Virus record (IMG/VR): IMGVR_UViG_3300045283_000172
Span: 1 to 57,948 of that record
DNA from: a virus
Taxonomy: Duplodnaviria; Caudoviricetes
DNA: 57,948 nt
Reading direction: 5' to 3' (one strand)
Part shown: in pieces, positions 1 to 57,948 of the stretch
Numbering within the stretch: position 1 is the first letter of the stretch
Layout: every line of letters starts with the position of its first letter
The notes under the pieces: model-generated
Told to the model about the DNA's origin: nothing
What the model saw: the letters and a program-made list of their open reading frames with translations, nothing else
Databases searched by the model: none
Translations under genes and position numbers: made by a program

Positions 1-127
1 TTGGTTTAGGTGTTACTATTTTCTATGTAGTGGTCTCTATTATTTATATGGTTCAATTAAATAGAATGGTAACTCACTATAGAGAAATAATATTGTTCTA
101 TCGAGAAACTTGTAATCGTTTAGAAGA
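1..127. repeat. Terminal direct repeat (circular assembly overlap), copy 1
   Basis: 1-127 is identical to 57822-57948; 127 is a common assembler k-mer length. Confidence 0.95.
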
Positions 128-161
128 CAAGAGAAAATATAATAGACCTAAAGGGTAATAT

Positions 162-491
162 ATGAATGAGGCTATATTTTTATTAATAATCGGCAACCTT
201 CTATTGACAGCTGTTAATATATACCGTAATAAAAGGCATATTGATGAAATGCGTCATGATATAGAAAGTTATCGGGAGATAGTCAAAAACTTTATTAATG
301 TATGCAATTCTTCTGATAAACCTAAAAGAACTAAGACTGGTAAAGTACGTGATCAATGGGGTAGATATATGACATTAGGTCAACAAATTAAACCTTTAAA
401 GCTTAGAATCAAAGGTAAAAACGGTAAGTTTGTAAATCAAAGTAAATTTACATTACATGGGATATTAAGAAGAATTAGTAGCACTAAGTAA
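162..491 (+). CDS. Hypothetical protein with N-terminal membrane anchor
   Basis: 109 aa ORF, hydrophobic N-terminus; start resembles the ORF at 57800. Confidence 0.7.
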   Translation: MNEAIFLLIIGNLLLTAVNIYRNKRHIDEMRHDIESYREIVKNFINVCNSSDKPKRTKTGKVRDQWGRYMTLGQQIKPLKLRIKGKNGKFVNQSKFTLHGILRRISSTK

Positions 492-519
492 ATTATTAAT
501 TAAAAATGAATAAAACAAC

Positions 520-1524
520 ATGACTAGAATGGTACCATTAAAGGAAGCTATCAATATATTTGAAAAGCATAAAATAAATAAGATAAAGAATGACAACCCT
601 TTGCTCTATAAGGCTGAGGGATCGATTTCACCCTTCTCATCTACTAATTATATATTAGAAAAGATAAGACAAGAAAAATTTGAAATTTATTCCCCACAGG
701 ATGACATAAAAATAGCAGGTAAAAGTCTATTAAAATTAGTAAGTAAAAAATATTATATTCCTAATCGTGATCCTTCTATAGGTGAAGGTTTACAATTATA
801 TGGTAAAGCACATACAGAGATTACAGAAACTCCGTATGGTAATAATGGGATAGAATTTGAGAAGATTTATCTTAATTTTTATGCTGACACTTTTCTAAAC
901 ATGCCATCACAGGAAATAGAGATAGATGTTGAGACAGGTAAATCAACAGTAATAAATAAAGTTCCTCTTGATGATTGGGTTAATGAAGAACTTTGTGATT
1001 TATTTGAAAATTATGATTACGATAGTTTATATAACCCTAGTATAAACTATACAGTAATGGGTAGCTGGAAAGAAAATAAGATTAGATATACAGATATATC
1101 GGTTAAACTTGATGAATTAATGGAGTTAATAAATCGTGAGTTTAATACTATACCGTCAGAATATACTCCTGTTATTGATGACATGGTAAGTAAGTACGGA
1201 GATACTATTAACAAAGTATGGAAACAGACTAGAGAACTTCATGATCAAGTACATATATTAAAAATTAACTATGTTGAAATTATACAGTTTTATAATGAAT
1301 ATAGGTTAGATATACCTAAAGAGCTTATACAAGGAAGGTTAGAGTCAGAATCATTTAATAAATACTATAGAGAAACTAAATCCTATGAGAAAGATCTAGA
1401 TGCTTTTTTTAAAGAAGATATTGAGTTACAAAAAGAATTTAATAATGAGATTGATGTATTTCTGTGTAAACTTAATCCAAGTAAGTATATTGATCATTTA
1501 ATAATACCGGAGACAAATAAATGA
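520..1524 (+). CDS. Hypothetical protein (paralog of 1702-2253)
   Basis: 334 aa ORF; shares LxxAxNIFEK, KND and LxLYxKxxxxxxET with 1702-2253. Confidence 0.8.
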   Translation: MTRMVPLKEAINIFEKHKINKIKNDNPLLYKAEGSISPFSSTNYILEKIRQEKFEIYSPQDDIKIAGKSLLKLVSKKYYIPNRDPSIGEGLQLYGKAHTEITETPYGNNGIEFEKIYLNFYADTFLNMPSQEIEIDVETGKSTVINKVPLDDWVNEELCDLFENYDYDSLYNPSINYTVMGSWKENKIRYTDISVKLDELMELINREFNTIPSEYTPVIDDMVSKYGDTINKVWKQTRELHDQVHILKINYVEIIQFYNEYRLDIPKELIQGRLESESFNKYYRETKSYEKDLDAFFKEDIELQKEFNNEIDVFLCKLNPSKYIDHLIIPETNK

Positions 1525-1733
1525 CATATATGAGCGGCTTTCTATTTGGGGCGATTATAGGTTTGTTGATACATAGCTTTAAGACTAAACGTGAATTAGA
1601 AGATCGAATAGATAGATTAGAAATTCGTATAAATAACAAATTATCTTTCTCTGAAGAGAAACTTAAAAGTTCATATTATCATATTAAAGATAAGGAAAAT
1701 AATGACATTCATATCTTTAGAAAAAGCTTGTAA
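1521..1733 (+). CDS. Small membrane-anchored hypothetical protein
   Basis: ATGA overlap with upstream gene, hydrophobic N-terminus. Confidence 0.65.
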   Translation: MTYMSGFLFGAIIGLLIHSFKTKRELEDRIDRLEIRINNKLSFSEEKLKSSYYHIKDKENNDIHIFRKSL

Positions 1734-2253
1734 CATATTTGAAAAATTTAAATTGAAGAATGATATTAAAGAATCTATAAGTATGCGGGATTGTTTAGTT
1801 AGAAATCATATCATTAGAAGATTACCACTTTATATAAAGAATGATGAAGGATACGAAGAGACAGAGGATGATATTGCTACTATAACTTCGGATATATTTA
1901 TATATTACGATGATATATATTACTTTTGTGATAAAGAATTAATGCCTCAGATGTCTTATATTGGTTGTCCGTGTTGTGGTGCGGATTATCAAGATGATGA
2001 AGAATCTAAACCTATACCTTTAACTGCACAGTCTAGTGAAATAAGCAAAGCGTTAAGACCGGGATTATATGAGATTATAGGTAAAAGAAATAATTATGCA
2101 GCTGCTATTGATCGTGAAGAAATTCGTAAGGCGTATGATTCTTCTAGTTGTAATTTCTTTAATATATTTGAAAAACCACACATATTAGCTAAATGGAGAA
2201 ATAACCCTAAACTACCCTTAAAAGTAGAAATGAAATATATAGGTTATAAATAA
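1702..2253 (+). CDS. Hypothetical protein (paralog of 520-1524) with CPCC motif
   Basis: 183 aa ORF in tightly packed operon. Confidence 0.75.
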   Translation: MTFISLEKACNIFEKFKLKNDIKESISMRDCLVRNHIIRRLPLYIKNDEGYEETEDDIATITSDIFIYYDDIYYFCDKELMPQMSYIGCPCCGADYQDDEESKPIPLTAQSSEISKALRPGLYEIIGKRNNYAAAIDREEIRKAYDSSSCNFFNIFEKPHILAKWRNNPKLPLKVEMKYIGYK

Positions 2254-2507
2254 TGGGCAAAAATGTTGAAATTAATGCGATAGATAAATTAGTTTCAAGA
2301 CGTTTAAAATATCGTAGAAGATTATTAGGTATAACTCAAAAAGAGCTTGGTATCTCTGTAGGGGTAAGTATTCAACAAATTCAAAAGTATGAAGCAGGGA
2401 CTAATCGCATTTCATGTGGTAAGTTATATGCTTTTGCAGAGTTATTAGAAGTGCCTGTAGGTTATTTCTTTGGGGATGAAACAGATAACTTTACAATTAG
2501 GAGATAG
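2253..2507 (+). CDS. XRE-family helix-turn-helix regulator
   Basis: GITQKELG..VSIQQIQKYEAGTNRIS, the alphaproteobacterial XRE signature. Confidence 0.92.
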   Translation: MGKNVEINAIDKLVSRRLKYRRRLLGITQKELGISVGVSIQQIQKYEAGTNRISCGKLYAFAELLEVPVGYFFGDETDNFTIRR

Positions 2508-2510
2508 AAA

Positions 2511-2669
2511 ATGATGTCAATAATATTTGATCTAATATGTTTTGGATGTGTAGTGTATATGGGGCATAAATTAGTAAAAAGTAATGAAGTATCTTATGAA
2601 GTAAGTATTAAATTAGAACAGTTATCTTATGAAGTTGAAAAATTAAAGAGGCAAATAAATGAAAGATGA
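2511..2669 (+). CDS. Small membrane protein, 52 aa (not in ORF track)
   Basis: AGGAG RBS; MMSIIFDLICFGCVVYMG...QINER; fills the gap in the operon. Confidence 0.55.
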   Translation: MMSIIFDLICFGCVVYMGHKLVKSNEVSYEVSIKLEQLSYEVEKLKRQINER

Positions 2670-2964
2670 AACTAAGATAGAACGAATAATAGAAGCTATA
2701 GAAAGAGTATCTTTCTTACCTAAAAATTCAAAACAAGTTATAATACTATTATTAAAACATAAATCATCTTTACCTGCACCTGAAATAGCTCGCTTATGTG
2801 GATTTTCTTCCCAACATGCATGTTCTGTAGTAAGAAGAATGTTTGAACAAAAGCTAATAGTTAAAGTTAAAACCATACACGCAGTTACTCATTATATAGT
2901 AAACAAGGAATGGGGAAATGGGGTTTTAGGAACTTATGATCGTAGCGAAATATACAATAAATGA
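2659..2964 (+). CDS. Winged-helix DNA-binding protein
   Basis: EIARLCGFSSQHACSVVRRMFEQKLIVK pattern. Confidence 0.65.
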   Translation: MKDETKIERIIEAIERVSFLPKNSKQVIILLLKHKSSLPAPEIARLCGFSSQHACSVVRRMFEQKLIVKVKTIHAVTHYIVNKEWGNGVLGTYDRSEIYNK

Positions 2965-3305
2965 AAAAGATTAAACTAGGGAATCAGTTATCGTTTCTTC
3001 CCGTACATTCTATCAATATTTTAAATATGTTGATAGAGCATGACAAACCCTTACGAATAAAAGAAATACAGGATGTTTATGGTATATATCCCCAACAAGT
3101 TTATTTCATTCTATGTAGATTAGTAGAACAAAAATTAGTTGTTAAAGTGACAAGAGGGGTAGATCCTTATTATTGTTATGTAATTAATAAAGACTGTAAG
3201 GATAAATATCTGTATATTATTAATGGCATAGATAGTCTAAAAACTAAATGTTTGGATATTAATAATAAGATTGATGAACTTATACAAAATAAAAAAGAGG
3301 GATAA
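2961..3305 (+). CDS. Winged-helix DNA-binding protein (paralog of 2659-2964)
   Basis: SFLP...EIQ...RLVEQKLVVKV aligns with the upstream gene. Confidence 0.65.
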   Translation: MKKIKLGNQLSFLPVHSINILNMLIEHDKPLRIKEIQDVYGIYPQQVYFILCRLVEQKLVVKVTRGVDPYYCYVINKDCKDKYLYIINGIDSLKTKCLDINNKIDELIQNKKEG

Positions 3306-3635
3306 ATGACAAGTATTTCTAAAATTCCTTTTGGTTTAAAACCTTTATCACCAGATAACAATAACAGTAGAATACCATTTAATCAAAAACCAGATGGAGA
3401 TCCTTTACATATAAGATTATCTAATGGTGACTTAACTGAAGATGAATTATCATATTATACTATAGAAGGTACTATAGTTGAGTTATTGTATTCTCATGAA
3501 AGATTCATGCGTAGGTTCATGAGAGGTAAAGAGGAAGCTAGCAAAGTTGTCAATAATCTTAATACAACGGTGATAGAAATAGAGGCGTTACAAGAAAAAT
3601 TAAAAGAATTAGAAAGAGGAATAAATGACAAATGA
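3306..3635 (+). CDS. Hypothetical protein, probable diverged copy of 2961-3305
   Basis: RBS present; collinear residual motifs; flanked by a 19 bp junction repeat. Confidence 0.65.
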   Translation: MTSISKIPFGLKPLSPDNNNSRIPFNQKPDGDPLHIRLSNGDLTEDELSYYTIEGTIVELLYSHERFMRRFMRGKEEASKVVNNLNTTVIEIEALQEKLKELERGINDK

Positions 3636-4749
3636 ATATTTAAAAGGAATGTGTTACTCCGCATTTCCTATGAGCTATAATCCATCAACAGCTAATAAGA
3701 CATGTATATTCTTTGGTAGCGATATAGCATCACATAATTTAATGCCTTTATGGGGTAGTTCTTTTACTCCTAACGATGGTCCTGATAAGAATAAACTTTT
3801 TACAGGACGTAATGATATATTAGCTATGCGCAAAATGGGGGTTAACCTTATAAGATTATATGATTGGGATCCTAGGAATGATCATACTGATTTTTTAGAT
3901 TATTGTCATAGTAATAGAATCAAGGTATTAGCTCCTGTATCTAATTATAATTTAGGGGCATATGGTACACCACCTCCGATGGATGAGTCTATAAAGAATT
4001 TGCTTAAATCTTTTGGTAATAATAAGGGTACAGATTATCACCCAGCTATTTATGGAATTATAATAGGCTCAGAGCTTGATTTACCATCGGAAATGCCTCA
4101 AGGTTATTTAGCCAAATATACTAAAAGATGGGTGGAATTAGAAAAGGATGTACTATCTAATGCATCTAAACTCCCTATCGGTCATCCTGTAAGTTTTGCA
4201 AAGCATAACGGTGATTATCCATGTTTTGAATTCTGGGATAAGTTACTAGAAGAGTTAAAACATGTAACTACTAATGATTTGAATAAAAGACTTATTCTTT
4301 GCCCTCATACATATAATGAAGCTTCTTATTTGTTTGGTAATGCAGAAGGTACATTCAGAGGATGGGTAGATATAGCATATGATAAATACCAATTACCTAT
4401 ATTATTTTGTGAAATAGGATGCAGCAGATTAGTAAGAGATGATTACATACAAGTTGTGGCTGATCAATTAGAAAAATCCCATACATATGGCAAAGATAAT
4501 AAGCATAAATTACTAGGTACTTGTTTCTTCCAATTTTGTGATAAGGTATGGATGCCTAATACAACTGAAGGATCATTTGGTGCTTTATACAATACTAAAG
4601 CTACACATTATTTTGTTAAATATGGTGCTAAAGATTTTAGCCATACAGATGGTAACAATTGTAAAGATCAGTCATTAAGAGTATCAGCATTAGATATTAA
4701 TCCTGTATATAATACTGTAAAACTAATATATACCTGTGATATTAAATGA
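3625..4749 (+). CDS. Clan GH-A glycoside hydrolase, GH72 (Gas/Gel)-like
   Basis: YLKGMCY, DILAMRKMGVNLIRLY..DH, IIGSELD (acid/base Glu), LPILFCEIGC (nucleophile Glu). Confidence 0.75.
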   Translation: MTNEYLKGMCYSAFPMSYNPSTANKTCIFFGSDIASHNLMPLWGSSFTPNDGPDKNKLFTGRNDILAMRKMGVNLIRLYDWDPRNDHTDFLDYCHSNRIKVLAPVSNYNLGAYGTPPPMDESIKNLLKSFGNNKGTDYHPAIYGIIIGSELDLPSEMPQGYLAKYTKRWVELEKDVLSNASKLPIGHPVSFAKHNGDYPCFEFWDKLLEELKHVTTNDLNKRLILCPHTYNEASYLFGNAEGTFRGWVDIAYDKYQLPILFCEIGCSRLVRDDYIQVVADQLEKSHTYGKDNKHKLLGTCFFQFCDKVWMPNTTEGSFGALYNTKATHYFVKYGAKDFSHTDGNNCKDQSLRVSALDINPVYNTVKLIYTCDIK

Positions 4750-5198
4750 TAGTATCTGATTTAGAATTTCACAACCATAAAATGTCTCAGAAAGTAGATC
4801 ATAATAACAGATTCGTAACCATTGGATTTTTTGAAATTAGGTGTATTATGGATATATATAAGAATGATTTAAACATTTATTTACGTGAATCTGATATTCC
4901 CCAGGAATTAATATATTGTTTTAAAGAATTAAATGACGTTATCGTGACAACAGCAAATGATTTTAAAACTAAGTTTAATGATAAAAAATCAAAATATTTT
5001 TTTGATAATTATAGAAGTACTCAGTATCTTATTTTTGATAAGAAAGAATGGGAGATGTCTGATAAGTTTATTGACAAAGTTAGGTTGCAACTTAAAGAAA
5101 TTTTTGATCGATATTATAGAGATGCTAAATATGTATACATCAATAGGATAAAAGCGGAAACTCTAGAAGAAACATCTTTGTATTTGAAAGATAAGTGA
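4746..5198 (+). CDS. Hypothetical protein, possible compressed derivative of the glycoside hydrolase
   Basis: 150 aa ORF coupled to neighbours on both sides; collinear motifs (see findings). Confidence 0.7.
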   Translation: MIVSDLEFHNHKMSQKVDHNNRFVTIGFFEIRCIMDIYKNDLNIYLRESDIPQELIYCFKELNDVIVTTANDFKTKFNDKKSKYFFDNYRSTQYLIFDKKEWEMSDKFIDKVRLQLKEIFDRYYRDAKYVYINRIKAETLEETSLYLKDK

Positions 5199-6799
5199 AA
5201 AACAAACTAACTTTAGATGATATAAATTTAGATGATTTAGTTTATCTACAGGATAAGTATAAGGCTGAACTTTCTTTATATGAATTTATAAAGCAGGCAT
5301 GGGCAGCTTCCGCTATAGAAGGCGGAACACAATTCACTGACGGTTGGCACATAAGGGTAATATGTGAACATCTTGAAGCAATCGCCAACCGTCAGATTAA
5401 GAATCTAATCATCAATATGCCTCCACGGTGTGCTAAGTCATCTATCGTCTCTATAGCATTTCCTGCCTGGGTATGGGTTAATGCTCCTCATGAACAGTTT
5501 ATGTATTGTTCTTACGCAAGTTCATTAGCACTTAGGGATTCCGTAAGATGCAGACGTTTAATGTTATCACCTTGGTATCAAAAGAGATGGGGTAATAGGT
5601 TTCAACTAGTAGGAGATCAGAATACCAAAGGTAGATTCGATAATAACCGTTCAGGTTATAGAATGACTACTTCTACAGGAGGAAGTATTACGGGTGAAGG
5701 TGGTAATATGCTTATTGCTGATGATCCCAATAACACTAAGGACGGTGATAATTCGGATGTTAAACGTGAACGTACTATTGAATGGTGGAATCATGTGTGG
5801 TCTACAAGGTTAAACGATAAGAAGAATGATTGCAGGGTTGTAGTTCAACAAAGATATCATACCCGTGATGTTACAGGTTATATCACTTCTCATGATGATC
5901 TAAAGGAATGGACTAAGTTAATTCTTCCGATGGAATATGAGATAGAGAATAAAACTACTACTATTATCTTACCTTCTACTAATAAGAAGTTATGGTGTGA
6001 TCCTAGAGAAAAAGATGGGGATTTATTATGGCCTGAGAGATTTGACGCTAAATCAGTTAAAAGTCTTAAGAATGACTTAGGAAGTGAAGCAGCTATAGCA
6101 GGTCAATTGCAACAAAGACCGTCTTCCAGAGAAGGCAACATAATTAAAAAGTCATGGTTCCAGTGGTGGAAAGATGCACAACCTCCTCAAATAGAGTTCG
6201 TAGTACAATCATGGGATACTGCATTTTCAGAGAAAAAGACTGCTGCTTATTCTGCATGTACTACATGGGGAGTATTTTACGATCATAATTATATAGAGAA
6301 TGTAATCTTACTATCCATGTGGAGAGGAAGGGTAGAATATGTAGAGCTTAGAGAAATAGCTAAGCGTTTATATTATGATTATAGAGACACTGGTAAGGTA
6401 CATGAGCCTAAATTTAAAGGTAGACCTATTGATCTATTTCTGATAGAAGCTAGAGCGTCAGGCGATCCATTGATTAAAGACTTACAATTAGCAGGCATTA
6501 AGGCTATTCCAGTTGACCCTGCAGGTAGAGGTAACAAAATCCAGAGATTAAATTTTGTTACCCCTTTGCTAGAAGGTGAACGTGTATGGTTACCTGCACG
6601 TCCTCCATCCTTTGATCATTTATTACCTTTTGCTGACGAGCTGTTAGAAAATGTAGCATGTTATCCTAATCTTGAAAGTAATGATATAGTTGATACAATG
6701 AGTCAAGCATTTATGAAGTTAAAGACAGGTATGTTCTTATTAAATCCTAGAGATGAAAGATCAGAGCCTGAAATGCGAAAAGAAGTTAAAGTATATTAA
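5195..6799 (+). CDS. terL: Terminase large subunit
   Basis: Walker A NMPPRCAKS, Walker B LIADDP, LWPERF, QQRP, nuclease QSWDTAF and DIVDTMSQA. Confidence 0.96.
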   Translation: MKNKLTLDDINLDDLVYLQDKYKAELSLYEFIKQAWAASAIEGGTQFTDGWHIRVICEHLEAIANRQIKNLIINMPPRCAKSSIVSIAFPAWVWVNAPHEQFMYCSYASSLALRDSVRCRRLMLSPWYQKRWGNRFQLVGDQNTKGRFDNNRSGYRMTTSTGGSITGEGGNMLIADDPNNTKDGDNSDVKRERTIEWWNHVWSTRLNDKKNDCRVVVQQRYHTRDVTGYITSHDDLKEWTKLILPMEYEIENKTTTIILPSTNKKLWCDPREKDGDLLWPERFDAKSVKSLKNDLGSEAAIAGQLQQRPSSREGNIIKKSWFQWWKDAQPPQIEFVVQSWDTAFSEKKTAAYSACTTWGVFYDHNYIENVILLSMWRGRVEYVELREIAKRLYYDYRDTGKVHEPKFKGRPIDLFLIEARASGDPLIKDLQLAGIKAIPVDPAGRGNKIQRLNFVTPLLEGERVWLPARPPSFDHLLPFADELLENVACYPNLESNDIVDTMSQAFMKLKTGMFLLNPRDERSEPEMRKEVKVY

Positions 6800-6815
6800 A
6801 AGGGGATAAGTTAAT

Positions 6816-7284
6816 ATGAAAAATATTGGTAATAAGACATTTCACACAATCTTAGCGGATCCACCTTGGCAATTTCAAAATAGGACAGGTAAAGTAGCAC
6901 CGGAGCATAAAAGGTTAAATCGATATGACACATTAAGTCTTCAAGAAATAAAGCAGTTACCTGTCTGGTAGAGGGGTAGGATTCTATTTTCGTAATGTGA
7001 CAGAGATAATTTTATTCGGGGTAAAAGGTAAAAATGCCAGGACTAGAGAGGCAGGCAGAAGCCAGGTTAATATAATTAGCAGTAGAAAACGGGAACATTC
7101 CAGAAAACCTGATGAACTTTACGAAATTATTGAAAATTGTAGTACAGCACCTTATTTAGAACTCTTTGCAAGAGGTAAAAAAGAAGGTTGGTATCAGTGG
7201 GGTGATCAGGTAGAGAATTATACACCTACTTGGTCTACATATTCTAACCATTCTCACAAAGTAGTAACACAACATCGTGTTTAA
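6816..7284 (+). pseudogene. MT-A70-family adenine methyltransferase with internal deletion and frameshift
   Basis: ATG at 6816 gives TILADPPWQF..IKQLPV then TAG at 6969; the +1 frame resumes GRGVGFYFRNVTE..HSRKPDE..LELFARG; the central LYLW/WGF segment is absent. Confidence 0.88.
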
Positions 7285-7444
7285 AGCGCTATTGTGTTAC
7301 CCCCTCAGCCTACATACACTAATTGGAAATCATTACATTTTAAGCTACTTCTATCTTAAAATCTCGAGGAATGAAAAATTTTAATATACTCCAAGGGCTC
7401 TATTACTTTATATCTCAATAATAAATTGAGATCAACTATAAATA

Positions 7445-7521
7445 TGGTCGGGGTAGAAAGATTTGAACTCTCGACCTCCTGTACCCAAAACAGGTGCGCT
7501 ACCAAGCTGCGCTATACCCCG
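7445..7521 (-). tRNA. tRNA-Pro(TGG)
   Basis: Full cloverleaf: acceptor CGGGGTA/TACCCCG, anticodon arm CCTGT-TTTGGGT-ACAGG, TTCAAAT T-loop, encoded CCA. Confidence 0.95.
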
Positions 7522-7543
7522 ATAATCAGTCCGTGACAAATTG

Positions 7544-7939
7544 TCACGATGTCATATTTATTACTTTTACATTTATAAAGTCATCAAGATATTCTTTTAT
7601 AGGAACATCTTCATCTTTCCCCAATAATATCTTCTTAGTTAAAAACAAAGTAGGTATTTTTCTTTGTTTAAATTCCTTCAATTCAGGGAAATCACTCTTC
7701 AGCGGTATAATAAACGCTACAAAGATATCAACAACTATATTATGACTATAAGGTTGGAAGACATTATTTAATATTTCATGATGTTTTTTGATTGTTACCA
7801 GTGTACCAATAGTCAAATGAGTACTTTCTTCGCCTAGAATATAATAATTATCTAACTTTTTAATACTTTTTATAAATTTATCTAATATTTTTGTCATAGT
7901 TCGTGTATAATCATTAAAATTGGTAACCTTGGTTAACAC
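7544..7939 (-). CDS. Hypothetical protein
   Basis: 131 aa ORF filling the gap, same strand as tRNA-Pro; start uncertain. Confidence 0.55.
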   Translation of the reverse strand: MLTKVTNFNDYTRTMTKILDKFIKSIKKLDNYYILGEESTHLTIGTLVTIKKHHEILNNVFQPYSHNIVVDIFVAFIIPLKSDFPELKEFKQRKIPTLFLTKKILLGKDEDVPIKEYLDDFINVKVINMTS

Positions 7940-7984
7940 TATAGGCTAATACCTACGTTTCGTAAATTGAAAAATACATAATTA

Positions 7985-10330
7985 ATGATTAATCAGAATA
8001 GTATCTTAGAAAGTCTTGATGATGAAGATATTAGAGAATTAGAAGAATTAGAGGATGGATCATCGGTTTATGAAATAGGTGAGCCTGAAAAAGAAGAAGT
8101 TGACCCTTCGGACTCTTTTTATAAAAATCTTGCAGGTACTACTGTAAAAGATGATGCATTAAAGAAATTATCTGTTTTCTTACTAGAATCAATCGATAAA
8201 GACATCGAAGCTAGCGAAAAATGGATGGCAACTCTCAAAAAAGTCAGAGAATATTTAGGTTTTGATGTTGAGGATGTTAAGAATAGCCCATTTACTGAGG
8301 CTACTAGAACATTTGATACTACTTTGCCTAATGCGTTAATTAGAAATTATGCCAATATTAGAAGTGAGCTCTTACCAACTGCTGGGCCTGTCGGATATAT
8401 TATAAAAGGTGAGACAAGCGAAGAATTAGATGATAAGGGCGAGAGAGTAAGAGATTTCTTTAATAACTATTTGGTAAGAGAGGATAAAGGTTTTTATCCT
8501 GATTACGAACGTTTCTTATTACATTTAATCTTTAACGGTAGTTCTTGCAGAAAAGTATATTACGATAAATATACTAATGGTCCAATAAGTCGTTTCATTA
8601 CAGCAGAAGATTTTATTATTGACGCTGATTGTAATTCTATTAGCGATTCTCAACGTATTACTCATGTATTACATTTATCTAAAAGAGAAATACTATTAAA
8701 TCAACAAAATGATAATTACAGAAATGTTGATCTCCCATATCTAAAGACAATGGAAAATTCCGATGAGTTATCTCAAAAGAATGCAGATATTGAAAAAGAA
8801 AAGGAGAATGTAACCTTAAGCGCATATGAGAAAAGGTCATTATTTCCTATTTATGAATGTCACGTATATCTAAACCTTGATGATTTCAAAGATAATAATG
8901 ATATAGATGAAAAAAGCATTCCCTTACCTTTTATTGTTATTGTAGATCCTAACTCCAAAGAAATACTATCTATTCGTAGAAATTGGAATGAAGAAGATGA
9001 TAATCAGGAAAAGATAAACTACTTTGTATTATATAATTATATACCTGGATTTGGTATTAGAGGGCTAGGTTTAGCTCAGATGATAGGGTCAAATGCTATA
9101 AGTTTAACTACTATTATAAGAGAGTTAATTGATGCTGGTAAATTCCAAAACTTACCAGGTGGTTTACGTAAAAAGGGTTTAAAGCAACAACAAAATAATA
9201 TTATTATTGGTCCAGGTCAATTTGTAGAGGTTGATACGTTTGGTGAGGATCTTGAAAAAGCCTTCATGCCTCTACCATATTCAGGGCCTTCTCAAGCACT
9301 TAGCAATTTGTCTGAAAGAGTTATAAATCAAACTAAAGAGCTTGGATCTTCTGCAGAGCTTACGATGCTTGAGTCCAAGGAGGCTATATCTGCATCTACT
9401 TTAATAATGGCACTTGAGAATAATAATAAGATTCAAAATGTTATTTCAGCATCTATTCATTGTTCTTTCAATCAGGAGTTACAGCTTATATATGACATAT
9501 TCAAAAAAACATTAGACGATGATTTTTCAAAATATGTAAACGGTAAAGAAATAACGTTTGAAGATTTTGATGAAGAAATAGACATTATTCCTATTTCAAA
9601 TCCATCTACTAATTCAACTATTCATAAAATAATAAAAGCTCAAGCAGTAAGGGAATCGGCACTAGAAATGCCTGATATTCATAATATGTATGAAGTTTAT
9701 AAATTAAATTATAAAGCACAAGGAATTGATGAAAATGAAATCAGTAGAATCTTAAAACCTGATCCTGCTAGTGAAGAAATGGAGGAAGCCATCCCTCTTG
9801 ATCCTGTGAGTGAGAATTTAAATTTAGCAGCGGGTAAACCTGTTACAGCAGCTAAATGGCAAGCACATGACGCACATGAATTAATGCATGGAATCTTTGC
9901 TGAAGAAAATGCAGATAAGCCTGATGTACAAGCTTCTGCCATGGCTCATATTAAAGAACATCAAGCCATGAGATATTTAGTTCAAATGGAAGCGATGCTT
10001 GGTTATGAATTACCACCTCTTGAAGAGTTACAAGATCCTGAAGTTCAAAATGAAATCGCTTTAGCTCTAGCGGGTCAAATGAAAGATACATTAGATCAGA
10101 ATCAACCTCCACCACCTATTGATCCTAACCAATTACTCATGGCTGATATTAAACAAAAAGAGGAAGAGAATGCGATAAAACAAAATATAGCAAACTTGAA
10201 AGCTGAGACTGATGTCTTCAAAGCTCAATTAGATTTTGAGAAACAAAAAGCCAAAATTGAATCTGAAGAGGATATAGCAGTACTTAGAGCTGAAACTGAA
10301 CTAACAAGAAGTGAGATGCGTAATGGGTAA
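7985..10330 (+). CDS. Portal protein (P22-like)
   Basis: 781 aa after terL; GSSCRKVYYD, ILSIRRNW, GLGLAQMIG, LIDAG..NLPGG; coiled-coil C-terminus. Confidence 0.9.
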   Translation: MINQNSILESLDDEDIRELEELEDGSSVYEIGEPEKEEVDPSDSFYKNLAGTTVKDDALKKLSVFLLESIDKDIEASEKWMATLKKVREYLGFDVEDVKNSPFTEATRTFDTTLPNALIRNYANIRSELLPTAGPVGYIIKGETSEELDDKGERVRDFFNNYLVREDKGFYPDYERFLLHLIFNGSSCRKVYYDKYTNGPISRFITAEDFIIDADCNSISDSQRITHVLHLSKREILLNQQNDNYRNVDLPYLKTMENSDELSQKNADIEKEKENVTLSAYEKRSLFPIYECHVYLNLDDFKDNNDIDEKSIPLPFIVIVDPNSKEILSIRRNWNEEDDNQEKINYFVLYNYIPGFGIRGLGLAQMIGSNAISLTTIIRELIDAGKFQNLPGGLRKKGLKQQQNNIIIGPGQFVEVDTFGEDLEKAFMPLPYSGPSQALSNLSERVINQTKELGSSAELTMLESKEAISASTLIMALENNNKIQNVISASIHCSFNQELQLIYDIFKKTLDDDFSKYVNGKEITFEDFDEEIDIIPISNPSTNSTIHKIIKAQAVRESALEMPDIHNMYEVYKLNYKAQGIDENEISRILKPDPASEEMEEAIPLDPVSENLNLAAGKPVTAAKWQAHDAHELMHGIFAEENADKPDVQASAMAHIKEHQAMRYLVQMEAMLGYELPPLEELQDPEVQNEIALALAGQMKDTLDQNQPPPPIDPNQLLMADIKQKEEENAIKQNIANLKAETDVFKAQLDFEKQKAKIESEEDIAVLRAETELTRSEMRNG

Positions 10331-10466
10331 TACATACAAAAAAGAGTCAGAGATGTCTGATTTATTTGATGCTTTATATTATGAAGAAAAAGAAGAACTA
10401 AAGAAAAAAAGACGAAAAGCAAAATTATTAAGACAACAAGAGGAAAATTTAAATGATGGAAATTAA
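10323..10466 (+). CDS. Small hypothetical protein, 47 aa (not in ORF track)
   Basis: MGNTYKKESEMSDLFDALYY...; overlaps the portal stop and the next start. Confidence 0.5.
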   Translation: MGNTYKKESEMSDLFDALYYEEKEELKKKRRKAKLLRQQEENLNDGN

Positions 10467-10884
10467 CGTTAAGAATATGAAAGCTGGTTATCAAGGTAAA
10501 CCTGACGCAATGAGGGAAATGGCACAAAGATTAATGAATCATCCCGGTAAATGTCCAGATACTATTTTCTCTTCAACAGCAGCAGATAAAGAGAAAATGA
10601 GACCTTACAAAGAAGGAGGTAGAGTTAGTACCGATGATGACGAAGAAGGTAAAATGAAAAGAGGAATGTTATCTACTAATTTTCATATAGAGAAAATAAA
10701 GAAAGACGCAGCTAAGGAAAAAGAAGATGACAAAACTGAATATAAAAAAGGTGGTGTAGTTAAAAGCTGTTCAAAACGTGAGAAATTTGCAGAAGGCGGA
10801 GTAGCTAAAATCAGACTTGGTCAAAGTACCATGAGCGGGAAACAAATACCTGTGAAGAAAAAGATGGGAAAAAGCCCTTATTAA
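10453..10884 (+). CDS. Basic protein with three [YF]xxGG motifs, probably virion-associated
   Basis: YKEGGRV, YKKGGVV, FAEGGVA; position in the head module. Confidence 0.7.
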   Translation: MMEINVKNMKAGYQGKPDAMREMAQRLMNHPGKCPDTIFSSTAADKEKMRPYKEGGRVSTDDDEEGKMKRGMLSTNFHIEKIKKDAAKEKEDDKTEYKKGGVVKSCSKREKFAEGGVAKIRLGQSTMSGKQIPVKKKMGKSPY

Positions 10885-10886
10885 AT

Positions 10887-11078
10887 ATGTTATTAATTTT
10901 AAGAGAAAGGTTAATTAACAAACTAAAACACCGAAAGGAAGAATTAACCAACTCACTTTTACAAGATAACGTTGATGATTTTGCAGCTTATCGTTATCTG
11001 ACAGGTAAAATTCGAGGGGTTGATGATTCTATAGAGTTAATTAGAGCAGTATTTAAAGGAGAAGATGATGACATCTAA
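10887..11078 (+). CDS. Small helical phage protein of the type found upstream of phage GroES
   Basis: DFAAYRYLTGKIRGV motif and position. Confidence 0.75.
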   Translation: MLLILRERLINKLKHRKEELTNSLLQDNVDDFAAYRYLTGKIRGVDDSIELIRAVFKGEDDDI

Positions 11079-11634
11079 ATTGACTGAAGAAGATCTAGAG
11101 ATATTAGGATTAGATTTAGAAGATTACTCTCAATCATCAATAGATGAGCTTTTAAAATGGGAATGTTCTTTTGATAATGTGGAGTTTATTACTAGGAAAG
11201 AATTCGAATGGGCGACAGCTGCTATTCCTACTTATGAATTCCCCTCAAGGGAATTGACTTATATAGCTGAAATGATGGTTAGACGTATTCATTTTATTTG
11301 TTTTAAATTAAATCTTATTGATAAAGGTTTTAGTTGTGTATTTCCGAATATCACAAAGTTTAAGTCGAAAATACACAACTATATTAAAGAATATGAAAAG
11401 GTAATTAAAGGGACTATAGAACTTAGAGAAAAGAGACAAGAAATAAAACCTCTAAAAAGTTATTTGGGTGCAGCCTCAGTTAAGATAGAAGGTGCGGAAA
11501 TCCCAGATGATGAGTTAGGTGAATACAATTCACCTAAGGACGTAATAGAAATATTAAGAGAACGTAATATAAAACGTTTAGAGAAATTATTTAAAGAACA
11601 AGAAACAAAAGGAGAAGATGATGAGATTAACTGA
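11065..11634 (+). CDS. Hypothetical protein, probable chimera of duplicated neighbouring genes
   Basis: 189 aa; flanked by an exact 17 bp repeat; see findings. Confidence 0.75.
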   Translation: MMTSKLTEEDLEILGLDLEDYSQSSIDELLKWECSFDNVEFITRKEFEWATAAIPTYEFPSRELTYIAEMMVRRIHFICFKLNLIDKGFSCVFPNITKFKSKIHNYIKEYEKVIKGTIELREKRQEIKPLKSYLGAASVKIEGAEIPDDELGEYNSPKDVIEILRERNIKRLEKLFKEQETKGEDDEIN

Positions 11635-12025
11635 AACTTACGAAGATCCAGGGATTGATTTAGATAATTTTGATAAGGAAGCTGAGATAGCAAAGTTCCC
11701 TACCCATATACCTCTACCTTTATGGAATATACAAATACGTCTATACACTACACCTAAAAAGACAACAGGCGGTTTAATTTTAACTGACACAGAACATAAT
11801 ATGCAACAATACCATGTTGTTACAGGTTTAGTAGTCAGAGTAGCACCTGGTGCTTATAAAGATGCAAGATATAATGGAATGCCTCCTGCTTGCAAAGTAG
11901 GTGATTGGGTAGTTATAGGCAGACATTCAGGTATAAAATTAAATTATAAAGGGATGCCGATTTATTACGTTAAAGAGGATGCTATTGAAGATGTGGTAGA
12001 AGACCCACGCTATATAACAAAATAA
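11618..12025 (+). CDS. groES: Co-chaperonin GroES-like protein
   Basis: KTTGGLILTD mobile loop, GLVVRVAPGAY, KVGDWV. Confidence 0.92.
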   Translation: MMRLTETYEDPGIDLDNFDKEAEIAKFPTHIPLPLWNIQIRLYTTPKKTTGGLILTDTEHNMQQYHVVTGLVVRVAPGAYKDARYNGMPPACKVGDWVVIGRHSGIKLNYKGMPIYYVKEDAIEDVVEDPRYITK

Positions 12026-12034
12026 AAGGTATAC

Positions 12035-13096
12035 ATGAATCAAGAACATAACACTCAAGCTACTATACAAGCAGAAGCGTTAGAGGCTCAAAATTTACCT
12101 GAGCTTAGAAATGCTTTTGAAACTATTGAGAAATTCAAAAATAATGACGAACAACTTATTTTAGATGAGAATGGTTTTCCTGTCCAAGAGGAAGGTGAGA
12201 AAGATGAGGAACTTCCTGAAGATGAAAATGAGGAAGAAGAGAACGAAGAACTTCCTGAAGATGAAAATGAGGAAGAAGAGGAATATATTCCTCCAAAGCC
12301 TGTAAAAGAAAAAAAAGTAGATAAGTATAGAAAGTTACAAAATGATAAATATAGAGCATTAGCTGAAAAAGAAGAAGCTCTACAGAAAATAGCTGAATTA
12401 GAAGGGTTAGTCCAAGAGTTCTCTAGTTCAGGCACTTATCATTATAGTAAAAATATATATGCTGACCTAGATAGAGCGAAAGAAGATAAGAAGAGAGCTT
12501 TTGAAGAAGGTAATCTAGATAATCTTGTAGAAGCTGATATTAGTATAGCAAAAGCTATACAAGCTATTAATGATCTTGAAAAATGGGCTAATGAGAATGA
12601 ATCAAGACAACTAACAAATTCTAAATATCAAGATAATGAAAGATCTTCATATCAAGAATCTGTTTATCAAGAAATAGCTAAGGATTGGATCGATACTCAT
12701 CCTTATTTAAAACCTCATTCAAGAAGTTATAATCCAAAATTAGCTAGCAAAGTTACACAATTCATCACTGAATTGGATGATAATCTGTATAGAAATAGGG
12801 AAGAAGCAGCTATTTTTTCAGAAGAATACTTTGATACTATAGATAATTATATCCATTCAAAAACTGGCCCTAAACGTGATACTTCAAAAAAGATAGAATC
12901 CTTATCTAATGTAAGCGGGGTAAGAAATACAGCTTCAGCAGGTGGGAGTAAATCTTCGTCAACAAACCAAATGACATTGACTAAAGAAGAAAAAATCATG
13001 GCAGACAATGCAGGTCTTTCGCATAAAGATTGGTTAAAAGAAAAAATTTATTATTCAAAACATGACAGAGAAAGAGGTGGTCAATATGGAAGGTAG
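12035..13096 (+). CDS. Putative capsid scaffolding protein
   Basis: Acidic N-terminus, coiled coil, C-terminal LTKEEKIMA..GL helix; position. Confidence 0.7.
   Translation: MNQEHNTQATIQAEALEAQNLPELRNAFETIEKFKNNDEQLILDENGFPVQEEGEKDEELPEDENEEEENEELPEDENEEEEEYIPPKPVKEKKVDKYRKLQNDKYRALAEKEEALQKIAELEGLVQEFSSSGTYHYSKNIYADLDRAKEDKKRAFEEGNLDNLVEADISIAKAIQAINDLEKWANENESRQLTNSKYQDNERSSYQESVYQEIAKDWIDTHPYLKPHSRSYNPKLASKVTQFITELDDNLYRNREEAAIFSEEYFDTIDNYIHSKTGPKRDTSKKIESLSNVSGVRNTASAGGSKSSSTNQMTLTKEEKIMADNAGLSHKDWLKEKIYYSKHDRERGGQYGR
12209..12280 (+). repeat. In-frame tandem repeat, 39 bp period (ELPEDENEEEE x2)
   Basis: 33 bp identical at 12209-12241 and 12248-12280. Confidence 0.9.
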
Positions 13097-13502
13097 AAGA
13101 AGCACACGTTTAGCTGAATCAAGAGCTAATGAAGTATTAAAACAATATAACATGGAATATATAAGTCCATTAGGTCTACCGCATGGTGTAGCAAGGGATG
13201 GTTATAGATATTGTTGGGCTAATAGGCAAGTTCCTCATGAAATAGAAAATATGGTCAGACAAGGATGGGAAATAGTTCCTTCTGATAGATGCCCTTCTTT
13301 TAGTATTGATCCTTTAAAAAGGAATGAGAATATGAGTAATTATATTTGGTATATGGATGTCTTACTTATGGAAATCCCTGATTTCTTAGCTCAAAAAGCA
13401 GGCGCTTATATTCAAGCAAAAGCAGATCATGCTATCAATGGTTTAGAAGGTGTAACTAGTGATTTTATGGCTCCTGTTAGACAAATAAATAGTTTTACAT
13501 AA
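13062..13502 (+). CDS. Head-module hypothetical protein (start may be 13086)
   Basis: GYRYCW, GWEIV and LLMEIP motifs; GAGGTG RBS before 13086. Confidence 0.75.
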   Translation: MTEKEVVNMEGRRSTRLAESRANEVLKQYNMEYISPLGLPHGVARDGYRYCWANRQVPHEIENMVRQGWEIVPSDRCPSFSIDPLKRNENMSNYIWYMDVLLMEIPDFLAQKAGAYIQAKADHAINGLEGVTSDFMAPVRQINSFT

Positions 13503-14599
13503 TGGCACAAAATTCATATCAAAATATAGTTCTAGTAGAAGATCTAACCTTAACATGGCCATCATCCTTTAACGGTGGCCCTGTTCTTTTAGATATTAAC
13601 GATGTAGAGCCACAGGAAGCACCTGATACTTTTAAAATTATATTACCTGCTGCTAATTTAGTATCAACAGGTCAAAATTTTATAGTTAACAATATTGCCG
13701 ATGTTTCGTTTGATTTAGTATTAAATGACGGTACTACCCTATTATCAGCTATGGATCCTGGAGATGCTTTTCAATTCTATTTAACGGATGCCAGCACTGT
13801 TAATGGTGTATGGCGTAAGATCACCCCACTCGGAGGATTCAACGGCATTGTAGAATTAACTGCCCAAAGCAGTGATAGTTCTATTACCATTACGGGAAGC
13901 CCAGTAACCCCAACAGGAGGAGTACTTAATTTTAAGCTCCCTACATCTATAACCAATCTTAATAAATTAAATGCTACTGATTTTCTTATTGTTACTAATA
14001 GTAACCCTTTAACTTTTAATACAGTTGAATTGTTAGGTGGTGAAAATATTACTATTACCGGCGGTAACGGTCTTGGTAGTGATCCCGTCATAGATTTAAA
14101 CACTACTATCACATCTCTAAATTCCCTTACTGTAGGTGATATGACGCTTAGTGGCGGAGTAATTACTAATAATACTGACAACGGAAATATACAAATAAGC
14201 ACTAGTGGGACAGGAACTGTACAGATTAACGGGATAAATTTTAGTAGTTCAGGAGCTATTTCTGGACTTACTAACTTCTTGGGAATTGCCGCATTTTCAT
14301 TTTTTACTGATACATTAGTAGGAATGAGTAACCAAATTGTTAATGTAAATGAAGTAAATGTGCCATCTATTACAGGTTCTGGGGGTACTTACAAACTTAA
14401 TTTTACGACTGCAATGCCTAATCTTAATTACGGTGTTCTTATTACATTAGGTAGCACAGGTGGAAGTTTACCTTTTATATCTAATTCTTATGTCATAGTT
14501 AGAGAATTAACTTCTGTCACAATTATAGTTACAGATGCCAGTGGTGAATTAGTTTTAGCAGTACCTCACGGAGTAACGGTAATTGTCATTTCAGCATAA
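13502..14599 (+). CDS. Beta-rich virion fibre/spike-like protein
   Basis: T/G/N/S-rich; NGNIxI..GTG and FTTAMPNLNYGV segments shared with 21766-25032. Confidence 0.65.
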   Translation: MAQNSYQNIVLVEDLTLTWPSSFNGGPVLLDINDVEPQEAPDTFKIILPAANLVSTGQNFIVNNIADVSFDLVLNDGTTLLSAMDPGDAFQFYLTDASTVNGVWRKITPLGGFNGIVELTAQSSDSSITITGSPVTPTGGVLNFKLPTSITNLNKLNATDFLIVTNSNPLTFNTVELLGGENITITGGNGLGSDPVIDLNTTITSLNSLTVGDMTLSGGVITNNTDNGNIQISTSGTGTVQINGINFSSSGAISGLTNFLGIAAFSFFTDTLVGMSNQIVNVNEVNVPSITGSGGTYKLNFTTAMPNLNYGVLITLGSTGGSLPFISNSYVIVRELTSVTIIVTDASGELVLAVPHGVTVIVISA

Positions 14600-14631
14600 T
14601 ATTACATATTTATTAATAATGTATTTAAAAT

Positions 14632-14660
14632 TTGACTTTGTTAATAAATTAAGCGATAAT
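14632..14660 (+). promoter_or_regulatory. Sigma70-type promoter of the capsid operon
   Basis: TTGACT-N17-GATAAT in an intergenic gap. Confidence 0.65.
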
Positions 14661-14669
14661 AGAGTTATA

Positions 14670-14822
14670 AGTCATAACAAGACGTTAAAAAGTTTCTCGG
14701 CTCGTCTTTCCCATAAGAAGACACGATAAGAAGTGGGGGCTCATGCACTTGCTTCTTATCACCTAGTCATAACAAGACACTAAAAAGTTTCTCGGTTTCA
14801 CAAGTCTTATCCATAAAAGATC
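14670..14822 (+). repeat. Duplicated structured leader element
   Basis: 31 bp direct repeat, 14670-14700 vs 14765-14795 (2 mismatches); each copy is followed by GTCTT..CCATAA..AGA. Confidence 0.8.
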
Positions 14823-14857
14823 TAAATTTAAATTAACAATTTTAATTAAGAGGTTTT

Positions 14858-15739
14858 ATGGCTTACGGGCAAAACGCTCCTTTTGGTCTACGTCCTATCT
14901 GTTCTGTACACGGTGGGAGCTGGACTGAAAAGACAAACAAATATGAAATTTATGCTAGTGCTGATGGTACTACTACATATTCAGGATCTATTTTTACAGG
15001 TGATCCTGTAATGAGGGGTACATCACTTGACGGTACTGCTGCTGCAGGTGATATTAATACTATCGTAAGATGGAATCCAGTATTTGCCGATAATGCACCA
15101 TCTACATGGAATGCGGATGTTGCATTACCTATTCTAGGTGTATTCACGGGATGTGAATATTTCAGTTCTAATATTTCTACTAATAATTTGGTTCAATCTC
15201 CTTATTGGCCAGGTGCTACTCAAGTTCAACCTGGTACAAAGATTACAGCTTTCATCCTTGATGATCCTGCTATTGAATATGATATTCAAGTCTCCAGTCA
15301 TATTAACGCAGCTGCAAACGCATTTGTAGGACGTCCTTATTTCCCAAATACAAATGCAACAGGTGGAGCTCCATTTATATATGCCGGTAGTTTTGGTAGA
15401 AATTTTGGTCTTAACATTGCAGGTGGTACGAATTTCGATACTGTTAACCTTAACGGTAATCCTGCAGGTTATGCGAATAACCCAGCAGCAGGAAGTAGAT
15501 TAACAGGTCAATCAGCATTCTATCTTGATGTAGATACATCAACTGTTGCTCAAAACAACCATGATTATAATAAGAGTCTCGCTAGTCTACCGCTTAAAGC
15601 ACTTGGATATTCACAGAATGTTAACAATATTGCAGCACCCGGTCTGACTATGGCGACAACACCCTTTTTGAATGTAAGGGTAACACTTAATCAACCTGTT
15701 TACGCAATTGGTTCAACTGCTCCAGTATATGTAGCATAA
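14858..15739 (+). CDS. Putative capsid decoration/minor capsid protein
   Basis: APFGLRP, IFTGDPV, GVFTGCEY, DDP; directly upstream of the major capsid gene. Confidence 0.7.
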   Translation: MAYGQNAPFGLRPICSVHGGSWTEKTNKYEIYASADGTTTYSGSIFTGDPVMRGTSLDGTAAAGDINTIVRWNPVFADNAPSTWNADVALPILGVFTGCEYFSSNISTNNLVQSPYWPGATQVQPGTKITAFILDDPAIEYDIQVSSHINAAANAFVGRPYFPNTNATGGAPFIYAGSFGRNFGLNIAGGTNFDTVNLNGNPAGYANNPAAGSRLTGQSAFYLDVDTSTVAQNNHDYNKSLASLPLKALGYSQNVNNIAAPGLTMATTPFLNVRVTLNQPVYAIGSTAPVYVA

Positions 15740-15764
15740 ATAAAAATATTAGAGGAATAATTAT

Positions 15765-16673
15765 ATGATAAATACCCCTGCAATTGCACAGTTACTACGC
15801 CCTGGACTAAGGGCCATAACTGGGCAATACCCTACATATCCTGACGAATGGACAGAGATATTTAAAACTCTTACATCTGATAAGTATCAAGAAATTGAAG
15901 TAGAGATGAAATATCTTGGTCTTGCAGGTATTAAACCTGAAGGTCAACCTGGAATTACTGACTCTATGGGCCAACGTACTGTAACTTCTTATGTACATAA
16001 ACGTGTACAAATTGGCTTCACAATTACCAAAGAAGCTATGGAAGATGACCTGTACAAGAGAGATTTTCCAATGCAAGCAGTATCATTACGTAAATCTCTA
16101 AGTACTACTAAAAATGTACTAGGGGCTAATATTCTGAACAATGCTTTCAATGCTAATTACCCAACAGGTGATGGGCAGCCAATTTGTTCTGCTAGTCACC
16201 CTGTTGATGGTGGAGTATTTGCAAATTCATTAGCAGTACCTACAGCTTTATCAGTAGCAGCTCTACAACAAATGATTATTTTGATGCAAAAAATGCCAAT
16301 GCAAAGCGGTATTTTAGCTCAAACTAAAGCACAAAAATTGATAATTCCTCCTGAGTTACAATTCAATGCAACTGTTATTTTAAATTCTACATATGTACCG
16401 CTTAATGGAAATAACGCTATCAACCCTATAAATTATGAAAATTATATCCCTAAAGGATATAAAATTAATAATTTCTTAACTAACCCAACAGCATATTTCC
16501 TTCTTACTGATGCTCCTGATGGATTTAAACATTATCAAAGGACTCCTATTGAGTCTGATACTTATGTTGATTATCAGACAGACAATATTATGGCTAAAGC
16601 TGGGGAAAGATATTCAATGGGTATTACTAACGTACGTGCTGTAGTTGGTAGTCTTGGTACTGCAGCAGCATAA
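15765..16673 (+). CDS. Major capsid protein (Mu gpT-like family)
   Basis: LRPGL, KPEG, FTITKEAMEDDLY, LNNAF..GDG....ASHP, LIIPPEL, ERYS; strong RBS. Confidence 0.9.
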   Translation: MINTPAIAQLLRPGLRAITGQYPTYPDEWTEIFKTLTSDKYQEIEVEMKYLGLAGIKPEGQPGITDSMGQRTVTSYVHKRVQIGFTITKEAMEDDLYKRDFPMQAVSLRKSLSTTKNVLGANILNNAFNANYPTGDGQPICSASHPVDGGVFANSLAVPTALSVAALQQMIILMQKMPMQSGILAQTKAQKLIIPPELQFNATVILNSTYVPLNGNNAINPINYENYIPKGYKINNFLTNPTAYFLLTDAPDGFKHYQRTPIESDTYVDYQTDNIMAKAGERYSMGITNVRAVVGSLGTAAA

Positions 16674-16688
16674 GATAGAGAGTAGATA

Positions 16689-17351
16689 ATGGCACAATTT
16701 ATTTTTCCTGACGCTAATACGCAGGATGTATGTTTAATACAGGATACCACAGGTAATGTAAACTTAGTTCTTAATGGGAACTTGGCTAGCAATGGTGATG
16801 TAAGATTTATTGATAACGGTTACGCAAGACAATTATCATTTATATCTACTAACAACTTATCATCTGCCGTCTTTACTATCTATGGGGTTCAAAATGGTGT
16901 AGCCATTATCGAAACTATAAATGGACCAAATGCTACTACTGTTTATTCAGTAAATATATATGACGTTGTTACTAATATAACATCGAGTATAGCTGTTACA
17001 GGTATAAGTATAGGTACAGGTCATAGCGGCTTTTTCCAATTACTTATGCCTACTATCAGTGGGATTACTAATTTAAATTACAATTTCACATTAGGTAGTA
17101 CGTTCGGTACTAATGTAATTGGTACTACTGTATATGGAACATTAACAAATATCGTTAACACAGGGCAAACTTTCACAGAAATTATAGCTGGTAATGTTGG
17201 TACTTTGTATACCATTAAAGCTGCAGGTAATGAGGTGTTTTATATATATCCTGATAATGACGTGTTGCTTACTTCTATATTAATTAAACTAACAGGATCA
17301 GGTAGTACTCTAGGTAATACTACGACTTTAACATTTTTACAATTGATATAA
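16689..17351 (+). CDS. Virion structural protein, paralog 1 of 3
   Basis: LxLNG, GPNxxTVYS and GTGxxGFF shared with the next two genes. Confidence 0.7.
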   Translation: MAQFIFPDANTQDVCLIQDTTGNVNLVLNGNLASNGDVRFIDNGYARQLSFISTNNLSSAVFTIYGVQNGVAIIETINGPNATTVYSVNIYDVVTNITSSIAVTGISIGTGHSGFFQLLMPTISGITNLNYNFTLGSTFGTNVIGTTVYGTLTNIVNTGQTFTEIIAGNVGTLYTIKAAGNEVFYIYPDNDVLLTSILIKLTGSGSTLGNTTTLTFLQLI

Positions 17352-17352
17352 T

Positions 17353-18042
17353 ATGGCAAGTATTGGAATATACAATTCCTTAAATTGGGCACCCTCGACT
17401 ACTACTGCTGTAGCACTTCCGCAAGCGGTACTTCAGAATGGGACTATTGTACTAAATGGTACATTCTCTGATGGGGCAAACCCAATGTCATTAGAAGCTC
17501 ATGGTTCTAGAAGGAATATTACTATTACTTCTACGGCCAATATAGCCGCTAGTACGTCAGTTGTACGGGGTTATGTGAATGGGACTATAGTTACAGAAAA
17601 TATAGTTAATCCAAATGTCGCTACTGTTTCTGGAGCTGTGATATTTGACAGTATTATAGATATCACTGTAACAGGAGGTGCTGCTGCAAATATTAGTGTG
17701 GGGATAGGTCTTATTGGATTTTTTAATCCGATGTTAGTTGATATTGCCTCAAGTACAATTTCTGCCAGTACAATTCAACTTATTCTATATACGGGAACAA
17801 TAAGTTATAGTATATATGAGACCGCTGATAAAAATGCTGTTAATTGTGGAGTTTCTTTTGATGCTTTAATAACAAATGGAACTTATATCCTATCTAAGGA
17901 TAGTGCAGGTGCGGATATTGCTAATAAAGCTGCTTCCGGGATATATCATAATATTCCTCTGGTATTAAATAGTTCATATTTAATAAAAATTAACGCCTCT
18001 ATAGCAGCAAGTACATTTAAACTTATATATATGAAAATATAA
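17353..18042 (+). CDS. Virion structural protein, paralog 2 of 3
   Basis: IVLNGT, RNITITS, PNVATV, GIGLIGFF. Confidence 0.7.
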   Translation: MASIGIYNSLNWAPSTTTAVALPQAVLQNGTIVLNGTFSDGANPMSLEAHGSRRNITITSTANIAASTSVVRGYVNGTIVTENIVNPNVATVSGAVIFDSIIDITVTGGAAANISVGIGLIGFFNPMLVDIASSTISASTIQLILYTGTISYSIYETADKNAVNCGVSFDALITNGTYILSKDSAGADIANKAASGIYHNIPLVLNSSYLIKINASIAASTFKLIYMKI

Positions 18043-18713
18043 TGGCAACATACATAACACGTTACTGGGCAGCACAAGATTTACAGTCTGTTTCTTTATT
18101 ACAAAATGTAGCTTCAGCTGGAGCTCTCTTACTAAATGGGACTTATTTTAATGCTTCTAGCAGTACTATTAATTTTACTAATCAAGGTTTCACTAGAAAT
18201 GTCAGTCTTACTTCAGTAAATGATTTAAGTGCTGCTTCATTTACAATATCTGGAGTACAGAATAACACTGTAGTTTCTAATACCATTGCGGGCCCAAATA
18301 ATAATACCGTTTATAGTACAGATTGTTTCGATATCGTTTCTTCAATTACGGTAAATATGGCAGTAAATGGAGTAAAAGCAGGTACAGGTTTAGTAGGGTT
18401 TTTTCCTCTTATTAATAGAATTGTGCCTAATAGTTTTTCTGTAGTCTCACCTCTTAGTAGGTATTCTTTAGCTTTTACTACAGAAGTATCAAACGGTTGC
18501 ACATACCAATTGTATCAATCTCTTAGTGATTTAGGCGGTAATGGGGAAACATACATGGCCTTAGTAGCTGATTCATCATTTATATCTACAGGTGGGCCAT
18601 ATGTTAACTTAACTCAGATATTACAATTTGATGATATTTGTGCTGATATATTAATAAAAGTTACCCCGGCGCTCGGATCATCTACGTTAACAATGGAATT
18701 TTTACAATTTTAA
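18042..18713 (+). CDS. Virion structural protein, paralog 3 of 3
   Basis: LLLNGT, RNVSLTS, GPNNNTVYS, GTGLVGFF. Confidence 0.7.
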   Translation: MATYITRYWAAQDLQSVSLLQNVASAGALLLNGTYFNASSSTINFTNQGFTRNVSLTSVNDLSAASFTISGVQNNTVVSNTIAGPNNNTVYSTDCFDIVSSITVNMAVNGVKAGTGLVGFFPLINRIVPNSFSVVSPLSRYSLAFTTEVSNGCTYQLYQSLSDLGGNGETYMALVADSSFISTGGPYVNLTQILQFDDICADILIKVTPALGSSTLTMEFLQF

Positions 18714-18725
18714 GAGGAAAAATAT

Positions 18726-18959
18726 ATGGCGTTAAATAGAGGCTTGAAAGATATTATGCGTAAAGAGCCTGCTAAAAATGGACAATGGATTAGCGGCGCA
18801 ATTAAAAATAAAGGTGCTCTACATAGAGAATTAGGAGTTCCCGCAGATAAAAAAATCCCTGAAAAGAAACTTGAAAAAGCTGCTCATTCTAAAAGTCCTA
18901 CTTTAAAAAGAAGGGCTATACTAGCTGAAACACTAAAAAGTTTTAAACATAAAAAATAA
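18726..18959 (+). CDS. Small basic phage protein
   Basis: WISGAIK..GALH..LGVP..KKIP..KL..AA; good RBS. Confidence 0.75.
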   Translation: MALNRGLKDIMRKEPAKNGQWISGAIKNKGALHRELGVPADKKIPEKKLEKAAHSKSPTLKRRAILAETLKSFKHKK

Positions 18960-18977
18960 CAAAATGAGTACATTCGA

Positions 18978-20090
18978 ATGCTTCCCACTTCTGAATCTTA
19001 CGATTTTCAATCAGTACAAGTAGAAATACTTATAAGAGAAGCATTCGAACGTCTAGGAATAACAGGAGAATTAGTAAGCGCTTTACAATTACAATCAGCT
19101 ATAAGAAGTATAAATTTAATACTTTTGGAATGGATGGGTAAAACTACTAATCTCTGGACTCTTCAAAATGATTTTATACCTTTATTTCCTGCTCAAGGAA
19201 AATATATTCTTCCTCAAAAGTTACTTGATATAGTACAAGTTAATCTACGCTCTTCTACTCGCCAATTAAGCCCACTTAATATTGGGATTGCTCAAAGTAA
19301 CACAGGAGATACTTATGATGATGCAGGAGGTGGAGATGCTGATAATGTTTATGATGCAGACATTACAACTGGATGTACTCAGGATGCCATTGATGGTAAT
19401 ATTTCTTATGATTTTGGAATTTCTAATCCTGGACCTAATCAAGTAATTAATACAGCGACTATTACCTTTATAGGTATTCAATCTAATGTAACTAGAGATT
19501 ATCATTTAATTATAGAACAATGTCAAAGTAATAATGACCCAGATGACGAGGATGCATGGGAACGTCTTATGGAGATTCAAGACTTTTCTTATCCTGCAGG
19601 TGTTACCCAATGGTTTGATATAATAGCTCCAGTTGAAGCACGAGCTTATAGAATTCGTGAAGTAGGAGGTGCTATATTAGATATAAGACAAATATTTAAC
19701 AACAATAATGTATTTGATTTTAATATTTCAAATGTAAGTAGGTATGAATATAATACATATCCTAATAAAAACTTACAAAGTAGGCCTAGTATATATTATT
19801 TAGATAGATTGCTTGAGCCTACTCTTTGTATCTGGCCTACGCCTGCTCCACAATATAATTGTTTATCATATTCTTACAAAGAAATGATGGATGATGTAGA
19901 CTCACTCACTGATACAGTTTCAATTCCTGCTAAAATGTATCCTGCCTTAATTTGGGGATTAACTTATCAATTGGCTTTGAAATTCAATCCTCAACTTGCG
20001 GAAATGGCAGAAGCTAAATATGAGAGAGCTTTTGATATAGCTACTAAAGAAGATACTGAAGATACAATAATAAGTATTAGAGGTAGTTAA
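18978..20090 (+). CDS. Head-tail adaptor-like protein with inserted beta-sandwich domain
   Basis: IREAFERLG, RSINLILLEW, NLWT, YPNK..QSRP..YY, WPTP, GLTYQLA. Confidence 0.65.
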   Translation: MLPTSESYDFQSVQVEILIREAFERLGITGELVSALQLQSAIRSINLILLEWMGKTTNLWTLQNDFIPLFPAQGKYILPQKLLDIVQVNLRSSTRQLSPLNIGIAQSNTGDTYDDAGGGDADNVYDADITTGCTQDAIDGNISYDFGISNPGPNQVINTATITFIGIQSNVTRDYHLIIEQCQSNNDPDDEDAWERLMEIQDFSYPAGVTQWFDIIAPVEARAYRIREVGGAILDIRQIFNNNNVFDFNISNVSRYEYNTYPNKNLQSRPSIYYLDRLLEPTLCIWPTPAPQYNCLSYSYKEMMDDVDSLTDTVSIPAKMYPALIWGLTYQLALKFNPQLAEMAEAKYERAFDIATKEDTEDTIISIRGS

Positions 20091-20093
20091 TTT

Positions 20094-20570
20094 ATGAGCT
20101 GGGTAGCTAGATGGAAAGGTAAACATGTAAATATAGATCCTGAAAACCCACAAGCATTAGGCGAATGTGATCAAAGTGGCTTTACATTCAATCGTAAAGA
20201 TTTACATAAACAGATGGAGTGGAGAGGCAATAACCTTGTATGGACAGGGTTATTAGTAGGTAAACCTTATCTTGATACTCCTAATGAGCAATTACGTCCA
20301 CCTCTAGTAAAGAGTGATCCTAACGCTATAGTTAACCCAAGACCTCCAACACCATATACAGATCCTGAATATCCTGTCGCAGGTACAGCTGCTCAAATTA
20401 TAGAGGAATTGGAAACTGAAAGTTTTTATGATGATAATAACCCTCCTTACGGGCCTCCTAATTACGTACTTCCTTATTCCAATACTCCAACCCCTGGGTG
20501 GCAGGATCCTGACCCTGCACCACCTTACAATATCCTTTTATCTCAATTAAGAAAGGTTAATTTTCAATGA
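20094..20570 (+). CDS. Structural-module hypothetical protein
   Basis: ALGECDQSGF..EW.G..V..D.P..DP...NPRP pattern. Confidence 0.7.
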   Translation: MSWVARWKGKHVNIDPENPQALGECDQSGFTFNRKDLHKQMEWRGNNLVWTGLLVGKPYLDTPNEQLRPPLVKSDPNAIVNPRPPTPYTDPEYPVAGTAAQIIEELETESFYDDNNPPYGPPNYVLPYSNTPTPGWQDPDPAPPYNILLSQLRKVNFQ

Positions 20571-21769
20571 GTGATGCAAATACTATTAGAGTATTAGAGT
20601 TTGATGGTGGAGGAGAAAGAGGTTATTTATCCAACACATTTTTCAATAGATTTGTCGAGGAGTGGGGAGTTGATCCAACTACATTATCTGATCAGTTTAA
20701 TGTTATTTGTGGTACTTCAGTAGGCGGCATAATGGCCTTAGCTTATGCTATAGGTAAGACTCCTGCTGACTTAATGCCATTTTTTACTACACAAGGGCCA
20801 TTACTTTTTACACTCGGAAGTAATATATTTCCTCCCGTAGTAACACTCCCTATTGTGCCGTCTATTAGGCCAAATTCTGTAGAGAAAGCAGCTTTAATTA
20901 TAGCCAATATTCCTTTTTATAACTCTTCAGGGACTTATGCAAATGCTTATGGGTCTGGATTACTTAGAAGTTTAGTTGAAGTATTGTTTGGTGATATGAC
21001 CATGCAGGATGTTAGAACTAACGTCATTATCCCTACTTTTGATTATACTACAAAGACATTTATATTATGTTCTAATATAGATAATCCCGCATTTAGTGCG
21101 CAAGATGAATTGCTAAGTAATGTAGCATTAGCGACTTCTGCCGCTCCCGTCTATTTACCTCCAATTACTTTAGTAAATCCATTAACTACTATGCTAAATG
21201 GTGTTTTCTTTGACGGAGGGATATATCAGAATAATCCTTCTTTGTTTGGGCTTTCTATCGGGAAGATGAAAAAACCAAACGCCAACAGGGCTTGTATCTT
21301 ATCATTAAGTACGGGAACGGGAGAATATGGTTTTGATAATGATCCATTGATGATGAATCCAATGGCACTTGAGAGGGATAAAAAGAAATATTCATCTAGT
21401 ACTACACTTAAGATGGTATTACAAAAACTAGGTAAACCAGTTCATAATTTGAATAAGTTACAAAACAAAATGCTTGAAGTTCAGGTAGGAGATATATCGT
21501 TTGATACTATCAAATTCTTATTTGAATTATTTAGCATAGCTTCTACAGGTGCACAGGATTCAGCTGATGAAGTATTATATCTAGATTCCACTTATACATT
21601 GGATCAAACTTATTATTATAGATTTGCACCAGCTTTAGATCTTACTCTTGATCCTGCATTAGATAATACTTCCCCTGAAATCTTAACTTATTACGAGGAT
21701 TTAGCTAACGAAACTTATAACGATGATGCACAAAATATAGCAACATTTTTAGGGCATTTAACAGCATGA
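20567..21769 (+). CDS. Patatin-like phospholipase
   Basis: DGGGERG oxyanion motif, GTSVG nucleophile, ATSAAP, DGG..NNP, LSLSTG. Confidence 0.95.
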   Translation: MSDANTIRVLEFDGGGERGYLSNTFFNRFVEEWGVDPTTLSDQFNVICGTSVGGIMALAYAIGKTPADLMPFFTTQGPLLFTLGSNIFPPVVTLPIVPSIRPNSVEKAALIIANIPFYNSSGTYANAYGSGLLRSLVEVLFGDMTMQDVRTNVIIPTFDYTTKTFILCSNIDNPAFSAQDELLSNVALATSAAPVYLPPITLVNPLTTMLNGVFFDGGIYQNNPSLFGLSIGKMKKPNANRACILSLSTGTGEYGFDNDPLMMNPMALERDKKKYSSSTTLKMVLQKLGKPVHNLNKLQNKMLEVQVGDISFDTIKFLFELFSIASTGAQDSADEVLYLDSTYTLDQTYYYRFAPALDLTLDPALDNTSPEILTYYEDLANETYNDDAQNIATFLGHLTA

Positions 21770-24700
21770 GTTGTTGCGATAATGGTTTTGACCTCTTACA
21801 CAGTTTCATCTCACCTATTACGGGAAGAGTGTTATGTGATTTTAACTATGTTCTAGTTGGAAATAAACAAGGAATAGCCATACCATCCCCCATTCTTATA
21901 GACGTTAGACTTGATCTTATCGCTCTTAGAAAAAGATATAATTCATTAGTTAAAGGCGATATTGTCATAGGTCACCCTAATAATGAATTACCAAACGCTC
22001 AAGTACTATATGAGCTAGACAATGGGTATCTATATACTACTGATGGTATATTGAGTACCAACACTTTGATACCTATTGGGGATTTACCAGATTTACCTTA
22101 TCAGAATATATGGATAGGAGATATTACTAATAGACCTGTCCCAAGGCAAAGAGTAGGTCTTGAAAATCTACCTAGTTTTATATTAAATCCAATACTTGAA
22201 TCTAATCGCATAAAAAATCTAGGTATCTATAATTTATATAGAGGTAAAACTGTAGAACTTCTATCACCTTTACAGGTTGCGGATCCTGAAACAACATTAC
22301 GCATAGATATGAGTAATATGCCTAATTTGAAAATAGGCAAAATGTGGTTAGGAGTTAAAAATATTATCCCTCCTATATATGTTGATGGTATATCCCCTTA
22401 TATTCACATTACTGGCAATCTAAACTGGGATCCCAGAGGAGTAGATAATGATGTATATGGAGTACCAAATGAAGTAGGCTTAGATCCAGGTTATATGTTT
22501 ATTGGAGATATGACACAAGGTAAGGAAGGTCAAATAACTACTACGAATGCACTTCCAAGTACAGCTTTACCTGCTCTTCCTTATATGAATTTATGGATGG
22601 GGGATGCTAATAATAGGCCTCAAGCGGTAATGCGAATAAATATTACAAATTTTCCTCCTCTTGGATCGCATCCTATATATGGAGGGAAAATATGGAGAGG
22701 TACTGCAACTAATCAAGCAGAAGTATCTGATGACTTAGGTAAATTAGAAAATTCATTTTTTATATATAAAACTTTTACAGCTCCCTTAGAAGTAGAAGCA
22801 GCAATTGCGCTTGCCACACCGGGAATACTTGCCGCCGCTCTTGCGGCAACAGCTTCAGCAATAGTAGCAGCAACGCCTGCAATAATAGCTGCATCAGTAG
22901 TAGCAGCTAGTACCGCAATATTACCTATAGCTACAGGTTATACTGACGGTAAGATATTAGCGTTAAGGTTAAACAATATTACTTCTGATGCAGATGTATC
23001 TATTCATAACTTTAAAATTATTAATCTTGCTAATCCTGTTAATCCTTTAGATGCTGTTAATTTACAAACATTAACAGCAGCAATATCTGCTGGTGCGATA
23101 TCTTCAGTTGTAGGTACAGCAAATCAAATTACTGCAAATACCGTAGCAGGTGTAGTAACATTATCCCTACCTGCCTCTGTTATCATAACTACTTCGTTAA
23201 ATGTAGGTAATTTGAGATTAAACGGCAATACATTTTCTAGTACTGATACTAATGGAGATATTATCATTAGCCCAGATGGGATTGGTAATATTGATGTTGA
23301 TATCCATAGGATAACTAATCTTGTTGATCCTCTTAACCCACTTGATGCTGTCAATCTACAATATTTAGATGCAGCAATAGCTGCTAGTACTGTAGGATCG
23401 GTTGTAGGTACAGCAAACCAAATAACCGCAAATACGGTAGCTGGAGTGGTTACATTATCGCTACCTGCTGATGTTATCATAGCTACTTCGTTAAATGTCA
23501 GTACGATGGAGCTATTCAATAATACTTTATTTACTACTAATACTAACGCTGATCTTTTGCTTTCACCTAATGGAACAGGTAATGTTGATGTCACTAATAG
23601 TAGAATAATTAACCTTTCAGATCCAATTAACCCACTTGATGCAGTTAACTTGCAATACATGGATACGGCTATCGCTGCAAGTACCGTAGCATCTGTTCTT
23701 GGAACTGCAAACCAGATAACTGCAAATACAGTAGCAGGCGTAGTAACATTATCGCTACCTAGTGATGTAATTATAACTACCTCACTAAATGTGGATACTA
23801 TGGAGTTATTAAATAATACTTTATATACCACTAATATTAATTCGGATCTTACTCTTTCACCTAATGGAACTGGAAGGGTAAATGTTGATAATAGTAGGAT
23901 AATGAATCTTGCTGATCCAATTAATTCACTTGATGCAGTTAACTTACAATATCTGACCACGACTTTAGCTAACGATACTATTCATTCAGTTGTAGGTACA
24001 GCCAATCAAATAACTGCAAGTACTGTATTACGTGTAGTAACATTATCATTACCATCGGCAGTAATAATAACTACCTCATTGGCTGCAGGTAATTTAAAAT
24101 TACTAGCTAACACATTATCTAGTACAAATACTAACGGTAATATTGTACTAGATCCTAATGGTACAGGTAATGTTGATGTTAATAATCATAGGATTCTTAA
24201 TTTATCTGATCCTATAGGGGTATTAGATGCTGTTAACTATCAAAGTATGACAGCTTTAACTAATAGAACACTTGACTTGCTACCACTGGCCGCTGCGAAT
24301 GTTAACATTAATAACCACAGACTTACCAATGTTTCTGATCCAGTAGGGGTATTGGATGCTGTTAATTTACAATATCTAACTGCAACAATAGCTGCAAGTA
24401 GTATTGCCTCAGTAACCGGAACAGCCAATCAAATAACAGCAAGTACGGTATCAGGTGCGGTTACTTTATCTCTACCGTCTAGCGTTATAATAACAACTGC
24501 TGTAACAGCTGGTAATTTAGAATTAACTGGGAATACATTACAAAGTAATAACGCTAATGGGGCAATAAATGTAGTCCCTAATGGTAGTGGTAATATATTA
24601 TTAACACCTGGTACAGGATTTGTAGGGATTGGAGGTACGCCATCTTTCATACTTGATGTATTTGGTACTACTAGAGTTAGTCGGCTTTTAGGTAGGACTG

Positions 24701-25032
24701 CGTTTGGTAGTACTGCTATTGGTACTAATACTATTGTTGGTACAGGTAATTCATTTACTGTCGTGGGTTCAGAGAGCGCAGGTATTTTTACTTTAAATAC
24801 AGGTACAGGTATAACTGTAACTGGTGTAATTATAACTTTCACTTTCGCTACTAGTATGCCTAATTCTAACTATGCTGTATCTTTAACACCTACTAGTGCA
24901 ACTGCGGCAGGCGTAGGAGGTATGTATATAATTGTAAGTAGTTTGAATGCCTTTAGCATTAGAAGTACAACTTTATTAACTGCTTCCACTACTTATCAAT
25001 GGAGGTTTACTGTAATTGGAAATTTACCGTAA
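21766..25032 (+). CDS. Long tail fibre/adhesin with YadA-neck-like repeats
   Basis: Six IxNLxDPxxxxDAVNxQ-type motifs in roughly 100 aa repeats; N-terminal LPxLxxxxxWxG repeats. Confidence 0.8.
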   Translation: MSCCDNGFDLLHSFISPITGRVLCDFNYVLVGNKQGIAIPSPILIDVRLDLIALRKRYNSLVKGDIVIGHPNNELPNAQVLYELDNGYLYTTDGILSTNTLIPIGDLPDLPYQNIWIGDITNRPVPRQRVGLENLPSFILNPILESNRIKNLGIYNLYRGKTVELLSPLQVADPETTLRIDMSNMPNLKIGKMWLGVKNIIPPIYVDGISPYIHITGNLNWDPRGVDNDVYGVPNEVGLDPGYMFIGDMTQGKEGQITTTNALPSTALPALPYMNLWMGDANNRPQAVMRINITNFPPLGSHPIYGGKIWRGTATNQAEVSDDLGKLENSFFIYKTFTAPLEVEAAIALATPGILAAALAATASAIVAATPAIIAASVVAASTAILPIATGYTDGKILALRLNNITSDADVSIHNFKIINLANPVNPLDAVNLQTLTAAISAGAISSVVGTANQITANTVAGVVTLSLPASVIITTSLNVGNLRLNGNTFSSTDTNGDIIISPDGIGNIDVDIHRITNLVDPLNPLDAVNLQYLDAAIAASTVGSVVGTANQITANTVAGVVTLSLPADVIIATSLNVSTMELFNNTLFTTNTNADLLLSPNGTGNVDVTNSRIINLSDPINPLDAVNLQYMDTAIAASTVASVLGTANQITANTVAGVVTLSLPSDVIITTSLNVDTMELLNNTLYTTNINSDLTLSPNGTGRVNVDNSRIMNLADPINSLDAVNLQYLTTTLANDTIHSVVGTANQITASTVLRVVTLSLPSAVIITTSLAAGNLKLLANTLSSTNTNGNIVLDPNGTGNVDVNNHRILNLSDPIGVLDAVNYQSMTALTNRTLDLLPLAAANVNINNHRLTNVSDPVGVLDAVNLQYLTATIAASSIASVTGTANQITASTVSGAVTLSLPSSVIITTAVTAGNLELTGNTLQSNNANGAINVVPNGSGNILLTPGTGFVGIGGTPSFILDVFGTTRVSRLLGRTAFGSTAIGTNTIVGTGNSFTVVGSESAGIFTLNTGTGITVTGVIITFTFATSMPNSNYAVSLTPTSATAAGVGGMYIIVSSLNAFSIRSTTLLTASTTYQWRFTVIGNLP

Positions 25033-25064
25033 TTGGAAATTAAACTTTATAAAATGAATAAATC

Positions 25065-25073
25065 TGATATAAT
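25065..25073 (+). promoter_or_regulatory. Extended -10 promoter element (second copy at 26213-26221)
   Basis: TGATATAAT preceded by TTTATAAA in both intergenic gaps. Confidence 0.45.
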
Positions 25074-25101
25074 TTAGGAATTATTTAATGTAGGTGTAAT
25101 A

Positions 25102-25392
25102 ATGAATATCCAAGAAAGAATAGACGAAACTAAAAATAGAATGAAGTTAATGAATAGTGTAACTATTGATTGGCAATATGCTCAGCAACTTCTACTTGAA
25201 CTTTTCCCTATTATAAGGAAAGAGGCAATAGATCCTAAAACAATTCAAATAGAATATCATACTCTTTTTAATTTATTCTCTAGTATAGAGAATCATGTTA
25301 AAGGGCTAAAAGAAATGATACCTTTTAATGCTAACGAAGAAGCAAAAGGTATTCAAACAATCAATGGCACCTCAGGAGAAATAGATCAATAA
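25102..25392 (+). CDS. Hypothetical protein
   Basis: 96 aa ORF with AGGTG RBS. Confidence 0.7.
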   Translation: MNIQERIDETKNRMKLMNSVTIDWQYAQQLLLELFPIIRKEAIDPKTIQIEYHTLFNLFSSIENHVKGLKEMIPFNANEEAKGIQTINGTSGEIDQ

Positions 25393-26160
25393 ATGGGCAC
25401 ATTTATAACCCCTTATAGCCCAATATTTAAGGATTTAAATAATACAATAACCACTATAGCTCTAGCCGATACTAATGTTTTACTTATTAACTCAATAAAT
25501 ATAACTAATATAGGACCGGCTCCTATTAGATTTAATCTGATTAAATCTAGAACTGAGGGTATCACTAAGAGATTTTGTTATGGTGCTACTACAGCTGATT
25601 TGCCTACTATTATTTATAATAATGGTTCAGCAGGTGTAGGAGCTACTATTACTAATAATTCAGTTACATTAACTGCGTTCTCTATTGATGGTTTATTTCC
25701 TGTTGTTAATTCCAGAATCTTAGTAAAAAACCAAGCTACTACTTACCAAAACGGCATTTACACTCTTACGACTGTAGGTAGTAATTCTATACCATGGGTT
25801 TTAACTAGAGCTACTGACTATAATAAGGTTCCCCAAATAAATAGTGGTGACTTAATATACATAACAAATGGCACATTAAATGGTACGCTAACCTTCAAAG
25901 AGACAGCGACCATTACGGCAATAGGTACAAGTCCTATTATTTTTATAAAAAATATCCCTTCAGAAATAGCATTAATTAACGAACTTGAGATCAAACCTTA
26001 TGTTAATGTTAATGTAATTTGTAGTACAGGTATACTAACTCTAGAATATAATCCCAGACCTTTTACAAGCGATAAATTGGTTTGTTTTTCTAATGGTTAC
26101 ACTCAATTATTCAATTGTAATGTAGAAATTATACAATTGAATGAATTACCCATACCTTAA
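25393..26160 (+). CDS. Tail-fibre-related protein
   Basis: RILVKNQ....NGIY...WVLTRATD fibre domain. Confidence 0.7.
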   Translation: MGTFITPYSPIFKDLNNTITTIALADTNVLLINSINITNIGPAPIRFNLIKSRTEGITKRFCYGATTADLPTIIYNNGSAGVGATITNNSVTLTAFSIDGLFPVVNSRILVKNQATTYQNGIYTLTTVGSNSIPWVLTRATDYNKVPQINSGDLIYITNGTLNGTLTFKETATITAIGTSPIIFIKNIPSEIALINELEIKPYVNVNVICSTGILTLEYNPRPFTSDKLVCFSNGYTQLFNCNVEIIQLNELPIP

Positions 26161-26250
26161 GTAGCAATAGTTAACTTAAGTAAAATTATTAATCTTTTAT
26201 AAATTAGTTTCGTGATATAATACTCTTTTGATATTTAAAGAGTATTATAC

Positions 26251-27108
26251 ATGTCTAAAGACGATTTTTTCGGCCCTACTACAAGATTTAGTGGTTTAGC
26301 TTTTGATATAGAGGGTACAGGTAGTTTTGGCCCTATATATCCACCCAATTTAACTACTGATCAAAGAGATCAAATAGCTGTCACTACTTATCTGCCTGGA
26401 GCTATAGTATTTAATACAAATACTGAAGAGCTCGAGACCTACTCAGCAGCCGGTTTTTGGTTACCTATTCTTACAGCTGAAAGTGATATTGATGTAACTA
26501 CAATAACAGCTGAGACTGGTGATTTTGATGTTATTAACAGTACTACTATTAATAATGCTGGTGCTATCAATACAAATATTATTACAGCTGCCGGTATTAT
26601 CGAAGGATCAGCAGTAGAAGCAGGTGCTCTATTTGCAGAAAATTCCATTACGACATCCAATGTCGGAAACATCACTACCCCTACCTTATTTATTACTGAC
26701 GTTGCTTTCATTGAAAACGGCGTAATACAAACAGCTTTAGCAGGTGGTACAGGTAATGATAATAATTCACCTATAGTAGGTACTCCAGGAACTGGATCAG
26801 GTACAGGTGCTGTGTGTGTCATAACAGGTTCGCTGACTAGTGGTGTTATTCAAATAACCACTGGAACTAGTCCATCGGCTTCAGCTATTATTAGTACATT
26901 TGATTTCCCAGTTGGGCTAACTGCTTATTTTAACGGGACATTTGCTGTTATTGTGACTGCCGCCAATACAGAAGCCGCTGGTATTTCAACATATACTTCA
27001 TCTAATACTACTCCTTTTTTCGCACTAGGATTAGCTACTGGTTCAACATTAGTAGCAAGTACCCTTTATAGATGGAATTACCACATTATCGGCACAATGT
27101 TAAATTAA
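26251..27108 (+). CDS. Fibre/spike protein, paralog A
   Basis: PNLTTDQRD..GAIVFNT N-terminal motif; C-terminal domain resembles 21766-25032. Confidence 0.7.
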   Translation: MSKDDFFGPTTRFSGLAFDIEGTGSFGPIYPPNLTTDQRDQIAVTTYLPGAIVFNTNTEELETYSAAGFWLPILTAESDIDVTTITAETGDFDVINSTTINNAGAINTNIITAAGIIEGSAVEAGALFAENSITTSNVGNITTPTLFITDVAFIENGVIQTALAGGTGNDNNSPIVGTPGTGSGTGAVCVITGSLTSGVIQITTGTSPSASAIISTFDFPVGLTAYFNGTFAVIVTAANTEAAGISTYTSSNTTPFFALGLATGSTLVASTLYRWNYHIIGTMLN

Positions 27109-27143
27109 ACAAATAAATTAAATAACTTAAAAGAGTATTATAC

Positions 27144-28082
27144 ATGTCTAAAGACGATTTTTTCGGCCCTGTCACAAGATTAAGTGCATTAGCCTTTGAT
27201 ATAGAGGGTACAGGTAGTTTTGGCCCTATATATCCACCCAATTTAACTACTGATCAAAGAGATCAAATAGCTGTCACTACTTATCTGCCTGGAGCTATAG
27301 TATTTAATACAGACACAGAAGAACTAGAAACCTATTCAGCAGCTGGTTTTTGGTTAGCTATTCTGACCGAAGAAAGTGATATTAATGTAGATACAATAAC
27401 AGCTACTACAGGCGATTTTGATGTTATTAACTGTAACACCATTAATAATGCTCATACTATTCATACAACGGATTTAATTGCTTCTGGAGCTGTGGACGCA
27501 GCTAGCGGTGCGATTAGTGGTAATTTGGGTGTTAACGGTGTTCTGACAGCAGGTTCAATAGGTTCAATAGGAAATATAACAACAGATGGAAATATAACAG
27601 TTGTTGGGACAGCCATTCTTCCTAATGTATCATCCACCACTATGGATGTAAACGATTTCGAAGCTAATACAGCTAGAATTGACAGTTTACTATATGGTCA
27701 ATCATCAAATACAGGTGTCTCACCTATAACAGCTTCTTTAGATGTAGCAGCAGGTTCAGGTGCTAGTTACACTATGACAGGATCTAACTTAGGCGGAGTT
27801 TTTAGATTAGTTACAGGTACAAGCCCAGCAGCTGCCGGTAATGTTATTGCTACATTTACAATACCTTCCGGATTGTTACCTTATCTTAGTGCCAATTGGA
27901 GCGTCATATTGATGCCGGCATCTACGACTACAGCATTATATGAAACTACAAGCAATACTTATGTAACCGTAGGAGGCGCAGCAAGTAATCACTTTATAAT
28001 GGGTACATCTGCTCTACCGTTGATTGCATCTACAACTTATATTTGGAATTATATTTTAGTAGGAAATATATTAGGTACTTAA
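27144..28082 (+). CDS. Fibre/spike protein, paralog B
   Basis: First ~100 aa and RBS region nearly identical to paralog A. Confidence 0.7.
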   Translation: MSKDDFFGPVTRLSALAFDIEGTGSFGPIYPPNLTTDQRDQIAVTTYLPGAIVFNTDTEELETYSAAGFWLAILTEESDINVDTITATTGDFDVINCNTINNAHTIHTTDLIASGAVDAASGAISGNLGVNGVLTAGSIGSIGNITTDGNITVVGTAILPNVSSTTMDVNDFEANTARIDSLLYGQSSNTGVSPITASLDVAAGSGASYTMTGSNLGGVFRLVTGTSPAAAGNVIATFTIPSGLLPYLSANWSVILMPASTTTALYETTSNTYVTVGGAASNHFIMGTSALPLIASTTYIWNYILVGNILGT

Positions 28083-28083
28083 T

Positions 28084-29337
28084 ATGAATCCAGCAATGAC
28101 GAACTATTTGCAGTCTCAACAGCAAAACGACCAAACACAAGGGGCCCCTCAAGCCCAGGCTCCAGTGTTTAATCCATTCGACAGTGGGATAAAAAACGCT
28201 ATTGAGAGTGCTAGAGTTTCACTTGATATGACTGAAAAGCAGCAAGACAAAGCTATGCGTAGGTCAATGTTATCTTTCGCTAATGCTTATAGTCAAGAGC
28301 CAAGGCAAAAAGGATTCATGGCAAATTTCGGATCAGTTGCTAGATCTTTATCACCTGCTATCCTGGAACATGATAATGCTGAAGATATTGCGTTTAAGGA
28401 AAATAATGCATTAGCCAATCAGATATTAGCTTATCAAGCTGCGGAACAAAATCGTCAAGCTCAACAAGAAGATAAAATGTGGCATAGGTCACATGCTGAA
28501 AATCAATTAAATGAACAGCGAAGATATCATAATATGATGGGTGAACGTCATAAGCAAAATCAAGTAGATAATACTCCTGTCGAAGTGAATGGGGTGGAAT
28601 TACAACCTATTACCACTCAGAAAAATCTTGATTTATACCTTAAAGATAAAAAGGCATTAGGCGGAGCATTGCACCAAGTTAATACCATTGAGGATGCTTT
28701 CAAGCAATTTAGAACTGACTATAAGGATAACTGGATTGATCCTATGTCACCTGCAAAAGGTGTAGCTAATCCAACTAAAGATTTTATAGGTAGATTTTTC
28801 AATAACGCAGAATTAAAAAAAGAAACTACTGATAGAAATGCGTTTACAAGTAGAGTTAATCAATTTGTAGTTGCCGCAGAAAACCAATTAAGAGGGGGCG
28901 GCGTATTAGGGCCAAGACTTATAGAATTATTCAGACAATTAAAAATCTACCCAAGCATGGAAACAGATATGCCTGACGAATTTCAAGCTAAATTAAGCCA
29001 AATTAAGGAAGAAATAGAAAACTCATATAATGCAGCTAATTTGAGTTTGAAATATAGAGCCCATATTGACCCGTCCCAAGTACATAGTTTATTAAATACT
29101 AATGAAGGTCAATCCACTCCAAATACTGCATTACCTGAAACAAAGGTAAATGTGGCACCTGTTGAAATTACTTCAGGTAGTCAACCTAACTATAATGTAT
29201 ACACAGGAGAAAAAGGTTACCCAGTTGTAGCTATGCTAACGCCCGAAGGTGAACTTAGAGAAGTTCCACCTGAAAAAGTAGCAAGAGCGATAGAGGAAGG
29301 AGGTTTAACCGTTATGAAGCCTGATAATGGGGGTTAA
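28084..29337 (+). CDS. Putative ejection (internal virion) protein
   Basis: Q/N/A-rich helical protein in the tail module. Confidence 0.55.
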   Translation: MNPAMTNYLQSQQQNDQTQGAPQAQAPVFNPFDSGIKNAIESARVSLDMTEKQQDKAMRRSMLSFANAYSQEPRQKGFMANFGSVARSLSPAILEHDNAEDIAFKENNALANQILAYQAAEQNRQAQQEDKMWHRSHAENQLNEQRRYHNMMGERHKQNQVDNTPVEVNGVELQPITTQKNLDLYLKDKKALGGALHQVNTIEDAFKQFRTDYKDNWIDPMSPAKGVANPTKDFIGRFFNNAELKKETTDRNAFTSRVNQFVVAAENQLRGGGVLGPRLIELFRQLKIYPSMETDMPDEFQAKLSQIKEEIENSYNAANLSLKYRAHIDPSQVHSLLNTNEGQSTPNTALPETKVNVAPVEITSGSQPNYNVYTGEKGYPVVAMLTPEGELREVPPEKVARAIEEGGLTVMKPDNGG

Positions 29338-31215
29338 ATGAGTGAATGGGATCAATACAAAGTTTCAGGAATCAAACCTTCAGTTAACGAATGGGATCAA
29401 TACAAAGTTTCTGCTTCAAAACCTCAAAAAACTGAAAAAGGGGATGCATGGTTACCATTAATAGGTAAATCCGCACTTAAGGGCGCAACAGCTATTGCTG
29501 ATTTACCTAAACTCATTGGTAAAGGTGTAGAAGCTTTTACCAATGCTGGTAATAAAATGTACGGTGCTCCTGTTGGAATGTACGGCATGGGATTGAAACC
29601 TACAGCAGTTAAACCTAATATAGAGATCAATCAAAACGCTCCGCAAACTAATTATAGTGACTATATCCCTTCAACAGAAGATGCACGTAAGTCTTTTAAA
29701 AAATATGCAGGTATAGATTTAGAGCCAAAACCTGATAGTCCTGCTAAAAATATTGTCTCACGTGGCATAGATTTTGGTACATCTATGCTTCCTTGGGCAG
29801 CTCCAGCCAAAGGCGCAAACTTACTTCAGCAATTTGGTAATAGGGCAACTACTGTTGGCAAAGGTGCTGCAGTAGGTCTTGGTTCAGGTGTTCTTCAAGA
29901 AACAGGAGTTAATCCATTAGCTTCTGATCTAATAGCAAGTGCTGCAAGCCCTGTTAGAGCTCCTAATCCGATAAATGTAGCTAAAGGTGTTTTGAATGCT
30001 CCACGTAAGATAACGCAAAAATTTATGGGATTAGGGCCAAAAAGCCTAAATATAAAAACGGCGCAAGCAGGACGTGATTTAGGTATTGAACTACCTGCAG
30101 CAGTTCTAACTGATAATGTATTAACAGGATTAGGGGATCAATTCATATCTAAAACTCCTATTTTGGGAAATGTTCTAAAAAATAAATATGATAAAATTCA
30201 TAGTAAAACTCATAAACACCTTGAAGATGTTTATCAAGAAATAGGGCCTCTTGATACCCCTGAAATCGATAAGAAGATTAATGATTTATATAATGCAAGT
30301 AGAACGGCACGCCCTGAAGATGCTGTTATAAAACCTTTTACATCAATCAAAGCATTAAATGATTTAGATAAAACATTAGTTGCCGATATCTCTTCCCCGG
30401 ATAGAGTTAAATTAAAAGGATATGTAACCGGTTTAAAGAAAGCAATGGATCCAAGTATTAATACTAAATATGGAGATATTAATTTACCTATTCAAGATTA
30501 CCCTATTAACAAATTAGTAGATGCTAAAGTCATGCTTAACGACATTGTTAAGCATGATATAAAAGGTGATTCGTTAAATAGAATAATGGAAGTCAAACAT
30601 GGAGTAGATGCTGATTTAGCTAAGTATGGCGAGACTCACCCTGAATGGTATAAGAAGCTGAAAGAAGCTGACCTCTTATACGGTAATGTTGCAAAAAGAA
30701 AAAACACAGAAAAAAGATTAAGAAACCAAGCAACATTAGAAGATGAAGGCGATATATCATTCTCAGCTCTTAACAATACTATTAATAATAGAGAAAACAG
30801 AAGACTTTTAAAAAGAGATTTACCTCCTGATACTTACGAAAAATTATTGAAAATCGGCAGAATATCTCGAGCTATGGTTCAAAAAAATAAAAGAGTACCT
30901 AACCCTTCAGGTACAGCTACTACAGCGCTAAGTCTAGCTTATATAGGTGGATTGTGGTTCGATCCAGTAGGTACATTAAGTCGTACAGGAATAGGTGCAA
31001 TCGCAGGAGCTGTTGGAACAACTAGACTTTTAACTAATAAGAAATTTTTAGATTCGGCTTTAAAGTTTGCTGAAGCCGATGGCAAACATAAAATCAAAGC
31101 AGCTATGGATCTAAACAAAACAACCAAAGACATCACAGGATATACCTTAAACAGTATTTATAGAGCCGCTCAAAGGGATAACAAAGAAGAAACAGATGGA
31201 TTACAACAGCCTTAA
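29338..31215 (+). CDS. Putative ejection (DNA transfer) protein
   Basis: EWDQYKVS x2 at N-terminus, G/A-rich segments, PNPSGTA motif before a hydrophobic C-terminus. Confidence 0.6.
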   Translation: MSEWDQYKVSGIKPSVNEWDQYKVSASKPQKTEKGDAWLPLIGKSALKGATAIADLPKLIGKGVEAFTNAGNKMYGAPVGMYGMGLKPTAVKPNIEINQNAPQTNYSDYIPSTEDARKSFKKYAGIDLEPKPDSPAKNIVSRGIDFGTSMLPWAAPAKGANLLQQFGNRATTVGKGAAVGLGSGVLQETGVNPLASDLIASAASPVRAPNPINVAKGVLNAPRKITQKFMGLGPKSLNIKTAQAGRDLGIELPAAVLTDNVLTGLGDQFISKTPILGNVLKNKYDKIHSKTHKHLEDVYQEIGPLDTPEIDKKINDLYNASRTARPEDAVIKPFTSIKALNDLDKTLVADISSPDRVKLKGYVTGLKKAMDPSINTKYGDINLPIQDYPINKLVDAKVMLNDIVKHDIKGDSLNRIMEVKHGVDADLAKYGETHPEWYKKLKEADLLYGNVAKRKNTEKRLRNQATLEDEGDISFSALNNTINNRENRRLLKRDLPPDTYEKLLKIGRISRAMVQKNKRVPNPSGTATTALSLAYIGGLWFDPVGTLSRTGIGAIAGAVGTTRLLTNKKFLDSALKFAEADGKHKIKAAMDLNKTTKDITGYTLNSIYRAAQRDNKEETDGLQQP

Positions 31216-31840
31216 AGATGAAATTATAGCCTATACAAACAGAAATGAGCCCGCATTCGTGAGCGCAATTCCAAGGATAATAGAAAAAGCTATGAGTCGT
31301 ATTTATAGTGAGGCTAAAACTCTAGGTTTTCAAAAAACCATAGAGGGTGTTATGGTACCAAACAATGAGCTTATACGTAAACCGCTTGATTATAAAATGA
31401 CTATAAATTTACTATATATAGATAGCGCCTCAGATGCTATTTTTCTTTTGGATAGAAGTTATGAATTTTGTGTTAGTTATTGGCCCGATCCTACATTTGC
31501 AGGCCCTCCTATATTTTATTCAGCTGATTTGGATGTTCCGCAGAATGATGTTGCGATGCCTTCTATTTATTTGGCTCCAACTCCGAATGCTAATTATCCT
31601 TATAAACTTACATATTTAAGTTTTCCGCCGTTATTTAATGAAGAAAATAGTCAAAATTTTCTTACCGATAAATATCCAAACTTGCTGGTATATGCATGTT
31701 TAGCAGAAGCTATTCCATTTTTAAAATCTGATGAGCGTGGCCCTCTTTTTGAATCTTTATATAAAAGGGCATTACAAGATGTTAATGGCGATACAAGAGA
31801 AAGATACACTGACCGTGTTACTAAACGTGATAAGGATTAG
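31196..31840 (+). CDS. Tail adaptor (tail tubular protein A-like)
   Basis: MDYNSLK..I..Y, LAPTPN..Y..L.Y, NFL..YP.LL.YACL.EA.PFLK. Confidence 0.75.
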   Translation: MDYNSLKDEIIAYTNRNEPAFVSAIPRIIEKAMSRIYSEAKTLGFQKTIEGVMVPNNELIRKPLDYKMTINLLYIDSASDAIFLLDRSYEFCVSYWPDPTFAGPPIFYSADLDVPQNDVAMPSIYLAPTPNANYPYKLTYLSFPPLFNEENSQNFLTDKYPNLLVYACLAEAIPFLKSDERGPLFESLYKRALQDVNGDTRERYTDRVTKRDKD

Positions 31841-31843
31841 TAA

Positions 31844-33469
31844 GTGGCAAAAAACTCTCTTTTTCCTTTAGTATATAAACCTGGTATTAAACGGGACGGT
31901 ACTACTTTTCAAGCTGATTATTGCACAGATGCCCAGTGGGTTAGATTCCAAAGAGGTAATGTCAAGAAAATGGGTAGTATGAAAGGTATGAGTCAAGCTA
32001 CCGTTAATGGTAAAGTTACTACTTCTAATATAGTTATTATTCCTGAAACCGGCAATAATAGCTATATGAATGCTTATATAGCTAATTCAGAGAATGGCAT
32101 CCATATAATCAGATGTAATCAAAATCTCAATGAAACAGGAATTCAGACAATTTATAATGTAAATGATCCTGATATTATTTGGAAATCTGAAATTGTTATC
32201 CAAGGTAATAACAAGAATATAGTTTATGTAGGATCCTCTAATAAAACTAATATTAATAGTAATGTACCGGCATTACTATTAGGTGGAACACTAAATTCAC
32301 CTATTAACCAATTAGCAAATTTACCTAATCGTACAGGGCTAAGTGGACTTCTTTATGCAGCTAATTACTTATTTGTATATGGGTCTAATGGACTTGTACA
32401 ATGGAGTAAATTAAAAAACCCTCTAGATTTTAGTAACCCACAAGATCGTAATATTACGATTTCTAATGATCAAGTAGTAGATGCTAAATCTATACGAGGT
32501 GGGACTAATAGTCCTACTATTTTATTTTGGACTCTATCCTCAGTCGTTAGATGTATTAACACTCCTAATGCTGCAGGCGATCTACAGTTTCAAATTGATG
32601 TAATGTCTAAAAGTTCTTCTATTCTTTCCACAAGATGTGTGGTGGAATATGATGGCTTATTCTTCTGGCCTGGGACTAATAGGTTTTTCCAATATAACGG
32701 TATTGTTCAAGAATTATCAAATACAATGAGTCTAAATTATTTTTATGATAATTTAGACATGGAAAGACGCCAACAAGTAGTAGGTGTTAAACATACTAAG
32801 TATGGTGAAATATGGTGGTATTATCCTGAAAAAGCTAATGCTCCAATGAGAAATCCTAATGTTCCTCCTGGTGAGAATAGTAGAGCCCTTATCTATAACA
32901 TAAGAGAAAATGCATGGTATGATACTTACATAAGTAGATCGGCTGCCGTATATTCCGAAGACTTTGGGTTTATGGCTAGTTATGGTCTACCGCTTAGTAT
33001 TCCTACAGCCCCCAATGCTTCATTATTTAGACATGAGTTTGAATATTTAACTCCTGATCCATCTTTGATAACAGAGCAATTCTCACAAGATGGTGTGAAC
33101 TTAACAGTACGCCCAATCCCATCAACATTTACTACTCCTGTTTTTTCATGGGCAGCTTTTAATCCTATGAAACAATTAATAGGTACTGATAGATGGATGC
33201 TTCTTGTTACCTTAGAGCCTGATTTTATATTAATGTCCACTACTCAGCCTGATTTAAGGGTAATTATTAATATAAAACAATATGCGCAAAATACAGTTAT
33301 ATCTTCTGCTCCTTTGAGTATTCCACCGCAAGGAACAATAGACCCATTGTTTGGCAAGATTGATACATGCTCTCAAGGCAGGCATATGACATTAACCTTT
33401 ATAAGCACTATTAGTAACTTCGAAATGGGACATGTCATGCTCAGCTTAATGATAGGGGACGGTAAATGA
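31844..33469 (+). CDS. Tail nozzle/stabilisation protein (beta-propeller-like)
   Basis: PGIKRDGT, WVRFQRG..KKMG, FFQYNG.V..L, GEIWWYYP, IYN..EN.W. Confidence 0.75.
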   Translation: MAKNSLFPLVYKPGIKRDGTTFQADYCTDAQWVRFQRGNVKKMGSMKGMSQATVNGKVTTSNIVIIPETGNNSYMNAYIANSENGIHIIRCNQNLNETGIQTIYNVNDPDIIWKSEIVIQGNNKNIVYVGSSNKTNINSNVPALLLGGTLNSPINQLANLPNRTGLSGLLYAANYLFVYGSNGLVQWSKLKNPLDFSNPQDRNITISNDQVVDAKSIRGGTNSPTILFWTLSSVVRCINTPNAAGDLQFQIDVMSKSSSILSTRCVVEYDGLFFWPGTNRFFQYNGIVQELSNTMSLNYFYDNLDMERRQQVVGVKHTKYGEIWWYYPEKANAPMRNPNVPPGENSRALIYNIRENAWYDTYISRSAAVYSEDFGFMASYGLPLSIPTAPNASLFRHEFEYLTPDPSLITEQFSQDGVNLTVRPIPSTFTTPVFSWAAFNPMKQLIGTDRWMLLVTLEPDFILMSTTQPDLRVIINIKQYAQNTVISSAPLSIPPQGTIDPLFGKIDTCSQGRHMTLTFISTISNFEMGHVMLSLMIGDGK

Positions 33470-33744
33470 TAAAAGTAGTATGGCCTTTTAATATTAATTT
33501 GAAGTATTGGGCAGCATGTTTGGTTAGTGATTTTCCTAATGAGAATTTACCTGTACTTGAAGATGAAAAACAATGGCAAGAGTGGGGTACAATAGTAGCA
33601 AACACAGGAGCATTCCAAAGAGCTAATATCCCAGCTCCACTTAGTTTTAAAGAAGGGGGTAGGAAAGAAGTTTTTACTGACTGGGAGAAATGGGCAAAGA
33701 TAGTTTACACAATACTATCTGATAATTACAACGTAACAGAGTGA
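33466..33744 (+). CDS. Small Trp-rich tail-module protein
   Basis: WQEWG and FTDWEKWA motifs; coupled to the nozzle gene. Confidence 0.7.
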   Translation: MIKVVWPFNINLKYWAACLVSDFPNENLPVLEDEKQWQEWGTIVANTGAFQRANIPAPLSFKEGGRKEVFTDWEKWAKIVYTILSDNYNVTE

Positions 33745-33753
33745 GAATAATTT

Positions 33754-35262
33754 ATGTTAAACACCACACAATTCCCAACAATGTTTGGGCCAAATATTAA
33801 TAATCCTTATATGGATAATAGAATGCCTATGCCTCAAGCGCCTATGCAAGATTCTATGTCCCAAGGAATGCCACAACCAATGGCAGGTGACATGACGGAG
33901 AATAATTTGTATCCCTTAGAAGATAGTTTTAATAACCAATCAGTACCAACAAGTTTTGCTAAGGGGGGGAGAGTTAAAAAGAAACAAGCCCATAATCCTT
34001 ATCCATCACTTGCTGAAATGATCAGACAACAAGGTCACGGTGAAGATTCAATTCTTGCTCATATTAACCCTCTTGAAGCCATGATGTTAAAACAAATGGG
34101 AGGCAGTGGAACAATTAATAAAAAGACTGGGTTGCCTCAATTTGGCTTTTTTAACAAACCGGGTAAAGCCATTAAAAGCGTTCTGGGCGGCGCAGGAGGA
34201 GCGATTATAGGTAATATGCTTCTACCAGGTGTAGGGGGTATATTAGGTGGAGCTTTAGGTCAAGGACTTCAACATAAATCACGAGGGAAATCTTTCGGTG
34301 AAGGTGCTCTTAAAGGTGGCTTCATGGGAGCAGGTTTACCAACAGCTGCAGGTTTAGCAGGTTCAGGCGCTAATGCACTGGGTATGAATACAGCGGGTAA
34401 CTTCCTAACTAATTATGGTAACACTAATGCTATATTACCAGCACTTGGCATGGGAGGTGCAACCGGAGGGGGATCACCCCTTAGCAATATGATATCGCCA
34501 AGTAACACAGGAGGGGGGTCAGCTAGTATTACCTCTAATCCTTTGACTCAGCAAATTTCATCTAAAGCTGCTGAAAAAGCTGCAGAAGAAGGGACTTTTA
34601 CAGATATGTTGATGAATAATAGTAAGAAATTTTTATCTAAACCAAAGAATCTTTTAGCATTAGCCCCTGTGATAAGTTCTTTTGCAAATAAACCGAAAGA
34701 AAAAACTCCTGAGAAATTGGCTCAAGAACAAAAACGGTATCTTCAAGCCATGATGCTCAGTCCTGCTGAAAGGGCTGCTATGGAAGCAGATAAACTGGCT
34801 GAAAGACAAATGGAACGCAGAATCGCCAGGAATCAATATTTACCGGAGGAAAGATTCGAAACTAAACCTACATATAGAAGATCAAGTACCCCGGCCGAAT
34901 ATAAAAAAACAGGAAGATGGCTAAACTATTATAATAATCCTGAATTTTCAGGTAGTCCATTGCCTATGAAAGATGGGGGTAGAGTTCCTCAGATGATTTT
35001 TGAGGAGGAAGAAATTATAGCCAGACCATCAAAAGGTACATTCCTAAAAGGTCATAGTAAAGGTCAGGATGATAAAATAGAAGCTTTATTATCTGACGGT
35101 GAATATGTAATGCCTGCTGATGTTACCTCTCATATAGGAGATGGTAACAGCATCGCTGGCGGCAAACAGTTTGATAATTTTGTTAAGAATGTTCGTAAAA
35201 GTAAGGGGATGCCTAATAAGTTACCTCCTAAGGCTAAATCAATATTAAATTATATGAGGTAA
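33754..35262 (+). CDS. Putative pilot/internal virion protein with glycine zipper
   Basis: FAKGGRV, LAHINP.E..L...GG.GTIN..TGLP, glycine zipper, D.I.ALLSDGEYV.PA. Confidence 0.7.
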   Translation: MLNTTQFPTMFGPNINNPYMDNRMPMPQAPMQDSMSQGMPQPMAGDMTENNLYPLEDSFNNQSVPTSFAKGGRVKKKQAHNPYPSLAEMIRQQGHGEDSILAHINPLEAMMLKQMGGSGTINKKTGLPQFGFFNKPGKAIKSVLGGAGGAIIGNMLLPGVGGILGGALGQGLQHKSRGKSFGEGALKGGFMGAGLPTAAGLAGSGANALGMNTAGNFLTNYGNTNAILPALGMGGATGGGSPLSNMISPSNTGGGSASITSNPLTQQISSKAAEKAAEEGTFTDMLMNNSKKFLSKPKNLLALAPVISSFANKPKEKTPEKLAQEQKRYLQAMMLSPAERAAMEADKLAERQMERRIARNQYLPEERFETKPTYRRSSTPAEYKKTGRWLNYYNNPEFSGSPLPMKDGGRVPQMIFEEEEIIARPSKGTFLKGHSKGQDDKIEALLSDGEYVMPADVTSHIGDGNSIAGGKQFDNFVKNVRKSKGMPNKLPPKAKSILNYMR

Positions 35263-35264
35263 TT

Positions 35265-37091
35265 ATGAGTTTTTGGAGTAATCCTGGTAAGGCAATAAAA
35301 AGTTCTTTAGGTGGAATAGGGGGCGGTGTCATAGGTACAATGCTACTCCCAGGTATTGGTACAGTAATAGGAGCAGGTTTAGGTCAATCCTTAAATTCGG
35401 GTAAAGGTAAAAGAAGAGGTAATCCAGATTCACAAGCTATCGTACCTGCTGGCCCTCCACCTAAAAGTTCACAATTTTTAGCTAATGAACAAGTAGCGGA
35501 AAACCTAAGGAATAAATTATATGCTGATAAATTAGCATTAAAAAGTTCTAATTATCCTGTGTATAAAGGTGAAACAAATGCACCTATGTCACTATTAACT
35601 CAAAAAGCTAGAATGCTTAGAGAAGAAGGACGCAACAAACCTGCTCCTTATTCAAAGAAAGTAGAAGCTTTTATGAAGAAAGAAGGAACTGGGTTTTCAC
35701 CTGAACAGACAAGATCATTGCTTGATATGATCAACAGAGGTGGAAAATCTTCAGATTTAGCTCAAAAAAGATTACAAAAGCAATTCGGAAGTAACTATGG
35801 ATATGAAGATGAAAGAGCTGAAAGATTAAAAGGCAAACTAGAAAAAGATAATACTAGATCAGAAAAAAGCACAGCCGCTAATTTTAAAAATCTTAATAGA
35901 GAATTTGCTGATGTAGAGAATAGACGTAATGTAGATGTTGCACGTTCTTTTCATGATGCTGGAGCTCAAAAAGGTTTACGTAGAAATGCCTTAGTAGAAC
36001 AATTAGAAGAATTCGGTAATCAAGACCATGCGCTTAATAATTTACAAAATAGAGCTAAGAGAGATGTTTTTGATGAAGAATACGAAACACCTTACAGAAA
36101 AATAGCAGCAACTTCAAGAGCTCTTGATTCGCTAGGCCCAGAGGATGATCATCCTGATAAGACCGAAATAAGAAATAAAGAGCTACAACGTATTCAAAAC
36201 GCATATAACGCACCGCATGTTAATTATCCAGGTAAACGGGTAATAGGTATGCAACCAGAAACGTTAGAATCTTTTAATCGTGCAGAATCATTAAGTCCTA
36301 AATACAAAGATGCTTACCATGGTGAGCGTAAGGCTATTGAGAGGAACGCTATTAATAATAGTTTGCCTAATCAAGTATTTAACGCTATTCCCGAATCTGT
36401 TGATCCTATGATGAAAAACATAGATAACATAACTAAGCAACAGTTAAAAAAGCAATCAAAAGAAATTGCAGGTAAGCACGTAAGGTTAGGTTCTTATGGC
36501 TCAGGATCGCATAAGGCTGAAACAGAAAAAGCCTTAAGGGAAATATTACGTAGAGTGCGTCAGGAAAGGGAAGGTGCCGTAACAGGAGTAGCTAAAGGTG
36601 AAGCATCCTTGGCTACTAGAAAAGAGCAAACTGGTTTAATGAAACATAAGATGATGGATTTATTAGGCTCTCAAGAATTTGGTAATGTTCTAGACAAAAA
36701 CAAACAATTAAACAAATTAGGCTGGGATAAGAGAAGTAACAAACAGTCCCAAGAAAATGAAGCTCTAAAGGCTTGGTATTCTCAACTTCAACATGGAATG
36801 GGAGGGGTTGATGTACCTGGATATACTAATTTAGCTAAACAATATGACACTGATTTGCAAGGACTGTTTAATAAACCTCAAAATTATAATGAGAACGCAA
36901 AAGCGTTTGAAACATATAAGAACTCTACAAAACAAGGAATTGGGGACGTAACATCTAGAAAACAATTAGAAGATTGGGAAGACGAACAAAGAAGAATGTT
37001 AATGGGTGGTTATTCCCCTAAATATGGTTCATCTCAAAATAATTTAAAAGCCCAAGCCTATGCACTGGCAAAAGCAACACCTGTATATTAA
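35265..37091 (+). CDS. Putative ejection protein with N-terminal glycine zipper
   Basis: N-terminal ~40 aa duplicates a segment of the upstream gene; helical and charged. Confidence 0.6.
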   Translation: MSFWSNPGKAIKSSLGGIGGGVIGTMLLPGIGTVIGAGLGQSLNSGKGKRRGNPDSQAIVPAGPPPKSSQFLANEQVAENLRNKLYADKLALKSSNYPVYKGETNAPMSLLTQKARMLREEGRNKPAPYSKKVEAFMKKEGTGFSPEQTRSLLDMINRGGKSSDLAQKRLQKQFGSNYGYEDERAERLKGKLEKDNTRSEKSTAANFKNLNREFADVENRRNVDVARSFHDAGAQKGLRRNALVEQLEEFGNQDHALNNLQNRAKRDVFDEEYETPYRKIAATSRALDSLGPEDDHPDKTEIRNKELQRIQNAYNAPHVNYPGKRVIGMQPETLESFNRAESLSPKYKDAYHGERKAIERNAINNSLPNQVFNAIPESVDPMMKNIDNITKQQLKKQSKEIAGKHVRLGSYGSGSHKAETEKALREILRRVRQEREGAVTGVAKGEASLATRKEQTGLMKHKMMDLLGSQEFGNVLDKNKQLNKLGWDKRSNKQSQENEALKAWYSQLQHGMGGVDVPGYTNLAKQYDTDLQGLFNKPQNYNENAKAFETYKNSTKQGIGDVTSRKQLEDWEDEQRRMLMGGYSPKYGSSQNNLKAQAYALAKATPVY

Positions 37092-37094
37092 TTT

Positions 37095-37694
37095 ATGAAA
37101 ACTAATTACAATCGGGATTGGTTACAAAATTACCGTACCAATCCCAAGGCAGATAAAGCTATTTATAAAAACTATCAAAATCCCAGTATGACGCAATGGG
37201 ATCAACAGATGGCAAGTCTTAGTCCTGCTCAAAAGGGAAATTATGAAAAATTCATTAATACTATTCCTGATGAAGTAAAAGGATTATCTGCTGTAGAGAT
37301 GCAACGATACATGCAAAATCTTAATGAGAAGCAACAAGGTCTAAGTAAAGAAAGAGCAGGTTATGATACTCAAATACAAAATATCAAGACACAAGAACAA
37401 GCTAGAATTAGAGCACAACAAGAAGCTCAAAGGCAAGCACAATTAAGAACTAAAGAAGATAGAGGTAGTGCTTTCAGAACGGCTATCATGAATGCCAGAT
37501 TCGCACCAGGTCAAGATCGACCTTCTCAGCAAACTGCATATTTAGTTACACCTACCCAATTTGGACAAAGTTTTTTCAACCCTTCTCTTTTTTCTCAGAT
37601 CGGTACTCCTTTTCAGCATTCTGGCACTCACCCTAAATACGCAGGCCCATACAATATCCCTGGTACAAATCAAAAATTTTATATAAATCAATAG
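37095..37694 (+). CDS. Q-rich hypothetical protein, last gene of the virion operon
   Basis: 199 aa ORF with coiled coil. Confidence 0.7.
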   Translation: MKTNYNRDWLQNYRTNPKADKAIYKNYQNPSMTQWDQQMASLSPAQKGNYEKFINTIPDEVKGLSAVEMQRYMQNLNEKQQGLSKERAGYDTQIQNIKTQEQARIRAQQEAQRQAQLRTKEDRGSAFRTAIMNARFAPGQDRPSQQTAYLVTPTQFGQSFFNPSLFSQIGTPFQHSGTHPKYAGPYNIPGTNQKFYINQ

Positions 37695-37708
37695 AGTTAA
37701 TAAACTTA

Positions 37709-37737
37709 TTGACATTTACATAATAATTATGTAAAAT
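37709..37737 (+). promoter_or_regulatory. Sigma70-type promoter with palindromic operator in its spacer
   Basis: TTGACA-N17-TAAAAT overlapped by TTTACATAAT-A-ATTATGTAAA (37715-37735). Confidence 0.6.
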
Positions 37738-37743
37738 AACTGC

Positions 37744-37835
37744 CTGGTAGTAACGAGTTTTTTGGTTAATACGTTACTACCAGAAAATCTTATGAGGAGG
37801 GTGTTTTTTATCATTTTATTTCCTTCCCTCCTCAT
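37744..37835. terminator. Two hairpins between the convergent operons
   Basis: 12 bp stem 37744-37755/37772-37783 and 10 bp stem 37792-37801/37826-37835. Confidence 0.55.
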
Positions 37836-39145
37836 TATATATTCTTCAGAGCATCTAGCAAAGCCTTTTGGCTAATATCTTTGTTATTTAATACTTTCAA
37901 TATGACTTCATCGATACACTTTTCAGCTACTATATGATTAATAATTACAGGTTTTGATTGTCCTAATCTATGTAACCTAGCATTAAATTGCAAATAATCC
38001 TCTAAATTCCATGTTAAGCCAAACCATATAATTATATGTCCTCCTTGTTGCAAATTAAGACCTTTACCGCTACTGGCAGGGTGACATAACAACAGTTTGA
38101 TCTTATCTTTGTTCCATAAGTCTACATTCTTACTTTCCTTATCCATTACGACCGCATGTTTAAAACGCTTCTGTAGCCTCATTAGATCACTTTTATAATT
38201 ATAAGCTACTAGGATATTCTCATTAGGATTATCTTCTATAATATCATTCAAAGCGTCTAATTTAGCATCATGTACTTCTATGATATCTTTGTTTTCATCA
38301 TAAATAGCTCCATTACAAAACTGAAGTAATTTATTACTAAGACTAGCTGCATTTAATGTAGATATTTCTTGATTACCGATAATGGCGATGAATTCCTTTT
38401 TTAATTCATTATATAGTTTCATCTGAGGTATTTTGATTTTAGTAACCAGATTAATCTTATTGGGTAATTGGATATAATCTTCAGCCTGCATAGATAAAGT
38501 TATATCTGAAATAAGATCATATATTTTAGCGGGATATATAGGCATATAATTATATCCTGTATAATCACAGAAAAAATGGCGTTCTTTATATATAGCCATG
38601 GTTTTACCTAATCTTTCGCCTTTATCAAGTAAATATATTTGAGACCAGAGATCCATTACACCATTAGGGGAAGGGGTACCTGTTAGTTCAACCATATAAT
38701 CATATTGAAATTTACGTAGTGCTTTGAAACGTTTAGATGATGAACTTTTAAAACTTGAACTTTCATCAATTATTATAGCATCCCATTTAGTATTCTTAAT
38801 CTTATAAAGCCAATAAACATTTTCTCTATTTATAAGATATATATTAGCTTCTTTTTTTAATGCTTTTAATCTTTCTTTTTCATTCCCAATAACCAAAGAA
38901 TAACTAAGATGTTTTAAATGTGACCACTTAGATATCTCATTATGCCATACATTGTTAACCACTCTAAGTGGGCCGATAATGAGTATTTTTGATATTGAAA
39001 ATTCGTCGAGTAATCTTGATAAAGCAGTAAGAGTAATTACAGTTTTACCAAGTCCCATGTCAAGGAATAAAGCGCATTTCTTTTTATCTAAAATGAATTT
39101 AATAGCATTAAGTTGATAGAGATGTAGATCTGGTAGTGTGTTCAT
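37835..39145 (-). CDS. SNF2-related helicase
   Basis: LDMGLGKT, IIDESS, LTGTP, HPASSGKGLNLQ, QFNARLHRLGQ. Confidence 0.95.
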   Translation of the reverse strand: MNTLPDLHLYQLNAIKFILDKKKCALFLDMGLGKTVITLTALSRLLDEFSISKILIIGPLRVVNNVWHNEISKWSHLKHLSYSLVIGNEKERLKALKKEANIYLINRENVYWLYKIKNTKWDAIIIDESSSFKSSSSKRFKALRKFQYDYMVELTGTPSPNGVMDLWSQIYLLDKGERLGKTMAIYKERHFFCDYTGYNYMPIYPAKIYDLISDITLSMQAEDYIQLPNKINLVTKIKIPQMKLYNELKKEFIAIIGNQEISTLNAASLSNKLLQFCNGAIYDENKDIIEVHDAKLDALNDIIEDNPNENILVAYNYKSDLMRLQKRFKHAVVMDKESKNVDLWNKDKIKLLLCHPASSGKGLNLQQGGHIIIWFGLTWNLEDYLQFNARLHRLGQSKPVIINHIVAEKCIDEVILKVLNNKDISQKALLDALKNI

Positions 39146-39732
39146 TTATATTTAATAAATAATTCAGACCTTCGTTTTTTCTCATCTTCTAATAGATTTT
39201 TAAAAAAATCATACATTTCAGGAGGGCCAAAACTAAAAAGAACATCTGCAAGTGTAAAACCATTTTCTTTAAGGTTAATACACCTCTCAAGACCTTTATC
39301 ACTAATACTATTTATTAATAATTTACATATTTCTTGTCGTTCAGAACACTCTTCCCAAGAAATTAACGCAATTGAGGCATGTTTTACTAACGTATATGGC
39401 TCAAATTTAAGTGTCATTGGGTTACATTGTATGAATAATTTACATAATTCTTTACGGCCCAATGATATAGCAGCTACAAACGGAGTTACATGAACGCCTG
39501 TAAATTTATAATGATCAATAGTTTCTGGTTTTATACTTGTGATAAACTGACATACTTTTAAATCGTTTGCTACAACCGCATAAAATAAAAGAGTATATCC
39601 ATATTTCTCACATTCTTCTGTTAATTCTTCGTGCTTTATTTTATACAACAATTCCATAGCAAGATCAGTTTGTGCAGTACAAATAGCATGTTGCAATTCA
39701 CGCCATATTTTACTTCTTTTCGTATTAGCCAT
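39142..39732 (-). CDS. Ankyrin-repeat protein (degenerate)
   Basis: GYTLLFYAV..NDLKVCQFI, TPFVAAI..GRKELCKLFI. Confidence 0.75.
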   Translation of the reverse strand: MANTKRSKIWRELQHAICTAQTDLAMELLYKIKHEELTEECEKYGYTLLFYAVVANDLKVCQFITSIKPETIDHYKFTGVHVTPFVAAISLGRKELCKLFIQCNPMTLKFEPYTLVKHASIALISWEECSERQEICKLLINSISDKGLERCINLKENGFTLADVLFSFGPPEMYDFFKNLLEDEKKRRSELFIKYK

Positions 39733-39750
39733 ATATAAAACTCAATTTAT

Positions 39751-40536
39751 TTAAACAATTAAACCATGTTCGCCTAACTCTAACATATGAACTATTTTTT
39801 TATGACGTACTTCATTTAAAACCGCTATACTATATGCGCTATCCTTCTTAAAATTTGTTGCAACAATACCTTCCCTACTCATATTCCTGACCAGCAATCT
39901 AACCATTTGTTCATATCCATTTTCAACTGCTATATGCAAAGGAGTTACTTCTCCATAACCGTTTTTACAATTAATAGTAGATTTAGTATGTGGAATTAAT
40001 AATTTACAAATTTCTAATTGATTATTACGTGCACAGATATGTAATACTGTTTCACCATCTTTATCTAAACTATTTATTTCAGTTATTGGCATATGTTCTA
40101 TAAGATATTTACATATTCTTATATTACCAGTTTCATTTTTTTTAATTGCTAAATGCAATGGGGTTTGATTAGTATTAGCCATTTTATCGAATATAATTTT
40201 GTATAAATTATCCCCATCTTTATGATTGCGTTCTGTACAATCTACTACTGTAAAATTTCTATTTTCTAATGGATCTTTATGGTAAATATCATCAGCTATT
40301 TTTAATTCTTCCCATATCTCATCTTCTAATTTATTAATTCTTTTCTTTATTAAATCGTGAACTTCCCACATACATTGTTTTTCAGCATGACGTAAAGGTC
40401 TTCTGTTATTATAAGAAGGATGCCATGTTAATCCTCTTAAAGTCAGAGTAGGAATTAATTTTTTGCATAATTCCGTATCATAATAATCTATAGCCTCATA
40501 GAATTCTTCCCATATTTCTTCTTGTTTTTTAACCAT
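39751..40536 (-). CDS. Ankyrin-repeat protein
   Basis: TPLHLAI, DKDGETVLHICARNNQLEICKLLI, TPLHIAVENG..MVRLLV. Confidence 0.93.
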   Translation of the reverse strand: MVKKQEEIWEEFYEAIDYYDTELCKKLIPTLTLRGLTWHPSYNNRRPLRHAEKQCMWEVHDLIKKRINKLEDEIWEELKIADDIYHKDPLENRNFTVVDCTERNHKDGDNLYKIIFDKMANTNQTPLHLAIKKNETGNIRICKYLIEHMPITEINSLDKDGETVLHICARNNQLEICKLLIPHTKSTINCKNGYGEVTPLHIAVENGYEQMVRLLVRNMSREGIVATNFKKDSAYSIAVLNEVRHKKIVHMLELGEHGLIV

Positions 40537-40816
40537 ATATAAAACTCATTTTATCTATTAATAATTTACCAACTTCGTAATCATCTATAACTTCTACCGT
40601 TATACCTCTTCCCGTTAACATTTTAAAGGTGCTTTCTTGTAACTTGGTAGGAATTTTACCTTTACGTTTAAATTCTATGAAAAAGATACCACCTGTAGGA
40701 CTTATAAACAATCTATCAGGCACTGAACGGTTAGAGGGAGATGTGAATTTATATGCTAAAAAATCTTTAGTTTTGGCGTAATTTACTACTTTTCGTTCTA
40801 TTTCTTTTTCAAGCAT
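40529..40816 (-). CDS. VRR-NUC domain nuclease
   Basis: EKEIE..KFTSP...VPDR..FIEFK..PTKLQ. Confidence 0.93.
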   Translation of the reverse strand: MLEKEIERKVVNYAKTKDFLAYKFTSPSNRSVPDRLFISPTGGIFFIEFKRKGKIPTKLQESTFKMLTGRGITVEVIDDYEVGKLLIDKMSFIYG

Positions 40817-41252
40817 TATTTTCTAATTCTTCTATCCTTTTATCTATTAAAACTTTGATTGATAACATACCATAATAATTAGCCAAATAAGATGCACACC
40901 CATTATAATGACAACCGTATCCACCGTTGTAAGTTAAAGCTTCTAAATCCATTTTTGGAATCAGCATTTTACATATTGATATATTATTTTTTTTAATTGC
41001 GTAATGTAGCGCAGTATAATCATCTAAATTTATTATATTAACAATATTTGGGTCTATCAATTTAAGAATATTGTTAAAAATATTGGTATTCGGTTTTTTT
41101 ATATAGTCTATAATATCATGTAAAATAGTATTTTTATTATCATCCTCTTCCCCATTAAGAAGGTTTGGATATGTTTTTTTAATAGCATCTAATATTAATA
41201 ATGTTTTTTTAATATCTTTTATACGAATAGCATCTAGTAAGTCACCTCTCAT
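40809..41252 (-). CDS. Ankyrin-repeat protein
   Basis: NTILH, YTALHYAIKKNNISICKMLI. Confidence 0.85.
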   Translation of the reverse strand: MRGDLLDAIRIKDIKKTLLILDAIKKTYPNLLNGEEDDNKNTILHDIIDYIKKPNTNIFNNILKLIDPNIVNIINLDDYTALHYAIKKNNISICKMLIPKMDLEALTYNGGYGCHYNGCASYLANYYGMLSIKVLIDKRIEELENNA

Positions 41253-41833
41253 TTCACACCTAAATTCTTTAACATTTCAGCTATTTCTGTATAGACTGCT
41301 AATTTTTCCGTGACTATATCTAATGCAGTTTGATTGTCAGTATTTTTTGCGTTAATACCATCTAATGACATATTTGAAATTAATAAATTACTAATTTCTT
41401 TATGACCTTTTCTAACAGCGTAATGTAATGCTGTTTCTTCAAACATTGTATCTTGATAATTAATTTTTGAAAGCATCATAGGAATTAATAATTTACATAA
41501 TTTTATATTATTAACTTCTGCGCATTCATGTAGTGCTGTACCAGTTCCACAACCATGAGCGTTAATTCCTTCTATTGTCATTCTTTCTATAAGAAGTTTA
41601 CATATTTCATCCCCACATATTTTACTCATAGAGATAGCTGTATGTAATAATGTATATTCGTCTTTTCGTGCTTCCATAGAAATAACTTCAACAGAAGCTT
41701 TTTTAATCAAATCAATAACCTTACGATCACCTATTTCTATTAGTTCATTTATTTCATTAAATTTTTCTAAGTTTTCCCAGTATTTATCATAATCTTCTAA
41801 TTCCCAATGTTTATCATCTTCTTCTAATCCCAT
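41249..41833 (-). CDS. Ankyrin-repeat protein
   Basis: TLLHTAI, TALHECA..LCKLLI, TALHYAVRKGH.EI..LLI, INAKN...QTALD. Confidence 0.92.
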   Translation of the reverse strand: MGLEEDDKHWELEDYDKYWENLEKFNEINELIEIGDRKVIDLIKKASVEVISMEARKDEYTLLHTAISMSKICGDEICKLLIERMTIEGINAHGCGTGTALHECAEVNNIKLCKLLIPMMLSKINYQDTMFEETALHYAVRKGHKEISNLLISNMSLDGINAKNTDNQTALDIVTEKLAVYTEIAEMLKNLGVK

Positions 41834-41834
41834 A

Positions 41835-43592
41835 TCATTTCACCCCTAAATTCTTTAACATTTCATAACTCTTATCTATATATTTCTGAAAATCAATATC
41901 AGCTCTTGGTTTATCATCTAATATCATAAGTGGAATAGCACCATCACTACCTGCTACCTTATTACCATTTTTCTTATAGGTTATTTTATCACCATCTTTA
42001 GAGTAATACCATCTTACCGTTTTACCTAAATATTTATCTCTGAATACTCCACCTCCTTCTACTCTTCGTATGATAAGGAATTTTCTTATATCGTCCTTAT
42101 TGTTAAATATAGTATCTTCTATATCAATTCTATTCTGTAAATATTCTATTATAGCCTCAATACATATAGTACTTACTGGATTTTTAACTAACCCTTCTAA
42201 TGCATAAAATCCCTTACATTTAACACTATTATCTTCTAGTATTGCTATATAAGAGTTAACCGATTCATGGTAGATAGTCTTATAATGAGTTTTCTCTAAT
42301 TTAAGATTAGTTGTTTCTTCCCAATTATTTAAAACTGTATCTAATATCCCTATATTATCTTTTTTACCTTTAACCGTCACGCCGTCAGTATTAGCTGATA
42401 TTATTTCAAAACCTTGTAAACTTAAATTCTCTATTAACATTAATAGGGATAATTGACCTGTAATAGTAGTATGCAATAATAAATTAGGAGAATATAAAGC
42501 ACTATATCTAGAGCCAAATTTTCCGAAACTTCCGTTGAGAATAATTTTATAAGTATCTGCTCTTATCTTATCATTATTTTTTTTAGCTCTAATTCTTTCA
42601 TTATAGAAAGTTCGGTAGAGAGTAAGAAAATTTATTCCTAATTTCTCAGGATAATAACCATTATTCAATATAATAGATGGGTAATAACTTACCACGTCGA
42701 CATCAAGTAAAAATTCATCTTCATTAATTAAAGTCGCTACATGCTTTTCATTAGAATGAAGTCCACCAATACCAAGTGAAAATGATACATTATTTATTGT
42801 AACTTTACTCTTAAGCTTTTTATCTTTAATAAGAGCTCCTTTCTCATTACATCTAAATTCTACTTTTTGTAATATACTGAAGAATTCTAAAAGTTCTTCA
42901 GTTATAAAGTTAATATACGATGGAGGAGTATATGCATATACTTTTTCTTGATCTACAACATTATCATAATGCTTAATAAGCAAAAGATTCTTAATAATAG
43001 CTTCCGCTACTTGAGCATCTGATTTTGATCTTAATTCAAGATTATAAATCTTACCTATTTTCTCACGTAACTCTATTCTATCTTGAATTTCATCGTAAAG
43101 TTCAATGGTTATATTAATATCATTGAAACAATAATTTTTAATTACTTCATGCTCGTTACTATTAATGAGTTTATCGGGCTCATATGGCAAATCTTGTAGT
43201 ATCTTACTATGCATTCTTGCCCCATACATCTTAAGGCTAATATGTATGGCAGGAGCTACTTCTATTAAATCTATATGATTCCAAAAGTAAGGAACTTTGA
43301 TATTATATTCACGGCATACTTCCCATGAGAATTTACCCGATGTTATTATTTGATCTGAAAATTCTTTTAATTGTTGCCGTGTAGCGCCACTTAACGCATA
43401 AGATATCATCGGAAGGTCATAACTTTTGGAATTAAAACCTATAGTCAGATACTTACGCATTATATCTGTTATTTCATTGAAATTTAGAGAGGAAGTATCT
43501 GTTATTTGATAAGAACGATTTTTACCGCTAGTAGATTTAAAGCATATTAGAAAATAATTACAATAACATTCAACATCTAAAAATACTTTCAT
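41835..43592 (-). CDS. Family B DNA polymerase with proofreading exonuclease
   Basis: Exo DVECY, GFN..YD, YC.ND; Pol DVVSYYPS, KIILNGSFGK, ANTDG. Confidence 0.92.
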   Translation of the reverse strand: MKVFLDVECYCNYFLICFKSTSGKNRSYQITDTSSLNFNEITDIMRKYLTIGFNSKSYDLPMISYALSGATRQQLKEFSDQIITSGKFSWEVCREYNIKVPYFWNHIDLIEVAPAIHISLKMYGARMHSKILQDLPYEPDKLINSNEHEVIKNYCFNDINITIELYDEIQDRIELREKIGKIYNLELRSKSDAQVAEAIIKNLLLIKHYDNVVDQEKVYAYTPPSYINFITEELLEFFSILQKVEFRCNEKGALIKDKKLKSKVTINNVSFSLGIGGLHSNEKHVATLINEDEFLLDVDVVSYYPSIILNNGYYPEKLGINFLTLYRTFYNERIRAKKNNDKIRADTYKIILNGSFGKFGSRYSALYSPNLLLHTTITGQLSLLMLIENLSLQGFEIISANTDGVTVKGKKDNIGILDTVLNNWEETTNLKLEKTHYKTIYHESVNSYIAILEDNSVKCKGFYALEGLVKNPVSTICIEAIIEYLQNRIDIEDTIFNNKDDIRKFLIIRRVEGGGVFRDKYLGKTVRWYYSKDGDKITYKKNGNKVAGSDGAIPLMILDDKPRADIDFQKYIDKSYEMLKNLGVK

Positions 43593-43613
43593 GATTATAT
43601 TTATTTCTTACAA

Positions 43614-43689
43614 TGGCTGGGATGGAGGGACTCGAACCATCGACCTACGGTATCAAAAACCGGTGCTCTACCAGCTGAGCTACATCCCA
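43614..43689 (-). tRNA. tRNA-Gln(TTG)
   Basis: Acceptor TGGGATG/CATCCCA with G73 and CCA; anticodon loop TTTTGAT; one mismatch each in the anticodon and T stems. Confidence 0.88.
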
Positions 43690-43690
43690 T

Positions 43691-43747
43691 TGGGGAGATG
43701 AAGGGTAGTACGACTATATTGCTTTAAGCTACTCAGCCATACCCATC
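43691..43747 (-). pseudogene. Possible tRNA remnant (Ser/Tyr-like D arm)
   Basis: TGGCTGAGTAGCTTAAAGCA D-arm-like segment and a CCA end, but no anticodon or T arm. Confidence 0.35.
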
Positions 43748-43870
43748 AAATTCCCCTATACTTTGATGGTAAAAACAAAGTATAGAGGGCAAACATCATT
43801 ACCAATATAAAATAACATATAACGTACGTTCTAGCCGCTACATTAGGTTATATTGATAATTTAGTTATTC

Positions 43871-44416
43871 TTAAAATAAAGCGTTTTCTTCTTCAATAGG
43901 CTCAAATGCTCCGTCTATTTTCATTGGCTCATTACCAAATGAAACACCATCCTTTCTAAATTGAACGGCTTTTATATTAGCAGTCATACCTGTGCTTATT
44001 TCATTATAAAAATATAAAGTTATATAGGCACTAACATAACAACCAGCATAAAACATATTATCATCTTCATGTACTGGAGTAATTCCATCTTTCCCAACAA
44101 CAGGAAAACTGTTAATGGATTTAGCATTTAAAATATATTTGTTTTTATACTCTTCTTTGTCGCTATCATCCCCATCTTTAAAACAGATATCTTTTAATTT
44201 TTGTATAGATGTTTTATTTTCTGTTAAAAGATTATCAATTGCTTTTTTTATTGTCTCTATTTCTTTGGCATGTTCAACTTTATCTAATATAAAACTTGCT
44301 TGATATTTAGGTTTAGCATCCGCTGGAGCTTTTGGATGAACTGTACGTCTAAATAATGATGGATAAGATAATCTAACATCGTTAAGTTTAATTGGATTAG
44401 AAGTTTTCAGAGACAT
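43871..44416 (-). CDS. Single-stranded DNA-binding protein (DUF2815/gp2.5-like)
   Basis: VRLSYPSLF, KY, KDGD, FYAGCYV.A, VQF.KDG, acidic tail ending in F. Confidence 0.9.
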   Translation of the reverse strand: MSLKTSNPIKLNDVRLSYPSLFRRTVHPKAPADAKPKYQASFILDKVEHAKEIETIKKAIDNLLTENKTSIQKLKDICFKDGDDSDKEEYKNKYILNAKSINSFPVVGKDGITPVHEDDNMFYAGCYVSAYITLYFYNEISTGMTANIKAVQFRKDGVSFGNEPMKIDGAFEPIEEENALF

Positions 44417-44448
44417 TTTTCACTCTTTATCATAAATAATTTAATCGT

Positions 44449-45528
44449 TTATGATAAAAGATCATCCTCTACAGCATCAAATTCTAATTCTGTAAATTCT
44501 AAGGCTTTTCTTTTATCATTTCCCAGTACTAATACGGGCTTGCAATTGGAAACATAGACAAGGGATTCTAAAGTTTCTTTGTCTACTAATTTCTCTAATG
44601 CCGTTACCCCTATAAGAGATTTAATATATGCCTTTTCACCTAACAATTCAAACAATTTATTATCAATATTATCTCTTATTTTTCTTATATTCCTACCTGC
44701 CACAAGTTTATAACCCGGAAAAGGTAACCCCATAGATAATTTATCATAAACCCTACCCTTCACTGAATTTATAAAATTTGATATTACATTAGAATTATCA
44801 AGGATATATTTGGTTTGTTCATCATCTATATGGTTATTTTTAATATCCATAACTTCAGCGGCAAATTTATATAAAGCAGGACATGTAGAATTAGCTCTAC
44901 ACCATTTACAGGCATCTTCACTTGGGATGCGAGGAGCATCATTCCTTAAAGCTTCCTCAGCCTTAGCTTTGAAATAGCCTTCGAAAAACGACATTTCTTT
45001 TATTGATAATGTCCATTTATCAAAATTATTAGTACGTGGTTGAACTATATGAACACTGATAGTATTAATATTGTCTTTATTTTCTAATTCACGGTACATC
45101 CCTATAGCATATAAAAGTAATTGTGTATTTTCGTACGCAGTTACATTATTCATACCGTATTTCAAATCAACGATATGTAATGTATTATTAGCTACAATAA
45201 CAGCATCTGCAGTACCAAAACCACCAGGTACAATATGTGAAAAGTCTACACGTTTCTCTATATATATTTCAGGATACCATATATGTTCAGGGGAAATTTC
45301 TTTTATATAATCAACATATAATTGAATATTTTCGTCCATTTCTACGGGGATATCATACCCACTAATATCTTCCTTATTCAATATAGCCGCAGCTATTTCA
45401 TGGGCAAGTATACCTTCATCCGCATACTTGCTCTTTACTTCAGGGAATGCTTCTTCGGCTTTGACACTCCCTGGGCATAAAATCCAGCGATGACTACCAC
45501 TGGCACTTAATTTAGCGTGTTTTTGCAT
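44449..45528 (-). CDS. DUF2800 / Cas4-like PD-(D/E)xK exonuclease
   Basis: HAKLSASGSHRW..CPGS, GFGTAD, DLKYG, NTQL.LYA, CKWC.....C. Confidence 0.92.
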   Translation of the reverse strand: MQKHAKLSASGSHRWILCPGSVKAEEAFPEVKSKYADEGILAHEIAAAILNKEDISGYDIPVEMDENIQLYVDYIKEISPEHIWYPEIYIEKRVDFSHIVPGGFGTADAVIVANNTLHIVDLKYGMNNVTAYENTQLLLYAIGMYRELENKDNINTISVHIVQPRTNNFDKWTLSIKEMSFFEGYFKAKAEEALRNDAPRIPSEDACKWCRANSTCPALYKFAAEVMDIKNNHIDDEQTKYILDNSNVISNFINSVKGRVYDKLSMGLPFPGYKLVAGRNIRKIRDNIDNKLFELLGEKAYIKSLIGVTALEKLVDKETLESLVYVSNCKPVLVLGNDKRKALEFTELEFDAVEDDLLS

Positions 45529-45531
45529 GAT

Positions 45532-45894
45532 TTAGATATTCTCTATTTTCTGTTCGCATGTTGGACATATAGTATCCTCATTTATTGTTTCTTCTAAACT
45601 TTCTTCCATCTTATTTAGTGATCGCTTAAGAGTAGATAAATTACTTTCATTTACCATAATGTAATGACATAGATCATTTACTATATTTTTAATACAAATT
45701 TTGTCAATACACTTACCTTGTATTAAAAGTCTAAAATATTCTATAAATTCCATAAGATTGTCAATTTCTTTTGTTTGTCTTCTTATGATAATACTATTGC
45801 TGATTATAGTTTCTTCTATTTTTTTTAAGATTAAAGGTATATTTTCTTTACAAGCAGTTAACTCATAATAAATTTTCTGCACTTTATCTTCCAT
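45532..45894 (-). CDS. Hypothetical coiled-coil protein with C-terminal CxxC
   Basis: 120 aa ORF, CPTC. Confidence 0.7.
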   Translation of the reverse strand: MEDKVQKIYYELTACKENIPLILKKIEETIISNSIIIRRQTKEIDNLMEFIEYFRLLIQGKCIDKICIKNIVNDLCHYIMVNESNLSTLKRSLNKMEESLEETINEDTICPTCEQKIENI

Positions 45895-45895
45895 A

Positions 45896-46069
45896 TTAAA
45901 ATTCCCTAGTTTTTAAATCATATAACTTAGCATCTAATTCGTCTACCCTATCTATTAGATCCATAATTAATTCTTTTAAATGGGTAGGATGTTCGATATG
46001 TTCTAATTTTTCTATAGCTTCTATTCTTTTAGTTAACTTTTTTATAAGTTCAGTGTTATCTTTTTCCAT
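45896..46069 (-). CDS. Small hypothetical protein, 57 aa (not in ORF track)
   Basis: MEKDNTELIKKLTKRIEAIEK...; weakly similar to 45532-45894. Confidence 0.55.
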   Translation of the reverse strand: MEKDNTELIKKLTKRIEAIEKLEHIEHPTHLKELIMDLIDRVDELDAKLYDLKTREF

Positions 46070-46221
46070 TTTATTTTTCTTCTATTTCTTTTAATTATAT
46101 TTTCAAATTCATTTATTACCTTAAATACCGTATCACTAATTCCCCCGCTCATCATCGTAACATTTTGAAGTTCATATATTAAATCAGCAATATCTTTTAC
46201 TATTTTTTTTGTTTTTCCATT

Positions 46222-46599
46222 TTATTTTTCCTTCGTGATTGTATTTATAAGTTGATTAATGATATTAAGTTCGGCAATGCTTAGTTTTGTTATATTAACT
46301 AATTTAGGAAATTTCCCTGATGTTTTGTTAGCATCTATTGCTATATCTAAGGAAGTACATATATCTTGTATAAAATCAGTGATATTATATTGAAAATAAT
46401 TACAAACCATTAACAAGCGTCCTAATGAAATACGATTAATCCCTGCTTCATATTTTATTAATTGTTGAACACTTATTTCTAATTCTATTGATAATTCTTT
46501 GGCTGTAAGACCTCTTTGACGCCTTAATAGTTTAAGAGTATTACCAACATGTTTAGCTACATGTTTACAGAACTCCTTAGACGATAATTCTTTTTTCAT
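46222..46599 (-). CDS. XRE-family helix-turn-helix regulator
   Basis: ISVQQLIKYEAGINRISLGRL. Confidence 0.9.
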   Translation of the reverse strand: MKKELSSKEFCKHVAKHVGNTLKLLRRQRGLTAKELSIELEISVQQLIKYEAGINRISLGRLLMVCNYFQYNITDFIQDICTSLDIAIDANKTSGKFPKLVNITKLSIAELNIINQLINTITKEK

Positions 46600-46961
46600 A
46601 ACTTTGTAATCTCATTATTAAATTTTTCCAATTGAGCACTGTCTAAATCATAAATTAAATTAGCATTATAAGATCGGAGAATATTCTTTATAATACTTCT
46701 ATTCTTTTCATCCTTACTTATTAAGCTCACTAATTTATTCTTAACCATTTCAATATCCAGTTTCTTTTCAGTTATTCCTTCATTAGATCTATACTCATCA
46801 AATTGTTCTGCTAACTTAGTATCTACAAATTCCTTTAGTCTTAGAAAGCATTCATCCTTAGTCTCAGTGGGACATACTTCATCCTCAATTGAAACTATAA
46901 GTGTTAAATTTTCATAGTTTCCCAGATTCTTAGTTTGGCGTTTGCTATATTTTATTTTCAT
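46596..46961 (-). CDS. Hypothetical protein of the replication operon
   Basis: TKNLGNYEN motif; position. Confidence 0.75.
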   Translation of the reverse strand: MKIKYSKRQTKNLGNYENLTLIVSIEDEVCPTETKDECFLRLKEFVDTKLAEQFDEYRSNEGITEKKLDIEMVKNKLVSLISKDEKNRSIIKNILRSYNANLIYDLDSAQLEKFNNEITKL

Positions 46962-47141
46962 AATTTCCTATTAAATATGTTCATTTTCCCCTAATAATCT
47001 TCTATAAACAATAAGAAGATCCCAGTTGTTGGGGTCATTTTTATTAGCATTAAAGGCTTCTATAAATGCTAATCTAGCTCTCTCTTTCCTTAAAGTGTTA
47101 GTCATGTCGTCCATAGTTTTATCATTATCTAAAAAGTTACC

Positions 47142-47251
47142 ATTTATTATGTAGATTAACCCATAAGTTTATTAACCTACATAATAAATACATCAAAATT
47201 ATGTAAAGTCAACTGTTAAATTATTGACTTTACATAATTTTGATTTAGAAT
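47142..47251. promoter_or_regulatory. Divergent promoter/operator region
   Basis: Perfect 21 bp inverted repeat 47192-47212/47224-47244, each arm starting with TTGACT; 13 bp inverted repeat 47142-47154/47177-47189; lies at the strand switch. Confidence 0.75.
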
Positions 47252-47281
47252 GATTAAATTGTAAATAATTTAAAAGGTTTT

Positions 47282-47452
47282 ATGACAAAAAAATTAGATT
47301 TAGTTAGATTTAGCGGTACACTTCCTGTAAAATTAGCAGATAAACTTAAATCCATAGCTTTGAAAGAAGGACGATCAATGAATGCTGTATTTAATATAGC
47401 TATGGATAAATATTGCGGAGATTATGAAAGAGAAACCCAATTGGATAAATAA
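47282..47452 (+). CDS. Arc/ribbon-helix-helix regulator, 56 aa (not in ORF track)
   Basis: VRFSGTLP..LADKLK..A.KEGRSMNAV, an Arc-like signature; AAAGG RBS. Confidence 0.85.
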   Translation: MTKKLDLVRFSGTLPVKLADKLKSIALKEGRSMNAVFNIAMDKYCGDYERETQLDK

Positions 47453-47633
47453 GATAATAAATATCTTAGTAAGCATTGTGATAATAGTATTACTAGGATC
47501 TAATATCATACTCTTTTATTCCATATTTTGTACCCCTGCTAAAAATACTTATAATGAATCTGATCTTTATGATTTAGAGGCCCTGGAAATTCTTTACCCT
47601 GAAATAGATCTAAGTACTTACTCAACAAAATAA
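47424..47633 (+). CDS. Small membrane protein
   Basis: One strong hydrophobic helix; GGAG RBS. Confidence 0.65.
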   Translation: MKEKPNWINKIINILVSIVIIVLLGSNIILFYSIFCTPAKNTYNESDLYDLEALEILYPEIDLSTYSTK

Positions 47634-47750
47634 TCCCCACAAATTGTATCTTTACCATATAGAGCACATACACAATATGGTTTTTCCATGCATATTTTTA
47701 ATATGTTTAATAATGTATACTTTTTTGTAATAATAACATAAATTTATCTT

Positions 47751-48089
47751 CCGCCTATCGCCGCTCATCTCCGCCTATCTTACCGCTCATCTTTTCCCAG
47801 TATCTATAAGGCCTCCGCTCATCCCGCCCATCTTTTTGCAAAACTTTACTCAGAAAAATATTTTTATTTTTATTATAAGTTAAAAGCTATAATAGATAGG
47901 ATACATAGGTATATATTCATACTATTTACCCCTATATACCTATCTTTAATGAAATTTGAAAGATATTTGATTCAATCTTCAAAAACGCATGGGACTTTTG
48001 CAAAAAGATGGGCGGGATGAGCGGAGGTCAACGTTTATAAGGCTTAGGATGGGCGGAAGAGATGAGCGGAGATAGGCGGAGATGAGCGG
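47751..48089. repeat. Putative replication origin: inverted iteron arrays
   Basis: Six CCGCYYATC copies on the left and six inverted on the right; perfect 32 bp inverted repeat 47812-47843/47996-48027 around an AT-rich core; upstream of the primase-helicase. Confidence 0.75.
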
Positions 48090-48121
48090 AACCGCAGAAC
48101 TATGCCAAAAGTAAATACTTA

Positions 48122-48232
48122 TTGACATTTATTTAAAATATGGTTACAGTAAAGCTGGTTATTGCCAGCAATATACTTTTCTTCTTTATATAGTTGCTTC
48201 ATTCGGGTTTATTGATCGCCTGGCAATAACCA
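48122..48232 (+). promoter_or_regulatory. Promoter followed by a structured leader or sRNA
   Basis: TTGACA-N17-TACAGT; 13 bp stem 48156-48168/48220-48232. Confidence 0.55.
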
Positions 48233-48348
48233 TATTGCTTATATCAACGAAAAGGTATCATCCCCTTTTCCTTCAAAAAATTATTGACTATTTCATGCTA
48301 TAATTTAAGATTACGCAGCGATCTTAAATCCTAACATACGAGTCATAA

Positions 48349-50472
48349 ATGCAAATACGAATGTCCTTTGTTAAGAATAGCTGGGATACAAACCCTAATG
48401 ACAAAATTCTATCATTTGAGGAATTAAGCAAGACTCTAACCACATTTACTGTTTGCGATAAAAAGAACGCCCCTGGAATAATAGGAGGCTACTTCAATGG
48501 AAAATCTCGAGATACACACAATTTACAGGCAAGAACATTACTTGTCCTAGATGTAGACTATTACAATGGCCATATAAACGATTTAGAGATACTTTTTAAA
48601 AGGAGTTTGACTCCCTATAGGTACATTGCCTATTCTACAGCATCTCATGCTTTAAACAGCCCTAGAATTAGAATTGTATTATTTTTTTCCAAAGAGGTAC
48701 TTACTCAAGAATATAGACAAGTTAGTTCTAATTTCATTGACGGATTAGATATTGCTTTTAAAAATACTATTGAAATACCTACTAGTATTAAAGCTAATCA
48801 GATGATGTATTTGCCTATAAAGCCTCATGATGATTACATACCATGGTATGTGGTACAAGATGGAGAATCAATTGACCCAGATAGTTATATAACATCCAGT
48901 ACACAGTTAGCTGTTCAAGATCCGTTACTTTTAACGATAAAAAACGTACCCTTAGAGATCAGTGAGGGCAATATAGTTAATTATTTAACTAATTATCCCG
49001 TAGAGGAGAGAGATTATTACGAATGGATAGAAGTAGGAGCAGCTCTTCATCATCAATATCAGGGTAATGATGAAGGACTTATCATGTGGAATAAGTGGTC
49101 TAAAAGAGACCCAAGACCTGATAAGTATAAGGGATTGTATGAATTAGAACAAAAGTGGAACAGTTTTAAATCTAACTTAGAAAATCCCATTACTTTTGCA
49201 ACCATTATATACAAGACTAACAATAATTTACCTGTTGATAATGGCGTTAAGTTTAGAGCTATTTATCGTGAAAAATGGCAAGATACTAAGGGTAAATACC
49301 AAACTCCTATATTTACCAAGGCTAATTTCAAAATATTATTAGAAGAGTATAAGATTGACATTAGGTTTGACGTTATTAAGAAGGCTGTAGAGATTATTAT
49401 TAATGGCGTTAAGGTGATAGATATCAACCATGGGATAACTGAGATTAAATTACTTTGTAAACTTAATGGGATGGAAAGCAATCCAGTCAATGAGGCGGTA
49501 GCCTTGATAGGAAATCAGAATACATACAATAGCTGGAAGGATTGGGTATATTCTATTCCATGGGACGGTATTAAAAGATTTGGTGAATTTTGCAAGACGG
49601 TCAAAGTTTCCCCTGATATGGAAAGAGTTAGAGATTTATATTTAAAGAAATGGTTTTTACAACTGATTAATGTTACATGTCTTAACGACGGGGAAGAGGG
49701 GAAGGTCGCACGTATGATCTTAATATTCCAGGGAAGGCAATATTCAGGAAAGACTAGTTGGTTTAGGGCATTAGTACCTGCTTCTCATAATGATTTTGTA
49801 ACTGAGGGCACATCATTAAAAATTTCAGATAGTATGGCTATTCTTAGATGTATTCAGCATGTCATTGTAGAACTTGGAGAGATAAACTCCACAATGAAGA
49901 AATCAGATAATGACGAGCTTAAGAATTTCCTAAGTTCGACTAAGGATACATTGAATATCAAATACGTAGCATATCCTGTAACTTACAGAAGGCGTACAGT
50001 TTTTTTCGGATCAGTTAATGAGAATGAATTTCTGCAGGATCAGACTGATAATACCAGATTTTTATGTCTACCTATTCTTGATTGTGATTATAAGCATAAT
50101 ATAGATATGCAGCAGGTATATGCTGAATTACTAGAAATGACAAAGACTGACAATGATTACTTTCTAAGTCCTTCTGATTTGGAGGTGCAACAGAAAATGA
50201 ACTGTTTTTTTAAAAGTATATCTGTGATTGAAGAGAAATTCCAAGAAATATTTGAAGTAGAAAACGCATTAACACAACCTAGGGAAAGTATGATAGTATA
50301 TAATGCTACTAAATTACTGGAGGAATTAGGTTTCAACATTAATCAGATGTTACATAAGAAGAATCTAACTAATGAGATGGCAAAGATATTAGATTCCTAT
50401 GGTTTTAAACGCAGTTCTAAACCCAAGGGTTGGTATTTACCATCTAAAAGAATTAACGATATAGGGTTCTGA
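48349..50472 (+). CDS. Primase-helicase (AEP-like + PriCT-2 + VapE-type helicase)
   Basis: LVLDVD, YSTASH, PRIR; YYEWIEVGAALHH..W..WS; QGRQYSGKT, RRTVFFGSVN. Confidence 0.92.
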   Translation: MQIRMSFVKNSWDTNPNDKILSFEELSKTLTTFTVCDKKNAPGIIGGYFNGKSRDTHNLQARTLLVLDVDYYNGHINDLEILFKRSLTPYRYIAYSTASHALNSPRIRIVLFFSKEVLTQEYRQVSSNFIDGLDIAFKNTIEIPTSIKANQMMYLPIKPHDDYIPWYVVQDGESIDPDSYITSSTQLAVQDPLLLTIKNVPLEISEGNIVNYLTNYPVEERDYYEWIEVGAALHHQYQGNDEGLIMWNKWSKRDPRPDKYKGLYELEQKWNSFKSNLENPITFATIIYKTNNNLPVDNGVKFRAIYREKWQDTKGKYQTPIFTKANFKILLEEYKIDIRFDVIKKAVEIIINGVKVIDINHGITEIKLLCKLNGMESNPVNEAVALIGNQNTYNSWKDWVYSIPWDGIKRFGEFCKTVKVSPDMERVRDLYLKKWFLQLINVTCLNDGEEGKVARMILIFQGRQYSGKTSWFRALVPASHNDFVTEGTSLKISDSMAILRCIQHVIVELGEINSTMKKSDNDELKNFLSSTKDTLNIKYVAYPVTYRRRTVFFGSVNENEFLQDQTDNTRFLCLPILDCDYKHNIDMQQVYAELLEMTKTDNDYFLSPSDLEVQQKMNCFFKSISVIEEKFQEIFEVENALTQPRESMIVYNATKLLEELGFNINQMLHKKNLTNEMAKILDSYGFKRSSKPKGWYLPSKRINDIGF

Positions 50473-50474
50473 TT

Positions 50475-50954
50475 ATGAAATTAGAAGATATAAAAAGTAT
50501 ACATTTTCAATGTAGTTTACATGCTAATTATTATGATTCTGCTAGTAGACCCTTAAGTTGTGAAGTTCATTATATAGAGATTGTTACATATGATGGATGT
50601 CTAATAAATCTTGTTGATGCTTTAGAAATGGTCTTATGGGAAGGTGTTAATATTGATAATCAATTATATAATTTACTATTGATGGTTCGAGAAGCAGCTT
50701 CTAATTATGATTATAAAAGCGCAAAAAATATAAGTGAAGAATGTGATTTGTGGGTAAAATATTATAATGAAGAGTTTGCAGGTATGCATGATAGATATAA
50801 ACAGTTTTATAATTTTGATCTTACCTTAGATATGTTTAAAGATATAGAGATGGAGATTAAATATTTCCCATTTAGAATAAAAGAAGCTCTTGAAGAAAAA
50901 TTCACGGAAGCATTTAAATATTTCCATAACAAAGCAAAAGAATTAACGATATAG
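50475..50954 (+). CDS. Hypothetical protein, tandem family member 1 (resembles the primase C-terminus)
   Basis: Ends F..F.NKAKEL like the next two genes; flanked by an exact 25 bp repeat. Confidence 0.75.
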   Translation: MKLEDIKSIHFQCSLHANYYDSASRPLSCEVHYIEIVTYDGCLINLVDALEMVLWEGVNIDNQLYNLLLMVREAASNYDYKSAKNISEECDLWVKYYNEEFAGMHDRYKQFYNFDLTLDMFKDIEMEIKYFPFRIKEALEEKFTEAFKYFHNKAKELTI

Positions 50955-50964
50955 GGTTCTAACG

Positions 50965-51381
50965 ATGTTTATAGAGGTTAGAGTTGGGGTAGGTTTAAAT
51001 AAGGTTAATACTGACATGTTAATGTATTGGGATGATAACCCCAGTGAATTAGTTTATGGTTATAATATGTCAGTATACTTTGCTTCAACATTAAAGGGAC
51101 ATAAGGATAATAAAATTATAAAACTATTTCTAGAAAAAGAGGAACAATTAAAATCAAAATTTGAAAATAGTTTTAAGGAAGAAAGCGATATTTGGGAAAA
51201 GGTTTTTAAAGATAAGAAATATCTAAAAACCAAGATAAACATTTATGATAGTGCATTTAAGGCTTTTAGCGAAAAAGGATTAGATGAATGGTTAACAGAA
51301 GAATTTGATAGTTTATTTTTAGATATTTATAACGAAGCAAAAGAACTAACAGAAAAAATAGAAGGTGTAAGATGGAATTAG
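50965..51381 (+). CDS. Hypothetical protein, tandem family member 2
   Basis: EEF..F..IYNEAKELT. Confidence 0.7.
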   Translation: MFIEVRVGVGLNKVNTDMLMYWDDNPSELVYGYNMSVYFASTLKGHKDNKIIKLFLEKEEQLKSKFENSFKEESDIWEKVFKDKKYLKTKINIYDSAFKAFSEKGLDEWLTEEFDSLFLDIYNEAKELTEKIEGVRWN

Positions 51382-51851
51382 AAGATATAGGTAAAGTAGA
51401 AGTTAAATTCTTATTAGTTACTAATAATTTGGTTGCAGATCGTATTCTCCCTACTCCATGGGTGAACATAGATATCATCCCTAAAATGGTTGTTCCAATT
51501 ATACCAGCTATTAAATACAAAAATTATGATATAGAGGAAGTTATCAGGGATTTAATACGTTTTGAGTCTGATCATATAAGGATATTTTCTATATTAAGTT
51601 TATTTACGGAGGCAAGATTAGATTTTATTGCTAAATATAGAGATAAAATGAATGAAGATAGACAAATGTGGTTGCATTTTATAAAGAAAGTATCAGAAGA
51701 TGAAAGTTTAAATAATAAAGTTGGATGTAGTTTTACTTTTATGCAAGATGCTTTTGAAGATAAAGACTTTCCATTAAAACAAGCGATTGCAGATCAATTC
51801 AATGCGGCATACGATTATTTTTATAACAAAGCAAAAGAACTAATAGAATAA
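51372..51851 (+). CDS. Hypothetical protein, tandem family member 3
   Basis: MELEDI start; FP..K.A....F..A..YF.NKAKEL. Confidence 0.75.
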   Translation: MELEDIGKVEVKFLLVTNNLVADRILPTPWVNIDIIPKMVVPIIPAIKYKNYDIEEVIRDLIRFESDHIRIFSILSLFTEARLDFIAKYRDKMNEDRQMWLHFIKKVSEDESLNNKVGCSFTFMQDAFEDKDFPLKQAIADQFNAAYDYFYNKAKELIE

Positions 51852-51855
51852 GATT

Positions 51856-52200
51856 ATGGAAGAAGACATAAAATTTAGTATTTCAATTAGTGAAAATGAA
51901 GAAACTAAAAAGATTGATTTTGAATTGAAATTAGTAGATAAAAATACTAATAAGATGCTAGCATGGGAGAGTGAGGAGGGTGAGGTAGTAAAGATATTAG
52001 CTAAACATTATGTTCCTATATTAGAGAATCTTTTTGTTGATAATAAAGGTTTTTTTATCAACAAAGAATGGGCGGTAGATTATCATGTTTTCTTATCCTC
52101 TAAATGGGAAACCATGGAAAAGATAAAAGCTATGATAAAATTGTATAGTACTATAGAAAAAGATCTTGTTATCTCTAAAGACAAGGTATCATTTAATTAA
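51856..52200 (+). CDS. Hypothetical protein
   Basis: 114 aa ORF, MEEDIK start. Confidence 0.7.
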   Translation: MEEDIKFSISISENEETKKIDFELKLVDKNTNKMLAWESEEGEVVKILAKHYVPILENLFVDNKGFFINKEWAVDYHVFLSSKWETMEKIKAMIKLYSTIEKDLVISKDKVSFN

Positions 52201-52239
52201 CAAAGATTAAAATATTAACTTATTAACATTTATTAACAT

Positions 52240-52740
52240 ATGGCTATAATACGAGGTACAGTAAAGAAGAAGTTAGGTAACCCTAACATGGTAAAAGGGG
52301 TATCTGGCAATCCTAACGGTAGGCCTAAGGGAAGGTATAGCGATATAACGCTTAGTTTCATGAAACTTAAGAAGATCGCATCTACTAGAGTTGATGAGGC
52401 TTTTAATATGTTATGGTCAGCAATGGAAAGGGGAGAGTCATGGGCATTTCAGATATACTATAAGGAGTTATATACTTTGCCACGTAATATAGATGAAAAG
52501 ACAGTAACTATAACGGCTACAGATACAAGTTTAGATGGACAGATTGAAACACTTACGAGTATATTGCCTGAATTTGATGAGGTTACACATGATGAGTCGT
52601 TAAATAGGTTAAAGGTATTGAATGCTGTCAAGGGTAATGATGTTCTAGTTAAACAGAATGATGAGATTAGGGAGACTAGAGAGACATTACTTGAGAAGGT
52701 AGAACTTATACAACAGATTAGAGATTTTAAGGGGGTATAA
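52240..52740 (+). CDS. terS: Putative terminase small subunit (DUF5681-type N-terminus)
   Basis: KGVSGNPNGRPKG, then ..A..G..WA helix pattern. Confidence 0.7.
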   Translation: MAIIRGTVKKKLGNPNMVKGVSGNPNGRPKGRYSDITLSFMKLKKIASTRVDEAFNMLWSAMERGESWAFQIYYKELYTLPRNIDEKTVTITATDTSLDGQIETLTSILPEFDEVTHDESLNRLKVLNAVKGNDVLVKQNDEIRETRETLLEKVELIQQIRDFKGV

Positions 52741-52741
52741 T

Positions 52742-52948
52742 ATGAATGATAAAGTAAAATTATCTGAAAAAGGAGTAAGGATTTCTGAAGAAGGAGATGT
52801 AGAAATATGGGTTGATTCTGAGTGGGTGAATTATGAGATTTATAAAAAATTAAACCCATCACATACTGGCATTAGGAATGCAAGAAAACAAATAGATGAC
52901 TATGAAGAAAAGCATGGATCTATTTTTGGGGAACAAAATAATGAATGA
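52742..52948 (+). CDS. Hypothetical protein
   Basis: 68 aa ORF with RBS. Confidence 0.6.
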   Translation: MNDKVKLSEKGVRISEEGDVEIWVDSEWVNYEIYKKLNPSHTGIRNARKQIDDYEEKHGSIFGEQNNE

Positions 52949-53138
52949 TAAGTATATAGATGAAGCTGTAAGAAAGTATTTTGCAGATAGTAAGAAAGGT
53001 AGTAAAACATTTGTTTCATCTATATTAAGCTCTAGAGAATTCATGAGAATGAAGATGGATCCTTCATATCCTATTAATGAATTCACAGATAGAATAGAAG
53101 AGATTGAAAAGAAATATTCAAATAAAAAGATGGATTAG
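52941..53138 (+). CDS. Hypothetical protein (start moved from 52896)
   Basis: MNDK start overlaps the upstream stop; faint similarity to TerS. Confidence 0.55.
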   Translation: MNDKYIDEAVRKYFADSKKGSKTFVSSILSSREFMRMKMDPSYPINEFTDRIEEIEKKYSNKKMD

Positions 53139-53159
53139 AGATTTTAAGGAGAAGGTGTA

Positions 53160-53363
53160 ATGAACATAGAAGATGAATTAGTAACATATTATAATCCTAA
53201 TGAGGAATTAGTAAATGATTACAAGGAAGAAAATCGGAAAGAAGATTTACTATTTGCTAGAGAAATGAGGGAATTTAGAAAGTCATTAGATGAAGGTGGT
53301 TCCAATAAAGAGAAAGTTTTTAGAGGTTTTTCTGTAGAAAGAGATTTTAAGGAGAAGGTGTAA
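53160..53363 (+). CDS. Hypothetical protein resembling the TerS C-terminus
   Basis: EMREFRKSL..EKV..RDFK vs TerS EIRETRETL.EKV..RDFK. Confidence 0.65.
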   Translation: MNIEDELVTYYNPNEELVNDYKEENRKEDLLFAREMREFRKSLDEGGSNKEKVFRGFSVERDFKEKV

Positions 53364-53479
53364 TGTCGGAAGAAGTTGACATAGAAGATGATGAAATACC
53401 TGAGGACTGCGCATGTGGTTGTAATTGCGGCTTTTGTCCTTGTTTGCATACGTTCGTTCTACACGGGATTAAAACATAA
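53363..53479 (+). CDS. Cys-rich mini-protein, 38 aa (not in ORF track)
   Basis: Strong RBS; DCACGCNCGFCPCLH. Confidence 0.5.
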   Translation: MSEEVDIEDDEIPEDCACGCNCGFCPCLHTFVLHGIKT

Positions 53480-53518
53480 TAAGGAAATTATTTAAAGAAC
53501 AAATAGGATCATTAAGTT

Positions 53519-54118
53519 ATGACTGAAGAAGATAAGGAAGAACACAGGAAAAACTTAAAAATTGAGGAAGAAGCTTATAGAAAGTTAGGAATTTGGACTA
53601 TTCTTGATAGTAATATAAAAGAAGTAAAAGAAATTACTATTTTAGATGACGATAGTAGGAATTTTCTACTTAAATGGATAAGTGGTATTAATAAGATTAC
53701 TCATTTTGACACATTAGATGATTCCTATATAAAAATACCCAATCCCGTAGAAATTTATAGGAGTGTTCCAAAAAAGGATAAAGGTTATAAACCTTTATGT
53801 ACTGAGGAAGGATGTTTCTGTAGGCATGATGAGTCTAAGGACAAACTTACAAATTATAACGGAGGAGTGTTAGGGCCTGTAAATTTTAAAAGATATTTTA
53901 ATAATTGTAGTCAGATTGCAAGAAAATGTGTTGAATGTGGAAAAAAGCATCCTGGACATCAACATATAAAATGTAAGCAATACAACGAACTGTATGATGA
54001 ACTTGAGAATTTAGCATTAGAATTAGGTAATCATATGATGGATTGTAAAGAAGGTTCACATGAAGACTTGAGTGCTTTAGCGCATAAGATTATAAAGGAT
54101 TTGAGTAAATTGATATGA
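53519..54118 (+). CDS. Hypothetical Cys/His-rich protein
   Basis: CTEEGCFC, CVECG, HIKC. Confidence 0.7.
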   Translation: MTEEDKEEHRKNLKIEEEAYRKLGIWTILDSNIKEVKEITILDDDSRNFLLKWISGINKITHFDTLDDSYIKIPNPVEIYRSVPKKDKGYKPLCTEEGCFCRHDESKDKLTNYNGGVLGPVNFKRYFNNCSQIARKCVECGKKHPGHQHIKCKQYNELYDELENLALELGNHMMDCKEGSHEDLSALAHKIIKDLSKLI

Positions 54119-54414
54119 GTGAAAATAAAGACGATCTATGTGCATGTGGATGTGAGAATAATTCGTCAAGACATATAGCTAACGGTATAAGGAGTCACTT
54201 TAAATTACATTTATTCGATGTCACTAATAAAAAAGGTGAGATAGTGGGCTACGAATGGAGGGATGTAAATTGCGAATTCTGTAAAAGAATAAAACGGCGT
54301 AATATAATAAGAAAAGCAGAAAGGAAATTAGGAAGATGTTGGGGAAAGTCTGATAGACAAATGAAGATAGAGGCGAAATATAAAAGCATATTATCTAATA
54401 GAATTGCAAAATGA
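54115..54414 (+). CDS. Hypothetical zinc-finger-like protein
   Basis: CACGC and CEFC. Confidence 0.65.
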   Translation: MSENKDDLCACGCENNSSRHIANGIRSHFKLHLFDVTNKKGEIVGYEWRDVNCEFCKRIKRRNIIRKAERKLGRCWGKSDRQMKIEAKYKSILSNRIAK

Positions 54415-54554
54415 TTAACGAGATACTAACACAATTATGTAAAACATTGAACGAACATAAAAAAGATTGTATATCTGAAGGGGAAGAGAATTGCATAGAG
54501 TGTTATTTAGTACAGACAGAAAAGTATTTTAAGAAACAAAATCGAAAGTTTTAA
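54411..54554 (+). CDS. Small hypothetical protein, 47 aa (not in ORF track)
   Basis: ATGA overlap; H...C......CxxC. Confidence 0.45.
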   Translation: MINEILTQLCKTLNEHKKDCISEGEENCIECYLVQTEKYFKKQNRKF

Positions 54555-54574
54555 TATGGTTTATAAGGTGGATT

Positions 54575-54754
54575 ATGGAAATTGAAGATTTCGATTTAGA
54601 GTGGCGTATTCTAATTAATTCAGGCATAGGTAATAAAGATTTAAAAGAGATATGCGAGATATCAATAAAAGGGATAGAATTAGATAATAGGAAAAATGAT
54701 ATTAAAAAACAAAAGATAGAAAAAATCTTGTCAGGGATAAACTATGAAAGATAA
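54575..54754 (+). CDS. Small hypothetical protein, 59 aa (not in ORF track)
   Basis: AAGGTGG RBS; ends KILSGINYER, like the end of 57409-57807. Confidence 0.55.
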   Translation: MEIEDFDLEWRILINSGIGNKDLKEICEISIKGIELDNRKNDIKKQKIEKILSGINYER

Positions 54755-54956
54755 AAACATTAATGAATATTATGAAGCTCGATCAAATAAGTTATTAGAA
54801 GTGCAGGATATAATAGATGAATATTTCGATACTGTAATAGTAAACCCTGATGAATTAATAGATGTAGATTTACTAGGGGAAAATGGATTTGAATCCCCAC
54901 AGATAGAACAAGAGATACTAAAGAAGTTACATACAATAATATATAAATCTACATAA
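54744..54956 (+). CDS. Hypothetical protein
   Basis: 70 aa ORF. Confidence 0.6.
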   Translation: MKDKNINEYYEARSNKLLEVQDIIDEYFDTVIVNPDELIDVDLLGENGFESPQIEQEILKKLHTIIYKST

Positions 54957-54972
54957 TTTTACACAATACTTA

Positions 54973-55000
54973 TTGACATACTTTACATAATAGTCTACTT
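54973..55000 (+). promoter_or_regulatory. Putative promoter with TACATAAT box
   Basis: TACTTATTGACAT (same as at 48116), TACATAAT in the spacer, intergenic. Confidence 0.5.
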
Positions 55001-55033
55001 TAGGTTTACTTAATATAAACTAAAGAGGAAATT

Positions 55034-55465
55034 ATGATAAATAACAGAGACGTATTACAATACAAATCTAAAATTATAATTAAATATGCTTCATTAGATC
55101 ATAAATTAATAGATCATCCAGAGATACAAGCAAGATTAGATAATGTTCGTAATTTATATGCATATAGTGATAAGATAAAATTACTAGATACTTTTGATAT
55201 GATGCTAACACGATATAACTATAATGATAATGATTTGTATATTAGGTTATTGCATTATATAGCTGTACAACATGAATTATTTACTAAAATAAAGATTACA
55301 GAAGGTGAGATTGTATATCTAATAGATGATATTAAATTGTTATTAATTGGTATTTGCAAAGAGATTATACAACCTAATATTGATATTGAGATTTTACCTG
55401 CCTATCTTAAGGAGTTTTATCAGAGAGTTATAAATATAGCTGAAGGTATGAAATGGAATTATTAA
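55034..55465 (+). CDS. Hypothetical protein
   Basis: 143 aa ORF, GAGG RBS. Confidence 0.75.
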   Translation: MINNRDVLQYKSKIIIKYASLDHKLIDHPEIQARLDNVRNLYAYSDKIKLLDTFDMMLTRYNYNDNDLYIRLLHYIAVQHELFTKIKITEGEIVYLIDDIKLLLIGICKEIIQPNIDIEILPAYLKEFYQRVINIAEGMKWNY

Positions 55466-55686
55466 TAGATCGTATATTAGAGTTATTCGTAAGTATATGG
55501 TGGTTTATAGTAATGGCTTGTTCAGTTTACCTAATAATTAAATTCTTTGAATTATTAGGTAAACTCATAATGGGAATATGTGAATTCATAGAGTGGTTAT
55601 TAACTCCATATAGATGGTTATGCACTCAGTGGGAAAGATTAGAAAAATGGACAGAAAAAACTCCAGATAAAAAAGATGAAATATAA
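55453..55686 (+). CDS. Hypothetical membrane protein
   Basis: Long hydrophobic Trp-rich segment. Confidence 0.65.
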   Translation: MELLIDRILELFVSIWWFIVMACSVYLIIKFFELLGKLIMGICEFIEWLLTPYRWLCTQWERLEKWTEKTPDKKDEI

Positions 55687-55855
55687 TTTGTCATTTGAAA
55701 TTACAGACTCTTTTCGTAGGGATGTATTAGAACGTTCGATTATGTATGAAGCTTGTGCATATGTGGGATATGATAAGTATTGTACAATTGATGAGTTAAA
55801 GATTATATTGAGTAAACTTGAAACATTGAATAAAGATAAAAAGGATAGAGCGTAG
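55676..55855 (+). CDS. Small hypothetical protein, 59 aa (not in ORF track)
   Basis: Fills the gap between coupled ORFs. Confidence 0.5.
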   Translation: MKYNLSFEITDSFRRDVLERSIMYEACAYVGYDKYCTIDELKIILSKLETLNKDKKDRA

Positions 55856-55858
55856 AGT

Positions 55859-56236
55859 ATGGAAATTGAGTTAGTAGATTATGCTTTTTATAAATTATTA
55901 GCTGTGTTGATAATTTGCGCATTGATATATTACAGTATCGGGTTAGTAAAACAAAAAGATAAAAAAGTAATTGAGGAGAAAAAGCCTTTAACGGATTATC
56001 AAATGAACTGCAAATTGGCTAAATATTTACATAGTATCGGTAAAGATAAAGAGCGTATAGAAAATAGTGTAAGAATATTAAACTCTCTAAGGTTAGAACT
56101 TCGTAATGATGTTCACCAAGAAGTTTTAATAGATTGGGTAAGTAATATGGGAGAAGAACAAATTACTAGATATTTGTATAGTGATGAATCAAAAAAAGAA
56201 ATTATTAGAATGATGAGAGTGGGGTATGGTAGCTAA
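55859..56236 (+). CDS. Membrane-anchored hypothetical protein
   Basis: N-terminal hydrophobic helix. Confidence 0.7.
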   Translation: MEIELVDYAFYKLLAVLIICALIYYSIGLVKQKDKKVIEEKKPLTDYQMNCKLAKYLHSIGKDKERIENSVRILNSLRLELRNDVHQEVLIDWVSNMGEEQITRYLYSDESKKEIIRMMRVGYGS

Positions 56237-56426
56237 CTGGGAAATTGCACATCAAGAGTATAAAGCCTTTAGAAAACGATGGGATAATAAGAATATATTT
56301 GAATATGGGGAGAAGATGCTAGATTTAGATAAAAACGTCCCAAGAAAATCCTCAGAAGAATTAAATGCTATGTCACTTAGGGAATATCTTGATTATTTAA
56401 AAGCTCGATATGGTAGTCTAACTTAA
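56226..56426 (+). CDS. Hypothetical protein
   Basis: 66 aa ORF overlapping the upstream stop. Confidence 0.6.
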   Translation: MVANWEIAHQEYKAFRKRWDNKNIFEYGEKMLDLDKNVPRKSSEELNAMSLREYLDYLKARYGSLT

Positions 56427-56685
56427 TGAATAAACACGAATTATTTCAAGCAATTATATACTTAGTAATTATTATATTACTAAGTATAATGCTATCAGAT
56501 CTGACATTAATTCGTAATGATATAGAGGAACTAAAGGACTGGTTATACTTAATTACTAAAATGTTATTAGATTAAATAACTACCTAAAAACCATAATAAA
56601 CCCCTATAATTTATAAACTAGTAATTGACTTTGCATCATTAAGATGTATTGTTTTAACCTTATTAACTTATAATATTTATAAATT

Positions 56686-57399
56686 ATGATCCCTCAAAAT
56701 ATTTTAGTAACGAATGCTAAAGATCTTCTAAATCATATTATTGACAATATAAATAAGGACAATAAAGTAAAAAAATCTATGTATAAAAAGTACATAGATG
56801 TATTCACAAAAAATATCGATATTGTTCTTAATGAATTTAACAAAACAGATTGTGAGTCAGTCCATTTTAAATTAATAGATTCGAAATTATATTTTAACAT
56901 AGGTAATAATGGGGTTTATGAATATTATTCTACTAACTTGCCTGTTAATGCCGAACTTATTAAACAGAGAGGTCATCCCTTTTTAGGTCTACTAATAGCT
57001 GATCTAAAGTCAATTATATACAAGAATGGTTTTAAGTATATTGAGGATTTACTCAATAGATTATTAGGTGGTGTAGGTTTAGGGGCAAAGGATCGGGTTC
57101 CGGAAGCAGAGAGGGAGGCATTTATTTTATCAGTAGGGGAAAAGTTCGCCGAACAGATTGATAAATTAATTATTACTTTATCTCAGCATGCTAAAATGGC
57201 TGATGATGTAGATGGGTTTGTGCTCGCAGAATGGGATGATAAAAGGTCTTTAATTGATGCTAAAACTTTACACATGGTATGTAAAAACACAGATAATTTT
57301 AACGAATTTTTCTATAAATATATAGAAACAACGATAGTACTTATGGCTAGAAGTGCTTTTGAGCTTGAACAAATAGTTGATAAGATAAAATATAATTAG
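56686..57399 (+). CDS. Hypothetical protein
   Basis: 237 aa ORF downstream of a TTGACT promoter-like element. Confidence 0.8.
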   Translation: MIPQNILVTNAKDLLNHIIDNINKDNKVKKSMYKKYIDVFTKNIDIVLNEFNKTDCESVHFKLIDSKLYFNIGNNGVYEYYSTNLPVNAELIKQRGHPFLGLLIADLKSIIYKNGFKYIEDLLNRLLGGVGLGAKDRVPEAEREAFILSVGEKFAEQIDKLIITLSQHAKMADDVDGFVLAEWDDKRSLIDAKTLHMVCKNTDNFNEFFYKYIETTIVLMARSAFELEQIVDKIKYN

Positions 57400-57408
57400 A
57401 AATAAAGT

Positions 57409-57807
57409 ATGAGCATCAGAGGTAAAAAATATCTAAAGAAAGGTTTAGAGGAGATAAATCTTACAGCAGAAGATTCCTATGATTACATATCTAGATACAG
57501 TGATAAGTGTACTCATCTATTATGGAGGATAGAAAGTTTACTATGGGAGTTAGATCACTTAGAAGGAATACCAACTAAGTTTGATAGAGTAGCATGGGAT
57601 GAGGGTAAGATCACACTTAAAAGGACATTAGAAATACCTCCATCAACGTCTGAAAAATTCCCAGATACTATAAGGAAATATGTAGAGTTAATGATACAAT
57701 CATTAAAGGAAGACGGGGATTCTCTAAATGAGGATTTGATTAATTGGAAAGAATGCTTAGGTATAAAAGGTAAGAAAATATTATCAGGTATAAAAAAATA
57801 TGAATGA
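57409..57807 (+). CDS. Hypothetical protein
   Basis: 132 aa ORF. Confidence 0.7.
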   Translation: MSIRGKKYLKKGLEEINLTAEDSYDYISRYSDKCTHLLWRIESLLWELDHLEGIPTKFDRVAWDEGKITLKRTLEIPPSTSEKFPDTIRKYVELMIQSLKEDGDSLNEDLINWKECLGIKGKKILSGIKKYE

Positions 57808-57948
57808 GATTATATTTTGGGTTGGTTTAGGTGTTACTATTTTCTATGTAGTGGTCTCTATTATTTATATGGTTCAATTAAATAGAATGGTAACTCACTA
57901 TAGAGAAATAATATTGTTCTATCGAGAAACTTGTAATCGTTTAGAAGA
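57800..57948 (+). CDS. Membrane-anchored protein spanning the circular junction (stop at 156-158)
   Basis: MNEIIFWVGLGVTIFYVVVSIIY...NRPKG stays open across the join. Confidence 0.7.
   Translation, partial: MNEIIFWVGLGVTIFYVVVSIIYMVQLNRMVTHYREIILFYRETCNRLE
57822..57948. repeat. Terminal direct repeat, copy 2
   Basis: Identical to 1-127. Confidence 0.95.

Follow-up and report, generated by a model that had tools for sequence, protein, structure and literature searches.

The window analysed here, a stretch of 57,948 nucleotides taken as a whole, carries the same 127 bases at both ends (1-127 = 57822-57948), giving a closed unit of 57,821 bp whose junction is spanned by a 59-aa ORF. The overlap may be either a true terminal repeat or an assembly overlap; the IMG/VR record is classed under direct terminal repeats, with a CheckV completeness of 100. 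A separate 56,914-bp contig from run X2 is a variant approximately 95-97% identical to the window. The GC content is 0.326 (32.6%) over the whole window and 0.27-0.39 per 2-kb window, with GC3 close to 0.2 in nearly all genes. The general layout is as follows:

1..127, no strand: terminal overlap, exact copy of 57822-57948
about 3.6 to 37.7 kb, rightward: late operon
37.8 to 47.0 kb, leftward: replication operon
from about 47.4 kb, past the junction, rightward: early operon
7445..7521, - strand: tRNA-Pro (TGG), ARAGORN
43614..43689, - strand: tRNA-Gln (TTG), ARAGORN

An initial annotation had described a closed, AT-rich genome with full virion and replication modules, in agreement with the terminal identity, the completeness estimate, the GC content and the Pfam and PHROGs matches given below.

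Virion genes, patatin and glycosidase

The late operon comprises the following genes:

3625..4749, + strand: GH72-like clan GH-A (beta/alpha)8 glycosidase (fold and aligned catalytic Glu)
5195..6799, + strand: large terminase, TerL (tblastn, 42.5% over 93% to CRP-901 TerL)
6816..7284, + strand: broken MT-A70 methyltransferase (two Pfam pieces in different frames)
7985..10330, + strand: portal, SU10 type (Pfam SU10_portal, 32.7 bits)
11618..12025, + strand: GroES-like co-chaperonin in the head module (Pfam Cpn10, 2.1e-7)
15765..16673, + strand: major head protein (phrog_371, 3.3e-7; 46-67% in complete relatives G001-G005)
18978..20090, + strand: SU10-type adaptor (Pfam SU10_adaptor)
20567..21769, + strand: patatin-like phospholipase (Pfam, 1.2e-19; 71.8 bits against a cut-off of 27.7)
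21766..25032, + strand: repetitive tail fibre of 1088 aa (N-terminal domain, Pfam Phage_T7_tail, 1.6e-14)
25393..28082, + strand: three more fibre-like genes (phrog_8745 tail fibre, 6.7e-14)
28084..37694, + strand: run of large virion proteins (conserved in G001-G005)
31196-31840, + strand: second adaptor-like gene (Pfam SU10_adaptor; the matches to the two adaptor genes are at 2.9e-9 and 3.1e-14)
31844-33469, + strand: virion structural protein (phrog_3287)

The virion module follows the HTVC023P/CRP-901 type; its portal and adaptor are SU10-like. The portal is approximately 30% identical to those of HTVC023P, HTVC027P and CRP-901, the TerL is 42% identical to that of Roseobacter phage CRP-901, and the annotations of CRP-901 and HTVC023P carry the same GroES gene as the window. 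The proposal that the phage is unrelated to Wolbachia phage WO was borne out for the core genes. A paralogous pair (49%) occurs among the fibre-like genes, at 26251-27108 and 27144-28082, and no endolysin, holin or spanin was recognised in the window. The MT-A70 gene, which had been listed for a taxonomy check, was found to be broken: a DPPW piece (6816-6968) and a C-terminal piece in another frame (6952-7284) lack model positions about 37-91.

The portal has 765 homologues at E<=1e-20, and 420 relatives occur in IMG/VR; loci with a portal identity of at least 42% have a GC content of 0.31-0.39. Long matching pieces were found in runs labelled soil, freshwater, freshwater sediment and rhizosphere (X2, X12, X15 and X17). 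The phage therefore belongs to a large uncultured AT-rich clade of soil and fresh water. AT-richness, previously read as a sign of a Rickettsiales-like host, is a trait of this entire clade.

The patatin gene encodes the motifs GGGERG, GTSVG and DGG, and its start and stop overlap the adjoining tail genes; its product is predicted to be an intact Ser-Asp lipase, translationally coupled to them. The gene occupies the same tail-operon slot in 10 of the 25 relatives' loci, and the Atlas clusters closest to it are 87-88% viral, the third-nearest being mostly Bacteroidota. Its matches among 50,697 phage records number seven, namely MAnkyphage, five Wolbachia WO records and one uncultured phage, which answers the taxonomy check proposed for it. 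The best of them (31% over 100%, 5e-46) is in MAnkyphage_25.80, a recorded podophage of the Rickettsiales symbiont Ca. Megaira (a host assignment taken from the database record), where the patatin likewise adjoins the tail fibre. The N-terminus of the window's tail fibre is itself 32% identical over 129 aa to the MAnkyphage fibre, and the protein at 29338-31215 has MAnkyphage as its sole phage-database match (5e-43). The patatin reported in the initial annotation is real, and the phage clade conserves it as part of the tail operon; it is neither a host-derived gene nor an add-on for association with eukaryotes. The enzyme may act on membranes as the phage enters or leaves the cell, a role also proposed in phage WO, where patatin-mediated lysis is put forward as a hypothesis (PMC9203015).

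The GH72-like enzyme scores below the Pfam cut-off (23.7 against 25.9, residues 62-109 only). Its alignment with Gas2 (E 0.014) places both catalytic Glu residues in register, E150 and E263 are invariant across 28 sequences, and an AF2 model (pLDDT 94.1) compared with 48,161 chains retrieved Gas2 (Z 25.9) and Gel4 (Z 25.5), both GH72, ahead of the next chain at 22.6. Homologues occur in G001, L006 and L007. The fold and both Glu residues uphold the GH72-like assignment; the idea of a eukaryote-derived accessory gene is not upheld, as its family is one of bacteria and phages.

Ankyrin cassettes in the replication operon

The replication genes, regulators and ankyrin genes are listed below:

2253..2507, + strand: XRE1, 84-aa HTH_3 regulator with the QQIQKYEAGTNRIS motif (Pfam HTH_3, 2.1e-10)
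37835..39145, - strand: SNF2 helicase, at the end of the leftward replication operon (Pfam SNF2-rel_dom, 3.6e-26; 65% in G001)
39142..39732, - strand: ANK1, marginal ankyrin protein (Ank_2, 29.8 bits; cut-off 27.3)
39751..40536, - strand: ANK2 (Ank_2, 3.3e-22)
40529..40816, - strand: small endonuclease of the core operon (phrog_93 endonuclease, 1.8e-21)
40809..41252, - strand: ANK3 (Ank_2, 1.4e-10)
41249..41833, - strand: ANK4 (Ank_2, 1.2e-15)
41835..43592, - strand: DNA polymerase (sequence matches to phage polymerases)
43871-44416, - strand: Enc34-type ssDNA-binding protein (Pfam, 5.8e-25)
44449-45528, - strand: DUF2800 PD-(D/E)XK nuclease (Pfam, 1.1e-81)
46222..46599, - strand: XRE2, close to the start of the leftward operon and next to the divergent intergenic region (Pfam HTH_3, 3.7e-9)
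48349..50472, + strand: primase-helicase (PriCT-2 and VapE domains) of the rightward early operon (Pfam; 35% in G001)
52240..52740, + strand: DUF5681-like protein (Pfam DUF5681, 1.3e-4, below cut-off)

The DNA polymerase gave no match in the Pfam scan; it is 41-46% identical over 99-100% to polymerases of Pseudoalteromonas, Vibrio and Klebsiella phages, and 62% to its counterpart in G001, where the endonuclease has a 47% counterpart. A DUF2800-SSB-polymerase-endonuclease-SNF2 set makes up the replication module; it is swappable, and the nearest complete relative alone shares it. The DUF5681-like protein is common to MAnkyphage (33% over 143 aa). As annotated initially, both XRE proteins carry the QQxxKYExGxNRIS motif, and both match HTH_3.

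The four ankyrin genes previously noted are present at 39142-41833, three of them clear and ANK1 marginal. They had been called dispersed, yet all four lie within 2.7 kb; their embedding inside a core operon was correctly recognised, at gene junctions of the replication operon. The endonuclease gene separates the pairs ANK1/ANK2 and ANK3/ANK4. No Ank_2 match was detected in any of the five complete relatives G001-G005, the window serving as positive control (five stretches in the six-frame search), and in G001 the SNF2, endonuclease and polymerase genes are contiguous, without ankyrins between them.

Comparison with the environmental runs revealed discrete insertions. ANK2 forms an 804-bp cassette (39746-40549) flanked by a 16-nt direct repeat and missing in one of the four runs (X17; joint 39745>40550). 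ANK4, which is 40% identical to ANK2 over 128 aa, forms a 586-bp cassette missing in all four runs (X2, X12, X15 and X17; joint 41248>41835) and flanked by a 30-nt direct repeat (29/30) duplicating the polymerase gene's 3' end. ANK1 is present in the X2 variant, and ANK3 in the X2 and X12 variants. Further strain-variable joints were observed at 45528, 46080, 50478, 52732 and 53347. A donor search with ANK2 returned only its own species cluster (96%), leaving the ankyrins without a traceable donor. The ankyrins are add-on cassettes, and the sole true add-ons among the eukaryote-facing genes.

The two ankyrin pairs occupy gene junctions to either side of the small endonuclease gene, and every cassette ends in a copy of the last 16-30 nt of the preceding gene. 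This copy brings with it the next gene's ribosome site and start codon, so that read-through of the operon is kept; in the cassette model, recombination between the flanking repeats adds or removes a cassette, as in the strain variation. The ankyrin proteins would be produced early in infection, inside the bacterium, and would bind proteins of the eukaryotic cell housing it, after secretion or lysis, or else the bacterium's own.

That the cassettes are not aimed at a eukaryote at all, being variable early genes whose products bind bacterial proteins for takeover or counter-defence, is a serious contender to which we give slightly less than even weight. It would account for their position in the early/replication operon among other strain-variable cassettes, for the lack of a donor or of a eukaryote-like partner domain in our searches, and for N-termini that, read by eye, show no hydrophobic stretch. 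Against it, the phage-database matches of ANK2 are Wolbachia WO records alone (4 of 50,697), MAnkyphage also carries ankyrin genes, and a sponge-phage ankyrin is reported to have reduced phagocytosis and inflammatory signalling in assays (bioRxiv 10.1101/608950).

Probable host and lifestyle

The host is probably an AT-rich alphaproteobacterium of the Rickettsiales, for example a Megaira-like protist symbiont. The initial annotation had arrived at a Rickettsiales-like host, which is still the best-supported one; the reasons given there make up only part of the case, and the support comes from evidence that annotation lacked. Of the 120 XRE1 homologues listed, 11 carry an organism name, all of them Alphaproteobacteria; the two best of these are MAG proteins, one from a Rickettsiales bacterium (62% over 85% of the query) and one from a Rickettsiaceae bacterium (62% over 79%), and the remaining nine are Caulobacter. 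GC content is 0.36 at the two closest XRE loci, whereas the 80 loci together have a median of 0.63, and the contig with the best XRE match (L104, GC 0.361) carries housekeeping neighbours and an ORF matching the Sca4 family (6.7e-55). XRE2 has matches on 254 plasmids, almost all from Alphaproteobacteria (Rhizobium 176, others), at 31-36% identity only. The XRE1 host argument stands on one 84-aa protein. Counting against a Rickettsiales host, the phage-database matches of XRE1 are mixed (Streptococcus 44, Caulobacter 39, Paenibacillus 23), and the best are unnamed gut phages (54-55%). The abundance of the clade in water and soil metagenomes is likewise not expected for phages of intracellular hosts.

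A free-living or other non-Rickettsiales alphaproteobacterium (an AT-rich freshwater SAR11 relative, a member of the Holosporales or a Caulobacter-like bacterium), with ankyrins acting in the bacterium or against grazing protists, is an unlikely host, even though the cultured phages closest in TerL and portal have free-living alphaproteobacterial hosts (Roseobacter, Pelagibacter, Paracoccus, Rhizobium and Caulobacter), Caulobacter supplies nine of the 11 named XRE1 relatives among the matches listed, and the clade is very common in environmental assemblies. The same reading could draw on ankyrin-bearing phage contigs reported from many habitats (418 IMG/VR contigs; bioRxiv 10.1101/608950). It is opposed by the two closest XRE relatives, which lie in AT-rich Rickettsiales-labelled DNA, one beside the Sca4-family gene, and by the patatin and the protein at 29338-31215, which point to the Megaira phage and WO. 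Caulobacter genomes are GC-rich, like 78 of the 80 XRE loci, and the SAR11 version conflicts with pieces from runs labelled soil and rhizosphere, since SAR11 relatives are not known as soil organisms.

A lytic lifestyle is the best reading of the gene content because no integration or partition genes were recognisable. Pfam searches of 74 ORFs (20 singly and 54 as a set, E<=0.01) and PHROGs matches of 54 ORFs contained no recombinase or partition families, and a six-frame search of the window with Phage_integrase, Resolvase and ParB_N returned no match at E<=1, each model being detected in 11-14 of 14 control genomes. The reported absence of a recognisable integrase was thus reproduced, and the suggested HMM search for recombinases and partition proteins came back empty. 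Moreover, the clade has one relative only among 185,579 species genomes, a 14-kb contig (L002), and is therefore not common as prophage. CRP-901 and CRP-902, which have structural but not replication genes in common with HTVC023P, are reported as strictly lytic (PMC10149686).

Persistence as an episome or in a carrier state, where the two XRE proteins would form a repressor switch inside an intracellular host that grows slowly, appears quite improbable. The phage does encode two Cro/CI-type regulators, one of them (XRE2) at the divergent control region, but virulent phages commonly carry XRE regulators. The MAnkyphage record is circular and includes a resolvase, a replication initiator and a RelE/ParE pair, and the X2 variant contig reaches a depth of 62 although run X2 totals just 397 million letters; against this, partition, plasmid-replication, toxin-antitoxin and recombinase families were absent from the ORF and six-frame searches of the window, and the CRP-901/902 relatives are reported as lytic (PMC10149686).

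A Bacteroidota host, to which the binning of two clade members would point, is very improbable: the clade's only genome-bin associations are L002 in a Bacteroidota MAG, one portal homologue named from a Bacteroidota MAG and another from a Brocadiaceae MAG, and although AT-rich Bacteroidota are common in fresh water and soil, the third-nearest patatin cluster is mostly Bacteroidota and the two Bacteroidota-binned relatives, L002 included, have 55% portal identity, L002 is weak evidence because it is a 14-kb phage-only contig, XRE1 matched only 34 of 301 Bacteroidota genomes (best 41%, 43 bits), and the use of Shine-Dalgarno motifs disfavours such a host. The motif precedes 18 of 68 window genes against 5-6 at control positions, an enrichment of 3- to 5-fold across the window and the five complete relatives alike; it also precedes 11 of 15 L002 genes and, as in the window, is used by MAnkyphage (14/38), unlike two Bacteroidota phages, which fall below their own background (3/51 and 1/46).

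Taken together, the window holds the complete genome of a short-tailed dsDNA phage that is best read as virulent and probably infects a Rickettsiales host living inside protists. It is not a first of its kind, since MAnkyphage_25.80, with its ankyrin genes and its patatin beside the tail fibre, is already recorded. The two have four solid genes in common, which other clade members also have; MAnkyphage gave no match to the window's portal, TerL or capsid at E<=1e-3, and the shared genes could therefore have moved between phages of different hosts. This kind of phage is known so far from one described example, MAnkyphage.

Genome closure, gene order and lifestyle

The initial annotation had described a complete, closed phage genome. 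This description is borne out by 127 bases identical at both ends of the window (giving a unit of 57,821 bp), by a CheckV completeness of 100 in a record classed as carrying direct terminal repeats, and by a 59-aa ORF that spans the end-to-end junction. Furthermore, an independent variant contig of 56,914 bp, approximately 95–97% identical to the window over the 20 kb compared, was found in sequencing run X2. The window has a GC content of 0.326, with a GC3 of about 0.2 in nearly all genes, the ankyrin genes included, and encodes two tRNAs (Pro-TGG and Gln-TTG). The gene order and the features to which we refer are listed below.

Table. Gene order of the window phage
Late genes, rightward, start: GH72-like enzyme, then an unassigned gene of 150 aa occupying the small-terminase position, TerL, broken MT-A70 gene
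Late genes, rightward, middle: SU10-type portal, GroES, capsid, SU10-type adaptor, patatin
Late genes, rightward, end: 1088-aa fibre bearing the T7 fibre N-terminal domain, three additional fibre-like genes, large virion proteins spanning about 9.6 kb
Replication genes, leftward from about 47.0 kb, head: XRE2, DUF2800 nuclease, Enc34-type SSB, tRNA-Gln, DNA polymerase
Replication genes, leftward, tail: ANK4, ANK3, small endonuclease, ANK2, ANK1, SNF2
Early genes, rightward, starting at about 47.4 kb and continuing past the junction: PriCT-2/VapE primase-helicase, most others without known function

Table. Features of the window
2253-2507 (+), XRE1, HTH_3 regulator
2659-3305, two small winged-helix-like tandem paralogues, 32% identity
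3625-4749 (+), GH72-like gene
7544-7939 (-), single minus-strand 131-aa ORF between TerL and portal, beside tRNA-Pro, kept in 36 relatives' loci (30-58%)
16689-18713, three tandem paralogous virion genes, 220-229 aa, 26-33% identity
20567-21769 (+), patatin
26251-28082, two tandem fibre-like paralogues, 49% identity
39142-39732 (-), ankyrin gene ANK1
39751-40536 (-), ankyrin gene ANK2
40809-41252 (-), ankyrin gene ANK3
41249-41833 (-), ankyrin gene ANK4
46222-46599 (-), XRE2, HTH_3 regulator
50475-51851, two tandem 159-aa early paralogues, 25% identity
45528-45890, 46080-46232 and 50478-50919, genes or spacers that the variants from runs X2, X12, X15 and X17 lack or have in replaced or rearranged form
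52732-53971, 53347-54411 and 56322-56325, further differences in the same variants

Families of tape measure, sheath or tube proteins were not detected in the window, and we call the phage putatively short-tailed because of its portal, adaptor and fibre domains and its kinship to podophages of the HTVC023P/CRP-901 type. A sigma-70 promoter scan of 45800-48400 returned 18 sites against 17.0 expected, a count close to chance, and three terminator-like sites were found in the same interval against 1.0 expected.

The claim that the phage is integrase-free was upheld by HMM searches for recombinases and partition proteins. Recombinase, transposase and partition families were absent from the Pfam matches of 74 ORFs and the PHROGs matches of 54, and six-frame searches of the window gave zero matches at E ≤ 1 to Phage_integrase, Resolvase and ParB_N, each of which was found in 11–14 of 14 control genomes. 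When species genomes were scanned with a portal alignment, a single relative locus was retrieved, a 14-kb contig, so that prophages of this clade are not a common occurrence; the scan revealed no prophage copy and provided no host link by that route. Similarly, no chromosome junction was seen in the run contigs, which were compared with the window over 37000-56999. Loose contig ends occur around 43656-43741, the site of the tRNA-Gln gene, and these are probably tRNA contigs of other organisms.

The MT-A70 gene (6816-7284) is broken into an N-terminal piece (51 aa, with DPPW) corresponding to model positions 1-36 and a C-terminal piece corresponding to positions 92-172; the two pieces do not share a reading frame and the part between them is missing, so that no single open frame covers the domain. 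Decay of a methylase, in a phage genome that is compact elsewhere, could be a hint that pressure from restriction systems is relaxed.

Relationship to HTVC023P/CRP-901-type phages and extent of the clade

The phylogenetic placement of the phage was assessed by BLAST identities. Among 50,697 phage records, the nearest TerL proteins are those of Roseobacter phages CRP-901/902 (42%), with HTVC023P at 32%. The portal matched only 18 records, with approximately 30% identity to DSL-LC04, CRP-901/902 and HTVC023P/027P (over 80–82% for the HTVC023P/CRP-901-type phages) and 25% to Caulobacter phages. This homology of TerL and portal would place the window phage in the HTVC023P/CRP-901 structural supergroup, and the window likewise lacks lysogeny genes, while its replication module is not conserved together with the structural module. 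Its DNA polymerase is nearest (41–46%) to those of unrelated Pseudoalteromonas, Vibrio and Klebsiella phages. In the available part of their description, CRP-901/902 are strictly lytic and combine structural genes common to HTVC023P with a replication module from a different source (PMC10149686); the foreign polymerase beside a CRP-901-type TerL and portal thus makes the window phage a mosaic of the kind reported there.

The HTVC023P/CRP-901 types resemble the window phage in carrying a GroES gene in the head module, in the order of head and tail genes, in lacking lysogeny genes, and in a replication module that varies between relatives. In contrast, they are marine and infect free-living hosts, and their records contain no match to the window patatin or to a window ankyrin. 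A portal identity of approximately 30% suggests that the window clade may form a separate family-level group.

Metagenomes contained 765 portal homologues at E ≤ 1e-20, many of them 55–89% identical and on contigs of 51–59 kb, and in IMG/VR the portal alignment retrieved 420 relatives whereas a single-protein portal scan retrieved none. All loci with a portal identity of at least 42% are AT-rich (GC 0.31–0.39). Overall, the clade comprises hundreds of near-complete genomes of 48–59 kb and no cultured member. The nearest complete relative, G001 (48,229 bp), shares with the window both the virion module (59–78%) and the replication module (47–65%), along with a patatin (76%) and a GH72-like gene (62%), whereas the complete relatives G002–G005 share virion genes alone. 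Long variant contigs were recovered from runs X2, X12, X15 and X17, and the run labels, from which five runs with a word share below 0.2 were left out, are soil, freshwater, freshwater sediment and rhizosphere. A set of ten small runs (X2–X11), drawn from six studies under the label 'soil metagenome', has an identical word share of 0.47 and may stem from a single campaign or from samples of low complexity; the near-full-length variant in X2 reaches a depth of 62 in only 397 million letters, unusually abundant for soil.

Ankyrin cassettes, patatin and GH72-like enzyme

Four ankyrin genes lie on the same genome as a terminase, a portal and a capsid gene, which makes this an ankyrin phage, and all four were found within the leftward replication operon, in agreement with their earlier assignment to a core operon. 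The ankyrin genes are add-ons. Ank_2 was detected in none of the five complete relatives G001–G005, the same search finding five stretches in the window as a control, and in G001 the SNF2, endonuclease and polymerase genes are contiguous, leaving no space for further genes. ANK4 (586 bp) is missing from the contigs of all four runs X2, X12, X15 and X17, and ANK2 (804 bp) is missing in X17; ANK1, ANK2 and ANK3 are present in X2. ANK4 is flanked by a 30-nt direct repeat (29/30 identical) that copies the end of the polymerase gene, in which the following gene has its ribosome site and start codon; a 16-nt direct repeat of the same kind flanks ANK2. ANK2 and ANK4 share 40% identity over 128 aa. 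Variation between strains extends to other early genes, with joints at 45528, 46080, 50478, 52732 and 53347, so that the ankyrin genes take part in a wider flux of cassettes, and at population level the early region is a cassette-flux zone.

Relatives of ANK2 were found in its own species cluster only (96%, 7 contigs), the other matches being to generic repeats, and in the phage database it matched four records of Wolbachia phage WO and no others. A plant or protist donor for ANK2 was considered; the matches (identity no higher than 44%, query coverage no higher than 52%) were again to generic repeats and were rejected as evidence of origin. No hydrophobic N-terminus was seen when the sequences of the window ankyrin proteins were read.

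The patatin retains its motifs intact (GGGERG at 14-19, GTSVG at 49-53 and DGG at 216-218, as expected for PF01734) and scores 71.8 bits against a Pfam cut-off of 27.7. Both its start and its stop overlap the adjoining tail genes. Among 25 relatives' loci in which the upstream gene is present, 10 carry a patatin homologue in the same slot, and in the other 15 the fibre comes next without it; moreover, the nearest Atlas clusters are 87–88% viral. The proposal that the patatin belongs to a eukaryote-facing toolkit was rejected on these grounds, its position being a tail-operon slot of the clade.

The GH72-like protein (374 aa, without an extra C-terminal domain) was modelled with a pLDDT of 94.1. 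The top two structural matches among 48,161 chains were Gas2 (Z 25.9) and Gel4 (Z 25.5), the next scoring 22.6, and the model superimposes on these two with an rmsd of 2.8 over about 277 residues at approximately 15% identity. The predicted structure is a (beta/alpha)8 fold closest to GH72 with an acid/base and a nucleophile Glu: E150 and E263 are invariant in the family and align with the catalytic sites of Gas2, so that the protein resembles the fungal GH72 beta-1,3-glucanosyltransferases Gas2 and Gel4 in fold and in both catalytic Glu residues. The Asn preceding the acid/base Glu is near-invariant in the family and is Ser in the window enzyme (GSE, not GNE). The Pfam GH72 match remained below the cut-off (23.7 against 25.9 bits, over 48 residues). 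Relatives of the protein are bacterial and phage proteins, from a Pseudomonadota-dominated cluster and from Desulfovibrio and Chromatiaceae MAGs, and the suggestion of a eukaryotic origin was discarded for this reason. On its predicted structure, we file the enzyme as GH72-like in fold, neither a member of GH72 nor eukaryote-derived.

Endolysin, holin and spanin families were not recognised in any scan, which denotes the absence of a match and not of the function. The patatin or the GH72-like enzyme could act in lysis or entry; for WO, the available part of the literature proposes a patatin-based lytic cassette adjoining the tail module (PMC9203015).

Host assignment and comparison with known ankyrin phages

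Rickettsiales are the probable hosts of the window phage. Of 120 listed homologues of XRE1, 11 carry an organism name, all Alphaproteobacteria; the best two, both 62% identical, are from a Rickettsiales bacterium (85% of the query covered) and a Rickettsiaceae bacterium (79% covered), and the other nine are from Caulobacter (57–63% over 55–62%). The locus with the best XRE1 match, L104, has a GC content of 0.361, encodes MsbA, SecD, FabI, Lnt, RimK and GyrB, and contains at 17020-19413 a 797-aa protein whose match to the Sca4 family of Rickettsia (6.7e-55, below the model's curated cut-off) supports a putative Rickettsiaceae-like origin of this contig. The second-best XRE locus has a GC content of 0.355, against a median of 0.63 over 80 XRE loci. 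In 301 Bacteroidota genomes, XRE1 reaches at most 41% identity, and the 254 plasmid matches of XRE2 are nearly all alphaproteobacterial, though only 31–36% identical. Shine-Dalgarno motifs precede 18 of 68 window genes, against 5–6 at control positions, and 13/50 to 25/67 genes across the clade, a usage similar to that of MAnkyphage (14/38) and of alphaproteobacterial phages (28/62 and 32/58) and different from that of two Bacteroidota phages (3/51 and 1/46). Additionally, the patatin matched only seven of 50,697 phage records, namely Megaira phage MAnkyphage_25.80, five WO records and one uncultured phage, with 31% identity over the full length (5e-46) to the MAnkyphage protein from Ca. Megaira polyxenophila. 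The same phage provided the sole phage-database match to the virion protein at 29338-31215 and shares with the window the fibre N-terminus and a DUF5681 protein; other clade members likewise carry these genes common to the window and MAnkyphage. According to the available part of a Rickettsiales survey, sources of these bacteria are mostly aquatic and protist-associated (PMC10847448).

Several observations count against this assignment. The bin associations of the clade are only with Bacteroidota (two) and Brocadiaceae (one); phage-database matches of XRE1 are mixed (Streptococcus 44, Caulobacter 39, Paenibacillus 23); the core genes are unrelated to those of MAnkyphage; and the closest phages in culture have hosts that are free-living. 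The high frequency of the clade in environmental assemblies is also unexpected if its hosts are intracellular. A host cannot be identified from ankyrin and patatin genes by themselves, the patatin being here a clade-wide phage gene, and the host call is inferential.

A host among other Alphaproteobacteria appears unlikely. Bacteroidota are a very improbable host, since the 14-kb contig L002, in a Bacteroidota-labelled MAG, holds clade phage genes only, has Shine-Dalgarno motifs before 11 of 15 genes, unlike the two Bacteroidota phages tested, and was probably mis-binned. A second small contig of the MAG that contains L002, L185, matches XRE at 40%.

The nearest known system in concept is MAnkyphage_25.80, whose record (OP381185.1) is a circular genome of 38.4 kb from Ca. 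Megaira in a freshwater cryptomonad and which was reportedly described by George et al. 2023, Curr Biol. Both are AT-rich podophages (GC 0.339 in MAnkyphage) with similar Shine-Dalgarno use, early-region ankyrin genes and a homologous patatin directly upstream of the tail fibre. However, only 5 of 74 window proteins match MAnkyphage at E ≤ 1e-3, with none of portal, TerL and capsid among them, which indicates a different core virion lineage; the window is 1.5 times larger and has no recognised lysozyme. MAnkyphage, in contrast, encodes T7-type gp11/gp12 tail tube proteins, a lysozyme and a lytic transglycosylase, as well as a resolvase, a replication initiator and a RelE/ParE pair, none of these last three being found in the window.

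WO (Symbioviridae) also has hosts in the order Rickettsiales and carries multiple ankyrin genes, XRE regulators and a patatin adjoining the tail module. The available part of its description presents it as temperate, with a recombinase and with eukaryote-like genes gathered in one module (PMC9203015). The window phage differs on these points, as first supposed: it encodes no recombinase detectable in ORF or six-frame scans, and its genes are dispersed, the ankyrins being single cassettes within the replication operon, the patatin a tail-operon gene and the GH72-like gene a neighbour of the terminase. The patatins of the two are only approximately 25% identical over 61%. Phage-encoded ankyrins also occur in the sponge-symbiont Ankyphages of Jahn et al., where, in the available part of that report, they are thought to act on the eukaryote housing the bacterial host, two having signal peptides and one having been assayed in macrophages (bioRxiv 10.1101/608950). 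The window ankyrins, known from sequence alone, have only the repeat in common with these.

Rickettsiales have very few known phages, namely the temperate WO of Wolbachia and one Megaira podophage. If the host call is right, the window phage would represent a second, much larger, virulent lineage, present in many soil and freshwater data sets. The lineage would then offer handles for studying how new genes are slotted, flanked by repeats, into a translationally coupled operon and how a tail-operon phospholipase may replace classical lysis or entry enzymes; gain and loss of ankyrin cassettes could be traced strain by strain. We offer, as a tentative and somewhat doubtful picture, that the window is one tip of a cosmopolitan, strictly lytic podophage clade preying on Rickettsiales inside soil and freshwater protists, in which the tail-operon patatin would be a tool for crossing host-derived or bacterial membranes and the junction-flanked ankyrin cassettes would be strain-swapped effectors against the eukaryotic cell. 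If this is true, obligate intracellular bacteria face abundant free virulent phages, and a patatin adjoining a tail fibre would serve as a metagenomic marker of such phages.

Follow-up and report, generated by a model that had tools for sequence, protein, structure and literature searches.

The window analysed here, a whole virus record of 57,948 nucleotides, is a complete phage genome of ~57.8 kb with a direct terminal repeat of 127 bp (1-127 = 57822-57948). Nine pairs of direct repeats lie in it, each bracketing one or two small genes (Table 1). All nine had been listed in a first-pass annotation of the sequence, and all nine were recovered at the same positions and with the same match counts. 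The repeats are 17-31 nt long and coincide throughout with translation junctions, made up of a few terminal codons and the stop codon of the upstream gene, the ribosome-binding site (RBS) and the next start; a start codon together with an RBS-like stretch falls within seven of the nine. Their sequences are pair-specific without a single consensus, one motif, AGAGATTTTAAGG, recurring three times. What pairs 5 and 7 repeat behind the next gene is the end of a coding sequence, its last 8-9 codons plus stop, from the DNA polymerase (pair 5) and from the primase-helicase (pair 7). Because the terminal repeat joins the genome ends, pair 1 brackets one 59-codon ORF that runs across them.

Table 1. 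Junction repeats, enclosed genes, empty sites and candidate recombination genes in the window
Feature	Position	Strand	Match	Context
Pair 1, copy a	57798-57818	+	19/21	g090 end/RBS/start of g091 (ATATGAATGAG..TATATTTT)
g091	57800-57948, continuing at 128-158	+		ORF bracketed by pair 1
Pair 1, copy b	160-180	+		Start of g002 (162-491)
Pair 2, copy a	3294-3312	+	18/19	RBS/TAA/ATG before g010 (3306-3635)
Pair 2, copy b	3613-3631	+		Before g011 (3625-4749)
Pair 3, copy a	11055-11071	+	17/17	Last g021 codons (KGEDD) overlapping g022 start (11065-11634)
Pair 3, copy b	11608-11624	+		Last g022 codons (KGEDDEIN) overlapping g023 start (11618-12025)
Pair 4, copy	39725-39750	-	24/26	g052 end/g051 start, ankyrin genes (Pfam matches)
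Pair 4, copy	40529-40554	-		g053 end/g052 start; g052 = 39751-40536
Pair 5, copy	41249-41279	-	30/31	g055 end/g054 start; copy of last 9 DNA polymerase codons + stop
g055	41249-41833	-		Ankyrin gene enclosed by pair 5
Pair 5, original	41835-41865	-		C-terminal codons of DNA polymerase g056 (41835-43592)/g055 start
g057	43871-44416	-		Gp2.5-like ssDNA-binding/annealing protein (PHROG phrog_112, E 2e-31); candidate recombination enzyme
g058	44449-45528	-		Exonuclease (PHROG phrog_69, E 3e-88); candidate recombination enzyme
Pair 6, copy	46061-46079	-	19/19	Start of g060 (45896-46069)
Pair 6, copy	46212-46230	-		Past stop of g062
Pair 7, original	50446-50470	+	25/25	Last 8 codons (KRINDIGF) of primase-helicase g069 (48349-50472)
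Pair 7, copy	50936-50960	+		End of g070 (50475-50954), other frame (KELTI*), then g071 start
Empty site, g072 tail (AKELIE*)	51825-51851	+		L081 carries one more family member (150 aa), flanking repeat 21/24
Empty site, g073 stop + 12 nt	52195-52212	+		L081 has an extra 158-aa gene, exact 18-nt flanking repeat
Pair 8, copy a	52716-52732	+	17/17	g074 end
ORFs inside pair 8	52742-52948 and 52896-53138
Pair 8, copy b + pair 9, copy a	53133-53162	+		Junction GATTAGAGATTTTAAGGAGAAGGTGTAATG before g076 (53160-53363)
Pair 9, copy b	53340-53365	+	26/26	Before 38-codon ORF 53363-53479
g087, 66 aa	56226-56426	+		In-frame fusion of L081 93-aa and 89-aa genes

Chance is excluded for the repeat set as a whole. 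The genome contains 22 maximal exact direct repeats of at least 17 nt, 20 of them local (within 1.5 kb of each other); 100 order-3 Markov simulations averaged 0.67 such repeats in total and 0.02 local ones. Six of the 20 local repeats are pairs 3, 5, 6, 7, 8 and 9; seven lie within one repetitive tail-fibre gene, three belong to the tail-fibre paralogs g040/g041, two are short in-gene tandem repeats, one is ankyrin-internal and one connects tails of the g070 family. Complementarily, we used a second null that preserves RBS/start similarity, comprising 2837 same-strand pairs of start-junction windows. Only 13 pairs scored 14 or more; eleven of these belong to genes at most two apart, one is g002/g091, adjacent on the circle, and one is distant, so that 12 of 13 join neighbouring genes (Fisher p 1.5e-12), and 2 of 2670 distant junction pairs scored as high. 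Pair 2, with a junction score of 16, is marginal when taken by itself.

Gene content at the junctions in related phages

The relative L081 and a 56.9-kb contig from run X2 are each ~96% identical to the window and are probably the same strain. Runs X2, X13 and X12 are other metagenomes, the latter two yielding fragments only; run comparisons were made on assembled contigs, which showed neither a recombination intermediate nor a variant within the sample, and the close-relative comparison amounts to essentially one sister lineage. Repeats at gene borders mark small accessory genes that are inserted, deleted or swapped. At pairs 1, 5, 6 and 8, the enclosed DNA is precisely absent from relatives and one junction copy is left, a pattern that insertion and deletion explain alike. 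L081 lacks g091 and retains a single hybrid junction, while the X2 contig departs from the window at 57818 and passes into g002 sequence. The pair 5 joint in X2 and X13 (41248->41835) skips 586 nt and is ambiguous by 9 nt; in X12, the skip is 590 nt, with 12 intervening letters. The DNA polymerase (g056; PHROG, E 5e-169) keeps its tail (MLKNLG.K) in the outgroups L082 and L083, so the copied tail is native to the polymerase. Similarly, the pair 6 joint in X2 and X13 (46080->46232) skips 151 nt with an ambiguity of 1 nt; the interior (46080-46211) holds a 6-codon ORF that ends behind an A8 run and, next to it, the open frame g061 of 37 aa. Neither ORF of pair 8 occurs in L081, X2 or X13; in each of these, a single full junction copy comes after g074. 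The first-pass annotation had proposed looking for such sites, and its reading of the repeats as footprints of local recombination at gene junctions is borne out by them. In the reverse case, two sites that are empty in the window are occupied by additional genes in L081 (Table 1). A 142-aa gene with a 32/34 junction repeat at its flanks distinguishes the members of an independent pair of relatives, L082 and L083.

For pair 3, whose similarity extends to 48 nt at 75%, the polarity is settled, because homologs of g021 and of the Cpn10-like g023 abut in 33 of 35 relatives and the window has g022 between them. In two relatives (L004 and L005), a different 105-aa ORF occupies this position. Pair 4 is not polymorphic among close relatives, being present in the X2 and X13 contigs with no indel in either; among the four ankyrin genes of the window, g051 and g052 are missing from L083 and L087, where g053 adjoins g050. 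The pair 9 region is rearranged, with g076 in another context in L081 and breakpoints within the repeat at 53342 (X12) and 53347 (X2, X13).

Pair 7 involves a family of tandem paralogs (g070/g071/g072) with three copies in the window and four in L081. The primase-helicase g069 (Pfam VapE/PriCT_2) has a C-terminal tail conserved in 15 aligned orthologs, so the copied tail is native to it; the duplicated junction also occurs in L081 (20 nt exact). A microhomology of 12-14 nt (AAAAGAAYTAAC) connects the tail of a g070-family gene with the primase tail; it is of the kind that unequal crossing-over would leave, and the crossover can be read in the sequence. In L081/X2, 447-476 unrelated nt stand in place of the g070 body (50501-50909), while the first 26 nt and the last 45 nt of the gene are conserved. 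A body only ~30% identical within ~96% identical genomes indicates allelic replacement, not mutation in place, and the fast divergence in place proposed by the first-pass annotation is not supported here. Overall, where two junction copies surround a gene, deletions, insertions and allelic replacements end exactly at these copies, so that small ORFs are gained and lost whole, together with intact translation signals.

Gene fusions were also found. In g087, the N-terminal 30 aa and the C-terminal 31 aa match two separate L081 genes; at the joint (56322-56325) 671 nt are missing, with a microhomology of 6-8 nt. A 53-aa gene of L081, in turn, combines a junction start with the last 48 residues of g078. 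Breakpoints between the window and L081 (56322/56325, 52732->53971 and 53347->54411) lie inside genes with homology of at most ~8 nt, indicating that plain illegitimate recombination also acts and that junction repeats are not needed for every event.

Weighing the origins of the enclosed genes

Could each enclosed ORF be a tandem copy of a neighbour, shortened internally and diverging very fast in place while the junction stays conserved? This account would gain from an enclosed gene that keeps motifs of the upstream protein, as the first-pass annotation had claimed, yet protein Smith-Waterman alignment found resemblance to the upstream gene in none of nine cases (z -1.3 to 1.6), and DNA interiors matched upstream genes in none and downstream genes in one of nine. 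Lengthwise homology to the downstream gene, in contrast, was present in four of nine (z 5.9 for g091/g002, 9.5 for g052/g051, 11.4 for g055/g054 and 4.9 for g070/g071); the g091/g002 similarity is weak (rank 1 of 90), and the g070 and ankyrin groups are real arrays. Tandem paralogs thus exist in g070/g071/g072 and among the ankyrin genes, whereas a derivation of enclosed genes from upstream ones is not supported. The variation between three and four g070-family copies, a pair 7 microhomology that fits an unequal crossover duplicating one family member, and orphans nearly without database relatives (three matches for g022, three clusters for g070) are compatible with tandem copying, as are the in-frame deletion products g087 and the L081 53-aa gene, two instances of the predicted compression with the frame kept open. 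The profile of identity, however, is not: repeats are 90-100% identical, the DNA of the interiors does not rise above noise and their protein identity reaches 25-40% at most, and identity falls from 100% to noise right at the repeat edge without gradual decay. Repeat and gene body do not show the single age of tandem copies, the g070 body is beyond mutation in place, and g022 is unrelated to g021 and g023 except for a few terminal codons. We thus consider tandem copying with divergence in place improbable as a general account.

Other readings fare worse. That the repeats are conserved functional signals common to operon neighbours, serving translational coupling or as regulator operators, would suit their RBS-like stretches and start codons and the recurrent motif, but not their pair-specific sequences, the scarcity of equally high scores among distant junctions, the two repeats that are coding tails of polymerase and primase, or the coincidence of indel ends in relatives with repeats; we regard it as highly unlikely. 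Still less credence is due to an assembly artefact in which strain variants were joined serially at short common sequences. The window is a metagenome contig from a sample that holds strain variants, and a source-run contig (38000-41270) ends within the pair 5 repeat; however, an independent assembly of the source run (Logan contigs) reproduces pairs 4, 8 and 9 and, singly, the two pair 7 copies with 0 differences, pairs 7 and 4 recur in L081 and in X2 and X13, respectively, and a serial join requires that the junction sequence is truly present behind the enclosed gene. Equally far-fetched are small mobile elements (a transposon, homing-endonuclease gene or integrase cassette) with the repeats as target-site duplications: inserted DNA is indeed flanked by direct repeats and empty sites exist, but repeat length is variable, the repeats always sit at translation junctions, and Pfam and PHROGs searches of enclosed ORFs returned no transposase, integrase or homing-endonuclease family.

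We conclude that the repeats are probably recombination joints at gene junctions in plastic regions of the genome. Recombination at junction microhomology together with cassette exchange fits the data better than duplication, compression and divergence in situ; from the latter reading, local recombination, arrays and fusions survive, but upstream origin and in-place divergence do not. Such a joint would originate when two genome copies or two co-infecting relatives cross over, unequally or illegitimately, within a short stretch of microhomology (either the RBS/start or a common C-terminal codon string), which would set a gene behind a junction and duplicate that junction. Judging from family names, the likely catalysts would be the phage's Gp2.5-like annealing protein and exonuclease, acting by single-strand annealing; one repeat copy is kept, and a predicted annealing protein and exonuclease are encoded. 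In-frame deletion fusions give rise to new ORFs as well, as a by-product. The intracellular niche with few gene donors suggested by the first-pass annotation is contradicted by 765 portal homologs (E<=0.001, among scored candidates), 77 related IMG/VR loci and directly observed cassette exchange. The compared runs are soil and freshwater metagenomes, and the phage is a soil phage with many soil and freshwater relatives.

Comparison with known systems

The closest known analogues are PeSL shuffling in T4-type phages and gene 68 of mycobacteriophage Island3. Comeau et al. reportedly treated PeSL-mediated modular shuffling in T4-type phages in 2014 (PMC4122927). An earlier study describes orphan ORFs in plastic regions that are flanked by repeated short sequences, a single copy being kept at the empty site of a closely related phage, with ORFan insertion, deletion and replacement setting near-identical genomes apart (Arbiol et al. 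2010, PMC2839356). There, PeSLs are one dispersed ~100 bp consensus with a sigma-70 promoter and a terminator stem-loop, and mini-circles were demonstrated (PMC2839356). The window shares the repeat-flanked variable ORFans and the single-copy empty sites (pairs 1, 5, 6 and 8 and the two L081 genes) and the lack of a known dedicated recombinase. Unlike PeSLs, which bring their own transcription signals, its repeats are 17-31 nt, differ from pair to pair instead of following a single dispersed consensus, and are built from stop/RBS/start plus terminal codons. Promoter-like sites (129 vs 126.8 in shuffles) and terminator-like sites (8 vs 5.7) were not enriched, and none coincided with the nine pairs.

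In the same line, Island3 gene 68 is described as an inserted orphan, absent from a sister phage, that ends in residues and DNA copied from the C-terminus of its upstream neighbour; the authors propose recombination between ~50-bp sequences, either as a deletion within one molecule or as an insertion from another (Pope et al. 2011, PMC3029335). The inserted gene with a copied upstream C-terminus is common to both phages, but that account gives one case in a siphovirus, whereas the present genome alone has at least nine, to which its relatives add at least three, and the repeats are shorter. According to summaries in the same articles, Botstein-Campbell linkers and the boundary sequences of lambdoid phages are short conserved stretches at module borders that supply the homology needed for exchange and preserve the position of expression signals (PMC2839356, PMC3029335). 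In those summaries, the linker model concerns multi-gene modules exchanged between temperate phages, whereas junctions here bracket single small ORFs.

In phage T7, deletion between short direct repeats and annealing-based recombination have been studied experimentally with engineered repeats. The window resembles this in that one repeat copy is kept and a Gp2.5-like protein and an exonuclease of predicted activity are encoded; Gp2.5 is reported to be a phage recombinase family (Lopes et al. 2010, PMC2896510). Moron accretion, finally, places single extra genes between conserved genes, each with its own promoter and terminator and no conserved flanks (Hendrix et al. 2000, as cited in PMC2839356). 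Single genes are likewise added between conserved genes here; unlike morons as portrayed there, the cassettes point the same way as their neighbours and have the translation junction in common with them. Together, the junctions represent a known style of phage evolution that is unusually clear in this genome.

Junction repeats and their anatomy

All nine direct-repeat pairs that the first-pass annotation had placed at gene junctions, each bracketing one or more small open reading frames (ORFs), were in place exactly as written. Genome-wide, we counted 22 exact direct repeats of at least 17 nt, 20 of them local (within 1.5 kb), compared with order-3 Markov simulation means of 0.67 overall and 0.02 for local repeats. 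Six of the 20 local repeats are pairs from that annotation; the remainder fall in a repetitive tail-fibre gene, the tail-fibre paralogs g040/g041, two short in-gene tandem repeats, the ankyrin repeats and the tails of the g070 gene family. Because ribosome-binding sites (RBS) and start codons make junctions alike, all same-strand start-junction windows were compared pairwise. Thirteen of 2,837 pairs scored at least 14, comprising 12 neighbouring pairs and a single distant one (Fisher p = 1.5e-12). With all nine pairs present, enriched over simulation and specific to neighbours, the claimed junction repeats are significant; pair 2 on its own is marginal. Scanning the loci of 59 relatives for local repeats returned 185 pairs, mostly within genes, some of them junction-like (for example, in loci L029, L064 and L087). 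A search for the recurrent junction 15-mer in all related loci found nothing beyond L081, a relative ~96% identical to the window.

The repeat sequence is pair-specific, and most pairs comprise a stop/RBS/start junction with a few first or last codons. The pair 3 repeat codes for KGEDD at the ends of both g021 and the enclosed g022, and overlaps the next start. In pair 5, the 3' end of the DNA polymerase gene (nine codons plus the stop) is copied behind the ankyrin gene g055; this tail is conserved in the polymerases of the outgroup loci L082 and L083 and is therefore native to the polymerase. Pair 7 places a copy of the primase-helicase tail (final eight codons, KRINDIGF, which the 15 aligned orthologs conserve) behind the orphan g070, where it is shifted by one base and reads KELTI-stop. 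Proteins of the g070 family all have the ending ..NKAKEL(T/I)..; the tail of g070 keeps to the family consensus as far as AAAAGAAYTAAC and matches the primase tail from there on, so that the crossover microhomology can be read directly. The duplicated tails come from conserved upstream genes, and at least one joint lies within a microhomology of 12-14 nt.

At pair 6, the ORF running from the duplicated g060 start is six codons long, its stop lying right behind an A8 run. A single additional A would give a ~59-codon frame across the 151-nt insert, and the interruption may reflect a frameshifted gene, an error in sequencing, or slippage. The interior of the insert was rejected as a copy of g060, as 86 of 500 shuffles scored as high.

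Genome layout and single-gene differences among relatives

The first 127 bases recur at the end, indicating a complete, circularly closed assembly of ~57,821 bp that can be read as a circle. It has ~33% GC and ~91 called genes; its features are collected in the table.

Features of the window and their positions
Feature	Positions	Strand	Remarks
Direct terminal repeat	1-127 = 57822-57948		127 bp, exact
Structural genes	1 to 37.7 kb	+	Include SU10-type portal, tail-fibre protein with T7 tail-fibre N-terminal domain, Cpn10-like gene
Second gene block	37.8 to 47.1 kb	-	SNF2 helicase, four ankyrin-repeat genes, small endonuclease-like gene, DNA polymerase, Gp2.5-like ssDNA-binding/annealing protein, exonuclease, HTH regulator
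Third gene block	From 48.3 kb across the ends	+	Primase-helicase (PriCT_2 + VapE), then ~35 small ORFs, almost all without family
tRNA-Pro(TGG)	7445-7521	
tRNA-Gln(TTG)	43614-43689	-
AATACTTATTGACATTTA, three copies	37701-37718, 48114-48131, 54965-54982		Contains TTGACA; 0-3 mismatches
HTH-type regulator paralogs	2253-2507, 46222-46599		Opposite genome arms; 42% identical over 66 aa; 51-nt DNA match at 84%; relatives carry both
Repeat between g022 3' end and spacer before g078	11583-11601 / 53484-53502		19 nt, exact
Cpn10/GroES-like gene	11618-12025		Head module; Pfam E 2e-7; conserved in 70 related loci
In-frame tandem duplication, g024	12206-12283		39-nt unit twice, 92%
Three tandem paralogs	16689-18713		Structural module; 220-229 aa; E 2e-24 to 2e-9; conserved in 31-36 related loci
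Tail-fibre-like gene	21766-25032		1088 aa; T7 tail-fibre N-terminal domain at residues 694-737; C-terminus like g040/g041 and g026
Five copies of a 294-nt unit	22933-24531		Inside the 1088-aa gene; 61-74% identical
First 300 nt of adjacent tail-fibre-like paralogs	26234-26533 / 27127-27426		90% identical, including a 117-nt exact run; proteins 285 and 312 aa, 49% identical
In-frame tandem duplication, g043 start	29344-29411		23-nt exact repeat, 45 nt apart
Four ankyrin-repeat genes	39142-41833	-	Between SNF2 helicase and DNA polymerase
ORF from duplicated g060 start	46190-46222	-	Pair 6
Empty site for an L081 gene	52195-52212		Behind g073

The AATACTTATTGACATTTA copies occupy the three largest intergenic gaps, none of 100 shuffles gave three copies, and the sites are probably early promoters. 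At the spot matching 43.6 kb, L082 and L083 hold one and two tRNA-like sequences, respectively. The likeness between the starts of the two adjacent tail-fibre-like paralogs looks like recent gene conversion or duplication.

A 12-kb megablast query found no match, and no close relative, in the collection of deposited phages. With the primase as query, tblastn gave distant matches only (24%), to APSE-type and other VapE genes, and a genome-contig scan gave VapE matches at 30-37%, all in unrelated bacteria; both sets were left aside. The primase protein alone retrieved no related locus from viral contigs. Among the scored candidates, 765 were portal homologs at E <= 0.001, and the related IMG/VR loci numbered 77. 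The phage is a member of a large uncultured clade. Of the runs compared, X1, X2 and X12 (soil) and X13 (freshwater) are the metagenomes that contain the phage or close relatives of it; the habitat is read from these four and not from X3-X11 and X14-X24, whose shares are small.

L081 covers the initial 12.3 kb of a metagenome contig of 57,112 bp and aligns from 48.1 kb round to 1.6 kb at 92-98% identity over the aligned blocks. The first-pass annotation had proposed looking in relatives for empty sites with one junction copy, and such sites exist: L081 lacks both ORFs of pair 8 and has one full junction copy after g074, and g091 (pair 1) is missing with one hybrid junction remaining. Conversely, two genes are extra in L081: one of 158 aa behind g073, between the copies of an exact 18-nt repeat, and a fourth g070-family member behind g072, with a 21/24 family-tail repeat on its flanks. 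The g070 body itself is replaced by a ~30%-identical allele, its flanking first 26 nt and last 45 nt being conserved, and g076 lies in a different context. In the window, g087 fuses two L081 genes in frame, 671 nt being absent, and a 53-aa L081 gene consists of the junction start, five codons and the last 48 residues of g078.

Public contigs were compared over 38.0-57.9 kb of the window, the X1 cover having gaps between 41.3 and 47.9 kb and after 56.5 kb. In X2 and X13, g055 (pair 5) is skipped precisely (586 nt), with a 590-nt variant in X12, and the same two runs show a precise 151-nt skip at pair 6. Breakpoints at pair 9 fall within the repeat, at 53342 (X12) and 53347 (X2, X13), and pair 4 showed no indel in the contigs compared. 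More distantly, homologs of g021 and g023 occur together in 35 related loci and abut or overlap (-23 to +13 nt) in 33 of them, which makes g022 a gain at a conserved junction; L004 and L005 have a different ORF, of 105 aa, between the two homologs. L082 and L083, an independent pair, differ in the presence of a 142-aa family member, with a 32/34 junction repeat on its flanks. Two of the ankyrin genes, g051 and g052, separate the endonuclease-like g053 from the helicase g050 in the window; in L083 and L087, the two distant relatives with both g053 and g050, these are adjacent and g051/g052 are absent. Repeat copies are the exact ends of single-gene gains, losses and replacements between near-identical genomes.

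Sources of the enclosed genes

The first-pass annotation had explained the enclosed genes by duplication of a neighbour in place, internal deletion and fast divergence behind a conserved junction. In Smith-Waterman comparisons with 300 shuffles and all other genes as the null, none of nine enclosed genes resembled its upstream neighbour above chance (z -1.3 to 1.6), and four were significantly similar to the downstream one (g091/g002, g052/g051, g055/g054 and g070/g071). Once the repeats were excluded, interior DNA matched the upstream gene in none of nine cases and the downstream gene in one, the ankyrin genes of pair 4, so that similarity stops sharply at the repeat edge. Duplication, compression and divergence in place may be the origin of the g070 and ankyrin arrays; as a general account it fails on the missing upstream likeness and on this sharp edge, and the allele swap at g070 likewise speaks against divergence in place. 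Of the earlier interpretation, the local recombination anchored at junctions, the arrays and the in-frame compressions stand. Its gene source, mode of divergence and ecological rationale do not stand, and ankyrin genes by themselves are no demonstration of an intracellular niche. Readings of the repeats as functional signals, or of the cassettes as transposon-like elements, are each contradicted by specific results, and an assembly artefact is contradicted by Logan's independent contigs from the source run, which show the same arrangement at pairs 4, 8 and 9 and at each copy of pair 7 with 0 differences.

Full-length homologs in unrelated genomes, which the annotation had held would instead indicate insertion with target duplication, were sought with g022 and g070, and none was found: g022 has three database relatives only (99%, 80% and 44% identity), and for g070, a set of 1.84 billion representatives yielded two clusters in addition to its own. 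No Pfam family matched the enclosed orphans or members of the g070 family, and no PHROG matched g070-g073 or g022. The orphans are clade-restricted and moving within the clade. In L082, the early region contains a weakly similar relative of g022. The 19-nt repeat between 11583 and 53484, the sole long-distance repeat of junction type, hints at an origin of g022 in the early region; a search for it in all related loci found nothing beyond L081.

Mechanism and known systems

The first bracketing of a gene would arise by unequal or illegitimate recombination, with genome copies or co-infecting relatives as partners. Such an event would stack two alternative genes behind duplicated junctions, which would account for distant paralogs often being found downstream and never upstream. 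Once in place, the repeats, together with conserved gene termini, would offer homology for later deletion, re-insertion and allele replacement, with the exonuclease and the Gp2.5-like annealing protein as likely enzymes. Several breakpoints are intragenic with at most 8 nt of homology, some giving in-frame fusions, and the repeat is thus not needed for every event. A further reading, which we consider possible but rather doubtful, is that the clade has a cassette system that works without an integrase, in which translation junctions (stop-RBS-start with a few terminal codons) are the generic linkers and carry no promoter. The Gp2.5-type annealing machinery would loop out an orphan ORF lying between two junction copies and put it back, always translationally coupled, at the matching junction in a co-infecting relative; slipped events at the junctions would continually yield new in-frame ORFs (fusions, truncations and tails in another frame). 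If this linker-cassette reading were true, junctions would be a real source of new genes.

The origin of phage mosaicism is an old open question, with one view invoking homologous exchange at short conserved border sequences and the other random illegitimate joins followed by selection. This genome and its relatives provide a dense natural set of at least 12 single-gene insertions or deletions readable base by base, each with its border sequence, its empty site and sometimes the crossover microhomology visible, and including copies of polymerase and primase tails that serve as C-termini of orphan proteins. They show one concrete way in which phages gain, lose, swap and fuse small orphan ORFs, and make the question testable in an abundant uncultured clade of soil and freshwater phages.

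A keyword search of the open-access literature found no account of stop/RBS/start junction duplications around orphans as a genome-wide set, which does not prove its absence. Border sequences are reported absent at most mosaic boundaries (PMC3029335). The closest system is PeSL modular shuffling in T4-type phages (PMC2839356), which has in common with the window the flanking repeats, the empty site in a sister phage and the orphan cassettes; the window repeats differ in being translation junctions rather than promoter-terminator sequences, in being pair-specific and in being shorter. A single published case looks identical: Island3 gene 68 carries a copy of the C-terminus of gene 67 (PMC3029335).
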